DNA from: Candidatus Calditenuaceae archaeon
GTDB lineage: Archaea; Thermoproteota; Nitrososphaeria_A; Caldarchaeales; Calditenuaceae
Assembly (NCBI GenBank): GCA_025058055.1
Contig: JANXEU010000007.1
Span: 379-64,378 of the forward strand
Reading direction: 5' to 3'
Length of the DNA stretch: 64,000 nt
The translations under genes and the position numbers were made by a program. The notes beneath the pieces are model-generated. The model worked only from the letters and a program-made list of their open reading frames with translations. It was not told the DNA's origin and did no database searches. Of this stretch, positions 1 to 64,000 are shown piece by piece (position 1 is the stretch's first letter; every line of letters starts with the position of its first letter).

Positions 1-1149
1 GTCATCCATTCCCCTCTCGTCGAGCCTTATGTGCATCTCGAGGTGCGGCGATGTTCCAGGTACTGTCCTGACTACGTTCTCCACGGCCGTCTGATAGACA
101 TTCACTCCCCTGATCTTCACGACGTAGTCCGTTCTGCCGAGAACGGTGCCTTTGAAGAATGTCCAGGTCCTGCCGCACTCGCAGGGTTCCGAGTGGTGCC
201 ACTCAACCACGTCCTTGGTCCTGTACTTTATGACGGGTTGTGCCAGTTGAGAGAAGCTGGTGACCACGTTCTCTCCGCGCTCTCCCTCTGCGACCACCTC
301 TCCACTCTCTGGATCCATAACGATGCAGTGGTAGTTCGATTCGTTGAGATGTGTGCCGTCCTGTTTGGGACACGCGGGTGCGATGGCACCTACTTCCGCA
401 ACGCCGTACAGTTCGTACGCCTTGACACCGAACGACGACTCTATCTCATCCCTGAGCTTCGGTAGGGCAGTAGGTCCGGGCTCTCCGGCACCGTAGAAGT
501 ATTTCAAGCCGAGGCTCTTTGGATCCACCCCCATCTTTCTCGCGGTCTCAGCGAGATACAACGCGTAAGTCGGCGTCGCAACCAGCACCGTGGGCCTGAG
601 CGACTGCATCTGCCTGATCCTGTCCTCCGTCCCGACACCACCACCCGAGATCACCCTGCCTCCAAGTCTCCTCACTCCCCAGTAACTGGACCAGAACCCG
701 GTGTACATCCCCCACCCGAATGCGAAGTAAAACGAGTCGGACGGCCTGATTCCTACTGCCCAAAAACCGTACGCCCAATCCTCACCGTATTTTATTGTGT
801 CGTAATGAGTAAACGGGATCCTCAGAGGGGTGCCGGTAGTTCCTGAAGTCTGGAAGACGTGCAGAACCTCCGAGGGGTCACAAGCCAGTGCCTCACCGAA
901 CGGAGGGGAGACCGACTGTGCAGCCGTGATCTCCTCTTTCGTTGTGACCGGCACTCGCTTCACGAAGTCCTCCATGGTCTTGACGTCGTCCACCTTGAGC
1001 CCAGCCTTGCGGAACTTCTCGTGGTAGAACCTTGAGTTCTCATATGCGTATTTCAATAACTGTTTAATTCGACGGAGCTGGACCTCTTCCAACCGCTTGC
1101 GAGGCATGCACTCCCAATACGAGCTCCAGAAACGATCGTCACTTCTCAT
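1..1149 (-). CDS. Phenylacetate-CoA ligase family (PaaK / coenzyme F390 synthetase-like) adenylate-forming enzyme, 3'-truncated by window edge
   Basis: Reverse-strand translation from the ATG at 1149-1147 reads an uninterrupted ~383-codon frame to position 1. It includes MRSDDRFWSSYWECMPRKRLEEVQLRRIKQLLKYAYENSRFYHEKFRKAGL, the P-loop LHVFQTSGTTGTPLRIPFTHYD, and ...YGVAEVGAIAPAC... typical of PaaK. The ORF track does not list it because no in-window stop exists. The listed + ORF 31..465 is its antisense shadow. Confidence 0.7.
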   Translation of the reverse strand, partial: MRSDDRFWSSYWECMPRKRLEEVQLRRIKQLLKYAYENSRFYHEKFRKAGLKVDDVKTMEDFVKRVPVTTKEEITAAQSVSPPFGEALACDPSEVLHVFQTSGTTGTPLRIPFTHYDTIKYGEDWAYGFWAVGIRPSDSFYFAFGWGMYTGFWSSYWGVRRLGGRVISGGGVGTEDRIRQMQSLRPTVLVATPTYALYLAETARKMGVDPKSLGLKYFYGAGEPGPTALPKLRDEIESSFGVKAYELYGVAEVGAIAPACPKQDGTHLNESNYHCIVMDPESGEVVAEGERGENVVTSFSQLAQPVIKYRTKDVVEWHHSEPCECGRTWTFFKGTVLGRTDYVVKIRGVNVYQTAVENVVRTVPGTSPHLEMHIRLDERGMDD

Positions 1150-1273
1150 AGTTCACATGAGCAGATCGCGTTTATTAATAAGCATACATATTCAATAACC
1201 GTTTACCTTGTGTGACCTCTGGATGGAAAGGTAGATTACTTAGACTGCATTTAAAACAACGAGGTGCCCTATT

Positions 1274-2734
1274 TTGGGGTTAAGGACCGGCCAGGATTAC
1301 CTTAAGAGCTTAAATGACGGTAGGGAGTTGTATATAGGAAACGAACTCGTGAAGGACCCTGCAACTCATCCTACCCTTCGTTATACTGCTCAGAGCGTGG
1401 CCAGATGTTACGATCTGCAGCTAGCGCGCGCTGACGAGGTGACTTTCGTTGAGAACGGAGAGAGGTTCAGTAACATCTGGCTACCGGTAAGGACTAAGGC
1501 AGACTTCGAGAGGGTGAGAAAAGGAGTAACCCTTTGGCACCGCACGACAGCCGGAATCTTCGGCAGGCTACACGATTACCTCACCATCTGGGTCACTACC
1601 CTTTACATGTTACATGACGTTCTCTCAAAACCCGATCCGAAGTTCGGTAAGAACATGATAGAATATTATTATTACGCGAGATCGAAAGACTTGGCACTTA
1701 CTCACGCGATCAGCATGCCTCAGATTGACAGATCACCTGGTGCTGGACGTAAACAGAACGAAGACCTTCACATCGTTGAGGTAAATGACAGAGGCGTCGT
1801 AATAGAGGGGTGCAGGACGGTCAGTACTTACGCACCCTTTGCGAATGAGTTCATCACTCTGCCTCAGCTACCTGCGAACCCGGACGAAGACCCCGATTAC
1901 GTGATAGGTTTCGCACTGCCGATGAACGCGAAGAACCTAGTATTCCTGTGCAGAGAGACCTACTCGTCTCCTGAAGCACCGTGGGATCACCCCTTGTCTA
2001 CGCTCTACGACGACCTAGACGCTCAAGCAGTCTTTGACAGGGTGTTAATACCTTGGGAGAGGATCTTCATCTATCGAGATCCCAAAATTAACTTTGAGAT
2101 CTATGACCCAATAATGGCTTACGCGACTTGGCAGGCGACTGTCAGGGCGATAGTCAAACTGGAGTTCATAATTGGTCTCGCGGCGAAGTGGGCAGAGATG
2201 TTGGGTATCGACGCCTATCCTAACGTGCAGGAGAGGATCGGATGGCTGATAGAATGGCGAAACGTCTTGAGCGCGGCGGTCGAAGGAGTAGAGCTGACTG
2301 CGCGACCCCACAACGGGTTCCTGATACCTGAGGTCTGGAAGACATGGCCGCTTGTCATGGTGCACGGTACCTACATCTACCCGATGGCGGTGGAGACATT
2401 GAGAGTGCTTACAGGAAGCGGCGTTATCATGAACCCACCGATGTCAGTTTTCAAGGATGAGAAGCTGCGCAAGTATGCTCACAAGTATTTCAGAGCGAAG
2501 GGAGCGTCGGCCTTCGACAGGCTACTCGTCTCGAAGTTCGTGCACGACATTACAGTGGGTTCGCTTGGTGGGAGGCTTCTCCAGTACGAGAGGTACTTCG
2601 CTGCAGATCCGTTCAGGGTCGCGATTGTTCACTACAGGTTCTCCGACAAAAGCCAGTTCAAGCAGCTCGTTGACGACCAGGCCGCATTCATCAAGTCGCT
2701 TATGAAAGAAGCTGGAATAAGCGAGGAAGGATGA
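1274..2734 (+). CDS. hpaB: 4-hydroxyphenylacetate 3-monooxygenase oxygenase component family (HpaB / 4-hydroxybutyryl-CoA dehydratase superfamily) flavin-dependent monooxygenase
   Basis: 486 aa. TGQDYLKSLNDGRELYIGNELVKDPATHP and VLIPWERIFIYRD match the HpaB N-terminal and C-terminal signature regions. The start codon is TTG; there is no in-frame ATG, and a TAG lies 30 nt upstream. Confidence 0.75.
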   Translation: MGLRTGQDYLKSLNDGRELYIGNELVKDPATHPTLRYTAQSVARCYDLQLARADEVTFVENGERFSNIWLPVRTKADFERVRKGVTLWHRTTAGIFGRLHDYLTIWVTTLYMLHDVLSKPDPKFGKNMIEYYYYARSKDLALTHAISMPQIDRSPGAGRKQNEDLHIVEVNDRGVVIEGCRTVSTYAPFANEFITLPQLPANPDEDPDYVIGFALPMNAKNLVFLCRETYSSPEAPWDHPLSTLYDDLDAQAVFDRVLIPWERIFIYRDPKINFEIYDPIMAYATWQATVRAIVKLEFIIGLAAKWAEMLGIDAYPNVQERIGWLIEWRNVLSAAVEGVELTARPHNGFLIPEVWKTWPLVMVHGTYIYPMAVETLRVLTGSGVIMNPPMSVFKDEKLRKYAHKYFRAKGASAFDRLLVSKFVHDITVGSLGGRLLQYERYFAADPFRVAIVHYRFSDKSQFKQLVDDQAAFIKSLMKEAGISEEG

Positions 2735-2738
2735 AGGA

Positions 2739-3263
2739 TTGTCGCAAACGACGGTCGCCGAAACTATTAAGGGGTTCATGAGATCTTATCCTCAGGGAGT
2801 GAGCGTTTCCACCACTACTCATAACTCCAAGCCCTGGGGGTTAACGGTAAGCTCGTTCACGTCGATATCACTGGACCCGCCGTTGGTGATGATCTCGATA
2901 GCCAAAGGTTCAAAGAGCCACGAAGTTTTCACGAAGTCCGATAACTTCGCAATAAATATGCTCGCTACGGGACAGGAGAGTATAGCGGAGATATTCGCAG
3001 GCAAAGTGCCTCCGGAGAGGAGGTTTGAACACGTGAGATACAGGTATGGCAAGTCCGGTGCTCCAATTCTCACGGATTGTAGTGCCTACCTAGACTGTAA
3101 AAATTACCGGACATACGACGGTGGTGATCACAGCATCATCCTGGGAGAAGTTATAGACGGTGCCGTGTCAGGACCGTTCTCGCCACTCGTCTACTTCAAC
3201 AGGAGGTACACTACAGTAGCCATCACGTATCTGGAAACAGTCTTTGCACCCGATCCATGGTGA
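2739..3263 (+). CDS. hpaC: Flavin reductase-like domain protein (HpaC-type reductase partner)
   Basis: 174 aa. Flavin_Reduct-like pattern (GLTVSSFTSISLDPPLVMISI ... ILGEV). It starts 4 nt after the hpaB stop, so it is probably translationally coupled. Confidence 0.7.
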   Translation: MSQTTVAETIKGFMRSYPQGVSVSTTTHNSKPWGLTVSSFTSISLDPPLVMISIAKGSKSHEVFTKSDNFAINMLATGQESIAEIFAGKVPPERRFEHVRYRYGKSGAPILTDCSAYLDCKNYRTYDGGDHSIILGEVIDGAVSGPFSPLVYFNRRYTTVAITYLETVFAPDPW

Positions 3264-3322
3264 CGTGATTTTTTATCAGGGTTGATTTAATAGATACGAG
3301 CAATGTAGGTTAGGGTATAGAC

Positions 3323-5437
3323 ATGAGCATGCAGAGTTTCTTCAACCCAAAGAGTGTTGCTATAATCGGCGCCTCACGCGACCCTAATAGACCGGGTAAC
3401 ACCATCCTCAAGAACTTGAAGTCAATGGGATACCGGGGTAGAGTGTTTCCGGTTAATCCGAATCTCACGGAGATTGACGGCCTCCAGTGCTATCCCGACG
3501 TCCTGAGCATAGATGAGGACGTGGAGAACGTTGTGATTTTAGTCTCCGCGGACCGGGCCGTGAGGGTAGCCGAGGAGATAGCTGAGAGGCGCAAGAGACG
3601 TAATGACGTTAAGGCAGTGATTTGCATATCTGGGGGATTCAGCGAGCTCAACACGTCCGAGGGCAGGGAAAGGGAGAGGAGGCTTGTAGAGACCCTTAAG
3701 GGATCTGGTGTGAGACTGATGGGACCCAACTGCGTAGGAGTAATTGACTGCTACAGCAGATTCACCACGAACTTCGATTTGGGTGACTATCCGACCGGCG
3801 GAATATCGCTAGTCTCTCAGAGTGGTGCTTTAGCGACTGCTTTCCTCTTCTGGGCACGACCCTTTAACAGAATTGGTCTCAGTAAGCTTGTCTCGATAGG
3901 GAACATGGCTGACGTGGACATGGTCGAGTGTATCGAGTACTTGGGTAATGATCCAACCACCGACGTGATAGGGGTTTACTTGGAGGGATACCGTGATCCG
4001 CGGAAGCTCTTTGAGACGATGAGGAACGTCTCGAGTGAGAAGCCAATAGTGCTGCTGAAGGCAGGTAGGTCTGAAATCGGGAGCAGTGCGGCACTTAGTC
4101 ACACGGCCTCATTAACGGGCTTGGACGCCCTCTACGACGCCGCCTCGAAGCAGTGTGGAGTCATCAGAGTCAAAGACGTGCTGGAATGGTATGAGACCCT
4201 CCACGCTATAGGGAAGCAACCGATTCCACAAGGCAACAGGGTGGCTGTGCTGACACATATCGGAGGCCCCGGAACGCTTACCGTCGATAGAATAGGGATT
4301 GGCCGAGTGCTCAGAATGGCAGCGATATCGGATCGCGGAAAGTCTGCCATAAGATCGATGGTTGCCCCAACAGCCACAGTATGCAGTCCGGATGGGTACA
4401 TCGACTTGACCGCCTCACATACAGAAGAGCTTCACTACAAAGTACTGAAGGTCTTGTTCGAGGAAGAGGGAGTAGACTCGGTCATTCAAGTGGTGGGACA
4501 CAGCATGTTTCTCTCTCAGACCCTCATGGCTGACAGGATCAGCACTGCCTTCGAAGAGGTGGGGAGAGCTAACAGGAAGACGTTTCTGAACGTCGTAGCC
4601 TTTGACGAGTCACTTCCGGAATTCAAGTTAGGACTGGAAAACAGGGGGTTGCCTGAGTTTCCGACACCCGAGATCGCCGTCACGGTCTTAGAGTACATGT
4701 ATTGGTACGCCAATAAGAGAAAGAGATTGGCATCGGCACCGAGACTTACTCCTTTGCCCCCTGCGCGATCAGAACCACCCGTCCTTGGAAGAGAGGTACT
4801 CCTAGAGAGCGAGGCCTATCCCATCCTGAAGAGATACGGTATCTCTGTGGCGGATTACAGGATTGAGACGAACTACGATGAACTCGAGGACGCGGCCGAG
4901 GAGATCGGATTTCCTGTAGTATTGAAGGCCCAGCACCAAAGGTTGATTCATAAAACAGATGCCGGAGCGGTGGCGCTGAACATCAGCGATGCGAGTGAGT
5001 TACGCGAGCGGTTTCATGAGGTCACAGAGAACGTGATCAGGCACATAGGTGAACCCCCATCGTCTTATTTGGTACAGAAGATGATAAAACCGGGTGCCGA
5101 GGTCATAGTCGGTGCTGTGCATGACGACTCCTTCGGACCTGTTATAAGCTTCGGCAGCGGAGGTGTGTTGGTTGAGCTCCTCAAGGACGTGAGCTCGAGA
5201 TTGATCCCTCTAAGTGAAGACGAGGCTGCGGAGATGATTCAAGAGACCTTCGCTTCAAGGTTGTTATCGGGGTTCAGAGGTGAGGAACCGAAGGACATCA
5301 ACGCCTTGGTAGAACTCTTGTTGAAGGTGAGCGAAATGATGCTTAAGGAGGGTTGGATTAAGGAGCTCGATCTCAACCCGGTCAAACCATTGAGAAAGGG
5401 ATACGCGGTGGTCGATGCGAGGATCGTGCTACGCTGA
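3323..5437 (+). CDS. Acyl-CoA synthetase (ADP-forming), fused alpha/beta subunits (CoA-binding + ATP-grasp; ACD family)
   Basis: 704 aa. The N-terminal CoA-binding Rossmann region reads KSVAIIGASRDPNRPGN. A succinyl-CoA-synthetase-like ligase-CoA domain and a C-terminal ATP-grasp follow (FPVVLKAQ..HKTDAGAVALN). Confidence 0.8.
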   Translation: MSMQSFFNPKSVAIIGASRDPNRPGNTILKNLKSMGYRGRVFPVNPNLTEIDGLQCYPDVLSIDEDVENVVILVSADRAVRVAEEIAERRKRRNDVKAVICISGGFSELNTSEGRERERRLVETLKGSGVRLMGPNCVGVIDCYSRFTTNFDLGDYPTGGISLVSQSGALATAFLFWARPFNRIGLSKLVSIGNMADVDMVECIEYLGNDPTTDVIGVYLEGYRDPRKLFETMRNVSSEKPIVLLKAGRSEIGSSAALSHTASLTGLDALYDAASKQCGVIRVKDVLEWYETLHAIGKQPIPQGNRVAVLTHIGGPGTLTVDRIGIGRVLRMAAISDRGKSAIRSMVAPTATVCSPDGYIDLTASHTEELHYKVLKVLFEEEGVDSVIQVVGHSMFLSQTLMADRISTAFEEVGRANRKTFLNVVAFDESLPEFKLGLENRGLPEFPTPEIAVTVLEYMYWYANKRKRLASAPRLTPLPPARSEPPVLGREVLLESEAYPILKRYGISVADYRIETNYDELEDAAEEIGFPVVLKAQHQRLIHKTDAGAVALNISDASELRERFHEVTENVIRHIGEPPSSYLVQKMIKPGAEVIVGAVHDDSFGPVISFGSGGVLVELLKDVSSRLIPLSEDEAAEMIQETFASRLLSGFRGEEPKDINALVELLLKVSEMMLKEGWIKELDLNPVKPLRKGYAVVDARIVLR

Positions 5438-7057
5438 GACCGCGTGCGGAGGTTGTTCCCTGAGCTTGAACCTCTGAATCTTTCCCGTTGGAGTCTTCGG
5501 CAGGTCGCTTGTGAAGATCACCCACGCAGGTACCTTGTAGCCAACACCTAACCTCATCATGACGTGACGCTTTATCTCCTCTGCGAGTTCGTCGCTGGCT
5601 GAATATCCGGCCTTTAAGACTACGTGTGCCTTGGGTCTGCCTAATCCGTCAGGAGTGTATGCTTGAACAACCGCACATTCAACTACCGCGTGATGTGAGA
5701 GGATGGCCGACTCAACCTCAACCGGCGAGACCCATACTCCACCAGACTTGATGAGGTCGTCTGCTCGCCCCATGTGAACGAAATATCCCTCCTCGTCGGC
5801 CACGTATAGGTCACCGGTGTAGAACCATTCGCCGAGGAAGTGCTCTCTGGTCTTCTCGTATCGCCTCCAGTACATCGCTGCGACGCTTCCACCCTTGACG
5901 AGCATCCTTCCAGGCTCGCCGTAATTGACCTCTTTCATCTGCTCATCGACAAGCTTAACCTCATATCCTGGAACAACGACTCCTGATGTCCCAGGCCTTA
6001 TTTTATCAGGTCTATTCGATACGAAGATATGGCACATCTCTGTCGTCCCGATTCCATCCAAGATGTCCTTCCCAAATGTCTGTTTCCACTTGTGATAAAT
6101 CGGCGCGGGAAGAGCCTCGCCGGCGCTTACGCAGTACCTGACGCTGTCGAGATTGAAGCTCGTAGCACCTCTGGAATCGACGTGAGCCAAGGCTCTACTG
6201 TAAAAGACGGGAACGGAGAAGAAGAGCGTCACACGGAACCTTTCGATCGATTTGAGTACGAACTCTGGATCAGGTGGACCCGACATGAGAACCGTTGAAG
6301 CCCCGAAGTATAGTGGCGCCCAGACCGAGTTTCCTAAGCCGTACGCGAAGAAGATCTTGCTAGTCGAGAAGTTGACATCGTTACGGCTCTCCTTCAGGAC
6401 GTGTCTGTAATAGGACTCGCATGAGTAGAGCGGATCGTGTTGGTAATGAATGACACCCTTCGGCGGCCCCGTAGTCCCAGAACTGTACTGCCAGTAACAG
6501 AAGTCGTCCTTGTGGAGCCTCTCTGGTTGCAGGTTTCCGCTCGCGTTCTTGATGAGTTCCTCGTAACTCAACGCCTTACCGATTCCCGACCCACCCACCG
6601 CTATTACCTTCCTGAGACGTCCGAGCCTGTCTGTTGCGTCTCGCACTTTCTCGAGTAGGTTGGCGTGAACTACCAAAGCCTTAGCGCGGCAGTCTCCTAA
6701 GACGAACTCGTAGAACTGTTTAGACTCAAGCGTCGATAAGAGGACCGGCTGAGCTCCCACCCTTATCGCGCCCAGCAGCACCTCGACGTACTCAATCGAG
6801 TCCGGCAGTATTATCGCGACCCTGTCCTCCATCTCAACTCCAATGTCAAGCAGTACGTTCCCGGCCCTGTTGATCCGCTCGTGCAGTTGAGCGTAAGTTA
6901 CGGACCTCCCGCTCTCGGCCTGTATATACGCAAGACGATCTCCAAGCCCCGATGTCACGTGCCTGTCCACGAGGTACTCGGTCAGGTTGAAGCTTTCTGG
7001 GACTTGAAAGTCCACCGGCTCACCGGTCAAATGTACCATCTTATCTCTCACTCGCAT
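5429..7057 (-). CDS. AMP-forming aromatic acid-CoA ligase (benzoate/4-hydroxybenzoate-CoA ligase family)
   Basis: 542 aa. The YSSGTTGPPKGVIH P-loop, WFYTGDLY motif and terminal PKTPTGKIQR lysine motif are present. An alternative ATG start lies 18 nt downstream (MVHLTGE). Confidence 0.75.
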   Translation of the reverse strand: MRVRDKMVHLTGEPVDFQVPESFNLTEYLVDRHVTSGLGDRLAYIQAESGRSVTYAQLHERINRAGNVLLDIGVEMEDRVAIILPDSIEYVEVLLGAIRVGAQPVLLSTLESKQFYEFVLGDCRAKALVVHANLLEKVRDATDRLGRLRKVIAVGGSGIGKALSYEELIKNASGNLQPERLHKDDFCYWQYSSGTTGPPKGVIHYQHDPLYSCESYYRHVLKESRNDVNFSTSKIFFAYGLGNSVWAPLYFGASTVLMSGPPDPEFVLKSIERFRVTLFFSVPVFYSRALAHVDSRGATSFNLDSVRYCVSAGEALPAPIYHKWKQTFGKDILDGIGTTEMCHIFVSNRPDKIRPGTSGVVVPGYEVKLVDEQMKEVNYGEPGRMLVKGGSVAAMYWRRYEKTREHFLGEWFYTGDLYVADEEGYFVHMGRADDLIKSGGVWVSPVEVESAILSHHAVVECAVVQAYTPDGLGRPKAHVVLKAGYSASDELAEEIKRHVMMRLGVGYKVPAWVIFTSDLPKTPTGKIQRFKLREQPPHAVSA

Positions 7058-7285
7058 ATGCTGAATATATCCGTATTTCGCAAGTTTCGTCGAGCCACGA
7101 GGCTCCCAAGGCTACCGCTCGGTCATCAAGCGACAAGTAGATATACGATCGGCTGTAATAATGGAAGGACTAATGACGAGGTTTGGTCTGGTATTGCCGA
7201 ACATAAATTTTGAAGAGGAGGGCCGGTTCTTTGATCTCGGGTCACTCGCGTTCTATCACCCCTACAGAATTGAGGTGCGTTTGTG

Positions 7286-9535
7286 ATGGTCACTCGTTAT
7301 GTAGGTAAGCCGATACTGCCCGAGGAGTCTATCGCATACGTCATGGGAAAGGGTATGTATGTAGACGACGTAAGGTCGAACGCGCCTCTTCACCTCGCAG
7401 TCCTCCGAAGCCCTTATCCTAACGCGATAATCAAGAAAATAGACTGTTCTGATGCGGTTTTGAAATCTAAACTAGTGCTTCTACCGAGGGACAACCAGAC
7501 GTTAATGAAGTCGGCAGCGATGCCCGCGAACTTCGATCACAAGGGCCGCTCTAATTTGGTGAGGCTACCTGCACTTCCTTCAGACCTTCGGGTAAGGTTC
7601 GAGGGGCAACCTGTTGCAGCTGTGGTAGCAGAGTCGCGTTATGAAGCCCATGATTTATTGGACTCAATATCAGTGGAATACGAACAACTACCACCAGTTA
7701 AGACGATTGATGAAGCCCTGAGAGGAGACGTTCTAGTGCACGAGGAAACGCAGTCGAACATATCTGTTGAAGTGATCTACTCCGGAGGAGAAATCGATAC
7801 GGCGTTCTCAGAGGCAAACCTAGTGATTGAGGACAGTCTGGAAATTCACAAGACGATGCCGAACCCAATAGAGACGCGTGGGATCCTCGCCGAGCTAGTC
7901 GGTGACAAGCTGAAAGTATGGAGCACAAACCAAGGGCTCTTCAGAATCAGAGACCAACTTACGGACACCTTAGGCCTTCCGAAGGAAAGTCTCATCGTTG
8001 AACACGTGGATGTAGGAGGAGCGTTCGGCGTCAAGTCGTTCCTCTACCCAGAACAAGTACTCGTTTGCTACGCGGCCCTCATTCTAAAGAGACCGGTGAA
8101 ATGGATAGAAACCAGAAGTGAGCACCTGAGGTGTACCACTCACTCCAGAGATGTGAGGGCGAACCTCTCACTAGCAGTAAAGAGGGACGGAAAAATATTG
8201 GGAATAAGAGGCACCGTGATCGCGGACATAGGAGCCTATAACATCTTCGTCAACCCTAATTACGCGCCATTCATCGCGCAACAGCTCACCGGTCCCTATG
8301 ACATCAGTGCGGGTGAGGTGAGGGCAATCTCGGTTTTCACCAACAAGACACCGCTAGGGCCGTACAGAGGGGCCGGCAGACCTGAGGCCGCTTACTTCTA
8401 CGAACGCATGGTTGACTTGGTGGCCGAGGAACTCGGACTCGACCCGGTGGAGGTGAGGAAGAGGAATCTCGTGCCGCGGGAGAAAATGCCTTACAGGAAC
8501 CCCTTCGGCCTAACTCTGGACGTCGAGGACTACAACGCCATACTCAACAAGGCCATCAAGGAGTTCAGATACGAGGAGTTGAAGAGGTCTGTCTCCGAAG
8601 CGAAGGCCAAGGGCGAACTGGTCGGTATAGGAGTCGTCAACTACATCGAATTGAACAGAGCATCCTTCGGTGAGTCTGCTAAGGTCATCTTGCGCTCGGA
8701 CGGTAAGCTTCAGCTGATGTTCGGTTCCTCACCTCACGGCCAATATCATCAAACGGTGTTCAGACAGCTGGCAGCCGATGAGTTGAGGGTCGGTTTAAAC
8801 GAGGTGGTTTGGATTAAACCCTCGAGCGATCTCCTGCCACAGGGCGTCGGTACTTTCGGAAGCAGGAGCGCTGTCATTGGTGGAGAGGCGGTCATCAGGG
8901 CCACACGCAAGCTAAAGCAGATCGTGCTTGAGAGGGCTTCCGAGATGTCGGGGGTTAACCTCGAGTCGCTGGACCTCGAGGACGGTTGGGTCATCAAAAG
9001 GGACGACGGCGAGAGGTTGATGCGAATGAGCGAGCTAATCAAGTCAGAAGAGATTGAGGTCTTCGAGTTCGTCAAGGGCGAAGACATCTTCTCTTACGGC
9101 GTTCACATGGCGGTCGTTGAACTGGACAAAGAGACTTACACCATCAAACGGATAAAGTACTTTGCGATTGACGACGCTGGAAGGGTAATCAATCCACTGA
9201 TAGCAGAGGCACAGGTCACGGGCGGCATCGCGCAGGGGCTTTCGCAAGTGCTCTATGAGAGCGTCGCATACAACGACGAGGGTCTCCTTTCTGTGGGAAG
9301 CATCCTCGAGGCCGGCGTACCTGCCGCTGCTGACCTTCCGATCGATCTAACCTCTGAGCTCCACGAATACCCGTCACACTACAGTCACGGAGTGCGAGGT
9401 ATAGGTGAGGCCGGCACGATCGGAGCTCTGCCCTGTATAGTCGCTGCGCTCGAGGACGCTCTCAACAGACGCCTAAGTTCGACTCGCGGCCTTGCACACG
9501 TGCTCTGGTCGTTAGTCAGCGGCCCACATGAATAA
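7286..9535 (+). CDS. Molybdopterin-dependent hydroxylase large subunit (xanthine dehydrogenase / aerobic CO-dehydrogenase CoxL family)
   Basis: ~749 aa. The ORF track starts at GTG 7283, immediately followed by ATG 7286. It contains the Ald_Xan_dh_C/C2 domains and the loop GPYRGAGRPEA. Confidence 0.8.
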   Translation: MVTRYVGKPILPEESIAYVMGKGMYVDDVRSNAPLHLAVLRSPYPNAIIKKIDCSDAVLKSKLVLLPRDNQTLMKSAAMPANFDHKGRSNLVRLPALPSDLRVRFEGQPVAAVVAESRYEAHDLLDSISVEYEQLPPVKTIDEALRGDVLVHEETQSNISVEVIYSGGEIDTAFSEANLVIEDSLEIHKTMPNPIETRGILAELVGDKLKVWSTNQGLFRIRDQLTDTLGLPKESLIVEHVDVGGAFGVKSFLYPEQVLVCYAALILKRPVKWIETRSEHLRCTTHSRDVRANLSLAVKRDGKILGIRGTVIADIGAYNIFVNPNYAPFIAQQLTGPYDISAGEVRAISVFTNKTPLGPYRGAGRPEAAYFYERMVDLVAEELGLDPVEVRKRNLVPREKMPYRNPFGLTLDVEDYNAILNKAIKEFRYEELKRSVSEAKAKGELVGIGVVNYIELNRASFGESAKVILRSDGKLQLMFGSSPHGQYHQTVFRQLAADELRVGLNEVVWIKPSSDLLPQGVGTFGSRSAVIGGEAVIRATRKLKQIVLERASEMSGVNLESLDLEDGWVIKRDDGERLMRMSELIKSEEIEVFEFVKGEDIFSYGVHMAVVELDKETYTIKRIKYFAIDDAGRVINPLIAEAQVTGGIAQGLSQVLYESVAYNDEGLLSVGSILEAGVPAAADLPIDLTSELHEYPSHYSHGVRGIGEAGTIGALPCIVAALEDALNRRLSSTRGLAHVLWSLVSGPHE

Positions 9536-9568
9536 CTACTTATTGAGCGGATAGAACTCTGAGACATA

Positions 9569-11992
9569 ATGCCCGAAGGGGGAGTTAAACCCGGCGAGCA
9601 CCGAACCCAGATGAAATTTAAGTGGATTGGAAGACCCATGAAGAGGAAAGAGGACCTGAGGTTCCTGACCGGAAAGGGGCTATTCACCGACGATCTGAAG
9701 ATTCATAACGCGCTTCACGCAGTTATCCTGAGAAGTCCATATCCGCATGCGAGGATAAAATCTATCGATACCCTCAGAGCGGAGAAGCTTCCTGGCGTTC
9801 GGGCGGTTTTAATTGGGGCGCACTTGAAAGACCTCATCTCACCCTTTAGGCACCTCATCGACGTCCCACCTTACTACCCAATGGCGGTTGACAAGGTTCG
9901 ATACGTCGGAGAGCCGGTGGTGGCGCTGGCTGCAGAGGACAAATACACCGCGAGGGACGCTACCGAATTGATCGACATCGATTACGAGCCTCTGGATGCC
10001 GTGGTGGATGTGAAAGACGCCTTGAGGGAGGGCGCGCCGCTGGTTCACGAGGGGTACGAGCGGAACGTTGCTTGGCACAGGGAGTTCTCGTACGGAGACC
10101 CGGAGGAGGCTTTTTCGAGAGCTGAATGGGTAGTCCGTGGCACTTACAGATTCCACAGGTACAGTTCCACGCCTCTGGAGCCCTACGCTTGTGCGGTCCA
10201 CTTCGACCGAGGCACGGGTGTACTGACGGTCTGGGACCAAAACCAACAGGTAGGGCTTTACAGGGCTAGGTTCCCAGCGGCCATGAGAATGCCAGAGCAC
10301 TTGGTCAGACACATCACTTTGGACATAGGTGGAGGGTTTGGAAACAAGGTTATGTGTTACAGCACCTCTGCAATCGTTGCAGCGCTCGGTATTCTCACTG
10401 AAAGACCTGTGAAGTGGATGGCCGCAAGGAGCGAGGACATGTCACAAGTCCAGTCTGCCGACAGGCTTGCGGAGGTTGAGATGGCTCTCAGGAAGAACGG
10501 TGAGATTATCGGAATGAAGGTCAAGATATTTGAGAACATAGGAGCTTGGCTGAGACATCCTGAACCTCAGACCATAACGAGAGGGTTCTTCACCTTCACC
10601 GGTGCGTACAGGATCAGGGACCTATACATCGACGCGACGGCGGTGTTCACGAACAAGGCCCCAACTGTCCCAAATAGAGGCTACGGATGCCATCCGGCGT
10701 ATTTCCATCTCGAGCGCATGGTCGATAAGGCGGCCACGGAGCTGGGGATCGACGGAGCAGAACTGCGTCTCAGGAACTTCGTCCGACCCGAGGAGATGCC
10801 ATACACGACTCCCCTTGGCTGTGTTTACGACGGCGGTGACTACCCTGAGGCCCTGAAGCTGGTGATGGAGAAGATAGGTTACTGGGAGTTCAGGAGGAAA
10901 CAGCCGGATTATTGGGCGAAAGGCGTATACAAGGGGATCGGAGCGATCCTGATAGTTGAGCCGGCCTCAACACACGCCTCCGTGACCGCTCTCTGGGGGT
11001 CACCGATTCACCAAAGGTACGCGAGCACAAGTGAAGCTGCGATGGTAAGGGTTCACCCTACAGGCAAAGTCGTAGCGGCCTTAGGTACTGTTCCTCAGGG
11101 ACAGGGACACGAGACAGTGGTTGCACAGATAGTTGCAGACGTGTTATCTATAGACCCTGATGACGTAGAGGTCTTGCCGGGTTTCGACTCTCACACGCAC
11201 CCGTTCGGTGGTGAGTCGGGAACCTACGCGAGCAGATTCGCGGTCGTCGGAGCGGGTGCCGTATACGGAGCTGCAGTCGCCGTGAGGGAGAAGGCGCTCA
11301 GGATCGCTGCTAACCTCCTTGAGGTGAGGGCCGAGGACCTAGAGATGCAGGACGGTCGCATTTACGTCAAGGAGGATCCGAGCAGGTACGTCACTTTACG
11401 GGAGGTTGCCAGAGCAGCCTACCATCAGCTCGCCATGCTGCCGAAGGGCGAGGATCCCGGGCTCGAGGAGACATACACCTACAGGTTCCCTGTGGGCGAA
11501 CCGGCAGACGAGAAACTGAGATCGAACTACAGCTCATCATATGCATACATGGCGGGCGGCTGTATCGTGGAGGTAGACCCTGAGACTGGAAGCGTGAAGG
11601 TTGAGAGGCTGGTGATCGTGCACGACGCAGGCACCGTTCTGAACCCGCTGATCATGGACGGACAGGTTCACGGCGCTACGTACCATGGCATCGCAGGAGC
11701 GCTCCTGGAGGAGTTCGCGTACTCTCAGGACGGTTATCCTCTCGCTACGAACTTCGTCGACTACTTGGCACCAACTTCGGCAGACACACCAGACATGGAG
11801 GTGTACCACACCGAGCACCCCTCTCCCTTCTCGCCACTCGGGTCAAAGGGCAGTGGAGAGGGAACCACTATTCTGATGCCGCCACTGCTTGCATGTGCCG
11901 TTGAAGACGCCCTGAGGCCCTTCGCAGTCGAAGTGAACGAGCTCCCTCTCTCACCGCAAAGGTTGTGGAGCCTTATCGCCCGGCGGCGATGA
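9569..11992 (+). CDS. Molybdopterin-dependent hydroxylase large subunit, second tandem paralog
   Basis: 807 aa. Same family as the upstream paralog but with a deviant loop (VPNRGYGCHPAYFHLERMVD). The start could alternatively be ATG 9611 (MKFKWIGRP). Confidence 0.8.
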   Translation: MPEGGVKPGEHRTQMKFKWIGRPMKRKEDLRFLTGKGLFTDDLKIHNALHAVILRSPYPHARIKSIDTLRAEKLPGVRAVLIGAHLKDLISPFRHLIDVPPYYPMAVDKVRYVGEPVVALAAEDKYTARDATELIDIDYEPLDAVVDVKDALREGAPLVHEGYERNVAWHREFSYGDPEEAFSRAEWVVRGTYRFHRYSSTPLEPYACAVHFDRGTGVLTVWDQNQQVGLYRARFPAAMRMPEHLVRHITLDIGGGFGNKVMCYSTSAIVAALGILTERPVKWMAARSEDMSQVQSADRLAEVEMALRKNGEIIGMKVKIFENIGAWLRHPEPQTITRGFFTFTGAYRIRDLYIDATAVFTNKAPTVPNRGYGCHPAYFHLERMVDKAATELGIDGAELRLRNFVRPEEMPYTTPLGCVYDGGDYPEALKLVMEKIGYWEFRRKQPDYWAKGVYKGIGAILIVEPASTHASVTALWGSPIHQRYASTSEAAMVRVHPTGKVVAALGTVPQGQGHETVVAQIVADVLSIDPDDVEVLPGFDSHTHPFGGESGTYASRFAVVGAGAVYGAAVAVREKALRIAANLLEVRAEDLEMQDGRIYVKEDPSRYVTLREVARAAYHQLAMLPKGEDPGLEETYTYRFPVGEPADEKLRSNYSSSYAYMAGGCIVEVDPETGSVKVERLVIVHDAGTVLNPLIMDGQVHGATYHGIAGALLEEFAYSQDGYPLATNFVDYLAPTSADTPDMEVYHTEHPSPFSPLGSKGSGEGTTILMPPLLACAVEDALRPFAVEVNELPLSPQRLWSLIARRR

Positions 11993-12604
11993 AATTATCT
12001 CAATCAGGTCGGACCTCGTGAGTTTAACGTTGTAGAGGCTAGAGAACTTCCATAGCCCAAAGAGCTGTGCGGCTGGGGTCCTATCGGCTACACAGTCCAC
12101 AGGAACCACCACCCTGTAACCTCTGTGAAAGAGCCCAGACACTGTGTGATAGACGCAAGTAGTTGTCACGGCACCCGCAACAACTATCGTGGACCTTTCA
12201 GGCTTCAACCCGCGTGATTTGAGAGCTGCCTCCAATTCCGAGCTTAAGAAGGGATCGTAACAGTCCTTCTCAACTACAACGTCGGTTGGCGTGAGGTTCA
12301 GCTCGTCTACCAACTCGAACCCCCACTCACCTTTACGTGGATACGTCCTTGACTCTAGACCGGCGAACCTCGGATCCTTAGGATCGAAGTGAACTTTGGT
12401 GAAGAAGACCCACGCACCATGAGCTCGAAACACATCGAGAAGTCTTATGACGTTGGGTAGTATCTCTTGAGAAGTCTCAAGATATTTGCGACCTCGCGGA
12501 TGACAATATTCACGTTGAAGGTCCACTACGATTAAAGCGTCGGAACTTCTGTCGAGCTTAATCGCGACCGGTTCGGGAACGCTCCATTCCTCGGGAATGG
12601 ACAT
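11951..12604 (-). CDS. Isochorismatase-family (cysteine) hydrolase
   Basis: The ORF track's start is TTG at 12631. The more plausible ATG at 12604 gives MSIPEEW... The isochorismatase hallmark ALIVVDLQREY is present. It sits 15-40 nt downstream of livM on the same strand. Confidence 0.6.
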   Translation of the reverse strand: MSIPEEWSVPEPVAIKLDRSSDALIVVDLQREYCHPRGRKYLETSQEILPNVIRLLDVFRAHGAWVFFTKVHFDPKDPRFAGLESRTYPRKGEWGFELVDELNLTPTDVVVEKDCYDPFLSSELEAALKSRGLKPERSTIVVAGAVTTTCVYHTVSGLFHRGYRVVVPVDCVADRTPAAQLFGLWKFSSLYNVKLTRSDLIEIISSPPGDKAPQPLR

Positions 12605-12646
12605 CAACGCGTTTTTGAACTTAGTGCGCAACTTAGATTCCCCACC

Positions 12647-13621
12647 TCAAAATATCAAACTGGTCCATCGTCTTAGAACCGAGACGAGCCCGTTTCTGAA
12701 AACGGAGAACAATATAACAAGCACCGCACCGTACACGCTGAGTGATATGGGTCCCAAATACCGAACATTTTCGTTGATGTACGTAAAGATAACAGAACCT
12801 ATAACGGGTCCCATGACAGATGCCAACCCGCCAAAAACCGCCATTACCTGAGAAAGGATGTCTATGCTCGCAAAAGAGTAGTAGATAGGAGCGACCAGCC
12901 CATTGAAGTATCCGTAGAGGGCTCCTGCTGCACCGATGACGAAACCAGATATCGAGGCTACAATCACCTTGACACGTGTAACGTTAATTCCGACGACCTC
13001 CGAGGCCAGCTCCTCGCTCTTTACAGCCTTCATTATAAGACCCCATCTGCTCCTTTCCAACAACCAGTACCTTACGACAATCCACAGAATCGCCAAAGAG
13101 ACCGCTATGAAGTAGTTCGTCAATTCCAAACCCAGTGTCGCTTCCAATGGGCCCAGGCTGAGGGTGGGTGGCCGAAAGCCTGTGTCACCTCCTGTGACGC
13201 TGACTAAACCAGTTACGACGTTCTCGAAGATGAGCTGAAAAGAGAGCGTTAGGATCGCAACGAAAGCGACTCCAAGCTTTCTGACGTTAGACACGTAGCT
13301 CAGACCCGCCGCGACTCCGGCCGACATCACCGAACCGATTACTATAGTAAGCCACTGACTCAACCCGAAGTGAAGGCTGAGCAAGCCGCTGACATAGGCT
13401 GAGATCCCCGCTAGCGCAGCGACGCAGAGGAAGAGCTGATTCGTTCCGCCGAACAGAAGCGCAAAGGAACCTGCGAACACGGTGAAGTACGCCATTTGAG
13501 TCAAAATCCTCCAGTAGTATCGTCCGGTGAAGACGAAAGGGAGAACTATCAGAACCGCGATGAGGGCTAGCAGCGCGTAAAACTTGAGACTGTCTGATGT
13601 CAGACCGGAGCTGGGTCGCAA
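12647..13621 (-). CDS. livM: Branched-chain amino acid-type ABC transporter permease (LivM-like)
   Basis: 324 aa polytopic membrane protein with the LivM/BPD_transp_2 pattern. Confidence 0.75.
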   Translation of the reverse strand: MRPSSGLTSDSLKFYALLALIAVLIVLPFVFTGRYYWRILTQMAYFTVFAGSFALLFGGTNQLFLCVAALAGISAYVSGLLSLHFGLSQWLTIVIGSVMSAGVAAGLSYVSNVRKLGVAFVAILTLSFQLIFENVVTGLVSVTGGDTGFRPPTLSLGPLEATLGLELTNYFIAVSLAILWIVVRYWLLERSRWGLIMKAVKSEELASEVVGINVTRVKVIVASISGFVIGAAGALYGYFNGLVAPIYYSFASIDILSQVMAVFGGLASVMGPVIGSVIFTYINENVRYLGPISLSVYGAVLVILFSVFRNGLVSVLRRWTSLIF

Positions 13622-13632
13622 ATCCTCCTCCC

Positions 13633-14322
13633 CTACGGAGCCATTGGGAATTCCTGCACACCTTTCTCCCTGAAGACCTTCTCGAAACCGTAGATCTCGT
13701 ATGAAGTCTTGCCTTGGTCGTAGAGCCTCCTGCTCTCCCTCTCCCTCTCCTCCCTCTGCTTGGCTCGCTGCAAAACTTCCGCCGCTATCTCCCGAGGTAC
13801 AACCACTACACCGTCGTCGTCACCTACTATCACATCACCAGGTTTCACTAGGACTCCGCCGCAGATGACAGGCACGTTGATTGAACCCGGGTGCATCTTC
13901 GAGGACCCAATCGGGGAGACGTGTCGCGCGAACACTGGAAAACCCATCCTCCGGATCTCGGCAACATCTCTAACCGAACCGTCAACGACCACGCCGGCGA
14001 TGCCTTGACGCTTCGCCTGATAGCTCATCAAACCTCCCCACATGACGCCTAGAAGTCCGCTAGCGGCGATCACGATGACGTCACCTGGCTTGGCGAGGGC
14101 CATTGCTCTGTGCACCGTAACGTTGTCTGCGGGGTAACTGTTCACAGTGAGGGCAGGTCCAACCAGCTTAACGTCTTGTGCTATAGGCTTGATCTCAGGG
14201 TCCATAACGCACCTGTATTCCTTACTGATCGACTCGTAAACTGTTGAAGCCCCGAGGTCTTTGAAAGCATCTATTATCTCCCTCGGTAACTTAGGAAAAT
14301 CCCTGTAGACTATCGAGGTCAT
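13633..14322 (-). CDS. RraA-family protein / class II HMG-CHA aldolase-like (4-hydroxy-4-methyl-2-oxoglutarate aldolase family)
   Basis: ~229 aa from ATG 14322 (MTSIVYRDFPKLPREIIDAFKDL...). The ORF track starts at GTG 14343. RraA fold motifs are present (GDVIVIAASG...GGLMS...GIAGVVVDGSVRD..GDVIVGDDDGVVVVP), plus a ~60 aa C-terminal extension as in ProA/LigK-type aldolases. Confidence 0.7.
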   Translation of the reverse strand: MTSIVYRDFPKLPREIIDAFKDLGASTVYESISKEYRCVMDPEIKPIAQDVKLVGPALTVNSYPADNVTVHRAMALAKPGDVIVIAASGLLGVMWGGLMSYQAKRQGIAGVVVDGSVRDVAEIRRMGFPVFARHVSPIGSSKMHPGSINVPVICGGVLVKPGDVIVGDDDGVVVVPREIAAEVLQRAKQREERERESRRLYDQGKTSYEIYGFEKVFREKGVQEFPMAP

Positions 14323-14381
14323 CCTTATCCCGGAGGATGCCACCTGCTAATATATCTGATTCGCGTCTGTTTGAGAACGGT

Positions 14382-15275
14382 TCACTCGAACTCTCCGAGA
14401 ATCCCCTCGGGTCTGCTGAGGAGGACGACAGCAGCTGCCAACAACATTATCACCACGGACATGAAGGTGCCGACCAAGAAGCTCGCAACCATGTAAACTA
14501 TCCCCAGCAGAACACCCGATATGACCGTTCCCAGGATGCTTCTCACGCCGCCGACCACGCTGATCAACAGCGCGAGCACCGTAATCTCTATGCCAGACTC
14601 AGGCCCAATAGTGGCCGCCAACCCCCTCATTATGCCCGCAGCTCCAGCGAGGCCGCAACCCAGCACGAAGGTGATGAGCCTCATTCTGTCAATGGGGATG
14701 CCCGTAATCTCTGCTCCGGTCTCGTTCTGAGAGACTGCCCTTATGGCCTTACCTATTATCGTCGCCCTCAAGAGCGCTGCTAGAAGCATGAGCAACCCCA
14801 AGGATATGAGAGCGGAGAGGATCGCCGAAAACCGAAACGACATCCCCATAATCGTGATGGTCTGAACCTCGGGTCTGATAGAAAGGTAAACTGTCGGGAA
14901 CTGATTGGTGAAGTAGCCGTGAAGCAAAAGATAGAGGCCCAAAGTGATGAAGAGCCCGAGGAGCACGCGCTGCTCGCCCACGGACCTGAAGGCCGGCAGC
15001 AGAACCACCTTATAGACGAAGCCTCCGAAGGCGGCTGCGAGAGCAACACCTGCGAATGTTGCAGGGAAGACACCAATCGAGGGAATGAGCAGTGCCGCCG
15101 AGACGGAGGCGATCACCGCGAACTCGCCGTGTGAGATGTTGAGAATGTGAGCCTGACCGAATATCATTGTGATTCCGACAGCGACTAGTGCCAGCTGAAG
15201 CCCAAAAGTCACGCCGTCAACGATAATCACAGGCAGCTGCGAGATAAGGACAGCGGGGTTTTCTGCCACCATCAC
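14382..15275 (-). CDS. livH: Branched-chain amino acid-type ABC transporter permease (LivH-like)
   Basis: 297 aa membrane protein. It overlaps the livF stop by 4 nt. Confidence 0.75.
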   Translation of the reverse strand: MMVAENPAVLISQLPVIIVDGVTFGLQLALVAVGITMIFGQAHILNISHGEFAVIASVSAALLIPSIGVFPATFAGVALAAAFGGFVYKVVLLPAFRSVGEQRVLLGLFITLGLYLLLHGYFTNQFPTVYLSIRPEVQTITIMGMSFRFSAILSALISLGLLMLLAALLRATIIGKAIRAVSQNETGAEITGIPIDRMRLITFVLGCGLAGAAGIMRGLAATIGPESGIEITVLALLISVVGGVRSILGTVISGVLLGIVYMVASFLVGTFMSVVIMLLAAAVVLLSRPEGILGEFE

Positions 15276-15997
15276 GATCCACCGAGATAGTTGGCTCTCA
15301 CCCGTGGGTCTTGAGTCAGCACACGTGCGTCGCCTTTCATAACCACACGCCCACCCTCAAGCACGTAGACGAGCTCGCAGACCTTGAGCACAAGAGTTAC
15401 CTTCTGCTCTACCAGCAGTATCGTGAGGTCCTCGTTAAGGTCGCTGAGAAGGCGAAGCGAGTTGAAAAGCTCCTCCGTCAATAGAGGCGCCAGACCAGTC
15501 GACGGTTCGTCCAGTAAAAGAAGTCGGGGAGAGGACATCAAAGCCCTTCCGATGGCGAGCATTTGTTGCTCTCCACCGCTGAGCGTTCCCGCCTTCTGGT
15601 TCAACCGCTCGCGCAACCTTGGGAACAAGGAGAAGACGTAATCGAGGTTCTTCTCTATCTGGTCCTTGGCACGCGCCGTGTACGCACCTAGCTCAAGGAT
15701 CTCCTTCACAGTCATTTTCGGGAAAAGTTCCTTCTCAGCAGGAACGTACGCAATCCCCATCTTGACCCTCTCGTACGCAGGTACACCGTTTAGCCGCTTC
15801 CCCTCGAGAATTACCTCGCCCTTCTTAGGTTGTATGAGGCCAGCAACGGCCCTCATGAGAGTGGTCTTTCCAGCTCCGTTAGGCCCAATAACTCCAACTC
15901 TCATCCTCCGCTCAGGGATCTCTAAGTTAACCCCCCAAAGGACCTGAAACTCACCGTAACCAGCCTCTAGACCCTTTACCTCTAGGTAGGCGGTCAA
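15272..15997 (-). CDS. livF: ABC transporter ATP-binding protein (LivF-like)
   Basis: Walker A GPNGAGKTT, signature LSGGEQQ, Walker B LLLLDEP. Confidence 0.8.
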   Translation of the reverse strand: MTAYLEVKGLEAGYGEFQVLWGVNLEIPERRMRVGVIGPNGAGKTTLMRAVAGLIQPKKGEVILEGKRLNGVPAYERVKMGIAYVPAEKELFPKMTVKEILELGAYTARAKDQIEKNLDYVFSLFPRLRERLNQKAGTLSGGEQQMLAIGRALMSSPRLLLLDEPSTGLAPLLTEELFNSLRLLSDLNEDLTILLVEQKVTLVLKVCELVYVLEGGRVVMKGDARVLTQDPRVRANYLGGS

Positions 15998-16737
15998 ATC
16001 TCCACGCTCCTCCCGAGATATGCCTCGATTACCCTGCTGCTCTCCGCAATCTCAGACGGCGTACCCTCTGCTATGATCTCACCGAAATTCAGAACAACGA
16101 CCCTCTGCGCCAACCTCATTACAGCCCTGAGAAGGTGCTCTATCCAGAGAATCGTAACGCCGCTCTCCTCGTTCACCCTCCTCAACAGCTTTACAGCCTC
16201 GTCCACTTCAGAGGGGTTTAACCCGCTCATGTACTCGTCAACGAGAAGGAGTTTCGGCTGCTGGACGAGGGCCCTCGCGAGTTCGACGGACTTCTTCTCC
16301 TGCAGGTTCAGCTTCTTCACCTCGATGTCCGCTTTACTCTCCAAACCCAAGAACCTCAGGACCTCCTCGGCTATACTTGTAGCGTCGGGCACCCCTCGTG
16401 CTCTCCCGCTCCCTATCGCGCCCACAGCGACGTTCTCTATGACCGTCATGTCACCGAAGGGCCGTGGAATTTGGAAGGTCCTCGACATCCCTAAACGCGC
16501 TCTCTCATAGGGCGGCAGTTTAGTGACGTCCCGACCGTAAAAGACTACTCTACCTGACGTGGGTGGGTAGAGGCCGTTGATCACGTTGAAGAGGGTTGTT
16601 TTCCCCGCCCCGTTAGGCCCTATTATCGCGAGAATCTCACCTTCCGATACGGAGAACGAGACGTTCTTCAGCGCCGGCAACCCACCAAAGCGCTTGCTGA
16701 CCTGATCTAAGGAGAGCGCGACAGGCCGACGATCCAT
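15994..16737 (-). CDS. livG: ABC transporter ATP-binding protein (LivG-like)
   Basis: Walker A GPNGAGKTT, signature MSGLNPSE-like, LLLVDE Walker B. It has a 4-nt overlap with livF. Confidence 0.8.
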   Translation of the reverse strand: MDRRPVALSLDQVSKRFGGLPALKNVSFSVSEGEILAIIGPNGAGKTTLFNVINGLYPPTSGRVVFYGRDVTKLPPYERARLGMSRTFQIPRPFGDMTVIENVAVGAIGSGRARGVPDATSIAEEVLRFLGLESKADIEVKKLNLQEKKSVELARALVQQPKLLLVDEYMSGLNPSEVDEAVKLLRRVNEESGVTILWIEHLLRAVMRLAQRVVVLNFGEIIAEGTPSEIAESSRVIEAYLGRSVEI

Positions 16738-16937
16738 TCTTCCACTGCATACTTTTGAATGATATTTAAATGTATAACATCAGGTACCTAAGTAAGGGAA
16801 AGTCGTGCGGTGAAGGTCTTTCACGTCGTCCGAGGAGAAGTCGGTTAATACCGCGTGAAAAACGCGGCACGGCCCCTCGATTCGCCTAAAAAGATATAAA
16901 AGGGGTGCTGTCTTTCTGCGGCCAGAGTAGGCAAGAA

Positions 16938-18857
16938 ATGGCGCGACACAGCCGCGACCTGAAGGACATGTACGAGTGGGCTGAATCGGACTACTTAGGG
17001 TTCTGGAAGAGCTTCGCTTCAAACGTGGACTGGTTCAGCAAATGGGACGAGGAGTTCTCTTGGGATCGAGAGGAGCACAAGTTCGAATGGTTCCGCGGCG
17101 CACAGACTAATTTATGCTATAACTGCGTCGATAGACATGCCACCGATCCGGAGCTCAGATGGAAACCCGCAATAGTGTGGTGGTCTGAGGGTGCCTCTTC
17201 GAGGAGGGCAATAACCTATTGCGAGTTGTTGGATAGGGTCAGCAGATTCGCCGCTGTTTTGAGGGACAGCGACGTGAAAAGAGGGGACAGGGTAGGGATC
17301 TACATGTCAATGGTGCCTGAGGCCCTGATAGCCATGCTCGCAGCGGTCCGAATTGGGGCGATCCACGTGAACTTCTTCTCCGGCTTGGGAGTGGAATCCG
17401 TTGCGAAGAGGGTCTCTGAGGTCTCACCGAAGATCATGATTGCATTGGACGTGGCCTATCGGCGCGGAAGAGAAATTCAACTCAAAAGTACGCTAGATGA
17501 AGCGCTAGAACTCTCAGGTCATCGTTGCAAGGTGCTCCTCTTTGAACGCAGGCCTGAAGGTGAACCACGCTTGGTGAACGGCGACGAGCGCCTCAGGCCG
17601 ACCACCCTCTCAGACGCGAGTGATCGCGACCGCGTCGAATGCTCGAAGATGGAGTCCAACGAACCAGCTTTCATCAACTTCACCTCTGGCACTACTGGAC
17701 GACCTAAGGGAGTAGTCCATGTTCACGGCGGTTTTCAAGTTGGAATGCCTGCGGCTACGCACATGACGTGCGGTATGAGAGCAGAAGACGTCAGCTTCTG
17801 TCTGGCAGACATAGGATGGATCGGAGGTACTGCTTATGCGGTTTACGCGCCTTTGTTTTTCGGGAGCACTACCGTGCTTTATGAGGGAGCGATCGATTAC
17901 CCGACATCCGACGTCCTTTGGAAGATCGTAGAGGCCGAGCGCGTCACTCTCATGTGGACCTCGCCCACCGCGATGAGATTGCTGATGAAGCACGGCCCTG
18001 AACCGGCAAGGAAACACGACATCACAAGCCTGCGATATGTCCTCTGTGGAGGCGAAGTCCTAACATCACCCGTTAGGAAATGGTTCGAGGAGAACGTTTT
18101 ACCTGAGGGAACGGTGCTCATCGATCACATGGGACAGACCGAGGCAGGATGTATGATGATAACTTACCCATTTGGGCTTGCGAGCGACCTGATCATTAAA
18201 CCCGGTGCTTGTGGCTTCCCGCTGCCCGGGATGATCGTGAGAGTCGTCGGTGAGGACGGAAAGCCCGTGCCGGTGGGGGTGAAAGGTGAGATGGTCGTCG
18301 AGAAGCCATTCCCAAGTCTTACGCCGACCGTCTGGGGCGACCACTCGAGATACGTTGAGGATTACTGGAGCAAATACCCTGGAAGGTACAGAGTGGGCGA
18401 TATGGCGTACGTCGATGCGGATGGTTACGTCTACTTGTTGGGTAGGGCTGATGAGACGCTCAAGGTCTCGGGACATAGGATTGGTGCGCCTGAGCTCGAG
18501 ACGGTTATTTCAGAGCTGCCAGAGGTCGCTGAGGTGGCTGTCGTTGGGGTCCCTGATGAAGTCAAAGGCGAGGTAGCCGTAGCCTACGTCGTTCTGAGGC
18601 AGGGCAAATCCCCCTCTAAGGATCTGACTGATGCCATCGCTACAGAGGTAAAGAGAAAGTACGGCGCGATCGCCGATGTCAGATATGTCGTGTTCGTGAG
18701 CTCCCTACCGAAGACACGGACCGGTAAGATAATGAGACACCTTCTCAAGGCCATCGCCCGAAGAACGGAGCTCCCCGATTACTCGAACATAGAGGAGGAG
18801 TCCATCGTCGCAGAGTTAGTGGCTAAAACGAATGAAGCGCTACAGAATGGGAAATGA
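16938..18857 (+). CDS. AMP-forming acetyl-CoA/short-chain acyl-CoA synthetase (ACS family)
   Basis: ACS N-terminal domain (DYLGFWKSFA...), P-loop FTSGTTGRPKGVVH, C-terminal LPKTRTGKIMR. The ORF track starts at GTG 16905; ATG 16938 (MARHSRDLKDMYEW) is preferred. Confidence 0.8.
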   Translation: MARHSRDLKDMYEWAESDYLGFWKSFASNVDWFSKWDEEFSWDREEHKFEWFRGAQTNLCYNCVDRHATDPELRWKPAIVWWSEGASSRRAITYCELLDRVSRFAAVLRDSDVKRGDRVGIYMSMVPEALIAMLAAVRIGAIHVNFFSGLGVESVAKRVSEVSPKIMIALDVAYRRGREIQLKSTLDEALELSGHRCKVLLFERRPEGEPRLVNGDERLRPTTLSDASDRDRVECSKMESNEPAFINFTSGTTGRPKGVVHVHGGFQVGMPAATHMTCGMRAEDVSFCLADIGWIGGTAYAVYAPLFFGSTTVLYEGAIDYPTSDVLWKIVEAERVTLMWTSPTAMRLLMKHGPEPARKHDITSLRYVLCGGEVLTSPVRKWFEENVLPEGTVLIDHMGQTEAGCMMITYPFGLASDLIIKPGACGFPLPGMIVRVVGEDGKPVPVGVKGEMVVEKPFPSLTPTVWGDHSRYVEDYWSKYPGRYRVGDMAYVDADGYVYLLGRADETLKVSGHRIGAPELETVISELPEVAEVAVVGVPDEVKGEVAVAYVVLRQGKSPSKDLTDAIATEVKRKYGAIADVRYVVFVSSLPKTRTGKIMRHLLKAIARRTELPDYSNIEEESIVAELVAKTNEALQNGK

Positions 18858-19090
18858 ATTCGTTTACAGCTCAAGGTATGATAGTGCGTTGAACCATAGA
18901 AACGTCGAGCGATCTCAAGCATGGTTTAATGAGCTTCTGCCTTCGGACATACCTCACGTTCGTGATCGCCCAGAGCCTAGACCCGAGAAGTTTTCTTCTC
19001 CTGTTGATGAATCCGTCGACGTCCCTTACGCGCTATCCAATTTCAGATTGAGAACCTGATTGTGTCATTGCACGCCTATCCGATTCAACA

Positions 19091-19100
19091 CGTTGATATA
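19091..19100 (+). promoter_or_regulatory. TATA box upstream of the SDR gene
   Basis: tgatataaag lies about 28-37 nt upstream of ATG 19128. Confidence 0.4.
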
Positions 19101-19127
19101 AAGCAAGTTAGGTTTGCTCTTAATGGC

Positions 19128-20078
19128 ATGAGGATACTAATCACAGGGACAGGTTTCATAGCGAGCTATGTGGCTAAGAAGCTCCTCGATACGGGCGATG
19201 AGGTCACGCTTTACGGCTATTTCGAGAACCCACAGGCTATGGCTAACGTGATCGGCGACTTGGAGAAGGTCGGGAGAGTTAAGGGCGACGTGCTCGAGAC
19301 AGATCATCTGATTCGTACAGTGAAGGAGCGGGAGGTGGATGCTATAGTACACACCGCTGCAGTACTTATCGCTGGTGCGAGGGAGAACCCCTTCAACGCG
19401 GTTAAGGTTAACGTGCTTGGAACGGCATCGGTTCTAGAGGCCGCTCGAACGACTGATGCCAAGAAGGTGGTGTACACGAGCTCCGGAAACGTCTATTCTA
19501 TGTTGAACCCGTTCATCAAATATCTTCCACCCGAAGGCGGCCTCGTTAAGGAAGACGACCAGACAATACCCGGGAGCGTTTACGGAACCACGAAACTCGC
19601 AAGCGAACTCTTAGGCTTGAACCACTCGCAGATATACGGAATCGACTTCGTGGCCCTCAGGCTTCCAACAGTCTACGGCGGCTGGCTTGGTGCCATGGGA
19701 CTAGCCAGCGTCGTGAGGGATATGTGCAGGGCCGCGCTGAGATCTGAACCTTTGACGGTTGAAGAGTACAAGAGCGAATGGTTGCATGTGAAGGATGCAG
19801 CGCTTGCCTGTCAACTCGCCGTTCACTCTAAGAACCTCAAGAACAGAATATTCAATATCGGTACCGCGAAAATAAACTCACTTCGCGAGGCACTTGACGC
19901 GATCTCCGAAGAGCTGAAAAGACCGATCAACAACATAACGATCAAGGAGGTCCAGCGACCGCTTAGGTATCCGGTGGATATAAGCAGGGCGAGGGAGGAG
20001 TTGGGGTTCGAGCCTCAATTCGACTTCAAGTCCGGTGTGATAGATGTCTTGAAGTGGGTACGTTCCTACTACGTCTGA
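19128..20078 (+). CDS. NAD-dependent epimerase/dehydratase (extended SDR) family oxidoreductase
   Basis: MRILITGTGFIASYVAKKLL Rossmann motif. The ORF track starts at GTG 19062. The ATG at 19128 is preceded by TGATATAAAG about 30 nt upstream. Confidence 0.7.
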   Translation: MRILITGTGFIASYVAKKLLDTGDEVTLYGYFENPQAMANVIGDLEKVGRVKGDVLETDHLIRTVKEREVDAIVHTAAVLIAGARENPFNAVKVNVLGTASVLEAARTTDAKKVVYTSSGNVYSMLNPFIKYLPPEGGLVKEDDQTIPGSVYGTTKLASELLGLNHSQIYGIDFVALRLPTVYGGWLGAMGLASVVRDMCRAALRSEPLTVEEYKSEWLHVKDAALACQLAVHSKNLKNRIFNIGTAKINSLREALDAISEELKRPINNITIKEVQRPLRYPVDISRAREELGFEPQFDFKSGVIDVLKWVRSYYV

Positions 20079-20204
20079 CTCCTCTTTCTAAAGGGCTGAA
20101 CGCAGAGCGTCAATCTCCGAACAAGAGGGCACGAATGGAAAGACTTCTAATTACACTCCGATAATCAAGAGGTTTAACGTTGCACCGCGATTAAGGGTCA
20201 ATAT

Positions 20205-20216
20205 TTATATATAAAT
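20205..20216 (+). promoter_or_regulatory. TATA box (tttatatataaa) for ligB-ligA-thioesterase operon
   Basis: A canonical archaeal A/T box lies 28-39 nt upstream of ATG 20244. It is too close to ATG 20226 to serve that start, which supports the downstream start. Confidence 0.55.
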
Positions 20217-20243
20217 GAATGCCATATGAATCTCGAGACGACC

Positions 20244-21062
20244 ATGGTAAAAATTGTGGGTGCATTTGCGACTTCTCACACGCCACAGATCCTCGTCCAG
20301 CCTAAGATCTCAGAAGAGTTCACTAGGCAGCTCCAAGAGGTCCACAACGCCCTTATGCAGGTGGGGAGGAGGATAAAGGAAGCGAACGCAGACACGATAA
20401 TAGTGTTCGGGTCGGATCACATGGAGACGTTCTGGTTGAACAACTACCCGCAACTACTTCTGTTCACGGGGAAGGAGGTTGGTGGGAAGTTCGCTGGGTA
20501 CGAGCTGAGGTTGCCAGCTGACCCGGAACTCTCCAAGGAGTTGCTCTACGGGTTAATTGATTTGGGATTCGACGTCTCCTTCGCCCATGAGCTTGAGCTT
20601 GACCACCCCTATATCTCACCGACGTATTGGGTGCTGAAGGGAGCACAGCACGACTCTTACAGACCGAGAATGATACCATTCCACATCAACAGCAACGTCG
20701 ACCCACGAATCAAACCGAGAAGGGCCTTCGAGCTCGGAAAGGCCATCAGACAGGTCTTGGACGGATCGAAGCTTCAGAACAGAGTTGCCCTGTTAGCGAC
20801 GGGGGGGCTGTCCCACTTCGTCGGCACGCCTTTCTACGGGAAGGTGGATGTCGAGGCTGATAACTTCCTCATCGAGAAGATGAAGGCAGGCAAGGGTTAC
20901 GAGCTGGCCGACCTTACGACGGACTGGCTCGATGAGCATGGCGAGTTCGAGTTCAGAACTTGGCTGACGCTGATAGGGGCCGTGAACAGCGCTCCTGCAG
21001 AGATCATCACTTATCAGAGGGCTTGGCACGCAGGATATTGCGTAGCCTCCTTTAAGGTTTAG
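20244..21062 (+). CDS. ligB: Class III extradiol ring-cleavage dioxygenase catalytic subunit (LigB family; protocatechuate 4,5-dioxygenase beta / gallate dioxygenase-like)
   Basis: MVKIVGAFATSHTPQ... parallels LigB MARVTTGITSSHIP. Fe-binding His motifs are present (GSDHME..., HELELDHPY). The ORF track starts at ATG 20226, but the TATA position favours 20244. Confidence 0.7.
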   Translation: MVKIVGAFATSHTPQILVQPKISEEFTRQLQEVHNALMQVGRRIKEANADTIIVFGSDHMETFWLNNYPQLLLFTGKEVGGKFAGYELRLPADPELSKELLYGLIDLGFDVSFAHELELDHPYISPTYWVLKGAQHDSYRPRMIPFHINSNVDPRIKPRRAFELGKAIRQVLDGSKLQNRVALLATGGLSHFVGTPFYGKVDVEADNFLIEKMKAGKGYELADLTTDWLDEHGEFEFRTWLTLIGAVNSAPAEIITYQRAWHAGYCVASFKV

Positions 21063-21081
21063 ATAAAGAGGTGAGAAGATA

Positions 21082-21384
21082 ATGGTGATCCTATACGGCT
21101 ATCCTGACCCGAAGTACCTGAATTTGTACAAACTCGGCAGAGCCATACACTTGGACCCGCAAGTAAGAGAGAAGTTCAAACTGGACAGAGAAGCGGTGAT
21201 GAACGAGTTCAAGCTCTCTGAGGAAGAAAAAGAGCTCGTCAGATCAGCCGACCCAGTCAAGTTGTTCAAGGCCGGTGTCTCACCCTATACAATCTTCTTC
21301 ATCTGCTGGGAGGGTTACGGATTCATGCAAAAGCCGATTGAAGAACAGATGATGTACAAAAGAATTAAAGAGACACAGCTCTAG
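21082..21384 (+). CDS. ligA: Small subunit of LigAB-type dioxygenase (LigA-like, PF07746-like) - tentative
   Basis: 100 aa ORF 20 nt after the ligB stop with a GGTGA Shine-Dalgarno-like element 9 nt upstream. Its size and position fit a LigA partner. Sequence-level assignment is not certain. Confidence 0.45.
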   Translation: MVILYGYPDPKYLNLYKLGRAIHLDPQVREKFKLDREAVMNEFKLSEEEKELVRSADPVKLFKAGVSPYTIFFICWEGYGFMQKPIEEQMMYKRIKETQL

Positions 21385-21390
21385 AGAATT

Positions 21391-21798
21391 ATGGTTAGAA
21401 GCGTAAAACTGAAGTTCGTGGTGGATTTTTTCGACATCGATGCAAGTGGATGGATAAACGGAGCTGTATACTTCCAATACAACAACAGAATTTTTGAAGA
21501 GTTGCTTAGGAGTAACGGCTACGAATTAAGAGGGCTACTGGAGCGAGGATACGGTTTTCCTCCGGTTCACTACAGAATCGACTACAAGAACGCGGTGATA
21601 TACGGTGACGTTCTTGAAGGTGAACAGGTGGTGACAAGGGTGGGTCGTTCCTCACTTGAGACTGAGTTCAACTTCAGGCGTGCCGATGGTGAATTGATCG
21701 CTCTGGGTACCGTGGTCAGAGTGTTCACAGACATGAGACGCAAGCAATCCGTACCTATTCCTGAAGAGCTGAGGGAGAGACTGTTAAGGGACTTATAG
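21391..21798 (+). CDS. Hotdog-fold acyl-CoA thioesterase (4HBT/YbgC-like)
   Basis: 135 aa. VVDFFDIDASGWINGAVYFQYNN... is the typical 4HBT N-terminal strand-helix. It starts 7 nt after the ligA-like stop. Confidence 0.6.
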   Translation: MVRSVKLKFVVDFFDIDASGWINGAVYFQYNNRIFEELLRSNGYELRGLLERGYGFPPVHYRIDYKNAVIYGDVLEGEQVVTRVGRSSLETEFNFRRADGELIALGTVVRVFTDMRRKQSVPIPEELRERLLRDL

Positions 21799-21845
21799 TG
21801 AAAACATCAATGTGATAACTAAGAAAAAGGGGCGTTTTATTTTCA

Positions 21846-23069
21846 CTACTGCGCAGGTCTGTAGGGCTCTACCGGTGAAGACCTGAATACGACTCTTGGT
21901 ACCCACTTCGCTCCAGGGTTGATCGAGCCGGGGTCTCCTCTCTCGAACTTGTAAAGGATTATTCTGGCCTCTTTGAACTCGCCCCACTCGGTATAGCTCA
22001 ACGGCCACGCGAGCAGCGGGTGATCGAATCTACTGGTCCTGATGTAGTCCGCCACCTTGACCGGATCGACAGATTGAGTCCTCTCGATTGCGTTGGCGAT
22101 GAGCAGTACGTTCAGATACCCGGTCGCTGCGTGGATGTCGAAGAACATGTTGTTAGTACGGTAGAAACGCTCAGCGATTTGTCTGTACTCTGGAGCATCG
22201 AAGTTTATGCACGAGAACTCCAGCAGTCCGGAGTTTATCAGACCGTCTTCTCCGAGGGCTGCCAGCCAGTTATCGACCGGAGTGTAGGAACCTACGAAGA
22301 ACCTAGGCCTCAGACCTATCTCCAGAGCCTGCTTGACGATCGTTGGACCGCCCGGCGGGTGACCCAGCGTAAGCACGACGTCTGGGTTGAGTGGCTGTAT
22401 CCTCCTCAGATAAGAGGTGAAGTCGGTCTCCCTCTGTGGTGCCTCTTCCATCTGATAATTGATGCCGCTGATGGTCTTTATCAGGCGATCTGAAGCGTCT
22501 CTAACCGCGAATCCCCACTCATAGGACGCTATGACGTTAGCGACGTTTCTGAGGTTCTGCTGCCTGATGAACTCAGCTACGGGCTGAGCGTTCATCGGGG
22601 CCGCTGGTAGACACGTTCTGAAGACATACCTGTTGGTTAACGTCAACAGCGTGTGAGACCCAGCCATGTGTAGCAAGAGGGTCACGCGAGCCTTGTTGGC
22701 CTCCGGTGTCAAAGCTGCGGCTATTCCGCTTGAGACTGGGCCGGTTACCGCTACGACCTTGTCCACATCGACGAGTCGTTGAAACGCCGCTACCGCCTCC
22801 TTGGCGTCGTTCTTATCGTCGTAAACCACCAGCTCGACGCGCGCGCCTAGAATGCCACCTCTGTCGTTGATCTCTTTTACCGCCATCTGAGCTCCAGCCA
22901 AGTGTTTCTTTCCCCACGTCGCGAAAGGTCCTGTTAGGGGGTTCAGCGCTCCTATCTTGACTGTCTCTACACCGAGTCTGGGTGCCAACAACGTCGGCAA
23001 CACAAACACTATGGCGATCGCAGCTACAATGACAGCTGCTACGCCCACCACTAAAATTCTCCTATTCAT
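21846..23069 (-). CDS. livK: Leu/Ile/Val-binding protein family ABC substrate-binding protein, membrane-anchored (LivK-like)
   Basis: Type I periplasmic-binding fold (IGALNPLTGPFATWGKKHLAGAQMAVKEIN) with an N-terminal TM anchor. The ORF track starts at GTG 23078; ATG 23069 is preferred. Confidence 0.75.
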   Translation of the reverse strand: MNRRILVVGVAAVIVAAIAIVFVLPTLLAPRLGVETVKIGALNPLTGPFATWGKKHLAGAQMAVKEINDRGGILGARVELVVYDDKNDAKEAVAAFQRLVDVDKVVAVTGPVSSGIAAALTPEANKARVTLLLHMAGSHTLLTLTNRYVFRTCLPAAPMNAQPVAEFIRQQNLRNVANVIASYEWGFAVRDASDRLIKTISGINYQMEEAPQRETDFTSYLRRIQPLNPDVVLTLGHPPGGPTIVKQALEIGLRPRFFVGSYTPVDNWLAALGEDGLINSGLLEFSCINFDAPEYRQIAERFYRTNNMFFDIHAATGYLNVLLIANAIERTQSVDPVKVADYIRTSRFDHPLLAWPLSYTEWGEFKEARIILYKFERGDPGSINPGAKWVPRVVFRSSPVEPYRPAQ

Positions 23070-23148
23070 GCAACCCACCAGATTGTGTTCTAAAATAAAA
23101 ATGCTTTGCAGGAAAGCGTATATGGTCGATGATCAGACCAGAGATCGT

Positions 23149-23856
23149 TTACTTACTCCGCTGCAACTGGAAGTACCTGTATTGTTGACGGGCCTCCCTG
23201 AGCGTCTTGCCGGACCTCACGGACTCGATGATCATCCTCTCCGCCTCTTCGATCTCCTTCGCGTCCCTGAGGACCTCACTCGCCCTCTCTTTGGGAACGC
23301 GGAGAAGCCCTGTGTCGTCGCCAACGATGATGTCGCCCGGCATGATCAGGACTCCGCCTGCCTGTACAGCCACGTTTATCCCATCTATCTGGAGCCGGTC
23401 CTTTCCGGTCCTAGGAATGGTACCTCTCGCGAAGATAGGATATCTGAATCTTAGTATGTTATCGTAATCTCTGAAGACGCCGTCTATCACGGTCCCCGCG
23501 ATCCCCAATTTCATCGCGGTAAAGGTCAGAATGTCTCCCCAACAGGTGTAGCTGGTCACGCCGCCGTTGTCAATCACGATAACGTCACCGGGTTGAGCGA
23601 GATCGAAAAGGTAGTCTCCGATGTCCTCCTTAGTTCCCTGCTCGGCTGGTGAGAGAGGGACGTACCTGACGGTTATGGCAGGGCCTGCGATCCTGACGCC
23701 TTGTACCATCGGACGTATGCCCTCTATTACTCCGCTGATCCTAGTGCGCTCCAATGAGTCAGATATGTTTGGTGTCGAAAGTTCCTTGAAAGCATCGACG
23801 ACGTCCCTTGAAGGTCTGCTCACCTCCTTAACCACAACGGGGTTATAATCACCCAT
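23149..23856 (-). CDS. RraA-family / HMG-CHA aldolase-like protein (paralog 2)
   Basis: MGDYNPVVVKEVSRPSRDVVDAFKEL...GDVIVIDNGG...GIAGTVIDGVFRD...GDIIVGDDTGLLRVP plus a C-terminal extension. The ORF track starts at GTG 23865. Confidence 0.7.
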   Translation of the reverse strand: MGDYNPVVVKEVSRPSRDVVDAFKELSTPNISDSLERTRISGVIEGIRPMVQGVRIAGPAITVRYVPLSPAEQGTKEDIGDYLFDLAQPGDVIVIDNGGVTSYTCWGDILTFTAMKLGIAGTVIDGVFRDYDNILRFRYPIFARGTIPRTGKDRLQIDGINVAVQAGGVLIMPGDIIVGDDTGLLRVPKERASEVLRDAKEIEEAERMIIESVRSGKTLREARQQYRYFQLQRSK

Positions 23857-23962
23857 CTCGTCCACACTCTCAAAGTCAGATTATTAAAAATGCTTGCTGC
23901 TGTTGTCGCAGAGTTAAAAGTTCTTGTCTGAGGGATAAATAGAACCTTGGCGATCCGAACTC

Positions 23963-24637
23963 ATGGTCTCGAGAAAGGTCGTGGACGAATTCGCGAAAAT
24001 TCCCACCTCAAACGTCTCCGACGCCCTCGACAGGTTCAGGATAAAGGGTGGGCTCGAGGACATTTCACCGATCGTGGACAACGTGAGAATCGCAGGTACG
24101 GCGTTCACGGTGAGGTTCGTTCCAGCCAATCAGGTAGAGTTGAAGCCCTGGGTCACGTACATAGACAAGGCCCAGCCTGGCGACGTGGTAGTGATCGATA
24201 ACGGCGGTAGGAAATATTGCACCGTTTGGGGAGGTCTTCTGTCCGCGAGAGCAAAGGACATGGGACTGAGGGGGACGGTGATCGACGGAGTCTGCAGGGA
24301 CATCGACGTTATCAGGGCGATTCGGTACCCGGTCTTCAGCAGAGGTCGGTTCATGATGACCGGTAAGGACAGGGTGCAGCTCGCGGGCCTCAACGAGCCG
24401 ATAAACATCGCAAACGTCCTCATCAAACCTGGTGACGTGATCGTCGCGGACGACAGCGGCGTCGTGGTGGTACCGCAAGAGAAGGCTGAAGAGGTGCTGG
24501 AGGCGGCGCTGGAGATCTACGAGAAAGAATCGAAGATCCTAGAGGAGGTGAAGCGGGGCGTACCGTTATCGGAGGCTAGGGCGAAATACGGTTACGGGGA
24601 ATTGCAGCGCCCCAAAGGCTTAACGCAATCGAAATAG
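23963..24637 (+). CDS. RraA-family / HMG-CHA aldolase-like protein (paralog 3)
   Basis: MVSRKVVDEFAKIPTSNVSDALDRF...GDVVVIDNGG...GLRGTVIDGVCRD...GDVIVADDSGVVVVP. It is divergent from paralog 2 and immediately upstream of the third Mo-hydroxylase. Confidence 0.7.
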   Translation: MVSRKVVDEFAKIPTSNVSDALDRFRIKGGLEDISPIVDNVRIAGTAFTVRFVPANQVELKPWVTYIDKAQPGDVVVIDNGGRKYCTVWGGLLSARAKDMGLRGTVIDGVCRDIDVIRAIRYPVFSRGRFMMTGKDRVQLAGLNEPINIANVLIKPGDVIVADDSGVVVVPQEKAEEVLEAALEIYEKESKILEEVKRGVPLSEARAKYGYGELQRPKGLTQSK

Positions 24638-24664
24638 TGGCCCCTAAATTGGGGGAAGACTACG

Positions 24665-27106
24665 TTGGAGTCCTTACCACCCGAAACGGTTCATAATTTA
24701 TCACGCAAAATAACAACAAGATGGATAGGCAGCCCAGTTAAAAGAAAGGAAGATCTCCGGTTCATAACAGGGAAGGGTCTATTCGTGGACGATTTCAGAT
24801 TCGATAACTGCCTCTATGTCGCATTCGTCAGAGGTAAGGTTGCTCATGCGAAGATAAGACACATAGAGACAGATAAAGCGTCCAGAGTGCGTGGGGTTGT
24901 GAAGGTTCTCACCGGCGAAGAGGTCGCCGATCTCGTCAAACCTTGGCCCCATCTAATTCCAACACCACCTTATTATGGAATCGCTGTTGATAAGATAAGA
25001 TATCAAGGCGAACCTGTGGCTATGGTAATAGCAGAAAGCAAATACGCTGCATGGGACGCGGCAGAGGCGATTGAAGTCTATTGCGAAGGGCTGCGGCCCT
25101 TGGTGACGATCGATGAGGCTTTATCACTCGATGCTCCCCTGATTCACGAGGGGTTCCCACGAAACGTTGCGTGGGAGAAGAAGTTCATTTACGGAGACGT
25201 TGATGGCGACTTCTCAAGGGCCGATAGGGTGGCAAGAGGAAGATACTATTATCACAGGTTCATATCCGCACCTCTGGAACCAACCGCGCTCGCCGCTGTC
25301 TACGATAGACATTCCGGACACCTGACCATCTACGACCAACACCAGCAGGCTCCGATGTATCACGCCAGATACTCCAGGGTGTTAGGCATACCGTCGAACA
25401 GAATTCGCATCAGAGTACCTGACCTAGGAGGAGGATTCGGAAACAAGCAGAGCGTCTACCCATACAGCGCACTAATCGGACTGGCAGCCTTGATAACGGG
25501 AAGACCAGTCAAATTCGTAGCTTCACGATCAGAGGACTTTCAAGCATTGATGCACTCCCCTGATAGATTGGCAAAAGTCGAAGCGGCCTACAAGCTCAAC
25601 GGTGAGGTAATTTCGGTGAGGATGAAGATCTATGACAACTTCGGCGCCTATCTCAGACATCCTGAACCCCATAACGTGACAAGGGCGTTCCCATCGATTG
25701 TCGGTCCTTACAGAATAAAGTCGATCGAGATTGACGCAACAGGGGTGTTCACCAACACCTGCCCGACCGGTCCCAACAGGGGGTACGGACAACAACACGC
25801 TAGCTTCTGCCTTGAGCGCATCATCGACAAGGTGGCTGAGGAGCTCGGATTGGATCCCGTTGAGCTCCGGACGGTCAATTTGATTAGGCGAAACCAGATG
25901 CCCTACGAGACACCCGTTGGATCAGTCTACGACGACGGCGATTACGCAGCAGCGTTGAGTTACGCACTAGAGCTAGCGGAATACGAACAACTCAAGCGAG
26001 AGCGGGAGAAGATGAGAGGAAACGGTGACTTGATGGGGTTGGGCGTTGCCACGATAGTGGAGGGAGGTGCGACCGCCTTCGGGTTCGCTAGGTTGTGGGG
26101 CGGGGATCCGGCCCATGTAGCGGGATATGCCTCCATGGCCGAGTCAGCGTCCGTTAGAGTTCACCCCGACGGGTCAATAACTGTCGCCATGGGAACAGTG
26201 CCACAGGGTCAAGGCCATGAAACCTCTGCTGCACAGATAGTCGCTGATGTTCTGGGCGTCACTCCCGACGACGTGACGGTGATTCCAGGCTTCGATAGCG
26301 ACACGCATCCCTACAGCGCCGCGGGATCAGGCACCTATGCAAGCAGGTTCTCCCAAATAGCAGTAGGCGCGCTGGTCGGAGCCTCACTGCGAATCCGAGA
26401 GAAGGTGTTACACATCGCCGCTCACAAGTTAGAGGCTAACCCTGCAGACTTGGAGATGAGGGACGGCATGATCTACATAAGGGGAAATCAGGAGCGGTTC
26501 ACGACCTTCAGAGAGATAGCTCGAATCGCGCACACCAGATTGGCCGATCTACCTCCGAACACAGAGGCCGGTCTGGATGCGTATTACACCTACCACTTCC
26601 CCTACAGCAAATCGGTCGGTGACGACCTGAGAGGGAACCTCTGTGGGTCATACGCTTTCTTAGCAGGCGTCGCGGCGGTGGTGATCGATAAGGAGACTGG
26701 CGCGGTAGATCTCAGGAGGTTGGTGGTAGTGCACGACTCCGGCAGGGCGTTGAACCCCATGATCCTCGAAGGACAACTGCACGGGGCCGTTGTCAACGGC
26801 ATCGGGGGTGCTCTTCTTGAGGGGTTCGAATATGATCAAGAAGGCAACCTTCTGACTTCAACTTTCGCGGATTATCTGCCTATATCGGCGACCGAGGTAC
26901 CCGAGCTCAGGTTCGGCCACATGGAGACCTCATCTCCTTTCACCCCGTTAGGCGCGAAAGGCAGCGGTGAGGGAGGAACCATATTGGTGCCGGTGCTGAT
27001 TGCCAATGCAATCAACGACGCCCTCAAACCATTAGGAGTCGAGATAACCACGTCGAGACTGACGCCATTCAACGTTTGGCGTTTCATGACCGGAAAAGGC
27101 CTCTGA
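24665..27106 (+). CDS. Molybdopterin-dependent hydroxylase large subunit (XDH/CoxL family), third paralog
   Basis: 813 aa with loop TGPNRGYGQQHASFCLERIID. It lies 27 nt downstream of the RraA-like gene and upstream of two hydrolases. Confidence 0.8.
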   Translation: MESLPPETVHNLSRKITTRWIGSPVKRKEDLRFITGKGLFVDDFRFDNCLYVAFVRGKVAHAKIRHIETDKASRVRGVVKVLTGEEVADLVKPWPHLIPTPPYYGIAVDKIRYQGEPVAMVIAESKYAAWDAAEAIEVYCEGLRPLVTIDEALSLDAPLIHEGFPRNVAWEKKFIYGDVDGDFSRADRVARGRYYYHRFISAPLEPTALAAVYDRHSGHLTIYDQHQQAPMYHARYSRVLGIPSNRIRIRVPDLGGGFGNKQSVYPYSALIGLAALITGRPVKFVASRSEDFQALMHSPDRLAKVEAAYKLNGEVISVRMKIYDNFGAYLRHPEPHNVTRAFPSIVGPYRIKSIEIDATGVFTNTCPTGPNRGYGQQHASFCLERIIDKVAEELGLDPVELRTVNLIRRNQMPYETPVGSVYDDGDYAAALSYALELAEYEQLKREREKMRGNGDLMGLGVATIVEGGATAFGFARLWGGDPAHVAGYASMAESASVRVHPDGSITVAMGTVPQGQGHETSAAQIVADVLGVTPDDVTVIPGFDSDTHPYSAAGSGTYASRFSQIAVGALVGASLRIREKVLHIAAHKLEANPADLEMRDGMIYIRGNQERFTTFREIARIAHTRLADLPPNTEAGLDAYYTYHFPYSKSVGDDLRGNLCGSYAFLAGVAAVVIDKETGAVDLRRLVVVHDSGRALNPMILEGQLHGAVVNGIGGALLEGFEYDQEGNLLTSTFADYLPISATEVPELRFGHMETSSPFTPLGAKGSGEGGTILVPVLIANAINDALKPLGVEITTSRLTPFNVWRFMTGKGL

Positions 27107-27183
27107 TACCTGCTTGCGTCGCTGCGATAGCTCCTAGAAGCTTGCCTTGACTCTCTCGTTCACAATCAGGAAACATTTAATAT

Positions 27184-28119
27184 TTGAACCCAGAATTCAC
27201 TGGCAACGTGAAATTCACCCACCGCATACAGCCTGAGAGAAAGCTGAGGGAGTATGCTTCTCTCCTCGAAGGCGTAGTTGATCTGCACGTACACACTGCG
27301 CCGGACGTACTGACGAGGGCGGTCGACGATTTAGAGTACATCAATTCTCTATCAGAGGTCGGCTACGTTGCCTATCTAGCAAAGAACCACTTCGTAGAGA
27401 CCGCGAGCAGGTCCTACATTTTATCTAAATTCAACGAAAAGGTAAGAGTGTTAGGAGGAGTAGTTCTCAATGAATCTGTCGGAGGGCTGAACCCCTCGGC
27501 TGTCGATAAGGCGTTGTCGATGGGTGCTGCCGAGGTTTGGATGCCTACTTTGGATGCTGAGAACCACATTAGGACGTTCGGAGCTGCACAGCTTCCCACA
27601 ACTCAACGAGTGAGAACGCTCAGTTCGTACAGGGCTCGATCCGCGTGCATAACAGTACTCAACACCGATGGTGAGCTGAAGCCGGAAGTCCAAGAGATCT
27701 TGGAGATGATAGCTGAGGCGGACGCGATTTTGGGCACGGGCCACCTATCTCTGAGGGAGGTCTACAAGGTCGTCGAGGGTGCTAGGAAGGCGGGGGTCAA
27801 GAAGATCTTGGTAACTCACCCGCACTTCAAGGCAACGCGTTTCTACGCCGACGACCAGATCAAATTGGCTGACATGGGAGCGGTCATGGAGCACTGCGCA
27901 GTGGCCGGATACGATCCGAAAGAACTCGCCGAGGACATCAGGAGAATCGGTGTCTCTAGGTGCATCGTCTCGAGTGACGCAGGTCAACCTCACAAGGGAC
28001 ACCCCGTCGATGTTCTCCTCAAGATGATCGAGGAACTGAAGGGCCAAGGAATATCAGACGCTGACATCGAGAGGCTGGTGGTCAAGAACCCGGCCAAGCT
28101 GGTAGAGAACTTCCTCTAG
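27184..28119 (+). CDS. Amidohydrolase-superfamily TIM-barrel metal-dependent hydrolase
   Basis: HxH (VVDLHVHTAPD), later His (ILGTGH, VTHPHF) and a terminal Asp (VSSDAGQPH) in amidohydrolase order. The ORF track starts at TTG 27184, GTG 27205 is also possible, and no ATG lies near the N-terminus. Confidence 0.5.
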   Translation: MNPEFTGNVKFTHRIQPERKLREYASLLEGVVDLHVHTAPDVLTRAVDDLEYINSLSEVGYVAYLAKNHFVETASRSYILSKFNEKVRVLGGVVLNESVGGLNPSAVDKALSMGAAEVWMPTLDAENHIRTFGAAQLPTTQRVRTLSSYRARSACITVLNTDGELKPEVQEILEMIAEADAILGTGHLSLREVYKVVEGARKAGVKKILVTHPHFKATRFYADDQIKLADMGAVMEHCAVAGYDPKELAEDIRRIGVSRCIVSSDAGQPHKGHPVDVLLKMIEELKGQGISDADIERLVVKNPAKLVENFL

Positions 28120-28442
28120 GCCATGAGTCACTCTTCACTCCCCGTCGAGCTGCTCGGTACGATCGAAGAACGCAGGGTTGACGGAATGTCCCGCAATAAG
28201 GTATCGCCCCGAGCGGTCGCGTACGCTGCGTCTCAGGACAACATGAGCTCTCAAACCGTTAAGGGACCTCTTGCCTCGCTTCGGGCAAGATCGCTGTGTG
28301 AACACTCCGGATTCAGGTACCTCTCGGGGCGGGTAACGCAAAGCGAACTGTTGGACACCCCGACCTCAAGGACGATGAGGTCAGAACTCTTTAGACCAAG
28401 GTGTCGTGTGGCACAGCCGGAGGGTGGAGGCAGGAGACAGGG

Positions 28443-29336
28443 ATGACGCTGAACAACGTGAAAATCAACGACGTGCACGTTCACGTGAACCCTTTCTCTA
28501 TGCTCCATAAACCGGCCCTCGAGTTCTTTGCCATGAATCAGGACTTTCGGCAGAACTGGAACCGAATAGAGAGGGACCCCTCATACGTGGTAAAAAGAAT
28601 GGACGAGGAGGGCGTTCAGAGAATCGTTCTCATTAACTACGTGGCTAAGGAGGTTATGGGGTACGACCTCTCGGTTAACGAATACGTCTTTCGATATTGT
28701 AGGGGTTACAGAGATAGATTGATCCCCTTCGGGGGAGTAGAAATTGGGTTAGACCATACCGAGTTCGCTCGGAGGATCGAGGAGGATTACTCGAAGTTCG
28801 AACTCGCAGGGTTAAAGCTACACCCTGTACATCAGCTTGTCTATGCGAACCAATACTTGCCGGAATACGGAGAAGCGCGCGTACGCAACTTAGAGACCCT
28901 CTATCAGTTCTGCAGCGACCACTCTGTCCCCCTCACCGTCCACACAGGATCCTCCATGTTCCCCGGTGCGCGGATCAAGTACGGAGACCCTCTCTACCTC
29001 GATGACGTGCTTGTCGACTTCCCAGAGCTCACCCTGATTATGGCGCATGGCGGTCGGCCCATCTGGATGGAGAAGGCGTTCTTTCTCATGCGCAGGCACA
29101 GGAACCTCTACTTAGACATCTCAGGCATTCCTCCGAACCGGCTCCTCGAGTACTTTCCTAGGATCACGGAGATCGCCGATCGGGTGATCTTCGGAAGCGA
29201 TTGGCCCAGCCCAGGCGTCAAGGGTATGAGAGCCAACGCTCTCGAGATACTGAAGCTACCTATCCCTGAGGACGTGAAGGAGAGGATACTGGGGCTGAAC
29301 TTCGAGCACCTCTTCAGGTCGCTTCGCGTAATATGA
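28443..29336 (+). CDS. Amidohydrolase-2 family hydrolase/hydratase (LigJ/LigI/ACMSD-like)
   Basis: MTLNNVKINDVHVHV..., ...HTGSS..., MAHGGRP..., GSDWP reproduce the PF04909 metal-ligand pattern. The ORF track's start 28401 lies inside the upstream gene region; ATG 28443 is preferred. Confidence 0.7.
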   Translation: MTLNNVKINDVHVHVNPFSMLHKPALEFFAMNQDFRQNWNRIERDPSYVVKRMDEEGVQRIVLINYVAKEVMGYDLSVNEYVFRYCRGYRDRLIPFGGVEIGLDHTEFARRIEEDYSKFELAGLKLHPVHQLVYANQYLPEYGEARVRNLETLYQFCSDHSVPLTVHTGSSMFPGARIKYGDPLYLDDVLVDFPELTLIMAHGGRPIWMEKAFFLMRRHRNLYLDISGIPPNRLLEYFPRITEIADRVIFGSDWPSPGVKGMRANALEILKLPIPEDVKERILGLNFEHLFRSLRVI

Positions 29337-29391
29337 CTATCAAAAGGTCTTTGCACCTTATATCTACCCGACAACCAGGTAGATCGGCGAC

Positions 29392-30159
29392 ATGCGGTGC
29401 GGTGTCTGCGACAAGGAAGAGGTACTGCCTTTCAGATGCGCTTACTGCGGACTGTATCACTGTGCTGAGCACAGGCTCCCCGAAGCTCACGACTGCAAAT
29501 ACCTCCACCTAGCCAAATCACCTGTCGAGATCGAGAAGGTCGAATCGACGATTCGCGAGAGGAGACCTATACGGGTGGGCATCAGGCTCAGCAGATCCGA
29601 GCTGATTAACTTAGTAATCGGCTCAGCACTCGTGAGCGCCGTCGGGTTCACGCTTCTCAGATTCGGAAGAATAGACACGGCGCACTTGGCGCTCGCAATC
29701 GGCGCGTTCACGGCCTCCTTTCTCGTTCACGAGCTAGCACACAAGTTCGAAGCTACAAGGCAAGGATACACCGCAGCCTTTAAGCTCTCGACCATAGGAG
29801 TCCTCCTCACACTCATATCGGTATTCTCTCCCTTGAAAGTCATCGCGCCTGGCGCGGTCAACGTTCACGGCCTCCCGACCTCAAAGGCACTCGCTCGAAT
29901 CGCAGCAGTTGGTCCATTAACCAACATCGTGATAGCGTTGGTGTGCTACATTGTCTCACTCGTCACACTGACGATCTCTCCAGCTTCTCAATTGGGCAGG
30001 GTCTCCTTCGTTGTTGGTTCTCTTAACTCCTTCCTGGCCCTTTTCAACATGCTTCCGTTCGGTCCTCTAGACGGGATGAAGGTGCTGAATTACAGCAAGA
30101 AGGCTTGGCTCGCGCTGTTCATACCGGCCGCACTCCTCACCCTCTACGGTTACCTTTGA
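29392..30159 (+). CDS. AN1-type zinc finger fused to site-2-protease/M50-like intramembrane metalloprotease
   Basis: The N-terminal CGVCDKEEVLPFRCAYCGLYHCAEHRLPEAHDC is an AN1 C6H2 pattern. Multiple TM helices carry HELAHKF (HExxH) and NMLPFGPLDG (the S2P LDG motif). Confidence 0.7.
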   Translation: MRCGVCDKEEVLPFRCAYCGLYHCAEHRLPEAHDCKYLHLAKSPVEIEKVESTIRERRPIRVGIRLSRSELINLVIGSALVSAVGFTLLRFGRIDTAHLALAIGAFTASFLVHELAHKFEATRQGYTAAFKLSTIGVLLTLISVFSPLKVIAPGAVNVHGLPTSKALARIAAVGPLTNIVIALVCYIVSLVTLTISPASQLGRVSFVVGSLNSFLALFNMLPFGPLDGMKVLNYSKKAWLALFIPAALLTLYGYL

Positions 30160-30177
30160 CCCCTCGCAAGACGTGAG

Positions 30178-30696
30178 ATGACCAACAGAGATATAGAGGC
30201 GTCCTTGGATAGATGCGGTTTGGAAGAGGGAGCGGAGAAGGAGGCCGCGATACTTCAGCAGATCAGGAGGGTCAGGAGCAAGTTCGGGAGAAGACATCAA
30301 CCCGACATCGAGGATTATCTCGAGGTGATATACGCCCTAGATCGGGTCAAAGGCTACACCACATCATCTGACGTCGCTCTTCACCTCAACGTCAAGCTTC
30401 CTGCGGTCACGAAGATGCTCAAGAGACTTCACGAGCTGGGATACATCAAGTACGAGCGTTACAGAGGTTTCGTCCTCACGGCGAGCGGCCGCGAGCTGGC
30501 CTCCGAGGTGCTGCGAAGACACGGCGTCTTAGTAGATTTCCTGAGAGTTTTGGGAGTCACAGAAGAGGTTGCGGAGGCGGAAGCCGAGTACCTCGAACAC
30601 GGCCTGAGCAGTGACACTCTGAAGAGACTCATCGGCGTTATAGAACTCTTCAGAAGGAAGCCCGAATTACTTCAGGAGCTTTCAAAATCTCATTAG
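30178..30696 (+). CDS. DtxR/MntR-family metal-dependent transcriptional regulator
   Basis: HTH (SSDVALHLNVKLPAVTKMLKRLHELGYI) plus a dimerisation helix region (RRHGVLVDFLRVLGV). Confidence 0.7.
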   Translation: MTNRDIEASLDRCGLEEGAEKEAAILQQIRRVRSKFGRRHQPDIEDYLEVIYALDRVKGYTTSSDVALHLNVKLPAVTKMLKRLHELGYIKYERYRGFVLTASGRELASEVLRRHGVLVDFLRVLGVTEEVAEAEAEYLEHGLSSDTLKRLIGVIELFRRKPELLQELSKSH

Positions 30697-30734
30697 TTGA
30701 CCTCAGGTTTGCGGTATTCAGAACGTCGTGAGCT

Positions 30735-31667
30735 CTACACGATCTCCACAGAGCCGTAGGCTGTTACGAACTTGTCGAGGTGCTGGATCCTCTTAGCTGG
30801 ATGTGGGTGCGTGCTGAAAAGGTCTGCTAGCGGGCTAGGCTTAGTTCTGCGCAACCTGTCAATGACCCCTTCTATGTTCACGTCGGGATCTACAAAAGTC
30901 TCAGGATCCGAGATGAAGAACATCTTGAGAGATTCTGTTCTAACTCGCTCCTCTGGTCTAACCCTGCCCGTAAGTGCCATGATTCTAACAAGCGCTCTCT
31001 GCAGCTTCCTCGCACCACCTGGCACGACTACCGCTGCGTGCGAGTCCGCGTAATACTCTCTCAACCTACTCATCAAGAAGACGAAGATGTTGAAGACGAA
31101 GCTTAGGACCATCAGCGCCAACCCCACGAGCAACGCGTATCCCCCGCCGTTGCGTCGACCTCCGCCAAACGCGCCCGACATGTAGAGCGAGTAGCCTATG
31201 TAGTAAATGATCGCGGGAAGGAGACTGATCATTAACATCACCATAACATCCCTGTGCTTAAGGTGCCCCACTTCGTGGGCTAGGACAGATTCAAGCTCGT
31301 CGCGCGGCATTCGCCTCAAGATGCCCCTAGTGACCGCGACCATCGGTCCCGTGACTGGGCTTCCGTAAGCGAAAGCGTTTGGAAGGTCTATCTCAGCGAT
31401 CATGACCTTGGGCTCTCGAGAGAGGCCGCTTCTCTGCGCGAGGTTCCTGACCGACTCGTATAACCACCCCTCGGACACGTTATCGGCGGGCCTCGCGTGA
31501 TATACCGCGTTTATGATGTACGGTCCAAAGAGCCACTGAATCAAGTTAAGGGCTAGCACGAAACCGATCACGCCGTAGAAGTAAAACGCCGGCAACCCGA
31601 GATAGAGGATAATACCTGTGAGCACGAGCGCTGCCGCTCCGAAGACCGCGAACCACACACCGACCAT
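30735..31667 (-). CDS. htpX: HtpX-like M48 zinc metalloprotease
   Basis: HEVGHLKHRD zincin motif, TM helices and a C-terminal THPHPAKRI. The ORF track starts at TTG 31712; ATG 31667 (MVGVWFAVFG) is more likely. Confidence 0.75.
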   Translation of the reverse strand: MVGVWFAVFGAAALVLTGIILYLGLPAFYFYGVIGFVLALNLIQWLFGPYIINAVYHARPADNVSEGWLYESVRNLAQRSGLSREPKVMIAEIDLPNAFAYGSPVTGPMVAVTRGILRRMPRDELESVLAHEVGHLKHRDVMVMLMISLLPAIIYYIGYSLYMSGAFGGGRRNGGGYALLVGLALMVLSFVFNIFVFLMSRLREYYADSHAAVVVPGGARKLQRALVRIMALTGRVRPEERVRTESLKMFFISDPETFVDPDVNIEGVIDRLRRTKPSPLADLFSTHPHPAKRIQHLDKFVTAYGSVEIV

Positions 31668-31800
31668 CGTCAGCCTAAGCTTCAGTAACGAGACTCCTAC
31701 TGCCGCTGTCAATTCTTACATCACCTCTAACTAGCGTTGACGGTTTCGATATTTATCCATTGAAGGATAACAATGAGATGTAAATGACTTGATGTAAAAG

Positions 31801-31872
31801 TGGGGCCGGCCGGACTCGAACCGGCGACCTCCACCGCGTCAGGGTGGCGTCATGCCTCTAGACCACGGCCCC
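31801..31872 (-). tRNA. tRNA-Val (anticodon GAC), no intron, CCA not encoded
   Basis: The reverse complement reads GGGGCCGUGGUCUAGAGGCAUGACGCCACCCUGACGCGGUGGAGGUCGCCGGUUCGAGUCCGGCCGGCCCCA. It has a 7-bp acceptor stem, a GGUUCGAGUCC T-arm, anticodon loop CUGACGC (U33, G34-A35-C36, G37) and discriminator A. Coordinates are +/-2 nt. Confidence 0.85.
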
Positions 31873-31895
31873 CAAACGCTGGCTATCGTACCACG

Positions 31896-31902
31896 TTATA
31901 AA
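31896..31902 (-). promoter_or_regulatory. TATA box (TTTATAA on - strand) about 25-30 nt upstream of tRNA-Val 5' end
   Basis: The reverse complement of 31873-31910 reads ggtttcgTTTATAAcgtggtacgatagccagcgttt followed by the tRNA G1. Confidence 0.5.
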
Positions 31903-32279
31903 CGAAACCACATTAGGTCGTTGCAAGAGCAAGTGGTTGGGGATGAGGCCAGTCGCTCCAGACTGACCTGTGAGGAGGGAAGAGCCGAGCCGACCCGCTA
32001 ATCAGCGTCAACTTCCTGCTAACATCGATTTCAGAATATCACGAATACACAGACGAAGCTCACAAACGAAGTTATCGAACTCGTTACTTCGATGTGTGAG
32101 TTTTCTCCTACAGGGCGTAAGTGCTGAGATCTCTCTTCCCGCGTGGCGAATAAAGAACCCTACCTAGCGTGACGTGTCGCACAATGAAACCGAATCGAAA
32201 TAACTGCGCTCAAACGCTCACCTGAACTCAGGAGGATAGCTGAAAAGAAGTCGGTTTTTGGCGGAGGGAGAGTTGGAGC

Positions 32280-33914
32280 TCAATCGAAGCTGGGGGTCTT
32301 TCCCTCTTCCTCGCCAGGCTTACCCTTTTCCTCCTTCTTCTTCGATGATGCGATGACGTCATCAATTCTGAGAATCATGGCAGTGGCCTCGAAGCTGGAC
32401 TTTAGCGCTTGGACTTTGACCCTGATGGGTTCAATGACTCCGTTCGCGAACATGTCCTCCACCTTACCTGTGAAGACGTTGATGCCGTAGGTTATTCCGT
32501 TCTCAGCGTGCCTGTTCCGCAACGCGGTCATTATGTCGATGGGGTCGAGCCCTGAGTTCTCGGAGAGGGTTTTGGGAATGGCCTCTAAGGCCTCTGCGTA
32601 GGCCAGCATGGCGAGCTGTTCCTTCCCCGGATATTTGGCAGCCTCCTCTCTCACCGCCCTTGCGAGCTCAACCTCCACTGCACCACCACCTGGAACGAAC
32701 CTGTTGTCCTCGACGATGTTGATGACATTCATGATCGCGTCGTTGAGCGCGCGCTCTGCTTCATCTAGCTGCCTCTCAAGGCCTGCTCTGATTAGTACAG
32801 CGACCGCCTTGGGATCCTTACATCCCTCGACGAAGACCATCCTGTCCTCACCGATCTTCCTCTCCTCGACCAAGCCGGCGCATCCGAGGTCCTTAGGCTG
32901 GAGGTCCTCGAAGTTGGTGATTATCCTTCCTCCTGTCGCCTTCTCGAGCTTCTCCATATCGCTCCGCTTAACTCTCCTGACCGCTAGTATTCCCTTCTTG
33001 GCTAAGAAGAACTGCGCGGCATCGTCTATCCCTTTCTGACAGAAGACGACGTTGGCACCGACACTCGCGACCTTGTTGACCATCTCCTCGAGTATTCTGT
33101 GCTCCTCATCGAGGAACTGCTTCATCAGTTCTGGGCTCCTTATCCTTATCTCAGCGCTGAACTCTGTCTTTTCGATCTCGAACGGAGCATCGATCAACGC
33201 GACGCTCGCGTTCCTGACGACCTTCGGCATGGCAGGATGAACGACCTCCTTGTCGACGATGATTCCCTTTACGACGTCCGACTCAAGGAGGCTCTTGCCC
33301 ATCTTCTTTATGATCTGGATGTCTTCCTTGTCGGCCTTCAGCTTTCCGTTTACCTCCTTGACAACGCTGAGCACCGACTCAATTGCAAGGTCTGCGATGT
33401 GGTCGGTCGCGAACCCTAGGGACTTGCTCCCTAGCGATGTCTTCACGATCTTCTTCAGGGTTGACCGGTCCTGAAGGCTGACGTTTTTCGCAATTTCATC
33501 TAGCCTCTTCAGGGCCGTGACCATCGCCCTCCTGTACCCAGTTATTACGGTGCTCGGATGAACCTTCTGATCAATCAGCTCCTCCGCTTTCTTGAGCAGC
33601 TCACCGGCGAGCACCACCGCGGTCGTGGTCCCGTCTCCCACCATCTTGTCTTGAGTCTTCGCGACCTCGATGATCATCTTGGCCGCCGGATGCTCAACGT
33701 CCATCTTCTCGAGGATGGTGGCACCATCGTTGGTAACCACAACGTCCCCTATCGAGTCGACCAGTATCTTGTCCATGCCCTTGGGGCCGAGGGTTGTCTT
33801 CACGATCTCCGCGATGATCTTCGCTGCGGCTATGTTGTTTCGCTGAGCAGCTCTTCCTCTGGTCCTAGAAGTCCCTTCCTTCAGTATGATTACGGGCTGG
33901 CTAGACAATGCCAT
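32280..33914 (-). CDS. ths: Thermosome subunit (group II chaperonin)
   Basis: 544 aa. [12 protein letters not shown], the ATP-binding [27 protein letters not shown] and a C-terminal Gly/Glu/Lys-rich tail are present. Confidence 0.95.
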
Positions 33915-33946
33915 CTCAGATCACCTCTCTGACCCATTCAGTGCCT

Positions 33947-33955
33947 TAATTTAAC
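33947..33955 (-). promoter_or_regulatory. TATA box (TTAAATTAA on - strand) for thermosome gene
   Basis: It lies about 35 nt upstream of ATG 33914 and is preceded by G-rich BRE-like ggggttaaattaagg. Confidence 0.5.
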
Positions 33956-34148
33956 CCCTTTTCCAACGTCCTTGAACAACGTATTTGAAAAGCCCACAAA
34001 ATTGTAAAGTTATACGCCAAGAATTGAGGAGGAGATTCTCGTGACCGCGTTACTCTCGTCCCCACTTCGGATTAACCTGAGACGCGCCCGATCTCACACT
34101 CCGTCGACGTGTAACGTATTTTAGTGTGTTGCACGCTCGTAAAATGGA

Positions 34149-34544
34149 TTGGTCAGGGAGTTCGCTTACAAAGGGTACACGGTCGAGCAGCTCCAGAAAA
34201 TGAGCATGGACGAGTTCATCAAGTTGCTTCCTAGCAGACGGAGGAGGACACTCAAAAGAGGGATGACCGACGCGCAGAGAAAGCTCCTAGAGAGGGTCAG
34301 GAAGTACAAGAGGCTAGGCGTGAGCAAACCTATTCGGACTCATGCTCGAGAAATGGTAATACTTCCTGAGATGGTCGGCTTGACTGTAGCCGTTCACAAC
34401 GGCAAGGAGTTCGTACCGGTCGAGATCGTCCCCGAGATGATAGGCCACAGGTTGGGTGAGTTCGCGATAACCAACAAGCGCGTCGTCCACGGAAGACCGG
34501 GCGTCGGTGCGACGAAGAGCTCCATGTACGTCCCGTTGAAGTAG
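34149..34544 (+). CDS. rps19p: 30S ribosomal protein uS19 (S19P; eukaryotic S15 family)
   Basis: [36 protein letters not shown] and the diagnostic [16 protein letters not shown] motif. The start is TTG; an in-frame TAA lies 9 nt upstream and there is no in-frame ATG. Confidence 0.85.
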
Positions 34545-34619
34545 GACTGTGAGCCAACCCCGACCGGAAATCGAACAGGCTTTTGACTTCTTGCGGTCTC
34601 AGTTTCAGAGGCGCTGGAG

Positions 34620-35927
34620 CTAAAGGTGAAACTCACCGGCCCTAACACCCGCTGAGGCCCTCTCCGTCGATGTAATGGAGAAGGCCTCCCTGATCATTCG
34701 CTCATGGGCCGGCGTGAGGACTTTCCCCCTCCTCGACATCATCCTCCTCGCGGTCTCGATGGCCGACTCCAACCTCAACCCGATGAGTTCCGCCCCCAAC
34801 TGCCTCGCGTAGATAGTGAAGGGTGGGACGTCGTCAGTCACGCAACCGTATAGATGGCTGAAGGCACCTATCCTCCTTCCCGAGAACACGGTCGTCCCTA
34901 TCGAGGCCTTCACGTGATCACCGAGCACCGGTCCCAAGAAGACGCGCCCTGTGTCGATGGTTCCCGACTTAGTCTTCACGCGCACAACTCCGTAGGTGTT
35001 CTTGAGGTTGGAGAAGGTAGTCCCTGCGCCGAGGTTGACCCATTCTCCCACGTAAGTGTCGCCGACGTATCCGTGGTGCCTCTTGTTCGAGAAACTGAGG
35101 AAGATCGAACGCTCAACCTCGCCACCGATCCTGCACGACTCACCGATAAAGGAGTTGCGCACGAATGAGTTCGGGAAGACGATTGACGACTTCCCTATGA
35201 CGCACGGCCCCTCGATCCTTGAGCCGGACATCAGGATCGTACCTTCCTCAAGGACTACAGGCCCTCTCCTGACGTCGAGTGTCACATTAGGCTCCACGAC
35301 GGCCCCTTTGCCGACTAAGACTCTGCGCCGATCTCCCAACACCGATACACCCTCATGGACTTCTCCCTCCCACTCCCTTGCCTCAACGGACGAGAGATCT
35401 GACTCGAGTAGTTCAAGGCTGATGCTCACGAGGTCCCAGAATCCGGTAACGCTTCTGATGTCGGGCACCTCTTTGAGCTCCTCCACACGCCTCAAGAGCC
35501 CGGTCGCGTCTATGGGATAGTGTGACGAACCTCTGAACGACTCCACCAGGTCCTCCCGCGTCAGAAGGGCCCCAACCAACTGCCCACCAGACACTACAGC
35601 GCACCTCCTTCTCCGGAGGTCTCTAAGGGCACGGAGAACCTCACCGACTGGCGGAAAGCAAGCGTTTACGATGAGCACGTCATCGGACTTTATCGCATCG
35701 GGTTCGTTGATCCTACAGTCTGGTAGCCTCTCGCGAAGCGCCTCAGTTAGGTATATCCTGGTGAAGACTACAACCGGATCCTTCCCTCCCAACTCCGTCC
35801 TCCGATATCTGTCCAGAATCGACATGCTTCCAAGCACGAGCTCACAGAGGGCCCTCGTCAACGTCAGCGGCTCGAAGGGCTCAACGTCCGGTTCGATAAC
35901 TCCCAGCTGGCTGGTTAGAGCGGTCAT
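34620..35927 (-). CDS. Left-handed beta-helix (hexapeptide-repeat) protein with degenerate nucleotidyltransferase-like N-terminal region
   Basis: The C-terminal half is rich in hexapeptide repeats (VIGKSSIVFPNSFVRNSFIGESCRIGGEVERSIF...). Its ATG abuts the upstream ACS stop codon. Confidence 0.55.
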   Translation of the reverse strand: MTALTSQLGVIEPDVEPFEPLTLTRALCELVLGSMSILDRYRRTELGGKDPVVVFTRIYLTEALRERLPDCRINEPDAIKSDDVLIVNACFPPVGEVLRALRDLRRRRCAVVSGGQLVGALLTREDLVESFRGSSHYPIDATGLLRRVEELKEVPDIRSVTGFWDLVSISLELLESDLSSVEAREWEGEVHEGVSVLGDRRRVLVGKGAVVEPNVTLDVRRGPVVLEEGTILMSGSRIEGPCVIGKSSIVFPNSFVRNSFIGESCRIGGEVERSIFLSFSNKRHHGYVGDTYVGEWVNLGAGTTFSNLKNTYGVVRVKTKSGTIDTGRVFLGPVLGDHVKASIGTTVFSGRRIGAFSHLYGCVTDDVPPFTIYARQLGAELIGLRLESAIETARRMMSRRGKVLTPAHERMIREAFSITSTERASAGVRAGEFHL

Positions 35928-37856
35928 TCAACTCCTACCCGAGAGTTCACGTTCGAGGACCTGCTTCGCCTCTAGCACCTCCCTAACGCTGGCGTCGTCC
36001 TCAAGAGTGGAGAGGTCGCCGAGCTCAGAACCGGTCAGAACGGCCCTGATCACCCTCCTCATGATCTTACCCGTTCTGGTCTTGGGTAGCCGATCCACAA
36101 CGACGACCCGCTCGACGTATGCCACGGCACCCATCTCTCTTCTTACCAGCTCCCTCACCTCTTCAGACAGCCTCTCTCTGTCGGCGTTTAGACTGATTTT
36201 AGGTGTGACCAGAACCACCAACGCCTCGCCCCTAATGGGATCGGGAACCGATACGACCGCAGCCTCTGCGACCGCGGGATGTCGAGAAGCGACGTTTTCT
36301 ACGTCAGCCGGCGCGAGCCTGTGACCCGCGACCTTGACAACGTCGTCCACCCTCCCGAGTATGTAGACGTATCCGTCGGAGTCGAGGTATCCGTAGTCAC
36401 CGGTCAAATACACTCCGAACTTCTGCCAGTAGGTCCTCACGTAACGATCCGGATCGCCCCAGATGGTGTACATGAACGCAGGTGGTGTCGGTGGGTAGAC
36501 CACCACGTTGCCGCGCTCATAGGGCCCCAGCTCCCGACCGCCGTCATCGATCACGCCTATCTTTATTCCCGGATAGGGAAGACCCACGGACCCTTGTCTG
36601 TAGGCTATGGCTCCCGCTATGCCATACCCTCCAGGTGCAGCTATGAATCCGCTGTTCTCGGTCTGGCCCCAAGTCTCTATCACGGCGCAGTCGTCTCTGT
36701 CCTTTGCGACGTTTCGGCGGAGCCACCTCCACGCTTCCTCACCCAATATCTCGCCTGCGCTGACGATGATCCTCAGAGACCTTAGGGAGTATTTCCCTGG
36801 GATCTGATCGCCGTACCTCATGAGCAACCTGACCGCCGTCGGCGCAACCCACATGCTCGTGACCTGATGTTCGTCGACGATCTCCCACCAGATCCCCGAA
36901 TGCGGATGGTCGGGTGCGTCCTCATACCAGAGAACGGTCGCACCGTTGAGCAGGGGGCCGTAAATACTGTAGCTGTGGCCGTTTATCCAGCCTATGTCTG
37001 GGGTGGAGAAGAACACGTCGTTGTCTCCCCAGTTGAAGAGCCACTTGTTGTGTGCGTACGCCCACACCATGTACTGGCCGTGCAGGTGCATGACGCCCTT
37101 CGGCCTCCCCGTTGTGCCGGACGTGTAAAGTATGAAGAGCGGATCCTCGGACCTGACGGGTTCGGGCTCAACGACTGGAGCCTTCTCGACCTCCGAGAGC
37201 AGATCGTGATACCAGTAATCAATGGATCGATTCATCTTTACGTCGATGCCGGGCCTCTTCACGACGATCACGCTCTCCACAGATCCCGCCCTCTCAACTG
37301 CACCGTCGACCACCTCCTTGAGCGGAATTACCTTCCCTCTCCTGAACATGGCATCTGCCGTTACGACGACCCTTGACTGAGAGTCCGCGATCCTCTCCGC
37401 AAGCGCTTGGACACCGAACCCGCTGAAGACGACGCTGTGCACCGCACCGAGCCTGGCGACGGAGAGAACGGCGATCATCGCCTCTGGTATCATCGGCATG
37501 TAGACCGTGACTCTGTCGCCCTTTCTGAGGCCTAAAGATTTGAGGGCGAGGGAGAACCTGTTCACCTCCCTCAACAGATCCCAGTAGGTCAGGTGACGCG
37601 ATTGCCGATCACGACCGACCCACGTAAGAGCGACCTTCGTGGCTCTGCCGCGTTTGATGTTCCTGTCTAAACAGTTGAAGGAGATGTTCGTCTCTCCGCC
37701 TACGAACCACCGGTAGAAGGGTGGATTGGAGTCGTCCAAGGTGATGTCCCATTTCTTAAACCACTCGAGCTCGGCCGCCACCCTCTCCCAGAACTTCGTC
37801 GGTTCGCGCATCGACTCCTCCCAGAGCTTGCGATGGGCCGCGATGACCCCATTCAT
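35928..37856 (-). CDS. AMP-forming acetyl-CoA synthetase family enzyme
   Basis: 642 aa. ACS N-terminal domain (EPTKFWERVAAELEWFKKWD), P-loop YTSGTTGRPKGVMH, LPKTRTGKIMRR. Confidence 0.85.
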   Translation of the reverse strand: MNGVIAAHRKLWEESMREPTKFWERVAAELEWFKKWDITLDDSNPPFYRWFVGGETNISFNCLDRNIKRGRATKVALTWVGRDRQSRHLTYWDLLREVNRFSLALKSLGLRKGDRVTVYMPMIPEAMIAVLSVARLGAVHSVVFSGFGVQALAERIADSQSRVVVTADAMFRRGKVIPLKEVVDGAVERAGSVESVIVVKRPGIDVKMNRSIDYWYHDLLSEVEKAPVVEPEPVRSEDPLFILYTSGTTGRPKGVMHLHGQYMVWAYAHNKWLFNWGDNDVFFSTPDIGWINGHSYSIYGPLLNGATVLWYEDAPDHPHSGIWWEIVDEHQVTSMWVAPTAVRLLMRYGDQIPGKYSLRSLRIIVSAGEILGEEAWRWLRRNVAKDRDDCAVIETWGQTENSGFIAAPGGYGIAGAIAYRQGSVGLPYPGIKIGVIDDGGRELGPYERGNVVVYPPTPPAFMYTIWGDPDRYVRTYWQKFGVYLTGDYGYLDSDGYVYILGRVDDVVKVAGHRLAPADVENVASRHPAVAEAAVVSVPDPIRGEALVVLVTPKISLNADRERLSEEVRELVRREMGAVAYVERVVVVDRLPKTRTGKIMRRVIRAVLTGSELGDLSTLEDDASVREVLEAKQVLERELSGRS

Positions 37857-37913
37857 CGAAATCTAGGCTGACGGCCATCCGATAAATCCGTTTCAACGAG
37901 TTAAAGGTGCTCC

Positions 37914-38444
37914 TCAACTAGCTCTCAAGAGGCCGACTATGTGGGGGAGCTCCTCGGAGATGAGCTCGGCAGCCAGCCTTGCACCATCCGGGGAACCCGG
38001 AAATGCTAATACAACACAGCCCATGACGATTCCGGCGGTGGCCCTGCTTAGCATCGCAGCGGCACCTATCCTCCTGAAGCTCTCGATCCTAAGGACCTCT
38101 CCAAACCCCGGCAACTCCTTCTCAAAGAGCGGCCTCAGAGCCTCGACGGTGACGTCCTTCCTAGCGACCCCAGTACCCCCTATCACGATGAAGACGTCAC
38201 AACCTTCTCCGATGCCCTTGAGCACGGCTTCACGTATCTGCTTGACGTCGTCGTCAACGACTCCGTACCTCAATACAGAGTGACCCTTTCGATCGAGCAC
38301 CTCCGTCACCGCATCGCCCGAGTCGTCGACTACCTTATCGCCGCGCTGGAGAGCCTCGTACCGCGAGGTGCTAGCAGTCACGACACCGATCTTGATGGTC
38401 TTTGGTGCCCTTTCCCTATGCTCCTTAACAGCACCGGTGCCCAT
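37914..38444 (-). CDS. moaB: MoaB/MogA-family molybdopterin adenylyltransferase-like protein
   Basis: IGVVTASTSRYE...DDSGDAV..., GGTGVARKD and a GxxDG-like pattern of the MogA/MoaB fold. Confidence 0.7.
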   Translation of the reverse strand: MGTGAVKEHRERAPKTIKIGVVTASTSRYEALQRGDKVVDDSGDAVTEVLDRKGHSVLRYGVVDDDVKQIREAVLKGIGEGCDVFIVIGGTGVARKDVTVEALRPLFEKELPGFGEVLRIESFRRIGAAAMLSRATAGIVMGCVVLAFPGSPDGARLAAELISEELPHIVGLLRAS

Positions 38445-38468
38445 GTCTTGATGGCCACGAACTCTCTA

Positions 38469-39413
38469 TTAATTCCGAGCCCGTCTTATCTGCTCGGCGA
38501 ATTCAATCACCTCGCCTGCAAGCCTCTTAGCGACCTCGCGCGAGGTCATTATCGTGTCCGTGACCAAAACCTCGATACCGAACCTCGACTTGAGAGAGTG
38601 TGCCTGATCGGAATCGATCCTGTCGATCACCAGACCCTCAATGAGGCCGTCGAAGAACTCAGCTACTCCGAGTACGCCCTTCTCGTACCCGTAGGCCTCG
38701 AGGAGTTTGTCCGCGGGCCCTCTGATAGCCTTACCTCCAACTATCGGGCTCACGGCGACCTTCACGGCTTCTGACAGCCTGATCTCTTCGATGACCCCTC
38801 GTGTCTCGAGTATGGGGTGAATGCTGAGGATGGGGTTACTGGGTGCGAAGACCATCGTCTCTGCGGACCTAAGTGCCTCAACGACGCCAGGCGCCGGATG
38901 CTCGGACGGCGACCTCTCCCACCTGACATCGATTACTCGGGGCTCGGTCCGACGTTTCACGAAGTACTCCTGAAAAGTCATGGGGCCCTCATCCGTGACT
39001 ACGACGCTTACGACCCTGTAATCGGTCATGGGCAACACTCTACATCTCAATCCTAACCTCCTCGAGATCACCTCGGTTGCCTCCGTGAGGCTGAACCCCT
39101 CGGCGAGCATCTTGTTCCTCATCAGGTTGACGGCCATGTCAGAGTCGCCGATCTTGAACCAGTTCTCGAAACCCAACACCCCAATCATCTCGTTGCACCT
39201 GAAGGTGTCGCCCTTTATTCCCCAGCCCCTCTCCCAGTCGCCGATGCCGGAGAGAGCGTAAATGACGGTGTCGATGTCCGGGGAAACGTGGAGCCCGTAT
39301 ATCACCTCGTCGTCAGCGGTATTCACGATCACCACCAGCGCCTCGCCCAAGAGGTCGTAGAGACCGGCTGCAAGCCTCGACCCACCGACTCCTCCGGAGA
39401 ACAGAACCATCAA
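38469..39413 (-). CDS. cofD: 2-phospho-L-lactate transferase (CofD family; F420 biosynthesis)
   Basis: VLFSGGVGGSRL, VIVNTADDEVIYGLHVSPDIDTVIYALSGI..GWGIKGDTF, FKIGDSDMA, FQEYFVKRRT, APSNPILSIHPIL and AVSPIVGGKAIRGPADKLL closely track the archaeal CofD sequence. Confidence 0.85.
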   Translation of the reverse strand: MMVLFSGGVGGSRLAAGLYDLLGEALVVIVNTADDEVIYGLHVSPDIDTVIYALSGIGDWERGWGIKGDTFRCNEMIGVLGFENWFKIGDSDMAVNLMRNKMLAEGFSLTEATEVISRRLGLRCRVLPMTDYRVVSVVVTDEGPMTFQEYFVKRRTEPRVIDVRWERSPSEHPAPGVVEALRSAETMVFAPSNPILSIHPILETRGVIEEIRLSEAVKVAVSPIVGGKAIRGPADKLLEAYGYEKGVLGVAEFFDGLIEGLVIDRIDSDQAHSLKSRFGIEVLVTDTIMTSREVAKRLAGEVIEFAEQIRRARN

Positions 39414-40051
39414 AGAGGATTACCCCACTTATCCATGAACGCTATCTCGCTCAACGGCCTCCTTCTGGGTGGCCTCTCTCCGCCGGGGGACCCGATCTCG
39501 ATCAGGGCCTGTGGCTCCACGTCCTCAGGTACGTTCAGCACCCTTCTGACGGCCTCCGGTGCAAAAAGCGGCCCGCTCCTCCAACAGGCACCAAGCCCCA
39601 ACGCGTGCAGCGCAAGTAGGAGGTTCTGAATGAAGGCCGCGACCGATTGGACGGCCATCAAGTACTCGAACCTCCTCCTTCGCTCATCGGGATACACGTC
39701 CATGTCGTCCATGGTGAGACAGACTACCAACAGCGCCGAGGCCCTTAAAGTCCTCTTCACGGACTCCCTCACGATCGTCTCGATCCTCCACTCCGGGTGG
39801 CCGTCTGCTCTGAGGTCACTCCTCCAGACCATCGCCATCTCCTCGAGCAGTTTAACGATGAGGGGCCTGTCTTTCACTATCACCACCCTCCAAGGTTGCG
39901 CGTTGTGGGCGCTGGGTGCACAGGACGCGACCTCCAACGCAGCGACTATCAGCTCAGTCGGAACTTCAACCTCTCTGAGAAGCTTCGAGGATCTCCTCGA
40001 CTTGATCAGATCCAATAGCTTCAACTTCTCCGGGGAGATCTGCTGCACCAT
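39410..40051 (-). CDS. Nitroreductase-family flavoprotein (FbiB-C-terminal-like or BluB-like)
   Basis: LLDLIKSRRSSKLL...HNAQPWRVVIV is the nitroreductase N-terminal signature. Its stop overlaps the cofD start (ATGA). The ORF track's start at 40108 would overlap the upstream gene; ATG 40051 (MVQQISPEKLKLLDLIKSRRS) is preferred. Confidence 0.6.
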   Translation of the reverse strand: MVQQISPEKLKLLDLIKSRRSSKLLREVEVPTELIVAALEVASCAPSAHNAQPWRVVIVKDRPLIVKLLEEMAMVWRSDLRADGHPEWRIETIVRESVKRTLRASALLVVCLTMDDMDVYPDERRRRFEYLMAVQSVAAFIQNLLLALHALGLGACWRSGPLFAPEAVRRVLNVPEDVEPQALIEIGSPGGERPPRRRPLSEIAFMDKWGNPL

Positions 40052-40088
40052 CACGAGTGCTTCCAAAGGGCCGGTGATATCCTTCGCT

Positions 40089-40730
40089 CTACAACGATCT
40101 CGCCACAAGCTCCGCTACTCGAAGGTCTTCAAGCGTGTTCACGTTGATCGCTAGGCGCGGTTCCTCCACCGTCACGAAGAAGGGATCCGAGAGCACCTCA
40201 CCGACCGGTACAGCTCCATACCTTATCATCCTGATACCTGTGGGGAAATAATGCTTGCCTTCATGGCTGAAACGTGTTACACTTCTGAGCGGAACTCCCA
40301 CCGACTTGGCGAGATGCTCGCTGACAACAACCACCACGTAGTTCCTGTCGGCCAAGTCGCCTGCGCTGTGACGCACCAGCAAACCATCGATCACCTGTGG
40401 AACGAGAAACGGGACGTCCGCGGAGAAGGTCACGTAGAGACCCGGCCCCAGCTTCTCGAGAGCCGCCTTGAGGTCTTCATAGTATCCGAGCCCTGCAGCC
40501 ACCAAGACGTCGTAGCCTACCTGCCGAAGGAAACTCGTCGTCTTGGGTGTGTTCGTGCTGGTGACGCATATTAGGCCCTTGAGCCCTCTCACTCCAATCA
40601 AACGGTCTAGAACGTGTTCGATCATCATCTTGCCAGCCAACTCCATCAGCGGCTTCTCGGTCGCGGTGCCCATCCTCGTCCCCTTGCCGCCGGCCATGAG
40701 AAGGCCAATGTGCGTCGGAGAGGGGTACAT
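40089..40730 (-). CDS. cobY: CobY-like GTP:adenosylcobinamide-phosphate guanylyltransferase / MobA-like NTP-transferase
   Basis: IGLLMAGGKGTRMGTATEKPLMELAGKMMIEHV...ICVTSTNTPKTTSFL...GLGYYEDL closely parallels archaeal CobY (ALIMAGGKGTRMG..EKPLIKL...ATSPNTPKT...GKGYIEDL). Confidence 0.65.
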   Translation of the reverse strand: MYPSPTHIGLLMAGGKGTRMGTATEKPLMELAGKMMIEHVLDRLIGVRGLKGLICVTSTNTPKTTSFLRQVGYDVLVAAGLGYYEDLKAALEKLGPGLYVTFSADVPFLVPQVIDGLLVRHSAGDLADRNYVVVVVSEHLAKSVGVPLRSVTRFSHEGKHYFPTGIRMIRYGAVPVGEVLSDPFFVTVEEPRLAINVNTLEDLRVAELVARSL

Positions 40731-40754
40731 CGGCCGGCATGCCGGAGTTCTATC

Positions 40755-40766
40755 GGGTTTTAAACA
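40755..40766 (-). promoter_or_regulatory. TATA-like box (TTTAAAA on - strand) for cobY-nitroreductase-cofD operon
   Basis: It lies about 30 nt upstream of the cobY ATG (40730), in the divergent intergenic region shared with tbp. Confidence 0.4.
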
Positions 40767-40802
40767 GTGTCGATCGGGTGCACTCGCCTTCCCATTATAA
40801 AC

Positions 40803-40834
40803 ATTTAAATGCGTAAAGGGGCGGGGCTTTAAAT
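40803..40834 (+). promoter_or_regulatory. Two direct copies of CTTTAAATG (TATA-like) upstream of tbp
   Basis: catTTAAATgcg lies at about -38 and ctTTAAATggg at about -15 relative to the tbp start. Confidence 0.4.
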
Positions 40835-40843
40835 GGGCAGATC

Positions 40844-41425
40844 ATGGCGCAGGAGTATCCTGAACCAAAGATCGAGATCCAGAACGTCGTGGCCTCTGTG
40901 ACGCTGAACCAGAGACTGGACCTTCAGTCGATTCAGAACGCCTTTCCTCAAGTGGACTATAAGCCAGCCCAGTTCCCAGGTCTAGTGTTCAGGCTTGAGA
41001 GGCCGAAGACCGCGACGCTGATCTTCAGCAGCGGCAAGATGGTCTGCACAGGCGCGAAGAGCGAGGAGGAGTCTAAGAGGGCCGTGAAGAGGGTGGTGAG
41101 GCTGTTGAAGGAGAAGGGTTTCTTGGTGAGCGAGGACGCGATCATCGAGGTCCAGAACATCGTCGCCTCCATCGACCTCTTCGGTCGGATCAACCTCGAG
41201 AGGGCCGCGCAGGTCCTGGAGACCGTGATGTACGAGCCCGAGCAATTCCCAGGCCTCATCTACAGGATGTCTGAACCGAAGGTCGTGATCTTGATGTTCG
41301 CTAGCGGCAAGCTCGTCTGCACGGGCGCCAAGACAGAGGCCGAGGTCCACGAGGCGGTGATGAGGCTCTCGGAGGAGTTAAGAAGGAAGGGACTGATCAC
41401 ATACGTCACCCGCGTGAACAAGTAG
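40844..41425 (+). CDS. tbp: TATA-box binding protein
   Basis: 193 aa with two direct repeats (IQNVVASVTLNQRLDLQSI.../IQNIVASIDLFGRINLERA...) and a PGLVFRL/PGLIYRM pair. Confidence 0.95.
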   Translation: MAQEYPEPKIEIQNVVASVTLNQRLDLQSIQNAFPQVDYKPAQFPGLVFRLERPKTATLIFSSGKMVCTGAKSEEESKRAVKRVVRLLKEKGFLVSEDAIIEVQNIVASIDLFGRINLERAAQVLETVMYEPEQFPGLIYRMSEPKVVILMFASGKLVCTGAKTEAEVHEAVMRLSEELRRKGLITYVTRVNK

Positions 41426-41431
41426 TGTTAT

Positions 41432-42115
41432 GTGTCCTGTTTAAATCCTGGGCATCACAAATTTAAGTGTGGAGTAGGCTTGATTAAGGTAAGGGCCCGG
41501 ATGCCGATCTACTGCCCTTGGGCCATGCTCCTGAGGTCTCTGGGTAATACCTGTGAACTCATCACTTGTGTACCTAGGGCCAAGTACCTCGGAGTGAACG
41601 CGTTAGTGAAGGTGAGGTCACCTGAGTTAGGAGCTGAAGAGTTGAGCGAGAGGGTCTCAACGGTGCAGGGTGTCGAGCGCGCCGTCTTTTACGACGCCCT
41701 TGAGGCAGGGAGTTACGTCGGAACTGTGATGACGAAAGTTTGTGCCTGCGCGCGATCCGGTGTACCGTTTAACAGGTTGCTAATGGCTAAGGAATCGGAA
41801 GGCGGTATCAGCTTTGAGTTTCTTTTTCAAGACCCCGACGAGTTCAGCGAATTCATCAAGGAGGCGGACGCCAGAGGGTACTCTGTGAACGTCGAGGAAG
41901 TTAGACCGGTTGAAAAAACATCAATTCAAACCCAACTCACTCGAACCCAGATGCAACTTCTCGCAGCGGCGCTACACATCGGTTTCTACGAGGTGCCCAA
42001 GAAGGCCGGAATGAGGGAGCTGGCACACCTCTTCGGCACTTCACCAAGAGCCGTCTCTGAAGTACTTAGGAGAGCTCACAAGAAGTTAGTTTCTTCAGCA
42101 TTAGCCTCAACCTAG
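41432..42115 (+). CDS. HTH_10 (bacterio-opsin-activator-type) transcriptional regulator
   Basis: C-terminal LTRTQMQLLAAALHIGFYEVPKKAGMRELAHLFGTSPRAVSEVLRRAHKKLV is the HTH_10 pattern. The N-terminal ~25 aa from the ORF track may be over-extension; Met 41501 is an alternative start. Confidence 0.55.
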   Translation: MSCLNPGHHKFKCGVGLIKVRARMPIYCPWAMLLRSLGNTCELITCVPRAKYLGVNALVKVRSPELGAEELSERVSTVQGVERAVFYDALEAGSYVGTVMTKVCACARSGVPFNRLLMAKESEGGISFEFLFQDPDEFSEFIKEADARGYSVNVEEVRPVEKTSIQTQLTRTQMQLLAAALHIGFYEVPKKAGMRELAHLFGTSPRAVSEVLRRAHKKLVSSALAST

Positions 42116-42279
42116 AAATTCTGAGCGCAATTATGACAATAGAATTCGCTTAGTATACGTCTGCACCAGAGCGAATATGCCGGGTCAAAAACTAGCTTGG
42201 CAGCCAGCTCTCGCGGTCGCGCGTATCTGTTGATGTTCTTTAGGTTCAGCAGTAGTGTAATTGAATTAACTTTCAGGAC

Positions 42280-43086
42280 TTAGCGATTACCGGTATCAAC
42301 GGCAGGCCTCCAATTGATAATCTTCTGTTCTAATAGAGCAACAGTAGTGAACATTGAGAGTCCCAGACTTGCCATGACCAAGCATATGGCGGCCGATAGC
42401 GCAACGTCAACATAGTAAATGCTCGCCAGTAACAGGTAACCTAGACCACCAGTAGAGCCTGCCATTTCGCCGACGACTGAGCCTACCACGGATAGGACCG
42501 ACGCGATCTTGAGTGCTGCGAAGACGTTCGGAAGTGCTGCCCTCAGTCTGACCTCGGTGAAGACCTTTCGCTCGTCGGCGCCTAAGGACTTCAAGAGGTC
42601 GGTTAACTCCTGATCGACGTATTTCAACCCCGAGACGGTCCCAACAGTTACTGGGAAATAAGAGACTAGCGCTGCCATGATGATCTTCGCCCAAACGTCG
42701 TAACCGAGCCAGAAGGTCAGAAGGGGAGCCATCGCGACTAGCGGGACAGCCTTGCTCGTGACGACGATGGGGTAGAGAATTCTCTCTAAGAATCTCGAGT
42801 AATACATCATTACTCCGATCCCGAAGCCTACTCCGGCACCTATCGCAAACCCAGCAACGGACTCGAAGGCAGTCATGCTGAAATGTCTTAAGAGGAACGA
42901 GGGCCCAGTATTGCGGATTGAGGCTGCCAAGTCTGAGACCGCGGGGAGTATCACCCTAGGGATGCTGTTGGTACGCGCGAACAGCTCGACAGCTAGCGTT
43001 AACAGACCTAGAAGCGCAACCGACGGCCACCACTCTTTCATCGTCGTCAAAGTCCCGCTGATCAAACTCCCCTTTGTCCGGGTCAA
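42280..43086 (-). CDS. ABC transporter permease (NitT/TauT/Ssu family)
   Basis: BPD_transp_1 signature region with 6 TM helices. It has a 4-nt overlap with the ATPase gene. Confidence 0.75.
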   Translation of the reverse strand: MTRTKGSLISGTLTTMKEWWPSVALLGLLTLAVELFARTNSIPRVILPAVSDLAASIRNTGPSFLLRHFSMTAFESVAGFAIGAGVGFGIGVMMYYSRFLERILYPIVVTSKAVPLVAMAPLLTFWLGYDVWAKIIMAALVSYFPVTVGTVSGLKYVDQELTDLLKSLGADERKVFTEVRLRAALPNVFAALKIASVLSVVGSVVGEMAGSTGGLGYLLLASIYYVDVALSAAICLVMASLGLSMFTTVALLEQKIINWRPAVDTGNR

Positions 43087-43868
43087 CTCGCCATCATCAA
43101 CCTCGGAATCCTGAGAGCCTTCCGAACGCTGATGACGTGTTCGTAGTACCGCTCGCTCTCAAGTAATCTAGGATCGCGAGCCGGACCCAAATCCACGCGA
43201 ACCTCGGTCACCTTTTGCCCGGGTCTCGCTGAAAGAACGACCACTCGATCAGAGAACAGAACCGCTTCGTACACGTTGTGAGTTATTAAAAGCGCCGTTA
43301 TGTGGGTCGGTTCACATAGCCTCAGCATGTCGAAGTTCAACATCTCTCGGTTCATCTCGTCGAGGGCTGCAAAAGGCTCGTCTAGAAGTAGAACTCTTGG
43401 AGACTGTATCATCGCTCGAGCTAAAGCGCAACGTTGTTGCATCCCAATCGAGAGCTCGTTGGGGTAACTGTGCTCGAAGCCTCCCAGCCCTATCGCTCTG
43501 AGTAAATTTACCGCTTTTCGCTTGACGCGGTCGTCGGTCCTGCCCCTGATCCGGAGAGGAAGCAGAACGTTCTCCAACACGCTCCTCCACGGCAAGAGAG
43601 TCGGTTTCTGAAAGACGACACCTATCTCTCCACGTCTTCTGGGAAGATCTGGCTCCTCTCCGTCTATCAACACTCTACCGCTAGTAGGCTTCAAGAGGCC
43701 TGCAGCGACTTTGAGCAGCGTGGTCTTCCCACAGCCCGAGGGCCCCAGCAACGCAACTTTCTCGCCTGCTTCAACGTGGATGGAAATGGGGCCGAGCGCG
43801 TCAACGAAGTTCCCGTTCTTCGATCTATAACGTACTGTCAGCTCGTCCACCGATATTTCTGCACCCAT
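43083..43868 (-). CDS. ABC transporter ATP-binding protein (NitT/TauT/Ssu family)
   Basis: Walker A GPSGCGKTT, signature LSIGMQQR, Walker B LLLLDEP. Confidence 0.8.
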   Translation of the reverse strand: MGAEISVDELTVRYRSKNGNFVDALGPISIHVEAGEKVALLGPSGCGKTTLLKVAAGLLKPTSGRVLIDGEEPDLPRRRGEIGVVFQKPTLLPWRSVLENVLLPLRIRGRTDDRVKRKAVNLLRAIGLGGFEHSYPNELSIGMQQRCALARAMIQSPRVLLLDEPFAALDEMNREMLNFDMLRLCEPTHITALLITHNVYEAVLFSDRVVVLSARPGQKVTEVRVDLGPARDPRLLESERYYEHVISVRKALRIPRLMMAS

Positions 43869-43872
43869 TTGC

Positions 43873-45258
43873 TCAGACCCCCAGCTTTCCTGGGTTCATG
43901 ATGCCGTTGGGGTCCACCCTTCGCTTGAAGTCCATCATGGCCTGCAGTTTCTCTGGAAAGAGGGCACCCAGCCTATCGTTTACGAGGTGCGAATGCAAGT
44001 CAAACTTGTAGCCGACTCCAGCGAACCTCTTCCTCAACGCCGCAAGCGTTTCGGCATCACCTTCCACAAAGAGCCCGAAGTGCGCGTACGGAGCACCTCT
44101 TATCCAGAAGAGGTTCACTTCGATTAAGGGGGCCCACTCCTCGTGCGCGGAGACCTCTTCAACAACGTCCCAAACTCTGTTATGGTGATGATAAAAGACT
44201 AAGTAAAGTAAATGTCTGTGAGGATCTCGTTCTTTTATGTGCCTGATTATGTATGGTGTCTGTGGAAGGCCGAACACCCCTGATAGTATTCTGTCGATGG
44301 AGACCCGATCCGTCACCTTAACACGGTCGATGCTTCCGCTACAACGTTCCACGTAACTCTTGAAGGTCGCAGCTAAGTGCCTATTTGTCGGGTAGGCGGC
44401 CATAACGTACCACCCCTCTCTAGCCCTGCTTGATCTGGTGAGGTCTTCCATCAACCTGCCATAACCCGAGTTTCTCACCGTTAGGTGCCAGAACTGAACT
44501 CTGTCTCGAATTAAGAGGTCAATGAACTCTGCCACTGAGCTCAGTTCACGAAAGTAACCCTCTGCGAGGACGTGATCCCATAAAGGTCGTAGCATCAGAC
44601 CCACCTCTACGACCACACCAACGGTTCCCATGCTGTGCGTGACTGTCTCGACTTCGTCCGACTGAAGTTCCAGCACCTCGCCCTTAGGTGTAACCAGCCT
44701 CAAGGAGGATACGTTGTCCCAGATAAGTCCGTACTCATATGACCCGATACCTCTACTGCCACCCACAACGAATCCACCGACTGTGGCCAGAGGATAGCTG
44801 GTGGGGTAGACTCTGAGGTCTAGGCCCCTAGCACGAACGTGCTGCATTAGCGTTCCAAACCTACATCCGCCCTCCACCCGAACCGTCGAATCATCGATCC
44901 TTCCAACTCCGTTCATCAATCTCATGTCCATCAGTATCCCTCCTCTGATAGGAAGGACGCCTCCCACGTTGTTGCCTGTCCCCCCGCCTTTCGGTACGAC
45001 CGGGATGCCGTGTGAGTCGGCAAAGCTCAACAACCATATCACTTCCTCCAAGCATCGAGGAAAAACCACCACGTCTGCTACGGCAGAGCCGATGAGCTCA
45101 GAAAAAGCCGGAGATATCCAGGCCCATTCGGTTGAGAGTTTCCTCCTGACCCACTCTTCTCGGTAGGTCCGACCCCTGAACTTCTTCTCGATTTCGCTCA
45201 AAAGGTCTTCATCCACAACAACCCTCTCGTGCCCCTCACAGCTATTTGGCAGAGACAT
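43873..45258 (-). CDS. FAD-linked oxidase (PCMH-type FAD-binding domain; GlcD/D-lactate dehydrogenase-like)
   Basis: 461 aa. FAD_binding_4 pattern (VVVFPRCLEEVIWLLSFADSHGIPVVPKGGGTGNNVGG) and C-terminal ...MDFKRRVDPNGIMNPGKL typical of FAD-linked oxidases. Confidence 0.7.
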   Translation of the reverse strand: MSLPNSCEGHERVVVDEDLLSEIEKKFRGRTYREEWVRRKLSTEWAWISPAFSELIGSAVADVVVFPRCLEEVIWLLSFADSHGIPVVPKGGGTGNNVGGVLPIRGGILMDMRLMNGVGRIDDSTVRVEGGCRFGTLMQHVRARGLDLRVYPTSYPLATVGGFVVGGSRGIGSYEYGLIWDNVSSLRLVTPKGEVLELQSDEVETVTHSMGTVGVVVEVGLMLRPLWDHVLAEGYFRELSSVAEFIDLLIRDRVQFWHLTVRNSGYGRLMEDLTRSSRAREGWYVMAAYPTNRHLAATFKSYVERCSGSIDRVKVTDRVSIDRILSGVFGLPQTPYIIRHIKERDPHRHLLYLVFYHHHNRVWDVVEEVSAHEEWAPLIEVNLFWIRGAPYAHFGLFVEGDAETLAALRKRFAGVGYKFDLHSHLVNDRLGALFPEKLQAMMDFKRRVDPNGIMNPGKLGV

Positions 45259-46246
45259 CCATTACGACCTCCTCGGCCCTCACCTCTCTGGACAGCTTGC
45301 CGCCCTCAACTAAGAGCCTGCTAAGACCGATCAGAGGTTCGCGCTCGATCACTCCCACTTTAGCAGGATCCCTCGCGCCCATTAGCTCAAGCCCTATCGA
45401 GAACCTCTCAAGGAGAACATCGCGGTCTGTAGGAGGGTTGTAATCGCGGTAACTCATCGCTATGTCCACGGCCTGCTCTCTATTCGAGTAGGCCCAAGCT
45501 ATCCCCTTTCTAACCGCGTTCAGGAAACGCCTTACGACGTCGGCGTTCGCGTTCAGGTATTCCTCGTTGCCGAAGATGACCAGCGAAGGAAAGTTGAGCC
45601 CCAGATCACCGAAACGAATGAACTCCACGTCTATCCCCACTTTCCTGAACGAGGCCAGATCGGTGACCCAACCGACGGCCGCGTCGACTCTTCCTGACGC
45701 CAGAGGAGTTACCACATCGAAACCGATGTTCACTTTGTTCACCGAATCTGTCCTCAGCCCTTCCCTTTTGAGCAGCAAGTCGAACTGCAGGTCCTGTGTC
45801 GACCCAATCAGGGCTCCGACGGTCTTTCCTTGAAGGTCTGCCACAGATCGCGCTCTCGATGCCTTCAGCACGAATATTCCAGCGGGGTTCTCCTTGAAGA
45901 CCTGAAAGACGACCTTGAGCTTAGCCCCTTTGTCTATGGCTGAGAGGACCACGTCCAAAGTCGCGAGGCCGAGGTCGGCCTTCCCGGATGTGACCAGCTC
46001 AACGGCGTACGGGCTGTTCTTTCCGGGTACGATCTCTAACGCGATGCCTTCGTCCCTGAAGAAGCCTCTGCTCAACGCCGCGAAGTAGGGTACGTGGTGC
46101 CCGTCGAGAGCCCCGTAGTTGAGGACGAACCTGACGTGCCTCATTTCAGCAGGTTTGCCGTCTGACGACGGGTTGGAGAGGAACGCTGCCGTCGCGACGA
46201 TCGCGACCGCCATCAAAGCTAGCAGTAAGACTATTTTGGACCTCAC
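45242..46246 (-). CDS. ABC substrate-binding protein (NMT1/THI5 / SsuA-TauA-like), membrane-anchored
   Basis: The N-terminal TM/signal (MRSKIVLLLALMAVAIVATAAF) is followed by an NMT1-like fold (FVLNYGALDGHHVPYFAALSRGFF). It overlaps the oxidase start by 17 nt. Confidence 0.65.
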   Translation of the reverse strand: MRSKIVLLLALMAVAIVATAAFLSNPSSDGKPAEMRHVRFVLNYGALDGHHVPYFAALSRGFFRDEGIALEIVPGKNSPYAVELVTSGKADLGLATLDVVLSAIDKGAKLKVVFQVFKENPAGIFVLKASRARSVADLQGKTVGALIGSTQDLQFDLLLKREGLRTDSVNKVNIGFDVVTPLASGRVDAAVGWVTDLASFRKVGIDVEFIRFGDLGLNFPSLVIFGNEEYLNANADVVRRFLNAVRKGIAWAYSNREQAVDIAMSYRDYNPPTDRDVLLERFSIGLELMGARDPAKVGVIEREPLIGLSRLLVEGGKLSREVRAEEVVMDVSAK

Positions 46247-46566
46247 GGCCGCCCTCGATTTCCTCCTCTAGTTAAATTCGTCGCGGGTTTATTGTTGAAA
46301 ATTTATGCGGAATTATCATAATCACAGCAAATTGTGAGTGCGCGTACGACGCAAGACCAGATTCGACCGGCGTAGCGATCCTCGAAGGAGAGGCTTGGCT
46401 CAGGCGAAGTGGCCGGTGTGTGCCTGGATCCCGAAGTCCGACCGGGCATATTTTCTCACCTGTGGGCCAACGCCAGTAGAAGTAGCCCGCCATTTGAGTA
46501 GACGAAGATCAACATAAATCGGTCTTGTCTCAGAACGCCGCAGTCTCTCAGTTATTTGAGCGTGCC

Positions 46567-46579
46567 CTTAATTTATAAA
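46567..46579 (+). promoter_or_regulatory. TATA box (TTAATTTATAAAG) upstream of methyltransferase-ATP-grasp gene
   Basis: It lies 45-80 nt upstream of the candidate starts (TTG 46626 / ATG 46647). Confidence 0.35.
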
Positions 46580-46646
46580 GAAATAGGTATTTTATCAGGT
46601 AACATCGAACCGAATTGACGACCTGTTGGTGGCTAAACAGAGGACG

Positions 46647-48542
46647 ATGAGGGACGTTCCCTGGGGGACGGGCCCGGTGCCTCTGGAGGAGAGGGAAGAA
46701 CGCGACTGGTGGAGGAAGCTCTTCAACGACGTGTATCTGCTAACAGACGGCGATGTCGTCTGCAACAGGCGGCTGACCGAGTACGAGGTCGATATCGTAA
46801 TCGATCTCCTCGATTTGGACAAGGATGACCCGCTGCTGGATCTCTGCTGTGGAAACGGTAGACACTCCCTCGAGCTTGCGAGGCGGGGCTTCAGGAAGGT
46901 TTACGGGCTTGACTACTCGCAAACCCTCCTAAACGTCGCGAGGGACTCTGCACTCAGCGAGGGCCTTCTCGTCGACTTCCGGCAAGGAGACGCGAGGCGC
47001 CTGCCTTACGAGGACAACGCTTTCAACGCCGTCATAATGATGGGAAACAGCTTCGGTTACTTCAGGGATGAGGCTGACAACATTAGAGTGCTGAGGGAGG
47101 TTCACCGAGTCCTACGACCCTACGGCAGGCTGCTGATGGACTTGACTGACGCAGAGTGCTTCCGAAATACTTTCGAACCTGTAAGAGCTGAGGTTCACGA
47201 CCACACGCTCGTCGTTAGGTTGAGGGAGCTCTCGAGGGACCGTAGTAGGTTCTTCACACGAGAGATCGTCATCTCGGGTGATGCGATCGTAGCGGATCAG
47301 GTCTACGGCATCAGGCTTTACACGTTCGACGAGCTGAAGCGACTCTTGAGAGAGGCGGGATTCGTGAACGTCGCTCTTAGGACCAAACTCACCTACAATC
47401 CAGTCGATAAGGACCCCGGAATGATGGGCTCGAGGATGGTCGTTACAGCTCTGGCATCTAAAGAACCGAAGAACACAGGGAACAAACCGCTGATAGTGGT
47501 CCTTCTGGGCGATCCGAGAAGGCCGCATCCCGTTAAACCGGGATTCAGGTTCGACGAGGACGACGTTCACGCGGTAAACGAACTCAGGTCTGCTCTGCAC
47601 GGCATCGGAGACTACACGTACGCGTTCCTGGACGACCACTCAAAGATGCTACACTTCTTGATGGAGAAGAGGAACTCGATTCACATGGTCCTTAACCTCT
47701 GCGACGACGGCTTCTTCAACGATCCCTACAAGGAGGGACACGTGGCTGCGGTTCTGGACGTATTAGACGTGAGGTACACCGGAGCCGGACCCGCATGTCT
47801 CAGCATTTGCTACGACAAGTCCGCGGTGAAGGCCGTTGCCCGATCGATGGGCATTCCCGTTCCATATCACTTGGTGGTCAACAGCGTTAGGGAACTGCGT
47901 TCCGTGTCGACCCGACTTCTGCCGGCAGTAGTGAAGCCGAACTACGGGGACAACAGCTGGGGCATAACCAGTGAGAGCCTCGTTAAGACCACGGAAGAGC
48001 TCGTGAACGCCTTCAGGTCCCTCCGAGAGGAGTGGAAATACTCGGGCCCAGTGATCGTTGAGAAGTTCATAGAAGGTGACGACCTGACGGTCTCGATGAT
48101 CGGAAACCCACCGAACCTAATCTTCTTACCGGTCCTCAAGGAGGATTACTCCCAACTCCCCGCCGGGCTACCGCGAATTTTGACGTACGACGCGAAGTGG
48201 AACCCCAACTCTCCCTACTGGCGAGTCAATTCCGTTCCGGCACACCTGGACGACGGCCTCCGGGCTAAGCTACTCAAGTGGAGCGAGAAGCTCTTCGTGA
48301 GGTTGGGATGCAGAGACTACGCGCGGTTTGACTGGAGGCTTGGTAGCGACGGAGTTCCGAGGTTGCTCGAGGCCAACCCTAACCCCGGTTGGGTGTGGGA
48401 CGGCCACCTCCGCAAGGCTTGCAAGCACGCTGGGTGGACCTATGAGAGGATGTTCAAAGAGATCATCAGAGCTGCGGAGAAGAGATACGCGTTAAAGAAC
48501 CAAAACGGCAACGAGTTCAAGCATCTGTACCCCTCAACTTGA
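46647..48542 (+). CDS. Fusion protein: class I SAM-dependent methyltransferase (N-terminal) + D-alanine-D-alanine-ligase-like ATP-grasp domain (C-terminal)
   Basis: N-terminal half: motif I VIDLLDLDKDDPLLDLCCGNGRHSLELARRG plus the post-I acidic and motif II/III pattern. C-terminal ~330 aa: Ddl-like pre-ATP-grasp (LIVVLLGDPR...DYTYAFLDD) and ATP-grasp (LPAVVKPNYGDNSWGI..., VIVEKFIEGDDLTVSMIGN, RFDWRLGSDGVPRLLEANPNPG). The ORF track starts at TTG 46626. Confidence 0.7.
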   Translation: MRDVPWGTGPVPLEEREERDWWRKLFNDVYLLTDGDVVCNRRLTEYEVDIVIDLLDLDKDDPLLDLCCGNGRHSLELARRGFRKVYGLDYSQTLLNVARDSALSEGLLVDFRQGDARRLPYEDNAFNAVIMMGNSFGYFRDEADNIRVLREVHRVLRPYGRLLMDLTDAECFRNTFEPVRAEVHDHTLVVRLRELSRDRSRFFTREIVISGDAIVADQVYGIRLYTFDELKRLLREAGFVNVALRTKLTYNPVDKDPGMMGSRMVVTALASKEPKNTGNKPLIVVLLGDPRRPHPVKPGFRFDEDDVHAVNELRSALHGIGDYTYAFLDDHSKMLHFLMEKRNSIHMVLNLCDDGFFNDPYKEGHVAAVLDVLDVRYTGAGPACLSICYDKSAVKAVARSMGIPVPYHLVVNSVRELRSVSTRLLPAVVKPNYGDNSWGITSESLVKTTEELVNAFRSLREEWKYSGPVIVEKFIEGDDLTVSMIGNPPNLIFLPVLKEDYSQLPAGLPRILTYDAKWNPNSPYWRVNSVPAHLDDGLRAKLLKWSEKLFVRLGCRDYARFDWRLGSDGVPRLLEANPNPGWVWDGHLRKACKHAGWTYERMFKEIIRAAEKRYALKNQNGNEFKHLYPST

Positions 48543-48990
48543 CGAGCTTCGTCTTCCCATAGGGCTTCGTTGTGACGACGCCGCGTCTCTCTAGCTGCTT
48601 GATGACTCTGTGTGCCTTGACCCGTGAAATGCCAAGCCTTCTGGCGATCTCCTTCTGCGTCATCGGACCGGTACTCGACAGAAGATCGACGACCCTACTC
48701 TCCTCGTCCAGAAGACCGACTAGTTTCGTGGCTTGCGTGGGAGCCGCCAGCACGAATGCGAGTGTGACTCCGAGACCTACCGCGCCTATGACCACTAAAA
48801 TTCCGAGAACAGGGCCGAACGACATCACTTGATGACACATGGGACAATGCACCGTCATTGGAGGAAACGGTTGAACCGAGAGTACTGCCGCGACGGGAAG
48901 GATCAAGGCTACGGTAGAGATCACGAGGAGGGTCAGCAGAGCTCTGTTCACGAATAAACTTAGACGCCTCCTTATGATAACCGTTTTCAA
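48517..48990 (-). CDS. Membrane-anchored winged-helix (MarR/TrmB-like) transcriptional regulator
   Basis: Two predicted TM helices are followed by a C-terminal wHTH (MTQKEIARRLGISRVKAHRVIKQLERRGVV). Confidence 0.5.
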   Translation of the reverse strand: MKTVIIRRRLSLFVNRALLTLLVISTVALILPVAAVLSVQPFPPMTVHCPMCHQVMSFGPVLGILVVIGAVGLGVTLAFVLAAPTQATKLVGLLDEESRVVDLLSSTGPMTQKEIARRLGISRVKAHRVIKQLERRGVVTTKPYGKTKLVKLRGTDA

Positions 48991-49099
48991 TTCGGTGGGC
49001 TGGGAGACACGAAATCTAACTCATTGAGCCTGAGATTGAGATCTCTGAGTGTTGCGGGGAGCACCGATCTCCACACCTCGAGATGAACGAGTGCGGGGC

Positions 49100-49723
49100 C
49101 TAATGATTAAAGATCCAAGAAGCGAAAACCCAAGCGCCAATTCCCACGAGTATAAGGCTCCATATCCTATCGAAGTCAATCCAAAGCCTCTTCAGTGACC
49201 CTATACCCAGCACGAGGTAAACGGAGGCCGCAAAAGACGCCATTACTAAGACGGATGCGGTTGAGTGAAGCGCGATCATGTACAGACCTCCTGTCAAGCT
49301 CCCGGTCGCTCCTCCGTAAATGGAACAGTAGAGCGCGAAGAACGGCATCACCGATGGTATCGACCCATGAACTACACCTAACGCTGCGCCCAATGGGATC
49401 ATCTCAAGCCTTGAGCGCTTCAGCCCGAAGTACCAGTGTGTCCTTCTGAGAAGCCTGTAGGCTCCGAAGGCGATCAACGCCACAGCCGACGCCGGTGCGG
49501 TGACAGAGTTCAGCCACGATGTCGCGATGGAGATGGGCAGGAGCGAGAGCATCGCCAGAGTATGCCCAGCACCCAACAGTCCGACGGTAATGAACACCTC
49601 TCCTCTGCTCTTGTTCATCATACCTCGATGGACGCTGAGCAACCATCCAGACGTAGGGTTAGCACCGTGAATTAGCCCCATGTAGATGACCGTTGAGGCT
49701 ATGACTTCTTCAGGGAGGACCAT
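49100..49723 (-). CDS. Integral membrane protein (about 6 TM), possible metal/small-solute transporter
   Basis: Hydrophobic throughout with a His/Asn N-terminal motif (IHGANPTSGW). No confident family assignment. Confidence 0.4.
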   Translation of the reverse strand: MVLPEEVIASTVIYMGLIHGANPTSGWLLSVHRGMMNKSRGEVFITVGLLGAGHTLAMLSLLPISIATSWLNSVTAPASAVALIAFGAYRLLRRTHWYFGLKRSRLEMIPLGAALGVVHGSIPSVMPFFALYCSIYGGATGSLTGGLYMIALHSTASVLVMASFAASVYLVLGIGSLKRLWIDFDRIWSLILVGIGAWVFASWIFNH

Positions 49724-49727
49724 GAAC

Positions 49728-51119
49728 TCACGCTGACGGGTAACAGAAACTGTCCGAGCTCGAGTCGCCGCCCTCGAGCCTCACCTGATGGGCCTTCGCT
49801 TGGCCGAAATCAACGAAGAACCTGTCATCGACCGAAAGTTGCCCACCCTCAGAGTTGAGCTTAACCAACCATCCGTAAAGTCCCTCGGGATAGAATATCG
49901 GATCCCACGAGCTGTAAAGCGAGTTGGTCACATACACCCTCCTACCGTCTCTGCTCACCTCTACCATCTGCGGCGCACCGGTAAGTCTCCTTCCTGACGG
50001 ATGATCTGCTCTGTGAACTATTCCACCCAGCTTCGCTATCGACTTGAGCTTGGGCTCGAAGGGGTTGCTTACGTCGTAGCATCTCAGCTCTCCCGTACCC
50101 CAGCAGGAGACGTAGAGGTATCTATCGTCAACTGAGAGAACTATATCGGTCACCAATGGTGGAACGGCTCCGAAGGGCTTCAGGACGCCAGGCAAAAGGT
50201 TCTCTTCTAGCGGAACGGCCTCTATTTCGATCACCTTGCTCACATCCCAGCGGTTATCCTCCTTGTGCCAGAGCCAGATGCTGGAGCTTAGGTCCTTAAC
50301 GCTGATGACGACGTTCGCGAACCCCATCAACTTGGTGGGCTCGTGAAAAGGTCTCAACTCGAGCACCATCCGCTGCTCCTTCCCAAGCTCGATCGATTTT
50401 AGATGCTTCCTTTTCCTGAGGTCCCAGAAGTGAATCCTGTTACCGTAAAGGCCTTTGACAAGCGCGTCTAAGTCGAGCCCGTTCTCGAAGTACTTGGGGA
50501 CGGTCCACTCACTGGATATCATGACCTCTTCTGTGAGGTGCCACCAGAAATCGTAAGCCAAGTACTGGTCTCCCCGGTCGATCTCGAACCTTCCAAGTGG
50601 CTCGAGGGTCCTGTGGTCGAGCAACAAAACGCCTCCCGGACCTTCGTCACCAGTGCCGCCTAGACCGCTGAGGTAGACCGCATCCGGTCCACAATGTACG
50701 GTGTGAATTCTCGAGTATCCGCTGACCTCTCTTATCCTCTCACCTCTGATCTTCTTGACGAGCGTAGGCCTACGCGGATCTGGTTTCGTGTCAATCACGT
50801 AGACGTTCGAGGACCTCAACCCAGGCACTATCAGATACCGTCTCTCTAAAGTGGGGTCGCCATAGGGGCACAGCATGGAGCTACAGGCGTTCCATCCGAA
50901 GTGGTGAAGCTCGTCCCCGATCTCGGGAAGCTCTACCCTGTGTAAGATCTGGCTGTAGGTATCAGATTTCGGATCAACGTCTACGACGGCCAGGAAGTCC
51001 GGCTTCTGCAGACCTGTGCCAGTGTAAAGCCCGGCGACATACGCTATCGTCTCAGGAGGGCCTCTAACCGCCTCTCTCGGCGTCGGGTAAAAAGTCTGGT
51101 CGGGTTTGAGCCTGCTCAC
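49728..51119 (-). CDS. Selenium-binding protein family (SBP56 / methanethiol oxidase-like)
   Basis: 463 aa. FYPTPREAVRGPPETIAYVAGLYTGTG...DFLAVVDVDPKSDTYSQILHRVELPEIGDELHHFGWNACSS closely matches the SBP56 N-terminus. The start is GTG. Confidence 0.85.
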   Translation of the reverse strand: MSRLKPDQTFYPTPREAVRGPPETIAYVAGLYTGTGLQKPDFLAVVDVDPKSDTYSQILHRVELPEIGDELHHFGWNACSSMLCPYGDPTLERRYLIVPGLRSSNVYVIDTKPDPRRPTLVKKIRGERIREVSGYSRIHTVHCGPDAVYLSGLGGTGDEGPGGVLLLDHRTLEPLGRFEIDRGDQYLAYDFWWHLTEEVMISSEWTVPKYFENGLDLDALVKGLYGNRIHFWDLRKRKHLKSIELGKEQRMVLELRPFHEPTKLMGFANVVISVKDLSSSIWLWHKEDNRWDVSKVIEIEAVPLEENLLPGVLKPFGAVPPLVTDIVLSVDDRYLYVSCWGTGELRCYDVSNPFEPKLKSIAKLGGIVHRADHPSGRRLTGAPQMVEVSRDGRRVYVTNSLYSSWDPIFYPEGLYGWLVKLNSEGGQLSVDDRFFVDFGQAKAHQVRLEGGDSSSDSFCYPSA

Positions 51120-51137
51120 GCGCTACACACAAATCTA

Positions 51138-51151
51138 GTCATATATATAAT
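51138..51151 (-). promoter_or_regulatory. AT-rich TATA element (TTAATTATATATAT on - strand) upstream of SBP56 gene
   Basis: It lies 20-33 nt upstream of GTG 51119 within a strongly AT-rich ~60 nt stretch. Confidence 0.45.
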
Positions 51152-51446
51152 TAAAATGATTACTCAATAGGTCCAATATTATATTGCATTAATGCCCGAG
51201 AGGAGGTTGGAGAGGGTCTGAGTGGGTGGAAAACCGCGGAGTTCACGTTCTAGCGCGGTTGGGAGCGGTTCGACCAAAAGGGCTTTGGAGACCTGCCTCA
51301 GCTGCTCGAGGGCCTTGAAGCCCAATGCCGACACGTGGGAGCGTGATCGAACTAAGAAGTCCTCGGGCTGAGAGGCTATGCTCGGACGGTGATATCTTTT
51401 TATGGACGCCGTAGTGTCGCATTCACGCAAAAAGGTGAAAGATGAG

Positions 51447-51719
51447 ATGAGCACTTCGGACGTGACCGTGTTGGTAGGGAAGAAGCCAGCGATGAGCTAC
51501 GTTCTAGCGTGTCTGATAGCGTTGCAACAGGGCCAGAACATCACGTTGAAGGCTAGGGGTAAGGCGATCAGCAGGGCAGTGGACGTAGTTCAGATACTTC
51601 GAAACAGGTTCCTGAGGGACCTGAGGGTGCAGCAGATAAACTTGGGGACCGAGACGCTGAAGGGGCAGGACGGCCGCGACGTCAACGTCAGCACCATCGA
51701 GATCAAAATAGCCCACTGA
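51447..51719 (+). CDS. albA: Alba (Sso10b) chromatin/RNA-binding protein
   Basis: VTVLVGKKPAMSYVLACLIALQQGQNITLKARGKAISRAVDVVQILRNRF...VSTIEIKI is the Alba fold signature. The ORF track starts at ATG 51402; Met 51447 gives the canonical length. Confidence 0.85.
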   Translation: MSTSDVTVLVGKKPAMSYVLACLIALQQGQNITLKARGKAISRAVDVVQILRNRFLRDLRVQQINLGTETLKGQDGRDVNVSTIEIKIAH

Positions 51720-51765
51720 ACTAAAGTCGACAGGTGCGGAGCGATGAGCTGGGGGACCAGGGGAG

Positions 51766-52263
51766 TTGAGACTTCCGGTTTGCGAGTTCGACGTCAGGAC
51801 CGGAACCCTCTGCCCGAAATGCGAGCCCCTCATCTCGTCCGGTGCGTTATCACCGGAAGACCTACGAGCGATGAGGGAGCTTCTGGAGGCAGAGCTTCAG
51901 TTTCCCCAGCTCAAGACAGCTGAATACGTAAAAACCATACGAGCAAGCGGAATTTTCTTTGTCTTGCTTCGATATTACGCCGACCTGAGGCAGTTCAAGT
52001 TCAGACTTGAGCGACACCTTTCTCAGAGGCTAGGCGCTCAGGTGAACGTCATCGAGTACGCTGGGAGCGTGAACGCGTTGCTGGAGCAGCTCTTGAAGCC
52101 TGCAAGGGTGACCGGCATCAGCAGGGTGTGGCTTCCTGACGGAACCGAGCAACTCCTCGTGAAGGTGGACAAGATGTCCTCCGTTACCATCGGAATAGAC
52201 AGAGTTACCGATGTGCTCAAGGCCCTCCGGGGCATTGAGGTAGTAATCGAAGAGGCCGGGTGA
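51766..52263 (+). CDS. Putative RNA-binding protein: N-terminal Cys4 zinc ribbon + NusA-like KH region
   Basis: CEFDVRTGTLCPKCE zinc ribbon. The C-terminal VNVIEYAGSVNALLEQLLKPARVTGISRV...IGIDRV resembles archaeal NusA-like KH repeats. Tentative. Confidence 0.4.
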   Translation: MRLPVCEFDVRTGTLCPKCEPLISSGALSPEDLRAMRELLEAELQFPQLKTAEYVKTIRASGIFFVLLRYYADLRQFKFRLERHLSQRLGAQVNVIEYAGSVNALLEQLLKPARVTGISRVWLPDGTEQLLVKVDKMSSVTIGIDRVTDVLKALRGIEVVIEEAG

Positions 52264-52264
52264 C

Positions 52265-53161
52265 TCAGGTCAGTAGCCCTATGTAACGAGAGGCGCTGTC
52301 GGGTAACACGGTAACTACGAGGCCCTCTTCTAAATCCTGTGCCACGGAGATGGCCGCATAGACATTCGCACCTGCCGACGGCCCCGTGAGAAGTCCGAAC
52401 CTCCTCGCTAGGACGCGGGCCGTGTTATACGCATCCTCAGTCCTGACGAACACTCGAACGTCGGCAAAGCTATCGTCGTAAATCTTGGGAACGATCGCGT
52501 TGTACATGTTCTTCAGCCCCTCGATGCCGTGAAGCGGTTCGGCCGGCTGGACCTCCACCAACCTCACGTCTCTGATGACCTCCTTCAACCTCTTCCCCGC
52601 ACCCATAAGCGTTCCCGACGTGCCGACCCCCGCGACGAAGTGCGTTACCTTCCCTAATGTCTGCTCTATGATCTCCGGCCCGGTAGTCTCGTAGTGAGCC
52701 CTCAGGTTGGATGGGTTGTCGTATTGATTCGCGTAAAAGTATCGCTTTGGGTCGGATTCGTAGATCTCCCTCGCCTTCCTGATGGCGCCGTCGATGCCCT
52801 CGAGCGCGTCTGAGACGATGATCTCTGAGCCGAGATACCTCAAAAGGGCGAGCTTTTGCTGGCTGATGCTGCCCGGTACTACTAGGGTGACACCTATTCC
52901 AAGGGAGGCTCCCACCAACGCGAGCCCCAACCCCATGTTCCCCGACGTAGCATCGAGTATCCGTTTCTCTTGGGTCAGCGCACCGCTCCTCAATGCGTCC
53001 ATCACTATGTATAGGGCAGGCCTGTCCTTGACCGAGCCGCCAGGGTTCATGAACTCGGCTTTAGCCATGAGCCTCACCCCTCTCCGGTCTCCCAGTAGCC
53101 GCGTCAAATCGATCATAGGCGTCCTGCCGATAGCGCTCAGCACGCTTCCGAGCTCCATCAC
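52265..53161 (-). CDS. cysK: Cysteine synthase / O-acetylserine sulfhydrylase family (PLP-dependent, fold type II)
   Basis: GRTPMIDL, PGGSVKDRPA (PLP-lysine motif) and GVGTSGTLMG glycine loop. Confidence 0.8.
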   Translation of the reverse strand: MMELGSVLSAIGRTPMIDLTRLLGDRRGVRLMAKAEFMNPGGSVKDRPALYIVMDALRSGALTQEKRILDATSGNMGLGLALVGASLGIGVTLVVPGSISQQKLALLRYLGSEIIVSDALEGIDGAIRKAREIYESDPKRYFYANQYDNPSNLRAHYETTGPEIIEQTLGKVTHFVAGVGTSGTLMGAGKRLKEVIRDVRLVEVQPAEPLHGIEGLKNMYNAIVPKIYDDSFADVRVFVRTEDAYNTARVLARRFGLLTGPSAGANVYAAISVAQDLEEGLVVTVLPDSASRYIGLLT

Positions 53162-53243
53162 CGAAACTTGTATTGTCCTGTTATAATTTCAACGTAAGCA
53201 GTAACACCAGAACCAACAAATCCAGAAGCCATCTCCTTCCGGT

Positions 53244-54815
53244 GTGGGCAATTGGGATACAAATGACGCACTAGAGTATCACGAGAACACCAAGCACAGC
53301 TACGTATCCGTTAGGCTGCGAGGGCGAGGTCTGGACTGGGAGAACATGCCTTACCCCTTCAAAGTTTACCCTGATGCACCTAGGGTCGAGCTTCCCAGTT
53401 CCTTTCCCTCACCAACCGCCACCCTCTTCGAGGCGCTGCGCCGTCCTGAATCGCGAACGCTCCGAGAGATCGAGCTGCCGCTGATCGCGGAGCTCCTCTT
53501 CTATAGTGCCGGCATCACCAGAATTAAGGACTACGGATGGGGAAGGGTCTACTTCAGGGCGGCAGCTGCCACAGGCAACCTCCACGAGACTGAGCTCTAC
53601 TTAGTCGTGGGTGGTGGAGGAGATCTGGAACCCGGAGTTTACCACTTCGATCCTTGTGAGTTCTGCCTGTCGCAGATCAGAAGAGGTGATTACAGGCAGC
53701 GCTTGGCTAGGTCTACGCGCTCGGCCGAAGTGCTGGAATCCGGCCTGACGGTCGTTCTCAGCTCCGTGGCGTGGAGGAACGCTTGGAAGTACGGCCCGAG
53801 GTCCTACAGACACTGGTTCTGGGACGGTGGCGCTCTATGCGCGAACCTGCTGGCCGTCTCGAGGGCCGAGGGTCTCGAGCCAGAGGTCCTGATGGGGTTC
53901 GTAGACGAGGAGGTCAACGCTCTGATCGGCGCCGAGCAGCCTAGGGAGGCGGCGATAGCAGTCGTGGCCCTGAAGGGGCTCGAGTCGAGCCACCCGGGCT
54001 CGAGCCCGTCCACCGACCCAATTCGGTACCGGCCGATGCCCTACTCGAGGCGCGAGGTCCAGTATAGAGAGATCGCTGAGGCCCACGCATCCTCCTGCCT
54101 CCGCGACGCCGACGAGGTGGCGAGGTGGAGGGACGGTGCCGGGCGGCTGAGGCCGACCAGCGACCTTGAGCCCCCTGCGGCCAGCTGGCTGTGGGCCGAC
54201 CTGCGCCCCCTACCGCTCGGCGAAGCGATCCTGTTACGGGGCTCGGCGAGGAGGTTCACCCAGACACCAATACGCGGCGAGGTGCTACGCGCCGTGACGT
54301 GGGCGATGTGCGCCCCGATCGAGGCTGACTTCGTCCCGAGAGGACTGACGACGCTGCTGGAGCGGTTCGCGATCGTGAACGCGGTCGATGGACTCGATCC
54401 AGGCTCCTACCTTCATGAGCGCGGGAGCCTCGAGCTCCGCCTCCTTAAGCCTGGGAACTTCAGGAGGGTAGCGGGGTACCTCTGCTTGGAGCAGGGCCTG
54501 GGGAGCGACGCCTCGGTCGTCTTCTTCCTGATGGCGAGGCTCGGGGAGGTCCTCGGACACATGGGCAACAGGGGCTACAGGGCGGTCCAGTTCGAGGCGG
54601 GGGTCAGGGTCGGACTGGCGTACCTAGTCGCGTACTCGCTGGGGATCGGCGCGACCGGGCTGACGTTCTACGACGACGTCCGGGAGTTCTTCGCGCCTGC
54701 CTCGGACGGCATGGAGAACATGATGGTGGTGGCGCTTGGGAACCCGTCCTACAGGTCCAGGCCCGGCAGGATTCACGTCCGGGAGTGCAGGCACCCGGCC
54801 TTTAGGAGGTCGTGA
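53244..54815 (+). CDS. Tandem-domain SagB-type dehydrogenase (nitroreductase superfamily; McbC/SagB-like)
   Basis: The N-terminal EYHENTKHSY is the SagB-domain hallmark. A second nitroreductase-like domain begins around LLRGSARRFTQTPI. This gene, especially its 3' half, is visibly more GC- and CpG-rich than the surrounding DNA. Confidence 0.7.
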   Translation: MGNWDTNDALEYHENTKHSYVSVRLRGRGLDWENMPYPFKVYPDAPRVELPSSFPSPTATLFEALRRPESRTLREIELPLIAELLFYSAGITRIKDYGWGRVYFRAAAATGNLHETELYLVVGGGGDLEPGVYHFDPCEFCLSQIRRGDYRQRLARSTRSAEVLESGLTVVLSSVAWRNAWKYGPRSYRHWFWDGGALCANLLAVSRAEGLEPEVLMGFVDEEVNALIGAEQPREAAIAVVALKGLESSHPGSSPSTDPIRYRPMPYSRREVQYREIAEAHASSCLRDADEVARWRDGAGRLRPTSDLEPPAASWLWADLRPLPLGEAILLRGSARRFTQTPIRGEVLRAVTWAMCAPIEADFVPRGLTTLLERFAIVNAVDGLDPGSYLHERGSLELRLLKPGNFRRVAGYLCLEQGLGSDASVVFFLMARLGEVLGHMGNRGYRAVQFEAGVRVGLAYLVAYSLGIGATGLTFYDDVREFFAPASDGMENMMVVALGNPSYRSRPGRIHVRECRHPAFRRS

Positions 54816-54858
54816 GGTCGGCCAACCCCTTTACTGTTATATGGGATGATTCAGCACT

Positions 54859-55437
54859 ATGATTATGGTGATGGACTCCAAGGTGAGGGCGATCACGAGG
54901 AGCGATGTGGTCACGATCGATGAGGACTCGACGGTCGAGGAGGCCGCGAAGCTGATGGGGTCAAAAGGGATCGGTGCGCTCGCGGTGACGAGGAATGGGA
55001 GGATCGTGGGGATCATCACGGAGAGGGATGTCCTCAAGCGCGTGGTCGCTGAGGGGAGGGACCCTAAGCTCACGAAGGTGAGGGACGTGATGACCTCGCC
55101 GCCGATAACCGTTGGCCCCGACACGACCATCAGGGAGGCGATAGACCTGATGAACAGGAGGAGGATCAGGAGGCTCTTGGTCGAGGAGGAGGGCAGGATC
55201 GTGGGGATCTTCACGCAGAGGGACATTCTCGCCCTTACGAGGATCTGCCTCTACTGCGTCAAGGAGGTCTCCCTGCTCGCCCCGACCGATGACGGCGAAC
55301 CTTTGATCGTCTGCGGTTGCGGAGCCATCTATCACAAGTCCTGCGCGACGACGGTCGTCTACTGCCTTGACTGCTCAACTAGATTGATCGAGGTGATTCG
55401 GGCACCAGCTCCGGAAGACACCTTGGCTGGCGACTGA
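54859..55437 (+). CDS. CBS-domain pair protein with C-terminal Cys-rich zinc-ribbon-like module
   Basis: Two CBS motifs (VVTIDEDSTVEEAAKLM...ALAVT, PITVGPDTTIREAIDLM...RLLV) are followed by CLYCVKE...CGCGAIYHKSCATTVVYCLDCS. Confidence 0.7.
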   Translation: MIMVMDSKVRAITRSDVVTIDEDSTVEEAAKLMGSKGIGALAVTRNGRIVGIITERDVLKRVVAEGRDPKLTKVRDVMTSPPITVGPDTTIREAIDLMNRRRIRRLLVEEEGRIVGIFTQRDILALTRICLYCVKEVSLLAPTDDGEPLIVCGCGAIYHKSCATTVVYCLDCSTRLIEVIRAPAPEDTLAGD

Positions 55438-55524
55438 GCACTCTTAGGTCTCACCCGCCGATCGCTAGAGGGTCTCACGAAGACTCAGTTGATATACGGG
55501 AAGCAGAAAAGAGCTCTAGGAGCG

Positions 55525-57084
55525 ATGACGTCTCAGGTGAGGTTCGAGGAGATCAGCCCAGCTGACTTCTTCTACAGGAATAGAGATCTGGCTGGGTTCA
55601 CAAATCCGGCGAGGTCGCTTTACATGTGCATTCGAGAGCTCGTGGAGAACAGCCTCGACGCGACCGAGATCATCAGGGTTCCACCGAACGTCTGGGTCCA
55701 GCTGGAACCGGTCAACGGCGAGAGCGAACGAATCCTCAAGTTGACGGTCAAGGACAACGGGGTAGGAGTCGATGGTGACAAGATACCGAAGGCCTTCGGG
55801 ACGGTCCTTTACGGCAGCAAGTACGGCTTCAAGCAGTCGAGGGGGACTTTCGGCGTCGGAGGCACGATGGCCTTGCTTTACGGCCAGATCACGACGAACC
55901 AGGCTTTCACGATTGCCTCAAGCACCGGGGGCAAGGAGATCCACGAGTACAAGATGATGATAGACATCGTAGACAACAAGCCGAAGGTCTTAGAACACAA
56001 AGTCCTCCCGAACCAGAGGCGGTGGAGGGGGACGATTGTCAAGGTAACGCTGGAGGGTGATTACGCCGGCAGCAGGTCCAAGATCCTTGAGTACTTCACG
56101 ATGAGCGCAATCGTCAACGCGAACGCCAACATCGTCTTCGTGGATCCGAGGTACCGACTCTACGTCTTCAGGAGAGTGATAGAGGATGTCCCCGAACCTC
56201 CAAAGGAGGGGAGACCTCACCCGCTGGGCGTGGACGTCGAGACTGTGAACAGACTGCTCGCCAACACCAAGTCGAGGGACGTTCGGTCATTCCTGGTCGC
56301 GGAGTTCCAGAGGATGGGCCCGAAGACCGCGGAGGAGGTGCTCAAGCTAGCGGGAATAGATCGCGACAGGAAGGTCAAGGACGTCTCCCACGACGAGGTC
56401 ACGAAACTCGTTGAGGCGTTCAAGAGCTACGGCAAGTTCAGGGCACCCGAGACCAGCACGATCAGTCCCGTCGGGGTCAAGTTCATCGAGGCCGGGCTCA
56501 GGGCGATCTATAGGCCCGACTTCCTGCACGTCGTTCAGAGACCCCCCTCAAGCTACTCCGGAATACCCTTCGTCGTGGAGGCGGCCATAGCATACGGTGG
56601 CTCAATCGAGCCCTCGGAGGAGATCCACCTCCTGAGGTTTGCGAACAAGATACCTCTGCTCTACGACGAGAAGGCCGACGTTTCTTGGAAGGTGATATCG
56701 GAGAGGATCGACTGGAGCTCTTACAAGGTCCAGAAGGGGATGCCTGTTTTGGTGCTGACAAGCGTCTGCTCGCCGAAGGTGCCCTACAAGACGGTCGGGA
56801 AGGAGGCGATCTCGGACCGGCCCGAGATCGAGAGGGAGCTCACGATCGCGATCAGGGAGTGCGCCAGGAACTTGAGACTCTACCTCAGCAGGCTAGAGAA
56901 GGGCGAGGCAGCCAAGAGGAGGCTTAGCGTCTACGCGAGGTACCTCCCGATGATCGCGAAGAACTCAGCCTACGTTGCGGGCACGGATCCACCGGACGTG
57001 ATGCCCTTGCTCAGATCAATAGGCGTCACGGCCCGGATGGTTGAGGAAGAGACGAGGGCTCTCGCCGAAGAGCTAGCTTCCTGA
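55525..57084 (+). CDS. top6B: DNA topoisomerase VI subunit B
   Basis: Bergerat ATPase fold motifs (YMCIRELVENSLDA, KDNGVGV, GTFGVGG), an H2TH region and the transducer domain. The ORF track starts at ATG 55489; Met 55525 (MTSQVRFEEISPADFF) fits the family N-terminus. Confidence 0.9.
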   Translation: MTSQVRFEEISPADFFYRNRDLAGFTNPARSLYMCIRELVENSLDATEIIRVPPNVWVQLEPVNGESERILKLTVKDNGVGVDGDKIPKAFGTVLYGSKYGFKQSRGTFGVGGTMALLYGQITTNQAFTIASSTGGKEIHEYKMMIDIVDNKPKVLEHKVLPNQRRWRGTIVKVTLEGDYAGSRSKILEYFTMSAIVNANANIVFVDPRYRLYVFRRVIEDVPEPPKEGRPHPLGVDVETVNRLLANTKSRDVRSFLVAEFQRMGPKTAEEVLKLAGIDRDRKVKDVSHDEVTKLVEAFKSYGKFRAPETSTISPVGVKFIEAGLRAIYRPDFLHVVQRPPSSYSGIPFVVEAAIAYGGSIEPSEEIHLLRFANKIPLLYDEKADVSWKVISERIDWSSYKVQKGMPVLVLTSVCSPKVPYKTVGKEAISDRPEIERELTIAIRECARNLRLYLSRLEKGEAAKRRLSVYARYLPMIAKNSAYVAGTDPPDVMPLLRSIGVTARMVEEETRALAEELAS

Positions 57085-57655
57085 TCAGGAGTAGAGCGGC
57101 ATAGGCTAACACGCCTGCGAGCGTGACCCATCCTATGAGGTCCACGTAGTTGAGGATCAGGTCGACCATGCCCTCGCCGTAGAACGAGAGGAAGAGGCTC
57201 ACGGGGATGAACCGGGCTGCACGCCCTATCGCAGCTGCAACGATGAACCCTTTAACGTCCCTCATCCCTAGAGCCCCGGCGCCGATGGTGAACACCTTGA
57301 AGGGGAGTGGTGTGAACGCGGCCAGTCCGACCGCGAGAGCACCGTAGCGATCGAAGTATCGCTCGAGAGCGGAGATGTTTCGCTTCCCCGCGACCCTGAG
57401 CAGCAGCGGCCTCCCGAACCTCCTTCCTAAATAGTAGCCTACCAAACCACCTGCGACCGAGGAGACGACCGTTATCGCGCCGTAGAGCGGGCCGTTGGCA
57501 GGGTCTAGCAGCACCATCGGTACCAGAAGCGCATCAGGTGGGACAGGGAAGAATATCGACTCGGTGAAGGAGAGCAGAGCCAGCCCGAAGGGGCCTATGT
57601 GAAGGAGGTGGTTCCGCGCGAACTCTATCATCGCCTCAAGCAGGTCCCTCAGCAA
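57026..57655 (-). CDS. DedA / SNARE-associated (TVP38/TMEM64) family membrane protein
   Basis: The DedA core (GPFGLALLSFTESIFFPVPPDALLVPMVLL...) is followed by a GRRFGRP loop. Its 3' end overlaps the top6B 3' end convergently by ~59 nt. Confidence 0.7.
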   Translation of the reverse strand: MLRDLLEAMIEFARNHLLHIGPFGLALLSFTESIFFPVPPDALLVPMVLLDPANGPLYGAITVVSSVAGGLVGYYLGRRFGRPLLLRVAGKRNISALERYFDRYGALAVGLAAFTPLPFKVFTIGAGALGMRDVKGFIVAAAIGRAARFIPVSLFLSFYGEGMVDLILNYVDLIGWVTLAGVLAYAALLLIRKLALRREPSSLPQPSGP

Positions 57656-57731
57656 CTGCTGTGTCCTAAAGCCGTTGATGATTTAAAGGTCCCTGACCAA
57701 AACCATTATACCGCCGAACCGGTGGAACTGC

Positions 57732-58529
57732 GTGGAGGTACTACTGGTTTACACGCGGCTTAAGGAGGCGAGCGTTGCTCTTGCGTCCAAACTCGAAAAC
57801 CTGATCTCGGGAAGTGGTCACCGCGTGACCGTTATGGACGTCGACTCCTTACAGGAGAGGCGGTTCGATGTGGACTTGGGTGTAGCCATCGGTGGCGACG
57901 GCACCATACTCAGGACCTTTTATCACCTCGAGGAACCAGAGACACCAGTTCTTCCGGTCTCGGTGGGAAGGGGAGGATATTTGGCCGAGGTGGGGCCGGA
58001 GATGGCTCAGGAGGCGGTGGAGAAGGTCGTCGGGGGCTCCTACTATACGGAGAGGCACATGAGGGTGAGGGTGGAGGTCGATGGCGACGTCGTCGCAGAC
58101 GCCGTCAACGACGCCTACGTCTCTGCCACGGAGCCCGGCAAGGTGATCGAGTACTCCATCGCACTCGACGGGTTCGTCCTCAACGGCATCGTCAGTGACG
58201 GTCTGGTGGTCTCAACTCCCGTGGGATCGACGGCCTACAACTTCTCCTGCGGAGGGCCTGCGGTGGACGACACGATGGAATGCTTCGTCATGGCCCCAGT
58301 CGCTCCGATCACGTATTTCAGACCGTTGGTCGTTTCGGGTCTTAAGACACTCGAGCTAAACGTTATAGGAGGCAGAGCGTCCGTCCTCTGCGACGGCTTC
58401 GCCAGGACTGACGTCACGAACTCCGTGAGGTTCTTCAGATCGCCTCACTACGCCGTCATCGTCAGGGTCGGCAGGGGGCCCCTCTTCGAGAGGAGGTTGA
58501 GGAAGAGGCTAGGTTGGACGGTGAGGTGA
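57732..58529 (+). CDS. ppnK: NAD(+) kinase
   Basis: AIGGDGTILRTF GGDG motif, NDAYVSATEPGK and VSTPVGSTAYNFSCGGP conserved blocks. The start is GTG per the ORF track. Confidence 0.8.
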   Translation: MEVLLVYTRLKEASVALASKLENLISGSGHRVTVMDVDSLQERRFDVDLGVAIGGDGTILRTFYHLEEPETPVLPVSVGRGGYLAEVGPEMAQEAVEKVVGGSYYTERHMRVRVEVDGDVVADAVNDAYVSATEPGKVIEYSIALDGFVLNGIVSDGLVVSTPVGSTAYNFSCGGPAVDDTMECFVMAPVAPITYFRPLVVSGLKTLELNVIGGRASVLCDGFARTDVTNSVRFFRSPHYAVIVRVGRGPLFERRLRKRLGWTVR

Positions 58530-58933
58530 AGAAGGACAGGTACGTGGTTTTGGACGCTACTCCATTAATCGTCAGCCCATCGGTCCCCACGGGCGAGGCT
58601 GTTGCCGTAACGACGCCCTCGGTCGTCTATGAGCTCCTCAGAACCACGTCAGAGGTTCAGGAGGCGCGAATCACGGCGCTGCTGGAGGCGGGCCACCTCA
58701 ACGTCATGACGCCGTCCAAAAGCTACTTGGAGAGGGTCTGGCGGTCTATGAACAAAAGGGAGAAGTCTGGCGCGTCGGAGGCTGACGTTGAGGTGATAGC
58801 CATAGCCCTGCAGCTGGCCGACGCTGGAAACGACGTCGTCCTCCTCTCAGATGACTCAGTCGTCCAGAAGGTCGCGGCGAAATTGGGGATCCGCTGCAGG
58901 GGGGTGAAGTATCCTAAGCGTGAAGGAGCATGA
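58514..58933 (+). CDS. PIN-domain protein (VapC/Nob1-like nuclease fold)
   Basis: Acidic quartet positions VVLDATP, ...SEADVEVIAIA and VVLLSDD. It overlaps ppnK by 16 nt and the next gene by 4 nt. Confidence 0.5.
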   Translation: MDGEVKKDRYVVLDATPLIVSPSVPTGEAVAVTTPSVVYELLRTTSEVQEARITALLEAGHLNVMTPSKSYLERVWRSMNKREKSGASEADVEVIAIALQLADAGNDVVLLSDDSVVQKVAAKLGIRCRGVKYPKREGA

Positions 58934-59817
58934 GGAGGTTCAGGGTCGCGGTGGTAGGGCATTTAGTCATAGACGAGGTCGTCGTCAAGGCCGGCTCTTA
59001 CTCCTCGATCGGCGGAGTGCCTACCTACGCTGGGCTTTCGATAGCCGCGCTGGGGCACGAGCCACACGCCGTGACCGTCGTCGGCGCCGACGGACTTCAA
59101 GCTCTGAAGGAGCTGGAAGGGCTCGGAGTCTCAGTTGATAGGGCCACGGTTTCCGGGGACCGAACCACGAGGTTCAGGATCGTTTACTCGGACGACCAGA
59201 GGGAGATGTGGCTGCTCAGCAGGGCACCGGACATACTCGTGGAGTCCCTGGGGGAGGAATTCGACGCGGTCTACCTAGGGCCGGTGGCTGGAGAAGTTAA
59301 GGCAGAGCTACTCGATAAGGCTAGGCTCTTCAGGTGGTCGCTGCTCGACCCTCAGGGTCTGATGCGCAGATTCGGCGAGGGAGGCAGGCTGACCTCCTTG
59401 GACCCCATCGATCCGGACGCGTTCAAGAGCGTCAGGGTGATCAAGCTCGCATGGGAAGAGGCTAGGGCCCTCGGATACAACAGCCCTGAGCAGGCTGTGA
59501 ACGAGCTGAGCCGGACGATCGGGTCTACCATAGCGGTTACTCTGGGAAGGAGAGGTGTCCTCGTCTCAAACGGCGACCGCGAAGTCAGGGGACGGATCGA
59601 TTTAGAACCGGTAGACGCAACGGGTGCCGGGGACGTCTTCGGCGGAGCCTTCTTGGTGGGTCTGATGGAGACAGGAGACCTTTCTGAGGCGACGGCCCTA
59701 GGCCTCTCTGCATCGGCCGAGAGGGTGATGAGGATGGGGCCAGTGAGGCTGGATGGAAACGCGATCAGGAGGAGGGCCAGAGAGACCCTCAGGAGGCTTG
59801 AAGTGAGCCGACGGTGA
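58930..59817 (+). CDS. PfkB-family carbohydrate/nucleoside kinase
   Basis: N-terminal GG region (VVGHLVIDEVV...GGVPTYAG) and C-terminal anion-hole motif VDATGAGDVFGGAF. Confidence 0.75.
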   Translation: MRRFRVAVVGHLVIDEVVVKAGSYSSIGGVPTYAGLSIAALGHEPHAVTVVGADGLQALKELEGLGVSVDRATVSGDRTTRFRIVYSDDQREMWLLSRAPDILVESLGEEFDAVYLGPVAGEVKAELLDKARLFRWSLLDPQGLMRRFGEGGRLTSLDPIDPDAFKSVRVIKLAWEEARALGYNSPEQAVNELSRTIGSTIAVTLGRRGVLVSNGDREVRGRIDLEPVDATGAGDVFGGAFLVGLMETGDLSEATALGLSASAERVMRMGPVRLDGNAIRRRARETLRRLEVSRR

Positions 59818-59832
59818 TCAGGTCTTCAAGGG

Positions 59833-60423
59833 TCACAGTTTGAGCCTGTTCACCAAGCTCCTTGCCAACTCCAGCTCCTCCGGCGAATCTACGTCCATCA
59901 GCTCCAGAGGGTCGACCTCGACGGCAACGGCCGACCCGATGTGACGCATCACCACCCTCTTTGCTCCCTCGTCGCCTTCTAGGGCCATCAAGTCCTTGAA
60001 GTACCTCGAGCTGAAGGCCACCGGGCTGCGAACCTCCCCAGCGACTGCGCAGTAAGCTATCCCTTCCCCACAGGCCTTCACCAACTTGTTCAGCGTTTCG
60101 GACCTCACGAAGGGCATGTCGCCGGGACAGATGATCACACCTTCAGCCCTCGCCATCACCGCTTCAACCCCCTTCCTTATGCTCGAGGACATCCCTGATG
60201 ACCAATCCGAGTTCAGGACCACCTCCACGCCCTTCGGCAGAACGCTCCGGACCCGTTCAGCCATGTAGCCGAGCACGACCACGACGGGACTGCATTCAGA
60301 GCCAAGAGCCGCCTCGACAACCCTCCTCACCACCTCCTTCCCCCCGACCTCTTCGACCAGCTTGAACCCTCCCCTCATCCTAATCGAGGCACCCGCACCG
60401 AGAACAATGGCCGCGAACCTCAT
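59833..60423 (-). CDS. MobA/MocA-like molybdenum cofactor nucleotidyltransferase (likely molybdopterin cytidylyl- or guanylyl-transferase)
   Basis: FAAIVLGAGASIRMRGG-KL (the GxGxSxRMG loop of MobA/MocA) and a C-terminal ...CPGDMPFV. The ORF track starts at TTG 60438; ATG 60423 is preferred. Confidence 0.65.
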   Translation of the reverse strand: MRFAAIVLGAGASIRMRGGFKLVEEVGGKEVVRRVVEAALGSECSPVVVVLGYMAERVRSVLPKGVEVVLNSDWSSGMSSSIRKGVEAVMARAEGVIICPGDMPFVRSETLNKLVKACGEGIAYCAVAGEVRSPVAFSSRYFKDLMALEGDEGAKRVVMRHIGSAVAVEVDPLELMDVDSPEELELARSLVNRLKL

Positions 60424-60462
60424 TCCATTTTCACCCAACTCAACGTAACATTCTTATACCAT

Positions 60463-60475
60463 CTTATTACAATAA
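60463..60475 (+). promoter_or_regulatory. TATA-like box (TTATTACAATAAT) upstream of small K-rich ORF
   Basis: It lies 18-30 nt upstream of ATG 60493. The divergent MocA-like gene starts on the other side. Confidence 0.35.
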
Positions 60476-60492
60476 TTGCTGAGTGATGGAAG

Positions 60493-60624
60493 ATGCCAGC
60501 TAAGAAGGTGAAGAAGAAGGCAGCGAAGAAGAAGGTGGCGAAGAAGGCTCCGGCCAAAAAGAAGCCGGTTGCCAAGCCACCGGAGAAGCCACCAGCACAG
60601 GCAGCCCCACCGGCCGGGACATAA
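60493..60624 (+). CDS. Unannotated 43-aa lysine/alanine/proline-rich basic protein
   Basis: ATG...TAA reads MPAKKVKKKAAKKKVAKKAPAKKKPVAKPPEKPPAQAAPPAGT, with host-like AAG/GCG codon usage. It is below the ORF-track size cutoff. The two listed minus-strand ORFs here (60420..60656, 60500..60706) are low-complexity antisense shadows (FFFAAFFFTF...). Confidence 0.4.
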   Translation: MPAKKVKKKAAKKKVAKKAPAKKKPVAKPPEKPPAQAAPPAGT

Positions 60625-60662
60625 GCTTCCCCAGGCCCCAACACAAGACGATGCATTTTTTG

Positions 60663-60911
60663 TTACTTCGCTTCCGTTCTCTTCGATCTGTTCCTGATCT
60701 CCTCAATTAGCTCCTCTCTGGTCTTACCCTCGGTAGGTATGCCAAGGCGCTCGGCCAGCCTGTAAACCTCGTCATCCGACCCGACCCGGGAGGCCTCAGC
60801 CTTCAGCCTTCCCAGAGTTCTCCCCCACCTCACCAGAACCTCTGGCTTCAATAGCACCCAGATGAGGATGATGGCCGCGATCAGCAGAAGGGCCTCTGTT
60901 ACCGAGATCAA
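60663..60911 (-). CDS. tatA: TatA/TatE-like twin-arginine translocase component
   Basis: A single N-terminal TM helix (LLLIAAIILIWVLL) is followed by the amphipathic KPEVLVRWGRTLGRLKAEA, like the FGPxKLPExxRxLG motif. Confidence 0.55.
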   Translation of the reverse strand: MISVTEALLLIAAIILIWVLLKPEVLVRWGRTLGRLKAEASRVGSDDEVYRLAERLGIPTEGKTREELIEEIRNRSKRTEAK

Positions 60912-60917
60912 TGGAGC

Positions 60918-61208
60918 TCACTTCTTCTCCTTGAGCTTCGCCGCGATCTCGTCCGCTATCTGATCCTTCGTCTTGCCCTCGGTCTCGATTCCGAGCGACC
61001 TAGCGATCGATATTATGTCCGCTGAGGACTGCGGAGCAGCGAGTGATGTGGGCTCGCCGACGCCCGATCTCAACTCCTCTTGAAGGTCCCTAGAGGCCCT
61101 TTCGTACTCCCTCCTCGCCTGACCTATCGCCCTAGCAATCTTCGGGATCTTCTCAGGGCCCCAGAGGAGTAAGATGGCAACTACAACGAGCACGATCACC
61201 CACTCCAT
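60918..61208 (-). CDS. tatA: TatA/TatE-like twin-arginine translocase component (tandem paralog)
   Basis: MEWVIVLVVVAILLLWGPEKIPKIARAIGQARREYERA is a near-canonical TatA TM+hinge+amphipathic helix. Its C-terminal tail is similar to the neighbouring paralog (LGIETEGKTKDQIADEI vs LGIPTEGKTREELIEEI). The ORF-track ORF 60918..61754 is an over-extension running antisense into rfcS. Confidence 0.65.
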   Translation of the reverse strand: MEWVIVLVVVAILLLWGPEKIPKIARAIGQARREYERASRDLQEELRSGVGEPTSLAAPQSSADIISIARSLGIETEGKTKDQIADEIAAKLKEKK

Positions 61209-61341
61209 GCCCTGGATCAAGGCCTTTTCCCAACCGCTGTTTCGCCCTCCACGTAAAAAGGTTTCCCGGCAACGCGCAGAGACCTGCACGGGGCTCGGAC
61301 TAGCTTTAACTAATATTGTGTGGTCGGGGGTAACTAACGGA

Positions 61342-62313
61342 ATGAGCGAGGGCATCCCTTGGATCGAGAAGTACAGGCCAAAATCGCTCAGGGACGTGAT
61401 CGACCAGGAGCCGATTGTTGAGGCGCTGACGGGTCTACTGAAGACGAAGGGCATCCCCCACATGATCTTCACCGGCCCCCCGGGCGTAGGGAAGACTGCC
61501 GCGGCACACGCCCTCGCGAGAGACCTCTTCGGCGATAGGTACGTCGAGGACGGACACTTCCTCGAGATCAACGCATCTGATGAGCGCGGTATCGATGTGA
61601 TCAGGGAGAAGGTCAAGACGTTCGCTAGGATGATCCCAATGGCTGGACCGGGCTTCAAGATACTGCTCCTCGACGAGTCGGACATGCTTACGGCCGAGGC
61701 CCAGCACGCCTTCAGGCGGGTGATGGAGCAGTTCTCTGCGACCTGCAGGTTCATCCTCGCGGCGAACTACCTCAACAGGATCATTGAACCTATACAGTCC
61801 CGATGCGCGGTGTTCAGGTTCAGGGCGATCGACGAGTCCGGCGTTAGGAAAATGGTCGAAAGGGTCTCAAAATCTGAGGGGATAAGCGTGGAAGAGGGGG
61901 CCCTGAAGGCCCTCTACGAGGTCTCCGAGGGCGACCTGAGGAAGGTCTTGAACGTCCTGCAGACCGCTTCGATCTACTCTCGAACCGTGACGGCCGACCT
62001 CGTTTACAGGGTCGTGGGGTTCGCGGCTGCTGTCGATGTGAGGAGGATGATGGAGCTGGCCCTGAACGGCAAGCTCGACGAGGCCAAACGGGTCCTCAGA
62101 CAAGCCCTCTACGTCAACGGCGTGTCCGAGAGGGAGATCTTGAACCGGATGTACGCCGAGGTCTTCTACATCCCCGTGAGGGAGGTCGACAAAGCTAGGA
62201 TCCTCAGCCTGCTAGGAGAGATCGATTACCGCATATCACAGGGCGCCACGCCAGAGGTTCAGATCATGACGGTCCTCGCGACCCTTCAATCAGCTTCCCA
62301 GGCCCTCAAGTAG
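61342..62313 (+). CDS. rfcS: Replication factor C small subunit
   Basis: PWIEKYRPKSLRDVIDQE, Walker A GPPGVGKTAAAHALARDLFG, DEAD-like LLDESDMLT, and a SRC-like arginine finger region (QSRCAVFRF). The ORF track starts at ATG 61174; the family N-terminus fits Met 61342 (MSEGIPW). No intein. Confidence 0.9.
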   Translation: MSEGIPWIEKYRPKSLRDVIDQEPIVEALTGLLKTKGIPHMIFTGPPGVGKTAAAHALARDLFGDRYVEDGHFLEINASDERGIDVIREKVKTFARMIPMAGPGFKILLLDESDMLTAEAQHAFRRVMEQFSATCRFILAANYLNRIIEPIQSRCAVFRFRAIDESGVRKMVERVSKSEGISVEEGALKALYEVSEGDLRKVLNVLQTASIYSRTVTADLVYRVVGFAAAVDVRRMMELALNGKLDEAKRVLRQALYVNGVSEREILNRMYAEVFYIPVREVDKARILSLLGEIDYRISQGATPEVQIMTVLATLQSASQALK

Positions 62314-62388
62314 AGCGTCAGAACCCTTAAGTCAATCTCGCGCTCGGAGCCTTTGATACGACTGAGGTACTTTCTCGTTCTCCGCGTC

Positions 62389-62946
62389 ATGAAGTCCACC
62401 GAACGAGAGTCGGCTCCGTTTGTCGTCAACACACATATAGTTGGTCTAGCTAGAACCGCTGTGCCCGCTAAGGTCGACAAGATAACGTCTGAGGTCGTGA
62501 GGTTGCTGAACGATCCGGCGCTCAAGGGCTTAGCCACGCTGAGGCACTACCCGATGGAGAAGAGGATCTACGCGCGGTTCGGGAGATGCGGGTTCGCTCT
62601 GGACCTTCTGTTCGACTCGGGGAGGGAGACCAGACACGTCTCGATACTGGTCGAGGCAGTGGCTTCGGGATCGGGAAGGAGAGGTAAGCGGGGGTTCTTG
62701 AAGTCTCAGGGTACCGTGACCGCCCACTTCGTCGAACTGGTAGGCAACACGAGGCGTTACAGGACGATCAGGTCGGCTTACAGGGACGCGGACGAGCTCT
62801 TCTCCCAAGTGGAGAAGGTCAGGGCCGAGTTCTACAGGAGGTACGAGGAGATCAGGGCAAGGGTTCCAGAAGCGGTGGGAAGGGTAGAGGCCGAGGTCTT
62901 CCACTCTATCGGCGTGAGAGAGCCAGACCTCTTCCTCGGAGTCTAG
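62389..62946 (+). CDS. Hypothetical protein
   Basis: Intact ORF with host-like codon usage and no recognisable motifs. The start is uncertain (the ORF track starts at 62353). Confidence 0.35.
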   Translation: MKSTERESAPFVVNTHIVGLARTAVPAKVDKITSEVVRLLNDPALKGLATLRHYPMEKRIYARFGRCGFALDLLFDSGRETRHVSILVEAVASGSGRRGKRGFLKSQGTVTAHFVELVGNTRRYRTIRSAYRDADELFSQVEKVRAEFYRRYEEIRARVPEAVGRVEAEVFHSIGVREPDLFLGV

Positions 62947-63383
62947 CTCAGATACCTCTCGATCATCGACTTGAACTTCTGCTTAGGCATGGCGCCCACT
63001 ATCGCGTCTATCGGCTTTCCTCCCCTGAAGACCATGAAGGTCGGTATGCTCATTATCCCGAACCTCGCCGCGGTCCTCGGGTTCTCATCGACGTTTAGCT
63101 TGGCGAACACCACTCTTCCCGCCATCTCCTTGGCTAGGTCCTTCACCACTGGAGCCATGAACCTGCAGGGCATGCACCACTCAGCCCAGAAGTCCACGAT
63201 CACCAAGCCGTGAGACTTAACGAACTCGTCGAAGTTCGCGTCCGTCAGGTCAACAGGAGCATCTATCGACTGCTGCGGCTTGGGGTCGTCACCGCTGACC
63301 GAGGATCGCATCCGATCCCATAGCTTCCTGTTTTTGATCTTCTCAAGTTCTGAGTCGTCCAACCCGCTCATGCTCCCATTCAA
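62943..63383 (-). CDS. trx: Thioredoxin with ~40 aa N-terminal extension
   Basis: VIVDFWAEWCMPCRFMAPV (WCxPC active site) and FAKLNVDENP...GIMSIPT of the Trx fold. Confidence 0.8.
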   Translation of the reverse strand: MNGSMSGLDDSELEKIKNRKLWDRMRSSVSGDDPKPQQSIDAPVDLTDANFDEFVKSHGLVIVDFWAEWCMPCRFMAPVVKDLAKEMAGRVVFAKLNVDENPRTAARFGIMSIPTFMVFRGGKPIDAIVGAMPKQKFKSMIERYLS

Positions 63384-63515
63384 CGTTTTGGCTGGTAAAT
63401 AGGGTTGCCTCAGGACGCTGCGAGACGTATGTCCTCATCAACCGTCTAATTGCGCGATTTACGGGGCTTAGTCGGTGCGAATCGGTGAAATACCGCTAGC
63501 CGGTGAGGAGGCTCG

Positions 63516-64000
63516 ATGAGGGTCGTCTCTTTGGTTCCCAGCGTCACCGAAAGCCTTTACGCTCTGGGGATGCATGACGAAGTAGTCGGCATAACCTATG
63601 CTTGCCCTAACCCCGAGCCCAATCACCACAGGAGGGTAGTTGTAAGGCCTGTGCTGAATACCGAGAACATGGGCCAGCTCGAGATCGATAATGCGGTGAG
63701 GGAACACCTAGCGGCACGTAAGCCTCTTTACGAGATTGACTATGAAGCCATTCTCAACCTCAGGCCCGATTTGATAGTGGTTCAGGACCTGTGCCACGTC
63801 TGCGCCGTAACCCCTTCGCAGGTCCAGGTCGAGGGCCTTCCGAGGACGATCGCTGTCGCGCCGAAGACGGTGAACGAGTCCCTTCAGTCGATCCTCGAGT
63901 TGGCTAGGCTCGTGGGGAGGGAGGCGGAGGGCAAGGAACTGGTTGAACGATTGAGAATGAGGCTCGATTTGGTGCGGGACTTGGTCTCGGGGCTCGAGGT
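63516..64000 (+). CDS. Periplasmic-binding-protein type 2 (BtuF/FepB-like cobalamin/siderophore-binding) protein, 3'-truncated by window edge
   Basis: From ATG 63516, preceded by a GGTGAGGAGG Shine-Dalgarno-like element, the frame reads MRVVSLVPSVTESLYALGMHDEVVGITYAC... (the PF01497 LxPSxTExLxxLG motif) through ...IVVQDL to the window end. It is absent from the ORF track because no in-window stop exists. Confidence 0.6.
   Translation, partial: MRVVSLVPSVTESLYALGMHDEVVGITYACPNPEPNHHRRVVVRPVLNTENMGQLEIDNAVREHLAARKPLYEIDYEAILNLRPDLIVVQDLCHVCAVTPSQVQVEGLPRTIAVAPKTVNESLQSILELARLVGREAEGKELVERLRMRLDLVRDLVSGLE

Follow-up and report, generated by a model that had tools for sequence, protein, structure and literature searches.

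What kind of pathway, if any, is encoded by the dense run of degradative genes at positions 1-29400 of this DNA? The window, that is, the whole 64,000-nucleotide stretch analysed, comes from Candidatus Calditenuis (order Caldarchaeales, Nitrososphaerota; formerly ‘Aigarchaeota’), a hot-spring archaeon for which the label of classical crenarchaeon is rejected. Pfam and NCBIfam profile searches placed all of the gene families that a sequence-only reading had listed here, and only two cluster proteins, an RraA-like aldolase and a benzoate-type CoA ligase, reach the cut-off of a curated NCBIfam equivalog or subfamily model. We suggest, with moderate confidence and from sequence comparison, that this chromosomal cluster, conserved among Caldarchaeales, serves to break down a hydroxy-aromatic carboxylic acid aerobically, with an acid of the 4-hydroxybenzoate/protocatechuate/gallate type as the likeliest substrate.

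The ring-cleavage operon

The presumed ring-opening step is encoded at 20244-21062 (+ strand; the reading frame possibly opens at 20226) by a LigB-type catalytic subunit (97.9 in Pfam LigB, where the cut-off is 26.3), whose best PDB match is the gallate dioxygenase DesB (E 1e-16). The Fe ligands and catalytic His align between the two proteins (H18, H65, H127, H197 and E242 with DesB H12, H59, H124, H192 and E239), and among 16 LigB homologues H18, H65, H197 and E242 are invariant while H127 is present in 15. Because this full set of iron-binding and catalytic residues is kept, a non-catalytic, MEMO1-like identity is ruled out, and the original assignment to the LigB-family extradiol dioxygenases stands: the protein is predicted to be a catalytic class III extradiol dioxygenase. 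Its substrate is not assignable from NCBIfam models, since its scores of 66-86 bits fall far below their cut-offs (286-837); homology-based assignment is likewise weak, as identity to anything outside Caldarchaeales is only 24-33% and just 20 of 1.84 billion cluster representatives match at E <= 1e-30.

The small LigA-like partner (21082-21384, +) also holds up, scoring 40.6 against a Pfam LigA cut-off of 25.3, and weakly matches the LigA-like C-terminal domain of gallate dioxygenase, which is thus the best match of both subunits. Gaps of 19 nt between ligB and ligA, and of 6 nt between ligA and a 4HBT/YbgC-type acyl-CoA thioesterase gene (21391-21798, +; 4HBT_2 and 4HBT domains; orthologues at 71% identity in L002 and 43% in L010), mark out a compact operon. 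Upstream of ligB lies a TATA-like element, TTTATATATAAA (20204-20215, +), which occurs once in the window where none is expected by chance and stops 29 nt short of ATG 20244, the start shared by all LigB homologues; we infer that it is an archaeal TATA-box-like promoter element of ligB.

Enzymes around the dioxygenase

Three RraA/HMG-CHA-aldolase-like paralogues had been proposed, and the aldolase assignment survives for one of them. RraA1 (13633-14343, −) scores 202 against the NF006731 cut-off of 179, is 37% identical to the LigK-type Pseudomonas CHA/HMG aldolase (PDB 3NOJ, E 3e-41), and in alignment shares 8 of 11 checked active-site residues with that enzyme (N71, H75, R123, D124, G144, K147, R195 and E199; for their roles see PMC5065237). 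By sequence it is a LigK/ProA-like CHA/HMG aldolase-oxaloacetate decarboxylase, and its gene sits between two Liv permease genes, as it does in L005/L006. RraA2 (23149-23865, −) and RraA3 (23963-24637, +), which are 52% identical to each other, both match PDB 3K4I best (E 5e-47 and 3e-50) and keep only the R/D/E metal/enolate residues, with the pocket residues altered; they belong to an uncharacterised 3K4I subfamily with a different pocket.

The two suspected amidohydrolase-fold hydrolases do have that fold, but neither shows specific similarity to LigI or LigJ. The DUF6282 protein (27184-28119, +; PF19799, E 2.5e-68) matches no Pfam amidohydrolase family at E <= 0.001, and its assignment as an amidohydrolase-superfamily TIM barrel comes from structure prediction (AF2 model, pLDDT 93.6) and fold search only: the top Foldseek matches in the PDB are amidohydrolases (TM 0.45-0.6), among them gamma-resorcylate decarboxylase, PTER and LigI, with LigI at a generic fold level of about 0.5 that many amidohydrolases equal. 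H37, H187, H212 and D265 are invariant, and in the window and L002, in L010 and in L015 the DUF6282 gene and an RraA-like gene are no more than about 5 kb apart. The second protein (28401-29336, +; Amidohydro_2, PF04909, 116 against 26.4) is a putative metal-dependent hydrolase, hydratase or decarboxylase with orthologues in L002 (70%) and L010 (57%); its best PDB match is the uncharacterised BB4693 (3IRS, E 1e-16), and LigI and LigJ are absent from its matches at E <= 0.01.

At the left end of the cluster, a gene with HpaB_N and HpaB domains (1274-2734, +) encodes the oxygenase component of a flavin-dependent phenol ortho-hydroxylase, followed after 4 nt by an HpaC-like flavin reductase gene (2739-3263, +; Flavin_Reduct, E 5e-44; best NCBIfam models HpaC-type reductases, below cut-off). 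HpaB is closest to Thermus thermophilus HpaB in the PDB (E 2e-65), keeps the aligned Arg100, Tyr104 and His142, and scores 291 against the TIGR02309 cut-off of 480. It carries Gln where the T. thermophilus enzyme has Ser197, which we take to be the carboxylate-binding position, so that the substrate of the hydroxylase is not readable from that protein.

Enzymes of CoA-ester metabolism surround this pair. A fused alpha/beta ADP-forming (NDP-forming) acyl-CoA synthetase (3323-5437, +; CoA_binding_2, Succ_CoA_lig and ATP-grasp_5) begins 59 nt after the reductase gene and matches archaeal ADP-forming acetate/hydroxyacid-CoA ligase models below cut-off. A PaaK-like aryl-acid CoA ligase (1-1152, −), a 384-aa open frame that runs off the window start and so loses its C-terminal part, has PaaK models as its best NCBIfam matches (256 and 231 bits, below cut-off) and an 83% identical counterpart at the same position in Ca. 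Calditenuis fumarioli; the + strand frame at 31-465 is its spurious antisense. The benzoate-CoA ligase family AMP-forming ligase (5429-7057, −) scores 540.6 against the TIGR02262 cut-off of 375 and has orthologues in L002, L003 and L004 (68-71%) and L010 (58%), and an ACS-like AMP-forming synthetase (16905-18857, +; ACAS_N and AMP-binding domains) falls just short of acetate/propionate-CoA ligase models (632 against 657). Synthetases of the PaaK-like and ADP-forming kinds suggest arylacetates, which counts against a benzoate-type acid. An extended SDR of the epimerase/dehydratase type (19062-20078, +; Epimerase family) reaches no NCBIfam cut-off and is, with orthologues in L005 (75%) and L010 (62%), a conserved cluster member and a candidate dehydrogenase.

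Three Mo large subunits are encoded, and domain searches found no FAD or FeS partner gene for them anywhere in the 64 kb. MoL1 (7283-9535, +), of the XDH/CoxL family with a form-II-like PYRGAGR loop, is closest to the archaeal glyceraldehyde dehydrogenase alpha model (666 against 790); no orthologue was seen in the other loci, where tblastn matches fall on MoL2/MoL3-type genes (32-37%). MoL2 (9569-11992, +), the type conserved beside LigAB (L005 80%, L010 65%), matches CoxL (1e-157), quinoline 2-oxidoreductase (4e-130) and 4-hydroxybenzoyl-CoA reductase (3e-78) in the PDB. Its loop reads PNRGYGC, with Gly at the Cu-binding Cys position of true CO dehydrogenases, whose motif is AYRCSFR. The CoxL-like MoL3 (24665-27106, +) is 50% identical to MoL2 and has a 76% identical orthologue at the same position in L002.

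The Liv-type ABC importer comprises two BPD_transp_2 permeases (12647-13621 and 14382-15275, both −), two ATPases (15272-15997 and 15994-16737, both −; ABC_tran and BCA_ABC_TP_C) and a Peripla_BP_6 binding protein with an N-terminal membrane anchor (21846-23078, −), which in the PDB matches amino-acid binders at about 1e-21 and the Rhodopseudomonas-type binders 4EVS and 4F06 at about 1e-15. The Liv systems of a cultivated Calditenuis, described as a branched-chain amino-acid specialist, were read as amino-acid importers (PMC12979851), which counts against an importer of aromatic acids. Beside the permeases lies an isochorismatase-family cysteine hydrolase, amidase-like (11951-12631, −; E 2e-40), with weak RutB/biuret-amidohydrolase similarity and a 71% identical orthologue at the same position in L005/L006.

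Conservation of the neighbourhood

An independent assembly (Logan contig from SRR15826900, 25,162 bp) has the same gene order from MoL2 to RraA3 at 99.6-100% protein identity, and the arrangement is therefore no assembly artefact. HpaB, LigB, LigA, a lone CoxL-type Mo subunit, the Liv importer, the extended SDR and a LigK-like RraA are linked in all three divergent Caldarchaeales lineages, and DUF6282, Amidohydro_2, the benzoate-CoA-ligase-family enzyme and the thioesterase in two of the three; such recurrence argues that the clustering is not due to chance. The Calditenuis loci L002 and L004 share the core order of the window. In the Caldiarchaeum-like L010, 16 kb hold HpaB, a MoL2-type subunit, LigA, LigB, the binding protein, LivHMGF, DUF6282, SDR, Amidohydro_2, a benzoate-type ligase, 4HBT and a RraA1-type aldolase, and in L005/L006 LigB, LigA and HpaB are contiguous, flanked by Liv/RraA1/isochorismatase/MoL2 and by ACS/SDR genes. 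The linkage is common but not universal: L015, from a related genome, carries RraA-RraA-DUF6282 away from any LigAB. Further, other Calditenuis genomes lack at this position a 13.2-kb block (7058-20225), which is 65-82% identical to L005, compared with 52-58% for LigB, LigA, HpaB and the binding protein.

The sequence-only reading knew of no LigAB/LigK-type pathway described in a (cren)archaeon, and its claim of novelty is weakened by an earlier report of a LigA/LigB operon, highly transcribed in situ, in Ca. Calditenuis aerorheumensis and ‘also found in other Aigarchaeota’, its substrate left unidentified there (Beam et al., 2015; PMC4681859). The cluster is thus no first sighting, its core operon having been briefly noted in 2015, and is instead of interest as an archaeal variation on a pathway type already known.

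A proposed route and its alternatives

Family membership and gene linkage, the basis of every step proposed here, suggest that the acid would be imported by the Liv-type system and handled partly as a CoA thioester, by the benzoate-CoA-ligase-family and PaaK-like ligases, the ADP-forming synthetase, whose gene would share a transcript with hpaBC, and the 4HBT thioesterase, whose gene would share one with ligBA. The two-component HpaB/flavin-reductase hydroxylase would make a catechol, the LigB/LigA Fe(II) dioxygenase would open its ring, and oxidation of the resulting semialdehyde might fall to an enzyme other than LigC, for which the candidates are the extended SDR and the lone CoxL-type Mo subunit, both conserved. 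DUF6282 and Amidohydro_2 could then carry out lactone hydrolysis and hydration in place of bacterial LigI and LigJ, and LigK-like RraA1 would split the 4-hydroxy-2-oxo acid into pyruvate and oxaloacetate; RraA2, RraA3, MoL1, MoL3, the isochorismatase-like amidase and the ACS-like synthetase would be accessory. LigAB, two amidohydrolase-fold enzymes and an RraA-fold aldolase thus correspond at family level to the bacterial protocatechuate/gallate 4,5-cleavage route (LigAB/LigI/LigJ/LigK). In contrast to that route, which has LigC and LigU, several steps here would fall to unrelated enzymes: the cluster contains no LigC-type (Gfo/Idh/MocA) and no LigU/GalD/GalB-type gene, and the complete upper and lower pathway once envisaged remains unsupported.

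An aromatic amino-acid (tyrosine/phenylalanine) salvage route is an unlikely competitor. Arylacetyl-CoA from 2-oxoacid oxidation would yield 4-hydroxyphenylacetate and ATP through the ADP-forming synthetase, or the PaaK-like ligase would activate the acid, and HpaBC would form homoprotocatechuate for cleavage by the LigAB-type enzyme, as by the LigB-superfamily HpaD/HpcB in Escherichia coli. The nearest characterized relatives of HpaB are indeed 4-hydroxyphenylacetate 3-hydroxylases, hpaBC is directly flanked by the PaaK-like and ADP-forming synthetase genes, amino acids are the Calditenuis diet (PMC12979851), and a bacterial LigB relative (L008) adjoins an FAA_hydrolase gene of the HpaG family. 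However, the HpaD model TIGR02298 gives LigB just 29 bits, the Ser197 position of HpaB is not conserved, Pfam searches of the window found no HpaE, HpaF, HpaG, HpaH or HpaI family, and the L005 and L010 clusters lack PaaK and the ADP-forming synthetase yet retain a benzoate-type ligase (L010) and a LigK-like aldolase (L005/L006 and L010). The least probable reading seems to be that the cluster degrades an N-heteroaromatic acid of the nicotinate, picolinate or quinoline type. A first ring hydroxylation would be due to the CoxL/quinoline-oxidoreductase-like Mo enzymes and a second to HpaB; decarboxylation would fall to Amidohydro_2, ring cleavage to LigAB, and release of the amide nitrogen to the isochorismatase-like amidase. 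The three Mo subunits, with quinoline 2-oxidoreductase and 6-hydroxypseudooxynicotine dehydrogenase among their closest solved relatives, fit such a scheme, as does a Mo large subunit adjoining a member of this LigB subfamily in three of five bacterial loci examined (L007, L008 and L013), in one of which its neighbours include its FAD and FeS subunits and a hydrolase of the meta-cleavage type; so do the isochorismatase-family hydrolase kept in L005/L006 and a bacterial DUF6282 gene between NAPRTase and isochorismatase-family genes (L012). Yet the known pyridine-diol ring-cleavage enzymes (NicX type) do not belong to the LigB family, Pfam searches of the window found no NicC, NicD, NicE or NicX family, the isochorismatase gene is absent from the L010 and L002 clusters, and maleamate-type pathways have no role for an RraA aldolase or CoA ligases.

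Nearly as improbable is a mosaic of functionally separate modules merely side by side: an importer of amino acids or organic acids, together with acyl-CoA synthetases; an oxidative sugar-acid/aldehyde module of SDR dehydrogenase, lactonase-type amidohydrolases, RraA-type aldolase/decarboxylase and Mo aldehyde oxidoreductase; and a small HpaB-LigAB unit. The absence of block 7058-20225 from other Calditenuis at this position and its distinct identity to L005, the LigAB-free RraA-RraA-DUF6282 group of L015, the resemblance of MoL1 to archaeal glyceraldehyde dehydrogenase, the use of an RraA-family enzyme in uronate catabolism (PMC8563752) and the many Liv paralogues of Calditenuis (PMC12979851) are consistent with separate modules. 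Pfam searches found no sugar-acid dehydratase or sugar transporter, however, and aromatic acid catabolism by a single cluster is favoured over a mosaic by the specific CHA/HMG aldolase pocket of RraA1, by the thioesterase gene within the ligBA operon, and by the linkage of the same families to LigAB-HpaB, in rearranged order, in three divergent lineages.

A LigAB-type dioxygenase operon and its neighbourhood

The gene families that the sequence-only reading had named in the first part of the window (1–29400) were all recovered in place by ORF listing and by Pfam and NCBIfam scans. They include four CoA-activating enzymes (a PaaK-like ligase, an ADP-forming synthetase, a benzoate-CoA-ligase-family ligase, here BCL, and an ACS-like synthetase), three XDH/CoxL-type molybdenum (Mo) large subunits and three RraA-like proteins of 224–238 aa. 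BCL (5429–7057, minus strand) passes its NCBIfam family cut-off with 540 against 375 bits, and a six-frame look places the PaaK-like gene at 1–1152 (minus strand), running off the window edge; a plus-strand ORF at 31–465 was rejected as a gene, being antisense of it. The gene arrangement is real, since the identical order, with proteins 99.6–100% identical, recurs in a Logan assembly made independently (SRR15826900, 25,162 bp).

The products of ligB (20244–21062, plus strand) and ligA (21082–21384, plus strand) are predicted from their sequences to form a LigAB-type (class III) extradiol dioxygenase. LigB scores 97.9 against the PF02900 cut-off of 26.3, and its best solved relative in the PDB is the gallate dioxygenase DesB (E 1e-16), then MhpB, then LigB itself. 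The 2-His-1-carboxylate Fe(II) site is retained (H18, H65 and E242, aligned to DesB H12, H59 and E239), as are the catalytic histidines (H127 and H197, aligned to DesB H124 and H192); of 16 LigB homologues, the most distant at 24% identity, all have H18, H65, H197 and E242, and 15 have H127. Because Fe ligands and catalytic histidines are conserved in this way, a non-catalytic LigB of the MEMO1/AmmeMemoRadiSam type, the alternative that the sequence-only reading had raised against its own proposal, is ruled out. The separate LigA subunit scores 40.6 on PF07746 (cut-off 25.3); its only NCBIfam match is gallate dioxygenase, and a near-best if weak PDB match (E ~0.02) is the LigA-like C-terminal domain of DesB. 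A RiPP precursor was rejected for LigA, as precursors with LigA domains gave only weak PDB matches (E 0.1–0.8) and the gene lies directly behind a catalytic ligB. LigB falls below the substrate-level equivalog cut-offs for gallate dioxygenase (NF009904, 76 versus 412) and protocatechuate 4,5-dioxygenase alpha/beta (NF009912, 66 versus 837), as well as that of NF009903 (71 versus 317). Outside archaea its subfamily is rare, with E <= 1e-30 in only 20 of 1.84 billion cluster representatives, and the closest homologues belong to MAGs named Candidatus Calditenuis fumarioli (87%), Candidatus Calditenuaceae archaeon pSL4 (86%) and Candidatus Caldarchaeum sp. (83–84%). The host was correctly called an archaeon from sequence, the term ‘crenarchaeon’ being only loosely right since NCBI taxonomy places Calditenuis in the order Caldarchaeales, phylum Nitrososphaerota (formerly ‘Aigarchaeota’).

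The order ligB before ligA, read earlier from the sequence, is borne out by the ORF listing: ligA starts 19 nt past ligB, and the gene for a 4HBT thioesterase (21391–21798, plus strand) follows 6 nt past ligA. These three genes probably form an operon with its own promoter and a very short leader. A unique TATA-box-like element, TTTATATATAAA, lies at 20204–20215 and ends 29 nt before the ATG at 20244, which is the start position common to all LigB homologues compared; the upstream ATG at 20226 is probably not used. A scan of the window for bacterial promoters and terminators gave hits at chance level, the models being bacterial and not applicable to archaea. Further upstream, hpaB (1274–2734, plus strand) is separated by 4 nt from a flavin reductase gene, which is followed after 59 nt by the ADP-forming synthetase gene.

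The hydroxylases and candidate lower-pathway enzymes

HpaB is nearest to the Thermus thermophilus enzyme (E 2e-65), keeping the aligned Arg100, Tyr104 and His142 and carrying Gln at the position of TtHpaB Ser197. Its domains and the adjacent flavin reductase place it in the HpaB family, though not at substrate level among the 4-hydroxyphenylacetate 3-monooxygenases (TIGR02309 equivalog score 291 versus 480). A 4-hydroxybutyryl-CoA dehydratase, a type of enzyme that has the Pfam domains of HpaB, was considered and rejected, given the weaker match to PDB 1U8V (E 1e-16 versus 2e-65 for HpaB monooxygenases), the presence of only three Cys and the neighbouring reductase.

In PDB comparisons the Mo subunits (MoL1, 7283–9535; MoL2, 9569–11992; MoL3, 24665–27106) resemble CoxL and quinoline oxidoreductase, the alpha subunit of 4-hydroxybenzoyl-CoA reductase being less close (E 3e-78 to MoL2). 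True CO dehydrogenase (CoxL form I) has the active-site loop AYRCSFR with a Cu-binding Cys. The loops here (PYRGAGR, PNRGYGC and PNRGYGQ) all have Gly in place of that Cys, and Pfam detects no FAD (FAD_binding_5) or FeS (Fer2_2) subunit gene across the 64 kb. A genuine CO dehydrogenase is excluded by the loop, the lack of CoxM and CoxS genes, and TIGR02416 scores of 383–554 versus 991.

The aldolase candidates divide into two groups. According to Mazurkewich et al. (2016; PMC5065237), the CHA/HMG aldolase has an essential Arg123 that stabilizes the enolate, metal ligands in Asp124 and Glu199, and a pocket lined by Asn71, His75, Thr145, Lys147 and Arg195. [quoted passage not shown] It passes NF006731 (202 versus 179) and stays below TIGR02798 (ligK_PcmE; 169 versus 304). 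RraA2 (23149–23865, minus strand) and RraA3 (23963–24637, plus strand) are 52% identical to each other and 40–43% identical to the uncharacterized protein 3K4I; they retain only R123, D124 and E199 in an otherwise different pocket. Of the three aldolase-like paralogues proposed from sequence, then, RraA1 stands, with a LigK-like active site, and RraA2 and RraA3 pass to the 3K4I subfamily; judged by these residues, RraA1 alone is predicted to be a CHA/HMG aldolase/oxaloacetate decarboxylase of the LigK/ProA/GalC type. A true RraA (the RNase E regulator, ~160 aa) was rejected for all three on length (224–238 aa) and on NF006875 scores of 75, 51 and 51 versus 136; a MenG-type protein was rejected as well. 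The NCBI annotation of the source MAG already calls RraA1 a CHA aldolase/oxaloacetate decarboxylase, and lists DUF6282 as such.

The DUF6282 protein (27184–28119, plus strand) has no solved relative by PDB sequence search. Modelled from a 31-sequence alignment (pLDDT 93.6), it is predicted to have an amidohydrolase fold with no specific affinity to LigI: all its Foldseek matches are amidohydrolase-superfamily barrels at TM 0.45–0.6 (gamma-resorcylate decarboxylase, NagA, PTER, LigI, isoaspartyl dipeptidase), among which LigI, at TM ~0.5, is one of many equals. H37, H187, H212 and D265 are invariant. The second such protein (Amidohydro_2, PF04909, 116 bits; 28401–29336, plus strand) matches only 3IRS (the uncharacterized BB4693, best) and 3CJP by phmmer against the PDB, LigI and LigJ not being among its matches at E <= 0.01; its single-sequence AlphaFold model reached a pLDDT of 33. 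Elsewhere, a deltaproteobacterial MAG carries a DUF6282 gene between nicotinate phosphoribosyltransferase and isochorismatase-family (nicotinamidase-like) genes (L012, 6614–9563), which hints that some members of the family act in pyridine-nucleotide salvage.

Two expected enzymes have no counterpart here. None of the 60 window ORFs scanned belongs to the Pfam family of LigC-type dehydrogenases (Gfo/Idh/MocA), and no family matching the LigU/GalD-type OMA isomerase (PrpF) was detected in the window by Pfam. The absence of LigC had been noticed from sequence, with the extended short-chain dehydrogenase (SDR; 19062–20078, plus strand) named as the only nearby dehydrogenase candidate; the candidates for a non-orthologous replacement are this SDR and the Mo subunits.

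Gene order among archaeal and bacterial relatives

In Ca. Calditenuis fumarioli (L002) the order is PaaK (minus strand), HpaB, reductase, ADP-forming synthetase, BCL (minus strand), LigB, LigA, 4HBT, the binding protein of the Liv-type ABC importer (minus strand), RraA2 (minus strand), RraA3, MoL3, DUF6282, an extra AMP-ligase and Amidohydro_2. The other close Calditenuis genome compared (L004) follows this order up to a partial RraA2 at its sequence end, with 4HBT not detected there by tblastn, so that of these two only L002 has RraA2 and RraA3 in full. The cluster probably extends past the window’s left edge, since L002 carries more genes beyond PaaK (63–2345: a TPP-enzyme C-terminal fragment, a second Amidohydro_2 protein of 336 aa and an EamA-type permease). 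At the other end, L002 has a 531-aa AMP-binding ligase between DUF6282 and Amidohydro_2 (17875–19470); this gene has probably been deleted from the window genome, where only a 280-bp gap with a no-hit ORF (28123–28446) remains at the same position (28120–28400).

BCL directly adjoins LigB in L002, L004 and a third archaeal locus (L003), whereas the window has a 13.2-kb block between them (7058–20225) that holds MoL1, MoL2, an isochorismatase-family gene, LivH, RraA1, LivM, LivG, LivF, the ACS-like gene and SDR. With ~20 kb compared per relative, the block is absent from the BCL/LigB junction in both other Calditenuis genomes in which that junction is visible. Its proteins are 65–82% identical to those of a Nitrososphaerota archaeon (L005/L006), whereas LigB, LigA, HpaB and the binding protein are only 52–58% identical to theirs; this excess, together with the absence from other Calditenuis, suggests lateral exchange, rearrangement or a separate history of the block. 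No direct repeats of 8–14 nt were found flanking it.

Beyond Calditenuis, the Nitrososphaerota locus (LigB 55% identical) has LigB, LigA and HpaB contiguous, with LivGF, LivH, RraA1, LivM, isochorismatase and MoL2 on one side and the binding protein, ACS-like gene and SDR on the other. A Caldiarchaeum subterraneum-like contig (L010, LigB 59%) packs into 16 kb HpaB, a MoL2-type subunit, LigA, LigB, the binding protein, LivHMGF, DUF6282, SDR, Amidohydro_2, BCL, 4HBT and an RraA1-type gene. A six-family core (HpaB, LigBA, a MoL2/MoL3-type Mo subunit, the Liv importer, the extended SDR and the LigK-like RraA1) is thus linked in all three Caldarchaeales lineages, RraA1 and SDR being represented in Calditenuis only by the window’s 13.2-kb block and by neither of the L002 and L004 stretches compared. 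DUF6282, Amidohydro_2, BCL and 4HBT join the core in two of the three (Calditenuis and Caldiarchaeum), none of them being seen within 10 kb in L005/L006. Dispersal of these genes in related genomes, against which the sequence-only reading had set its proposal, is mostly not what we observe, and the linkage favours a functional cluster; the exception is Aigarchaeota archaeon GCA_033581295 (L015), in which three adjacent genes (an RraA1-type gene, another RraA gene and DUF6282) have no LigAB within 10 kb. DUF6282 was seen in four lineages, each time within ~5 kb of an RraA-like gene, and this proximity suggests that the two enzymes catalyse consecutive steps.

The pairing of LigAB with a Mo enzyme is recurrent: an XDH-family large subunit lies 1–4 kb from LigAB in three of five bacterial loci (L007, L008 and L013) and is absent in the other two. 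These three are bacterial members of the window’s LigB subfamily at ~31–32% identity; the subunit in L013 is accompanied by FAD and FeS subunits and a meta-cleavage-type alpha/beta hydrolase, and that in L008 stands beside an FAA_hydrolase gene.

Candidate routes and their standing

We lean, with modest confidence, towards O2-dependent catabolism of a hydroxy-aromatic acid by this cluster, and far less firmly towards any exact substrate. At the family level we infer that the content fits the logic of protocatechuate/gallate 4,5-cleavage better than any alternative: LigAB would cleave the ring, the semialdehyde would be oxidized, enzymes of the amidohydrolase fold would hydrolyse the lactone and hydrate its product, and the RraA-fold aldolase would yield pyruvate and oxaloacetate. 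HpaBC would convert a 4-hydroxy-aromatic acid into a carboxy-substituted catechol, the substrate for LigAB, as indicated by the nearness of gallate dioxygenase to LigB and LigA, the benzoate-CoA type of the ligase and the CHA-aldolase pocket of RraA1. A non-orthologous enzyme would take the LigC step, for which the extended SDR and the lone Mo subunit, both conserved, are candidates. Like the protocatechuate system (ligAB-ligC-ligI-ligU-ligJ-ligK of Sphingobium sp. SYK-6; pmd/fld/pro of Comamonas/Pseudomonas), the window encodes a two-subunit LigB/LigA whose Fe and catalytic residues are identical, enzymes of the amidohydrolase superfamily, and a class II aldolase of the RraA fold that carries the CHA/HMG active site. 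It differs in lacking LigC and LigU (PrpF), in hydrolases that are not detectable LigI/LigJ orthologues, in having ligB before ligA, in adding HpaBC (instead of a PobA-type enzyme), CoA ligases, a thioesterase, lone CoxL-type Mo subunits and the extended SDR, and in its thermophilic archaeal host. With the gallate pathway (DesB of SYK-6; GalA-GalD of Pseudomonas putida KT2440) it shares the nearest solved LigB match, DesB, and an RraA-fold final aldolase; unlike there, LigB and LigA are separate genes rather than fused, identity is ~26% and the GalB/GalD families are missing.

Other substrates and assemblies are conceivable. A tyrosine/4-hydroxyphenylacetate route seems unlikely to us: the hpa/hpc pathway of E. 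coli W and Thermus thermophilus HB8 likewise has a two-component HpaB/HpaC feeding a LigB-superfamily extradiol dioxygenase, but the window lacks the HpaD equivalog and HpaE, F, G, H and I, and the lower-pathway families differ. Still more improbable is an N-heteroaromatic acid, to which the quinoline-oxidoreductase-like Mo subunits might point; of the nicotinate maleamate pathway (NicAB, NicC, NicX, NicD, NicF, NicE) Pfam finds no more than a generic Mo large subunit and a protein of the isochorismatase family, the latter scoring 64 bits against the RutB cut-off of 378, and none of the other families. The PDB matches of the importer’s binding protein do not distinguish specificity for amino acids from that for aromatic acids. 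A mosaic of unrelated modules, with which the separate history of the 13.2-kb block and the LigAB-less L015 locus would accord, is quite improbable given the core linked in three lineages.

Within the favoured reading of hydroxy-aromatic acid catabolism, intermediates would shuttle between free acid and CoA thioester, as suggested by the thioesterase gene in the ligBA operon and the ADP-forming synthetase gene in the hpaBC operon; speculatively, hydroxylation itself might occur on the thioester. CoA-dependent aerobic routes are established (salicylyl-CoA to gentisyl-CoA to gentisate in Streptomyces sp. WA46; furoyl-CoA dehydrogenase HmfABC; 4-hydroxybenzoyl-CoA reductase), and XDH-family Mo enzymes acting on aryl-CoA thioesters exist. 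The window shares with them the logic of aryl-CoA ligase, hydroxylase, thioesterase and then ring-cleavage dioxygenase, but MoL2 is nearer to CoxL/quinoline oxidoreductase than to 4-hydroxybenzoyl-CoA reductase. We regard as doubtful, though worth stating, a full hybrid in which BCL activates a benzoate-type acid, hydroxylation on CoA falls to HpaB and/or a lone Mo hydroxylase of the CoxL family (acting as furoyl-CoA dehydrogenase does, or as 4-hydroxybenzoyl-CoA reductase in reverse), the thioesterase releases the product for LigAB, DUF6282 serves as a new hydratase/lactonase family in place of LigI/LigJ, and the Mo enzyme or SDR replaces LigC. To our knowledge, a pathway of such composition is undescribed in any organism; were it real, the pairing of LigB with an XDH-family subunit (three of three archaeal lineages, three of five bacterial loci) would mark an unrecognized Mo-dependent step in meta-cleavage.

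Aerobic aromatic ring cleavage is well characterized in bacteria, and in archaea we know only of scattered cases (catechol 2,3-dioxygenase in Sulfolobus, gentisate routes in haloarchaea). The sequence-only reading knew of no LigAB/LigK-type pathway described in a (cren)archaeon, and a full-text literature search found no biochemical account, nor any detailed genomic one, of such a route in an archaeon; the existence of the operon itself was already known, a LigA/LigB operon having been reported from Candidatus Calditenuis aerorheumensis, of the same genus as the window (Beam et al., 2015, ISME J; PMC4681859). Those authors gave it two sentences, recording high transcription in situ at about 80 C with the substrate unidentified, and no residue, synteny or lower-pathway analysis (Beam et al., 2015). 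It is almost certainly the orthologue of the window operon; the pSL4 single-cell contig AWOE01000048 carries BCL-LigB-LigA at 68–86% identity to the window. Against that report the window adds the 13-kb block with MoL1, MoL2, isochorismatase, LivHMGF, RraA1, ACS-like gene and SDR. Aromatics and LigA/LigB go unmentioned by Hua et al. (2018), LigB, dioxygenase and protocatechuate are all absent from a 2023 Caldarchaeales MAG paper (where ‘aromatic’ occurs once, in the name of an aminotransferase), and the Bathyarchaeota protocatechuate paper treats a different pathway, based on carboxymuconolactone decarboxylase. What appears to be new is the operon anatomy (the six-family core in three lineages, four further families in two), the LigK-like active site, DUF6282 as an amidohydrolase tied to RraA, the missing LigC/LigU, the CoA handling and the recurrent Mo-subunit partner. 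The cluster could be a thermostable meta-cleavage pathway in which non-orthologous enzymes have replaced three or four of the usual ones, offering a candidate function for DUF6282 and for some of the many ‘orphan CoxL’ genes in archaea. A 2026 Calditenuis cultivation paper interprets the many Liv systems as importers of branched-chain amino acids and makes no mention of aromatics (PMC12979851); that specialist picture is qualified by at least one Liv-type importer embedded in an aromatic-catabolic cluster, which may import aromatic acids. With one Calditenuis species in cultivation (PMC12979851), the hypothesis is directly testable.

The remainder of the window is archaeal housekeeping (thermosome, TBP, topoisomerase VI B, RFC), with several features of separate interest. 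Cofactor genes at 37914–40730 and 59833–60438 (both minus strand), encoding a MoaB/MogA-like Moco protein, CofD (F420), a nitroreductase-family protein and two MobA-like nucleotidyltransferases, may supply dinucleotide molybdopterin to the CoxL-type enzymes. A second ACS-like AMP-forming acyl-CoA synthetase (642 aa; 35928–37856, minus strand) lies outside the aromatic cluster. A second, unrelated transport-oxidase cluster (42280–46246, minus strand) comprises an NMT1/THI5-type binding protein, a FAD_binding_4 oxidase, an ABC ATPase and a permease, with an HTH_10 regulator nearby (41432–42115). A 638-aa fusion (46626–48542, plus strand) joins a SAM-dependent methyltransferase (residues ~65–175) to a D-Ala-D-Ala-ligase-type ATP-grasp domain (residues 426–614). 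Finally, 49728–51119 (minus strand) encodes a full-length homologue (E 4e-185) of the 56-kDa selenium-binding protein SBP56, a family that includes methanethiol oxidases, between two ORFs with no Pfam match.

Follow-up and report, generated by a model that had tools for sequence, protein, structure and literature searches.

Three CoxL-like molybdenum-hydroxylase large subunits encoded apart from their usual partner genes in a probable aromatic-acid gene island of Caldarchaeales

The stretch of DNA analyzed here (the window) is 64 kb long and is part of a 101-kb contig of a Candidatus Calditenuaceae archaeon. It carries three genes for large (L) subunits of the xanthine dehydrogenase (XDH)/CoxL family, all on the forward strand: P1 (7283 to 9535), P2 (9569 to 11992), and P3 (24665 to 27106). 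An earlier note on this DNA had described three such paralogs; we found the three ORFs at the same coordinates, and their loops read exactly as quoted there (GPYRGAGRPEA in P1, VPNRGYGCHPA in P2, and GPNRGYGQQHA in P3). Each protein has the three-domain architecture of the family, an a/b-hammerhead domain and two Moco-binding domains, with matches far above the gathering scores of Ald_Xan_dh_C, MoCoBD_1, and MoCoBD_2 (PF01315, PF02738, and PF20256; E values of 1e-16 to 1e-80). P1, P2, and P3 are genuine full-length large (catalytic) subunits. P1 measures 750 amino acids from the GTG at 7283 and 749 from the ATG at 7286, the start given by NCBI and Logan. P2 has 807 residues from the ATG at 9569; the NCBI version (P0001) has 784, which implies a start at Met24 and loses Gly21, an invariant residue of the N-terminal motif. 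P3 has 813 residues and starts at a TTG, 7 nt downstream of a GGGGG run that resembles a Shine-Dalgarno sequence. The gap between P1 and P2 is 33 nt with the ATG at 9569 and 75 nt with an ATG at 9611. Proteins identical to P1 and P2 have been deposited at NCBI (MCS7094447/8 and MDW8186685/6), so these are real genes and not chance ORFs, and orthologues are kept across species at 66 to 83% identity. P2 and P3 are 50% identical to each other, whereas P1 and P2 share 31% identity and belong to different subfamilies.

Solved structures fix the fold and the position of the loops, because the whole length of P2 and P3 aligns with the CoxL chain of 8UEM (E values of 1e-157 and 3e-141) and P1 finds its best PDB match in 4ZOH_A of S. 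tokodaii (E value of 9e-133), with a YRGAGRPE loop in both. Residues were mapped in alignments to 1N5W, 8UEM, and 4ZOH and in clade alignments. All three loops align to the CoxL loop 384-VAYRCSFR-391 and therefore lie within the active site, as the earlier note had supposed. The molybdenum-site residues are present in P1 to P3: the Gln equivalent to CoxL Q240, the GG[GA]FG motif, the loop Arg (CoxL R387, bovine R912), and the Glu of GxGE (CoxL E763, bovine E1261). In P2 this set consists of Gln226, GGGFG at 254 to 258, Arg370, and Glu764, with equivalents in P1 and P3; the corresponding P1 motifs are GGAFG and GIGE.

Have P2 and P3 lost hydroxylase chemistry, as the earlier note considered from their "divergent" loops? 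The change from GAGR to GYG[CQ], together with the lack of redox partners nearby, could be read as the mark of pseudo-enzymes or of a nonredox role. Our comparison did not bear out either the divergence or the loss. A known subfamily carries the xxRGYG loop as its regular signature: this loop is the norm among thousands of homologues, occurs in nearly all of the best 120, and is found in operon-encoded bacterial members as well (e.g., GPNRGYGCQQL and GLIRGYGGQQL). Complete L-(CoxG)-M-S operons, in which M is the FAD medium subunit and S the [2Fe-2S] small subunit, are present at 64 bacterial and archaeal loci of the xxRGYG clade. P2 and P3 keep the whole catalytic set (Glu, Gln, Arg, and GGGFG) and 89 to 91% of the 122 positions that are shared by all operon-encoded members. 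The Caldarchaeales orphans overall keep 88 to 97% of those 122 columns; only six columns are altered in half or more of them, among these two that border the molybdenum-site Gln. Over 172 columns conserved in bacteria, the orphans keep 80 to 92%, compared to 79 to 84% in archaeal homologues with adjacent M and S genes. Judged from these alignments, the orphans are under no relaxed constraint. With orthologues also well kept across species, a noncatalytic P2 or P3 is highly improbable, and nothing points to new chemistry.

In a neighbor-joining tree, P2 and P3 fall inside a clade of operon-encoded bacterial members, and the P2 clade is specific to Caldarchaeales and sister to P3. We place both in the HmfA-like (2-furoyl-CoA dehydrogenase-like, K16877) clade on the basis of the JGI names of close relatives, the tree, and the loops, in a comparison that ran without the authentic HmfA of C. 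basilensis. The loop of P1 is of the form-II AYRGAGR type, and at the aligned position 4ZOH reads SYRGAGRPE, which agrees with the form-II-like character that the earlier note had given to P1. The best NCBIfam model of P1 is NF041018 (glyceraldDH_alpha), at 666 bits under a cut-off of 790, and adjacent beta and gamma subunit genes of a glyceraldehyde oxidoreductase are lacking; none of the three proteins reaches an NCBIfam equivalog cut-off. The different loops indicate different substrate classes, a suggestion of the earlier note that our grouping upholds, with P1 beside form-II and aldehyde-oxidoreductase enzymes and P2 and P3 beside HmfA.

Genes of this kind are usually labeled coxL in Caldarchaeales genome papers, that is, as aerobic carbon monoxide dehydrogenases; KEGG-style annotation counts them so, and CO oxidation has been inferred from it (PMC10547907). 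The best PDB matches of P2 and P3 are indeed CoxL structures. However, the loops read PYRGAGR, PNRGYGC, and PNRGYGQ instead of the form-I AYXCSFR with its copper-binding Cys, and Cys374 of P2 aligns to CoxL R391, not to C388. All three proteins score far under the cut-offs of TIGR02416 (383, 554, and 510 bits for P1, P2, and P3, with a cut-off of 991) and NF040766. The window also lacks coxMS, coxDEF, and coxG, and the context is one of aromatic catabolism. We regard a CO dehydrogenase identity for P1 to P3 as hardly credible.

The best reading of the surrounding island is catabolism of aromatic or heteroaromatic acids. Upstream of P1, the forward strand encodes an HpaB-type oxygenase (1274 to 2734; Pfam HpaB_N/HpaB) and a flavin reductase (2739 to 3263; Flavin_Reduct) of a two-component aromatic hydroxylase, followed by an ADP-forming acyl-CoA synthetase (3323 to 5437; CoA_binding_2, Succ_CoA_lig, and ATP-grasp_5) that is kept in loci L003 and L007. 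A benzoate-CoA ligase family enzyme (5429 to 7057, reverse strand; AMP-binding; TIGR02262 at 541 bits, cut-off of 375) is transcribed divergently from P1-P2. On the other side, an isochorismatase-family hydrolase, a probable amidase (11951 to 12631, reverse strand; PF00857, E value of 2e-40), is convergent with P2 and overlaps its 3' end. A gene of this family follows P2-type genes in L001, L003, L014, L015, and L032 and occurs in 5 of 12 Caldarchaeales loci but in none of 69 bacterial loci. The reverse strand then carries a LivHMGF-type ABC transporter operon (12647 to 16737), identified from its ORFs and translations and from the Pfam families of syntenic genes in L001, L002, and L009. Between its two permease genes lies the RraA-like gene RraA1 (13633 to 14343, reverse strand), which passes NF006731 (202 bits, cut-off of 179), the model of CHA aldolase/oxaloacetate decarboxylase.

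Between the transporter and P3, the forward strand encodes an acetyl-CoA-synthetase-like AMP ligase (16905 to 18857; Pfam), an SDR of the NAD-dependent epimerase/dehydratase family (19062 to 20078; Pfam), the extradiol ring-cleavage dioxygenase subunits LigB (20226 to 21062; PF02900) and LigA (21082 to 21384; PF07746), and a 4HBT thioesterase (21391 to 21798; PF13279/PF03061). The Peripla_BP_6 solute-binding protein of the ABC transporter follows on the reverse strand (21846 to 23078; PF13458, E value of 1e-59). Two divergent RraA-like genes, recognized by NCBIfam and Pfam models, come next, at 23149 to 23865 (reverse strand) and 23963 to 24637 (forward strand), the latter ending 27 nt upstream of P3; their arrangement is kept in L003, L007, and L016. 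Downstream of P3, on the forward strand, are genes for a DUF6282 protein (27184 to 28119; PF19799) and an Amidohydro_2 protein (28401 to 29336; PF04909), a pair that also follows the P3-type gene in L007/L037. The whole module from RraA through P3 to DUF6282 and Amidohydro_2 is kept in L003, L007/L037, and L016, and the catabolic context is common to at least four related species. Two cofactor genes that the earlier note had named are present on the reverse strand: one for a MoaB/Mog-like molybdopterin-binding protein of Moco biosynthesis (37914 to 38444; MoCF_biosynth, E value of 1e-27) and one for a MobA/MocA-like nucleotidyltransferase (59833 to 60438; NTP_transf_3, E value of 2e-34), a candidate maker of the dinucleotide cofactor. 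They are indirect evidence that P1 to P3 may bind a molybdopterin (cytosine dinucleotide) cofactor.

The earlier note had also stated that no Fe-S or FAD subunit gene adjoins P1 to P3, and our searches extend this to the whole 64 kb. There, tblastn with bacterial CoxS, CoxM, CoxG, and XdhC queries returned only noise (E values of 0.2 or higher), and archaeal M and S queries gave no match at an E value of 1 or lower. Six-frame motif scans of the window found no plant-type/CoxS-type [2Fe-2S], 4Fe-4S, or Rieske motif in real ORFs. The sole FAD protein (43873 to 45258) belongs to FAD_binding_4 (PCMH/GlcD type), not to the CoxM type. A hidden Fe-S protein among the small ORFs of the island was considered and rejected, since the motif scans were negative; the ORFs at 6881 to 7213 and 28123 to 28446 have no Pfam match. 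The S and M genes that usually neighbor large subunits of this family are thus missing around P1 to P3 within the window.

This layout is not peculiar to one contig. An M or S gene lies within 10 kb of the L gene in 0 of 10 Caldarchaeales species loci, while both adjoin it in 64 of 70 loci of other taxa. Every Caldarchaeales contig retrieved by homologue search likewise had no M or S gene within that distance, and no S, M, CoxG, or XdhC gene was found near L at ∼18 Caldarchaeales loci spanning four separate sub-clades. Orphan status is a Caldarchaeales-wide habit of gene organization for CoxL-like paralogs. Since this layout is the usual one in the lineage and the loops are normal for a known subfamily, we consider the finding largely ordinary.

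Where, then, would the electrons go? In Candidatus Calditenuis fumarioli, the closest named species, whose P2 ortholog is 80% identical, annotation lists four coxS, two coxM, and five coxL (K03520) genes (PMC10547907 Table S3). The excess of coxS over coxM copies would accommodate dedicated small subunits with genes at other loci. Canonical M-S-L operons are present in Caldarchaeum and Nitrososphaerota MAGs. We inspected three contexts in Caldarchaeales for an S-M pair standing on its own and found none: each was an M-S-L operon whose L is of the XDH type and 26 to 31% identical to P1 to P3. The S and M proteins recovered (MDW8042544-6, MCS6787713, and MCS7118104) have accessions in ranges unrelated to those of P1 and P2. 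The lineage's M-S pairs, as far as observed, are bound up in these tight XDH-type operons, and their fit to CoxL-like L subunits is conjectural, an observation that we counted against partners in trans.

Could the orphan L subunits instead work without classical S and M subunits, passing electrons to another, unrecognized partner or acting as oxidases themselves, perhaps in a complex with RraA-like proteins? The empty neighborhoods across four sub-clades and the M-S pairs tied up with XDH-type L would fit such an arrangement, as would the tight linkage of RraA-like genes to P3-type L genes: they occur in 7 of 12 Caldarchaeales loci and 0 of 69 bacterial loci, and in L003 the stop and start of the two genes abut. 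However, conserved positions are retained in the orphans no less well than in homologues that have M and S next to L, no lost block of surface residues is visible, and the coxS surplus in C. fumarioli also speaks against it. To our knowledge, all characterized members of the family drain the molybdenum center via two [2Fe-2S] clusters. RraA-like proteins lack a redox cofactor, and RraA1 passes the CHA-aldolase model and therefore has an ordinary metabolic role beside LigAB. We consider free-standing L subunits unlikely. A broader formulation, in which CoxL-like L subunits (at least the P1-like, P2/P3-like, and glyceraldehyde-dehydrogenase-like types) are systematically separated and either a few shared S (M) modules serve many of them or a noncanonical outlet with RraA-like partners exists, seems to us slightly less unlikely.

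The conserved P1-P2 tandem would have another explanation if the two proteins formed a heteromeric L-L' core that replaces the L2 dimer of the (LMS)2 butterfly. The two genes are adjacent and in the same orientation in at least four related species (L001, L014, L032, and the P0002/P0122 contig), despite identities of 60 to 66% and 76 to 80%, and the intergenic gap is short. Yet they lie ∼1.4 kb apart in L001 and L032, with an annotated MFS transporter gene between them in L001; a P1-type gene stands alone in L013 and a P2-type gene occurs without P1 in L003. The low identity and separate subfamilies of P1 and P2 also weigh against a joint core. Two successive molybdenum-hydroxylase steps in one pathway are known, for example the nicotine and ketone dehydrogenases of Arthrobacter, which is a further argument against it. 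Taken together, an L-L' core appears quite improbable.

The explanation that we favor, and hold to be probable, is that P1 to P3 are functional, conventional molybdenum-hydroxylase catalytic subunits that receive their partners in trans within a (hetero)aromatic-acid island of Caldarchaeales (Calditenuaceae-like). P1 would be an enzyme of the form-II/archaeal aldehyde-oxidoreductase type, and P2 and P3 would be lineage-specific duplicates in the clade that holds bacterial 2-furoyl-CoA-dehydrogenase-like enzymes. Most likely, P2 and P3 use water at the molybdenum center to hydroxylate a (hetero)aromatic substrate in activated form, which may be a CoA thioester supplied by the neighboring benzoate-CoA ligase family enzyme. 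Electrons would pass to [2Fe-2S] small subunits, alone or together with an FAD medium subunit, encoded elsewhere in the genome; in Caldarchaeales, the linkage of CoxL-like L genes with S and M genes has been lost. We infer that P1 to P3 assemble with such subunits in the source organism.

These results bear on how Caldarchaeales (Aigarchaeota) genomes are read. Their coxL genes are routinely taken as evidence for CO oxidation, yet P1 to P3 are almost certainly not CO dehydrogenases. These genes are markers of a conserved island of thermophilic archaea for the breakdown of (hetero)aromatic acids, with CoA ligase, molybdenum hydroxylases, HpaB, LigAB, and a CHA-aldolase-like RraA, and the carbon metabolism of hot-spring Caldarchaeales should be read differently. 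The lineage-wide uncoupling of L genes, compared to near-universal operons elsewhere, raises a modest and testable question of how molybdenum hydroxylases assemble when L subunits outnumber their partners. Our literature search on orphan coxL, shared subunits, and aromatic catabolism in Aigarchaeota found nothing directly relevant.

Among known systems, the HmfABC clade is the nearest to P2 and P3, which are 40 to 45% identical to its bacterial members and share xxRGYG, GGGFG, and GxGE with them. An aromatic acyl-CoA ligase lies nearby in both, and the ligase is all that the window shares with the surroundings of an hmfABCDE-type operon. Bacterial examples, in Brevibacillus marinus and a Syntrophobacterales genome, run XdhC-L-CoxG-M-S-ligase-ECH (ECH, enoyl-CoA hydratase), and among the long bacterial loci an acyl-CoA ligase is found in 39 of 42 and an enoyl-CoA hydratase in 30 of 42, the latter compared to 0 of 12 Caldarchaeales loci. 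P2 and P3, in contrast, have no adjacent M, S, CoxG, XdhC, or enoyl-CoA hydratase gene, and their neighbors are RraA-like, isochorismatase-like, LigAB, and HpaB genes. Because the contexts differ in this way, CoA-ester chemistry for P2 and P3 is an analogy only. The flanks of the molybdenum-site Gln differ as well (QNQQV or QHQQA in P2/P3 versus N[FY][QH]GP in the bacterial clade), and the substrate of P2 and P3 is probably not that of the bacterial enzymes.

The Sulfolobales aldehyde (glyceraldehyde) oxidoreductase 4ZOH is the closest structure to P1, with the same YRGAGRPE loop and GGAFG. The match splits at residues ∼52 to 103 of the N-terminal a/b-hammerhead domain of P1, which remain unaligned, and P1 has neither adjacent beta and gamma genes nor a sugar-metabolism context, its neighbors pointing to aromatic catabolism. 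Form I CoxL (1N5W and 8UEM) shares with P2 and P3 its fold, its length, the best PDB scores, and the molybdenum-site Gln, Arg, and Glu, but P1 to P3 are without its loop, its copper ligand, and the coxMS and coxDEFG genes. HcrA (1RM6) is an XDH-family enzyme acting on an aromatic CoA thioester, and the window does hold benzoate-CoA ligase family and 4HBT genes; its similarity to P2 and P3 is far weaker (PDB E values of ∼1e-77 to 1e-78), and HcrB and HcrC genes are missing. An identity as 4-hydroxybenzoyl-CoA reductase was rejected, with TIGR03194 scores for P1, P2, and P3 of 270, 400, and 371 bits and a cut-off of 995. Finally, the XDH-type M-S-L operons of Caldarchaeales (L094-L099) share lineage and protein superfamily with P1 to P3, and one of them has a purine-catabolism-like context. 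They differ from P1 to P3 in their STRGFGAPQA loop, in sequence, and in their overlapping M, S, and L genes within one operon, and they show that this lineage makes classical three-subunit enzymes.

The DNA of the window comes from an archaeon: it matches best to proteins of NCBI MAGs that carry the labels Thaumarchaeota, Nitrososphaerota, or Ca. Caldarchaeum, and the nearest GTDB species is Ca. Calditenuis fumarioli (80% identity for P2), together with other Calditenuaceae and Caldarchaeum MAGs. Three XDH/CoxL-family molybdenum-hydroxylase large subunits are encoded on its plus strand: P1 (7283 to 9535; 750 amino acids), P2 (9569 to 11992; 807 amino acids), and P3 (24665 to 27106; 813 amino acids). 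Each carries complete Ald_Xan_dh_C, MoCoBD_1, and MoCoBD_2 domains. The open reading frames are as the earlier note described them, and the active-site loops that it quoted are exact. P1 and P2 are deposited at NCBI as MCS7094447/MCS7094448 and MDW8186685/MDW8186686, the window takes up 64 kb of a 101-kb contig, and the organism is present in runs SRR15826899 and SRR15826900. The gap between P1 and P2 is 33 nt, or 75 nt if the second ATG of P2 is the start. The NCBI model of P2 (784 amino acids, implied start Met24; window 9569 to 9640) cuts a conserved N-terminal motif and loses the invariant Gly21; a start at ATG 9569 or ATG 9611 suits the homologues better. In a related JGI contig (L001, 687 to 3012), the P1-type gene is called as two open reading frames of 228 and 548 amino acids; this relative may thus carry a frameshift or a pseudogene there, or its sequence may contain an error.

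Do the unusual loops of these proteins signal altered chemistry? In a phmmer alignment to the Oligotropha carboxidovorans CoxL structure (1N5W), the P2 segment TNKAPTVPNRGYGCHPA aligns over TNKASGGVAYRCSFRVTEA, the active-site loop at residues 384 to 391, so that the variant loops do sit in the active site. The P1 loop, PYRGAGRPE, is the form-II signature and is common to the Sulfolobus tokodaii Mo oxidoreductase 4ZOH, the best solved relative of P1 (E 9e-133). P2 and P3 are members of a very large clade, counting >7,600 proteins at E <= 1e-30, where xxRGYG is the rule (for example, GPNRGYGCQQL, APNRGYGCQEL, and GLIRGYGGQQL). Judged from these comparisons, all three loops are subfamily signatures and not aberrant. 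The Mo-site Gln (Q226 in P2), the GG[GA]FG motif, the loop Arg, and the catalytic Glu are all retained in P1, P2, and P3. The proposal that P2 and P3 had lost hydroxylase chemistry is not supported, because their catalytic residues are intact and their loops are typical of the subfamily. We also rejected the assignment of P1 to P3 as CO dehydrogenases, since Cys374 of P2 aligns with Arg391 of CoxL and not with the Cu-binding Cys388. None of the three reached an NCBIfam equivalog cutoff; the best matches were glyceraldDH_alpha for P1 (666 versus a cutoff of 790), CO_dehy_Mo_lg for P2 (554 versus 991), and glyceraldDH_alpha for P3 (537 versus 790). Overall, the features picked out by the earlier note are real and its location of the loops in the active site is right, but its more exciting readings are not supported, the loops being typical of the subfamily and the catalytic machinery intact.

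That note had also reported large-subunit (L) genes without neighboring medium, FAD-binding (M) and small, [2Fe-2S] (S) subunit genes, here called orphans, and this was borne out across the window. tblastn searches with CoxS, CoxM, CoxG, and XdhC of two bacterial operons from the same L clade returned only noise (E >= 0.2), and comparison of the window with M and S proteins of Caldarchaeales operons gave no match at E <= 1. Six-frame scans revealed no plant-type/CoxS-type [2Fe-2S], 4Fe-4S, Rieske, or heme c motif in any credible open reading frame of the island around P1 to P3. The sole FAD protein of the window, 17 kb away, is of the PCMH/GlcD type (FAD_binding_4) and not of the CoxM type.

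Orphan status extends beyond this contig. With each species represented by one genome, we obtained 80 loci of the P2/P3 clade and looked in each for M, S, CoxG, and XdhC genes. Among the 70 loci from other taxa, M and S both adjoin L in 64 (bacteria, two Thermoplasmatota, and one Nitrosopumilales), usually in the order L-CoxG-M-S and in many cases preceded by XdhC; two others run off a contig end (L024 and L026), and four lack partner genes (L018, L040, L068, and L084). Partner genes were found within 10 kb in none of the 10 Caldarchaeales loci. Every Caldarchaeales contig retrieved by exact-protein look-up likewise lacked them within 10 kb, including contigs with P1-type and glyceraldehyde dehydrogenase-like L genes amid unrelated housekeeping genes. 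In a neighbor-joining tree, P2-type and P3-type sequences form sister clades confined to Caldarchaeales, which indicates a lineage-specific duplication; three more Caldarchaeales lineages, all orphans, branch among operon-encoded sequences.

S and M genes are present elsewhere in the lineage, with S copies outnumbering M copies. Multiple CoxL, CoxM, and CoxS copies were reported in all five Caldarchaeales MAGs analyzed in PMC10547907, and the KEGG table for Ca. Calditenuis fumarioli lists four coxS, two coxM, and five coxL (K03520) genes (PMC10547907, Table S3). The 2-furoyl-CoA dehydrogenase-like (K16877-type) L genes of that genome, from which our loci L007, L032, L037, and L087 derive, are additional to these five. 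A profile built from the Caldarchaeales CoxS sequences in the PMC10547907 supplement matched many Caldarchaeum (2Fe-2S)-binding proteins, and the three Caldarchaeales S-gene contexts that we inspected were all tight M-S-L operons. These operons, together with the published coxS and coxM copies, show that the lineage makes classical three-subunit enzymes. One such operon lies amid genes for adenine deaminase, amidohydrolases, a Bmp nucleoside-binding protein, OTCase, and an amino-acid-kinase-family (PF00696) protein, a purine-catabolism-like neighborhood that makes it likely to encode xanthine dehydrogenase. The L subunits of the M-S-L operons have the XDH loop STRGFGAPQA and are 26 to 31% identical to P1 to P3. 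In the Caldarchaeum and Nitrososphaerota MAG loci L094 to L099, the M-S-L genes overlap, whereas all CoxL-like L genes are orphans. The missing partner genes reflect the Caldarchaeales way of organizing CoxL-like genes and not a new enzyme architecture; a truly non-canonical electron-transfer arrangement seems to us improbable.

Sequence conservation bears on the same question. Across 172 alignment columns at least 95% conserved among 62 operon-encoded bacterial proteins, the orphans retain 80 to 92% and archaeal homologues with adjacent M and S genes retain 79 to 84%. Of 122 columns conserved in every operon-encoded member, P2 retains 91% and P3 retains 89%. Only six of these columns are altered in half or more of the orphans; two of them lie next to the Mo-site Gln, which points to substrate tuning. 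The loss of a subunit interface would be expected to leave a block of substitutions, and the column comparison revealed none. The orphans do not look degenerate, and this indirect test argues for unchanged quaternary constraints.

The first 30 kb of the window contains two conserved modules. In module A (also in L001, L014, and L032), P1 and P2 on the plus strand are followed on the opposite strand by genes for an isochorismatase-family hydrolase, LivM, an RraA-like protein, LivH, LivF, and LivG. A divergent benzoate-CoA-ligase-family gene (TIGR02262, 541 bits versus a cutoff of 375) flanks this module, as do genes for an ADP-forming acyl-CoA synthetase and for HpaB and its accompanying flavin reductase. 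Module B (also in L003, L007/L037, and L016) consists of a Peripla_BP_6 binding protein and an RraA-like protein on the minus strand, followed on the plus strand by an RraA-like protein, P3, a DUF6282 protein, and an Amidohydro_2 protein. LigB, LigA, and a 4HBT thioesterase are encoded between the modules. One of the RraA-like proteins scores above the cutoff of the curated model for 4-carboxy-4-hydroxy-2-oxoadipate aldolase/oxaloacetate decarboxylase. Taken together, this gene content marks the region as a predicted aromatic/heteroaromatic acid uptake-and-degradation island with an extradiol (protocatechuate-4,5-type) lower pathway.

The three RraA-like paralogs (13633 to 14343, minus; 23149 to 23865, minus; 23963 to 24637, plus) also have counterparts in L001, L003, L007, L014, L016, and L032. 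One sits between the two permease genes of the ABC transporter operon (LivHMGF type). Another is always the gene immediately upstream of the P3-type L gene, and in L003 its stop codon directly adjoins the start codon of the L gene.

Elsewhere in the window, the MobA-like nucleotidyltransferase and MoaB-like protein cited earlier as cofactor suppliers were both confirmed. Genes for CofD (2-phospho-L-lactate transferase), a nitroreductase-family protein, and a MobA-like NTP_transf_3 (CofC-like) protein (37914 to 40730, minus) adjoin the MoaB-like gene and look like an F420-biosynthesis trio. Other genes encode a 638-amino-acid fusion of a SAM-dependent methyltransferase domain and a D-Ala-D-Ala-ligase-type ATP-grasp domain (46626 to 48542, plus), a full-length homologue of SBP56 (selenium-binding protein/methanethiol-oxidase family; 49728 to 51119, minus; 616 bits) in an archaeal genome, and a 523-amino-acid protein (53244 to 54815, plus) whose only match, in its C-terminal half, is a weak one to the nitroreductase family.

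What remains novel is threefold: throughout the lineage, L genes are uncoupled from S and M genes; RraA and L genes are tightly linked in a lineage-specific manner; and a conserved aromatic-catabolism island of archaea contains Mo enzymes to which the label CO dehydrogenase is routinely and wrongly given. Long bacterial loci of the clade contain an acyl-CoA ligase (39 of 42) and an enoyl-CoA hydratase (30 of 42); by analogy, CoA-activated compounds may be the substrates of P2 and P3. P1 may act on an aldehyde. The Caldarchaeales context is nevertheless distinct from the bacterial one: enoyl-CoA hydratase occurs in 0 of 12 Caldarchaeales loci, and, compared with 0 of 69 bacterial loci in each case, isochorismatase-like genes occur in 5 of 12 and RraA-like genes in 7 of 12.

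Follow-up and report, generated by a model that had tools for sequence, protein, structure and literature searches.

The window analysed here is a stretch of 64,000 nucleotides from an archaeon of the Calditenuaceae (Caldarchaeales, formerly Aigarchaeota), and it encodes a thermosome, TBP and Topo VI-B. On its minus strand, from 16737 to 11951, lie two ABC ATPase genes, a permease gene, an RraA-like gene, a second permease gene and a gene of the isochorismatase family; ORF calls and Pfam families agree on this order, which bears out an earlier note on this DNA. The ATPases are LivG-like (15994..16737; 247 aa; PF00005, E 2e-29, and PF12399) and LivF/UrtE-like (15272..15997; 241 aa; PF00005), and the permeases are LivH/UrtB-like (14382..15275; 297 aa; PF02653, E 3e-28) and LivM/UrtC-like (12647..13621; 324 aa; PF02653, E 2e-25). 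Between the permease genes stands the gene for an HMG/CHA-aldolase-type protein, RraA1 (13633..14322; 229 aa; PF03737, E 2e-46). The last gene product, an isochorismatase-family cysteine hydrolase (11951..12631; 217-226 aa; PF00857, E 2e-40), has readable Asp/Lys/Cys motifs and N-carbamoylsarcosine-amidase-like proteins and RutB as its best PDB matches, and is a probable amidohydrolase.

The livF-like gene overlaps both of its neighbours by 4 nt (TTGA at the livG/livF junction, GTGA at the livF/livH junction). RraA1 and livM are separated by 11 nt (13622..13632, minus strand) that constitute a Shine-Dalgarno-like GGAGGAGG, and 15 nt lie between livM and the isochorismatase-family gene. The overlaps and the 11-nt gap were read directly from the sequence and are as previously claimed. 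The gap upstream of RraA1 had been put at about 38 nt by assuming a start at GTG 14343; since RraA1 starts at ATG 14322 in all orthologues and in the NCBI model, this gap measures 59 nt.

The importer and its probable binding protein

By family, the transporter is a HAAT-type (Liv/Urt-type) importer: it has a pair each of PF02653 permeases and PF00005 ATPases, together with a Peripla_BP_6 binding protein. Scores against every LivGFHM and Urt equivalog model fell far below cut-off (LivG 201 vs 362, LivH 77 vs 379 and UrtB 107 vs 250 bits), and the label 'Liv-type' therefore holds at the superfamily level but does not extend to orthology. The E. coli LivJ/K-LivHMGF system is composed of the same set, with one of its two ATPases bearing a BCA_ABC_TP_C tail; however, its order is K-H-M-G-F, whereas the archaeal order is G-F-H-[aldolase]-M.

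The probable cognate substrate-binding protein (21846..23078, minus strand; 410 aa; PF13458, E 1e-59) is encoded by the only Peripla_BP_6 gene found, directly downstream of a second RraA gene. Its position 5 kb away beside this paralogue had been recognised correctly, but the gene runs from 23078 to 21846 and not over 21846..23069. The protein is 49% identical to the one adjoining an uninterrupted transporter in locus L005, and the PDB entries closest to it in sequence (3IPC, 3TD9 and LivJ) bind amino acids. In LivJ, the alpha-ammonium and alpha-carboxylate groups of the ligand are held by S79, T102, Y202 and E226. In an alignment to LivJ of only 21% identity, S79 is kept and T102 is replaced by G, Y202 by H and E226 by S or A in four of four archaeal binding proteins, such that the protein appears to lack the residues with which LivJ holds alpha-amino acids.

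RraA1 resembles HMG/CHA aldolases

RraA1 scored 158.5 bits against PF03737 (gathering threshold 24.5) and 202 bits against NCBIfam NF006731, the CHA aldolase/oxaloacetate decarboxylase equivalog (cut-off 179); it was below the cut-off of the stricter TIGR02798 ligK_PcmE equivalog (168.7 vs 304.5 bits). The HMG/CHA aldolase of Pseudomonas putida F1 (PDB 3NOJ) matches RraA1 residues 2-223 (E 8e-41), and the two share fold, family and 37% identity over their full length. In the characterised enzyme Arg-123 is essential and Asp-124 and Glu-199 are metal ligands (3NOJ numbering), and oxaloacetate decarboxylase activity is general among family members (PMC5065237). These three residues are invariant in an alignment of all RraA1 orthologues. 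RraA1 also keeps Asn-71, His-75, Gly-101, Gly-144, Lys-147 and Arg-195 of 3NOJ; the two proteins have every catalytic, metal-binding and phosphate-site residue in common. On these features, RraA1 is probably a divalent-metal-dependent class II pyruvate aldolase/oxaloacetate decarboxylase of the HMG/CHA (LigK/GalC) type. The equivalog models of RraA, the regulator of RNase E, gave scores far below cut-off (NF006875, 75 bits vs cut-off 136; TIGR02998, 28 vs 241).

The split-permease order is conserved within a clade

The order G-F-H-RraA1-M recurs in three other Calditenuaceae/Caldarchaeum lineages, at 79-82% identity and in independent assemblies. It was found in Ca. Calditenuis fumarioli (loci L001-3 and L014), Calditenuaceae JGI OTU-1 (L012) and Ca. 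Caldarchaeum sp. (L007/8 and L015), and in L096/L097; permease 1 is 72-74% identical to the same-position permease of L001, L007 and L012. This comparison, proposed in the earlier note, showed the insertion to be kept in those three lineages and not beyond, and none of 76 bacterial RraA loci had the split order. Among loci with the embedded aldolase, dN is ~0.11 and dS is saturated. An RraA1 gene disrupted where the transporter is kept had been named as the finding that would speak against the proposal; instead, all relatives with the split order carry an intact RraA1 that evolves under purifying selection (dN/dS ~0.06-0.1).

livM lies directly 3′ of RraA1 in all embedded loci and also in L009/L010, where livG, livF and livH are absent and RraA1 and livM overlap by 4 nt. 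L012 lacks the isochorismatase-family gene at this position and has the H-RraA1-M core but not the remainder of the island. A 65% identical RraA1 orthologue and an uninterrupted G-F-H-M operon lie 5 kb apart, and for a 73% orthologue a transporter was not found nearby. Because orthologues thus occur near an uninterrupted operon or with no transporter close by, the split order is not required for function.

A predicted internal promoter precedes RraA1

A candidate archaeal TATA box, P1 (ATTTAAAT; 16764..16771, minus strand), lies 27-34 nt upstream of the livG-like ATG, and a candidate internal TATA box, P2 (ATATATTA; 14348..14355, minus strand), lies 26-33 nt upstream of the RraA1 ATG. P2 is the sole all-A/T octamer within the 4.8-kb operon (11951-16737; background 1.1% per 17-position window). 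Its spacing matches that of P1 at livG, and all-A/T octamers likewise precede other first-in-unit genes of the window at this distance. An A/T box is present 23-25 nt before the RraA1 ATG in every orthologous locus, where the gaps are otherwise unalignable, and it precedes RraA1 in non-embedded contexts too. GGAGG-type motifs precede livM and the isochorismatase-family gene. Together, the unique octamer and the conserved A/T box suggest that the aldolase gene is probably the first of a separate leaderless unit (RraA1-permease-amidohydrolase) nested in the transporter operon, with P1 and P2 as promoters predicted from sequence and livM presumably coupled to the aldolase message.

The livH-RraA1 gap contains no terminator-like site and no Rfam element, and because no terminator separates the two units, read-through from P1 is probable. 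The claim that embedding 'strongly implies' co-expression is weakened, since the conserved TATA-like box in this gap predicts an internal promoter. The earlier note had itself listed such a promoter as counter-evidence; transcription from livG may still read through.

A probable catabolic island with two further RraA paralogues

RraA2 (23149..23865, minus strand; 238 aa) is ~37% identical to RraA1 and keeps R123, D124 and E199. RraA3 (23963..24637, plus strand; 224 aa), a paralogue absent from the earlier note, runs in the same direction as the gene for a Mo-hydroxylase large subunit (24665-27106), and this pair is also kept in L009. The plus strand at 20226..21798 encodes LigB-like and LigA-like extradiol dioxygenase subunits and a 4HBT thioesterase. 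The closest PDB match of the dioxygenase is the gallate dioxygenase DesB (E 1e-16), and LigA and LigB match at the family level only, every dioxygenase equivalog score being below cut-off. The Amidohydro_2 protein matched only the uncharacterised PDB entry 3IRS, the DUF6282 protein had no PDB match, and the LigB-like protein, the amidohydrolases and the SDR scored far below the cut-offs of the characterised LigAB, LigI, LigJ and LigC families. Domain searches of the window returned no LigC- or LigU-type family, and a LigU-like isomerase was not seen. Given the sub-cut-off scores and the missing isomerase, a canonical protocatechuate 4,5-cleavage pathway cannot be claimed, and the full protocatechuate 4,5-cleavage/gallate set (LigAB, LigC, LigI, LigU, LigJ, LigK) was not recovered.

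The aldolase, transporter and binding protein are repeatedly co-located with LigAB, HpaBC, CoA-ligase and DUF6282 genes. RraA1 orthologues with identities as low as 55% again have LigB/LigA, HpaB, CoA-ligase, DUF6282 and SDR genes around them, and in the three contexts that show both genes (the window, L001-3 and L005/6) the binding-protein gene lies close to LigB. This co-location makes a shared catabolic role, and hence functional coupling of aldolase and importer through one island (LigAB, HpaBC, CoA ligases, Mo-hydroxylases), plausible. RraA1 orthologues at 62-65% identity adjoin succinate dehydrogenase genes, in one case without aromatic genes nearby, and this neighbourhood fits an oxaloacetate decarboxylase of central metabolism.

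Discussion

On balance, we think it probable that RraA1 is the aldolase of a catabolic island and carries its own promoter between the permease genes of an importer of aromatic or heteroaromatic acids. The island of these thermophilic Calditenuaceae would combine a LigAB-like ring-cleaving dioxygenase, an HpaBC-type hydroxylase, CoA ligases, a thioesterase, Mo-hydroxylase large subunits, amidohydrolase-fold proteins and the HAAT-family ABC importer. Within one clade, the aldolase gene and its own TATA promoter would have come to lie between the two permease genes, giving two nested units in which P1 drives livG-livF-livH and P2 drives a leaderless aldolase-livM-amidohydrolase message. According to this model, the importer and its unlinked binding protein would take up an aromatic or heteroaromatic acid and not an amino acid; hydroxylation, ring fission and hydration, in this presumed order, would yield a 4-hydroxy-2-oxo-acid, and RraA1 would split it to pyruvate and an oxo-acid and could also decarboxylate oxaloacetate. 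With livM placed behind the aldolase promoter, completing the transporter would depend on expression of the enzyme that ends the pathway.

A neutral rearrangement, in which a stand-alone oxaloacetate decarboxylase/pyruvate aldolase of central metabolism landed with its promoter between livH and livM without any substrate link, strikes us as unlikely. It would account for the promoter-like box before RraA1 in every context, the orthologues beside the succinate dehydrogenase operon, the strong reshuffling of the island between lineages and the decarboxylase activity general in the family; however, the split order has been kept in four lineages past synonymous saturation, the RraA1-livM adjacency survives in L009/L010, and orthologues down to 55% identity again adjoin LigB, DUF6282 and CoA-ligase genes. 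Less probable still is import of aromatic or branched-chain amino acids, with the island degrading tyrosine-derived 4-hydroxyphenylacetate and RraA1 replacing an HpaI-type aldolase. The amino-acid binders among the PDB matches and a conserved trio of HpaB, HpaC and ADP-forming acyl-CoA synthetase point in this direction, as does the match of HpaB to the 4-HPA 3-monooxygenase model (E 3e-86, below cut-off), but the substituted LivJ positions (at 21% identity) do not, LigB matched the HpaD model only at E 6e-7, no HpaE/F/G/H homologues were found, and RraA1 keeps the CHA/HMG enzyme residues.

E. coli RraA is a protein-binding regulator of RNase E, and phosphohistidine-domain proteins, which are related to the RraA fold, regulate transporters. 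That RraA1 is a non-catalytic, protein-binding regulator of the transporter or of an RNA-processing enzyme is extremely improbable: it is favoured only by common fold and family membership (PF03737) and by the position inside the operon, whereas RraA1 has a complete catalytic and metal-binding motif, a length of 229 aa and a C-terminal helix with Glu-199 typical of aldolases, and regulator equivalog scores far below cut-off. We give little credence, too, to RraA1 and LivM being a functional pair, in which the RraA-fold protein might dock on LivM or the ATPases and, by analogy with the phosphohistidine-domain proteins, channel or sense the pathway end product or gate uptake. Hints of such pairing are the overlapping genes of L009/L010 without livG/F/H and the H-RraA1-M core of L012.

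The favoured model, an aldolase of a catabolic island within an aromatic-acid importer operon, can be set beside known systems. Like the HMG/CHA aldolases LigK and GalC, RraA1 is accompanied by a LigAB-type dioxygenase; it differs in its archaeal thermophile host, its two further paralogues, its location inside a transporter operon and the lack of recognisable LigC, LigI, LigU and LigJ. In CouPSTU of Rhodopseudomonas palustris, a LivK-family binding protein binds aromatic acids, and the genes of the transporter are grouped with catabolic ones (PMC3610893). The archaeal locus shares this protein family and clustering, but its binding-protein gene is 5 kb off, an enzyme gene with a predicted promoter parts the permeases, and its archaeal expression signals would be leaderless and SD-type. 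A LigAB-containing operon with an unidentified aromatic substrate was reported in 'Ca. Calditenuis aerorheumensis' (Beam et al, 2015; PMC4681859), a member of the same family with the same LigA/LigB genes as the window, whereas the RraA-type aldolase, its paralogues and the split-permease operon are not described there.

The gene order is a conserved, lineage-specific quirk, and the locus reveals no new type of system. If the nested-promoter model is true, it would provide an archaeal example of importer completion that is conditional on the last enzyme of the pathway being fed. The locus also draws attention to an as yet uncharacterised ring-cleavage island (RraA paralogues, DUF6282, LigAB-like proteins, Mo-hydroxylases and CoA ligases) in uncultured hot-spring Caldarchaeales. 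The substrate of this island has been a standing question since 2015, and the aldolase, the binding protein and the amidohydrolase form a short list for identifying it.

Operon layout and the start of RraA1

The minus-strand interval 16737..11951 is filled by six ORFs whose Pfam families bear out the gene order proposed in an earlier note, with small coordinate corrections. From first to last they are a livG-like gene (16737..15994; ABC_tran + BCA_ABC_TP_C, 247 aa), a livF-like gene (15997..15272; ABC_tran, 241 aa), a livH-like permease gene (15275..14382; BPD_transp_2, 297 aa), the RraA-like gene referred to here as RraA1 (13633..14322; RraA-like, E 2e-46), a livM-like permease gene (13621..12647; BPD_transp_2, 324 aa) and an isochorismatase-family gene (Isochorismatase, 226 aa). 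livG and livF share 4 nt, as do livF and livH, and 15 nt lie between livM and the isochorismatase gene. RraA1 had been described as flanked by gaps of 38 nt upstream and 11 nt downstream. The downstream gap stands (11 nt, made up of GGAGGAGG); the upstream gap had to be revised to 59 nt, since the ATG at 14322, with its motif M-[ST]-S-[IV]-V, is common to all orthologues and to the NCBI model and gives a protein of 229 aa. A GTG start at 14343 was ruled out by the orthologue alignment in favour of this ATG. The isochorismatase gene ends within the 3′ end of a convergent Mo-hydroxylase gene (42-nt overlap, 11951-11992), a convergent pairing kept in loci L001, L007 and L009 from other assemblies.

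The window is archaeal, as it carries thermosome, TBP and Topo VI-B genes. A protein identical to RraA1 has been deposited under a 'Thaumarchaeota archaeon' MAG; of the named relatives, the closest are Ca. Calditenuis fumarioli, a Calditenuaceae SAG and a Ca. Caldarchaeum sp.

RraA1 resembles a class II pyruvate aldolase

RraA1 scored 202 bits against the NCBIfam model NF006731 (CHA aldolase/oxaloacetate decarboxylase; cut-off 179), fell under the stricter cut-off of TIGR02798, and aligned along its full length with 3NOJ, the HMG/CHA aldolase of Pseudomonas putida (E 8e-41). In HMG/CHA aldolase Arg-123 is essential and the metal-binding residues are Asp-124 and Glu-199 (PMC5065237). The alignment showed all three to be invariant across RraA1, its orthologues and both paralogues, and RraA1 also keeps Asn-71, His-75, Gly-101, Gly-144, Lys-147 and Arg-195. 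Taken together, the model score, the 3NOJ alignment and the retained catalytic and metal residues indicate that RraA1 belongs to the class II pyruvate aldolases/decarboxylases and is predicted to be catalytically competent. Identity as an RraA-type regulator is very unlikely, given scores far under the cut-offs of the regulator models and the same catalytic residues. A literature search on RraA-like aldolases in archaea found no papers.

The window has three RraA-like paralogues in a stretch of 11 kb, RraA1 (13633-14322, minus strand), RraA2 (23149-23865, minus strand) and the divergent RraA3 (23963-24637, plus strand), and all keep the Arg-Asp + Glu metal/catalytic motif. In L004, L094 and L095 an RraA1 orthologue directly adjoins an RraA3 orthologue, a hint that the two act in successive steps or assemble into a hetero-oligomer. 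A Mo-hydroxylase large subunit (813 aa) follows RraA3 after 27 nt (23963-27106, plus strand), and this pair is conserved in L009 (1649-4741); the pairing of an RraA-fold protein with a CoxL/aldehyde-oxidoreductase-like subunit was not found in the papers searched.

The split-permease order is confined to one archaeal clade

The order G-F-H-RraA1-M was found in Ca. Calditenuis fumarioli (L001-3, L014, L097; 82% identity to RraA1), Calditenuaceae JGI OTU-1 (L012; 81%) and a Ca. Caldarchaeum sp. (L007/8, L015, L096; 79%). RraA1 is intact in every one of these loci, and they form one clade in a neighbour-joining tree. At the sequence level, dN is ~0.11 and dS is saturated, a sign of strong purifying selection and of long-standing synteny; dating the arrangement from dS failed because of this saturation.

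Beyond these loci the genes are arranged differently. The 73% orthologue (L004/L013) stands in tandem with RraA3 and adjoins DUF6282, without a transporter; the 72% orthologue (L009/L010) lies without G/F/H within 10 kb; the 65% orthologue (L005/6) is 5 kb from an uninterrupted G-F-H-M set with binding protein, at the edge of the same catabolic gene island, and adjoins succinate dehydrogenase genes; and the 62% orthologue (L011) adjoins succinate dehydrogenase genes without the island. A genome scan with RraA1 gave close matches at four archaeal loci; a further 76 loci, mostly bacterial, were distant, and none of these 76 had flanking permeases. A metagenome scan with LivM added no new lineage, its only two loci coming from those listed above. 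The arrangement is confined to one archaeal clade.

In L009 (10001-11661) and L010 (9835-11495) a full-length livM-like permease gene overlaps RraA1 by 4 nt, with a divergent CoA-ligase gene upstream; the permease either stands as an orphan or is what is left of the embedded order. In L004 a tRNA-3′-half-like ending (GGGTTCGAATCCCACCCCCCGCA; ~9880-9965, plus strand) lies directly upstream of the TATA-like box of RraA1. ARAGORN made no call there, and the sequence may represent an archaeal tRNA with an intron, or else a piece of a tRNA that marks a rearrangement point.

The isochorismatase and Mo genes are absent from the position after livM in L012, which reduces the conserved core to H-RraA1-M. 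There, genes for a zf-AN1/M50 protease and an Fe-dependent repressor (4747-6090) directly follow G-F-H-RraA1-M, whereas in the window they lie 17 kb further on (29392-30696), so that much of the island is either absent from that genome or located elsewhere in it.

A predicted promoter within the operon

The only all-A/T octamer within 11951-16737 is ATATATTA at 14348-14355, 26-33 nt upstream of the aldolase ATG (background for an all-A/T box in a 17-position window, 1.1%). The leading gene livG has ATTTAAAT at -34, and comparable boxes precede other unit-leading genes of the window (ACD, LigB, RraA2, thermosome, TBP and others); no such box precedes the tightly coupled internal genes livF, livH and livM. 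Across orthologous loci the livH-RraA1 gap varies from 55 to 127 nt and is unalignable, and every one of these gaps has an A/T box 23-25 nt before the RraA1 ATG, as is likewise seen upstream of RraA1 in non-embedded contexts. The archaeal TATA box lies ~26 nt upstream of the transcription start, and archaeal first genes are commonly leaderless while internal genes use SD motifs. Together with these rules, the positionally conserved box and its livG-like spacing predict an internal promoter, which would drive a leaderless RraA1-livM-(amidohydrolase) message; RraA1 probably has its own promoter. An Rfam scan of 11000-25000 at E<=1 detected neither a riboswitch nor any other known RNA element in the gaps, and a terminator scan found no site in the livH-RraA1 gap under a sigma-70/intrinsic-terminator model that is not applicable to an archaeon. 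Given neither kind of element in this gap, read-through from the livG promoter into RraA1 is also likely.

Among 11 island promoter regions no shared regulatory motif was found (9-mers, 1 mismatch, >=5 regions). By eye, GCA(A)AGCATTTTTA is common only to the promoters of the binding-protein gene and RraA2 (23079-23148 and 23866-23962), where it overlaps their TATA-like boxes and may mark the site of a common regulator or reflect duplication of a promoter.

The binding protein and the surrounding catabolic island

The only Peripla_BP_6 gene found in the window (23078..21846) lies directly downstream of RraA2. Its proposed status as the cognate binding protein of the transporter is supported by the uninterrupted L005 set, whose attached binding protein is 49% identical to it and whose transporter subunits are 44-54% identical to those of the window. 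The gene is near LigB in all three contexts that hold both (window, L001-3 and L005/6). Aligned with LivJ of E. coli, the archaeal binding proteins retain Ser79 and appear to have replaced Thr102, Tyr202 and Glu226 (21% identity, calling for caution), which argues against a canonical amino-acid ligand. CouPSTU offers a precedent, with a LivK-family binding protein for aromatic acids and transporter genes clustered with catabolic genes (PMC3610893).

Around the operon are HpaB/HpaC with an ADP-forming acyl-CoA synthetase, two AMP-forming ligases, three Mo-hydroxylase large subunits, an SDR, LigB/LigA with a 4HBT thioesterase, and DUF6282 with an Amidohydro_2 protein. The same genes turn up again, in altered order, near RraA1 orthologues that share as little as 55% identity. 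A LigAB operon was reported in Calditenuis by Beam et al., its substrate then unknown (PMC4681859). The window's gene content does not demonstrate a canonical protocatechuate 4,5-cleavage pathway, because LigB/LigA match at family level only, PDB searches did not support LigI/LigJ identity for the amidohydrolases (Amidohydro_2 matched only the uncharacterised entries 3IRS/3CJP, and DUF6282 had no match), and neither LigC nor LigU was seen among the island genes. DUF6282 (311 aa, 27184-28119), for which a literature search found no papers, recurs beside RraA-like genes in distant lineages (L004, L005, L094, L095) and is a candidate for the pathway's hydratase or hydrolase step. Asp/Lys/Cys motifs are present in the isochorismatase-family gene that closes the operon, and its best matches are amidases; taken with the Mo-hydroxylases, this leaves room for a heteroaromatic or amide substrate.

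The trio of HpaB-like oxygenase, flavin reductase and ADP-forming acyl-CoA synthetase (1274-5437) is conserved in L007 and L009, which points to a route from aryl-CoA via the aryl acid to catechol, feeding the dioxygenase. The three xanthine-dehydrogenase-family large subunits (7283-9535, 9569-11992 and 24665-27106) have glyceraldehyde dehydrogenase alpha and CoxL as best models, all below cut-off, and no FAD or 2Fe-2S subunit genes were seen next to them in the window. Unrelated to the operon are an SBP56 selenium-binding-protein homologue (49728-51119, minus strand; E 4e-185) and a run of CofD-, nitroreductase- and MobA-like genes (37914-40730, minus strand) that looks like F420/molybdopterin cofactor biosynthesis.

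Linkage of the aldolase and the transporter

The placement of RraA1 had been read as strongly implying co-expression and functional coupling to the importer, a reading that is supported in part. A functional link is favoured by the shared catabolic island and by conservation over a long time; the probable promoter of its own, the restriction to one archaeal clade and the separation of the same genes in close relatives weaken the argument from operon placement. The RraA1-livM pair of L009 hints at a real aldolase-permease partnership, which we consider very improbable. The gene order is an oddity and does not amount to a new system; RraA1 itself adds a new, uncharacterised protein to an established enzyme family, set in a known type of transport-plus-catabolism cluster.
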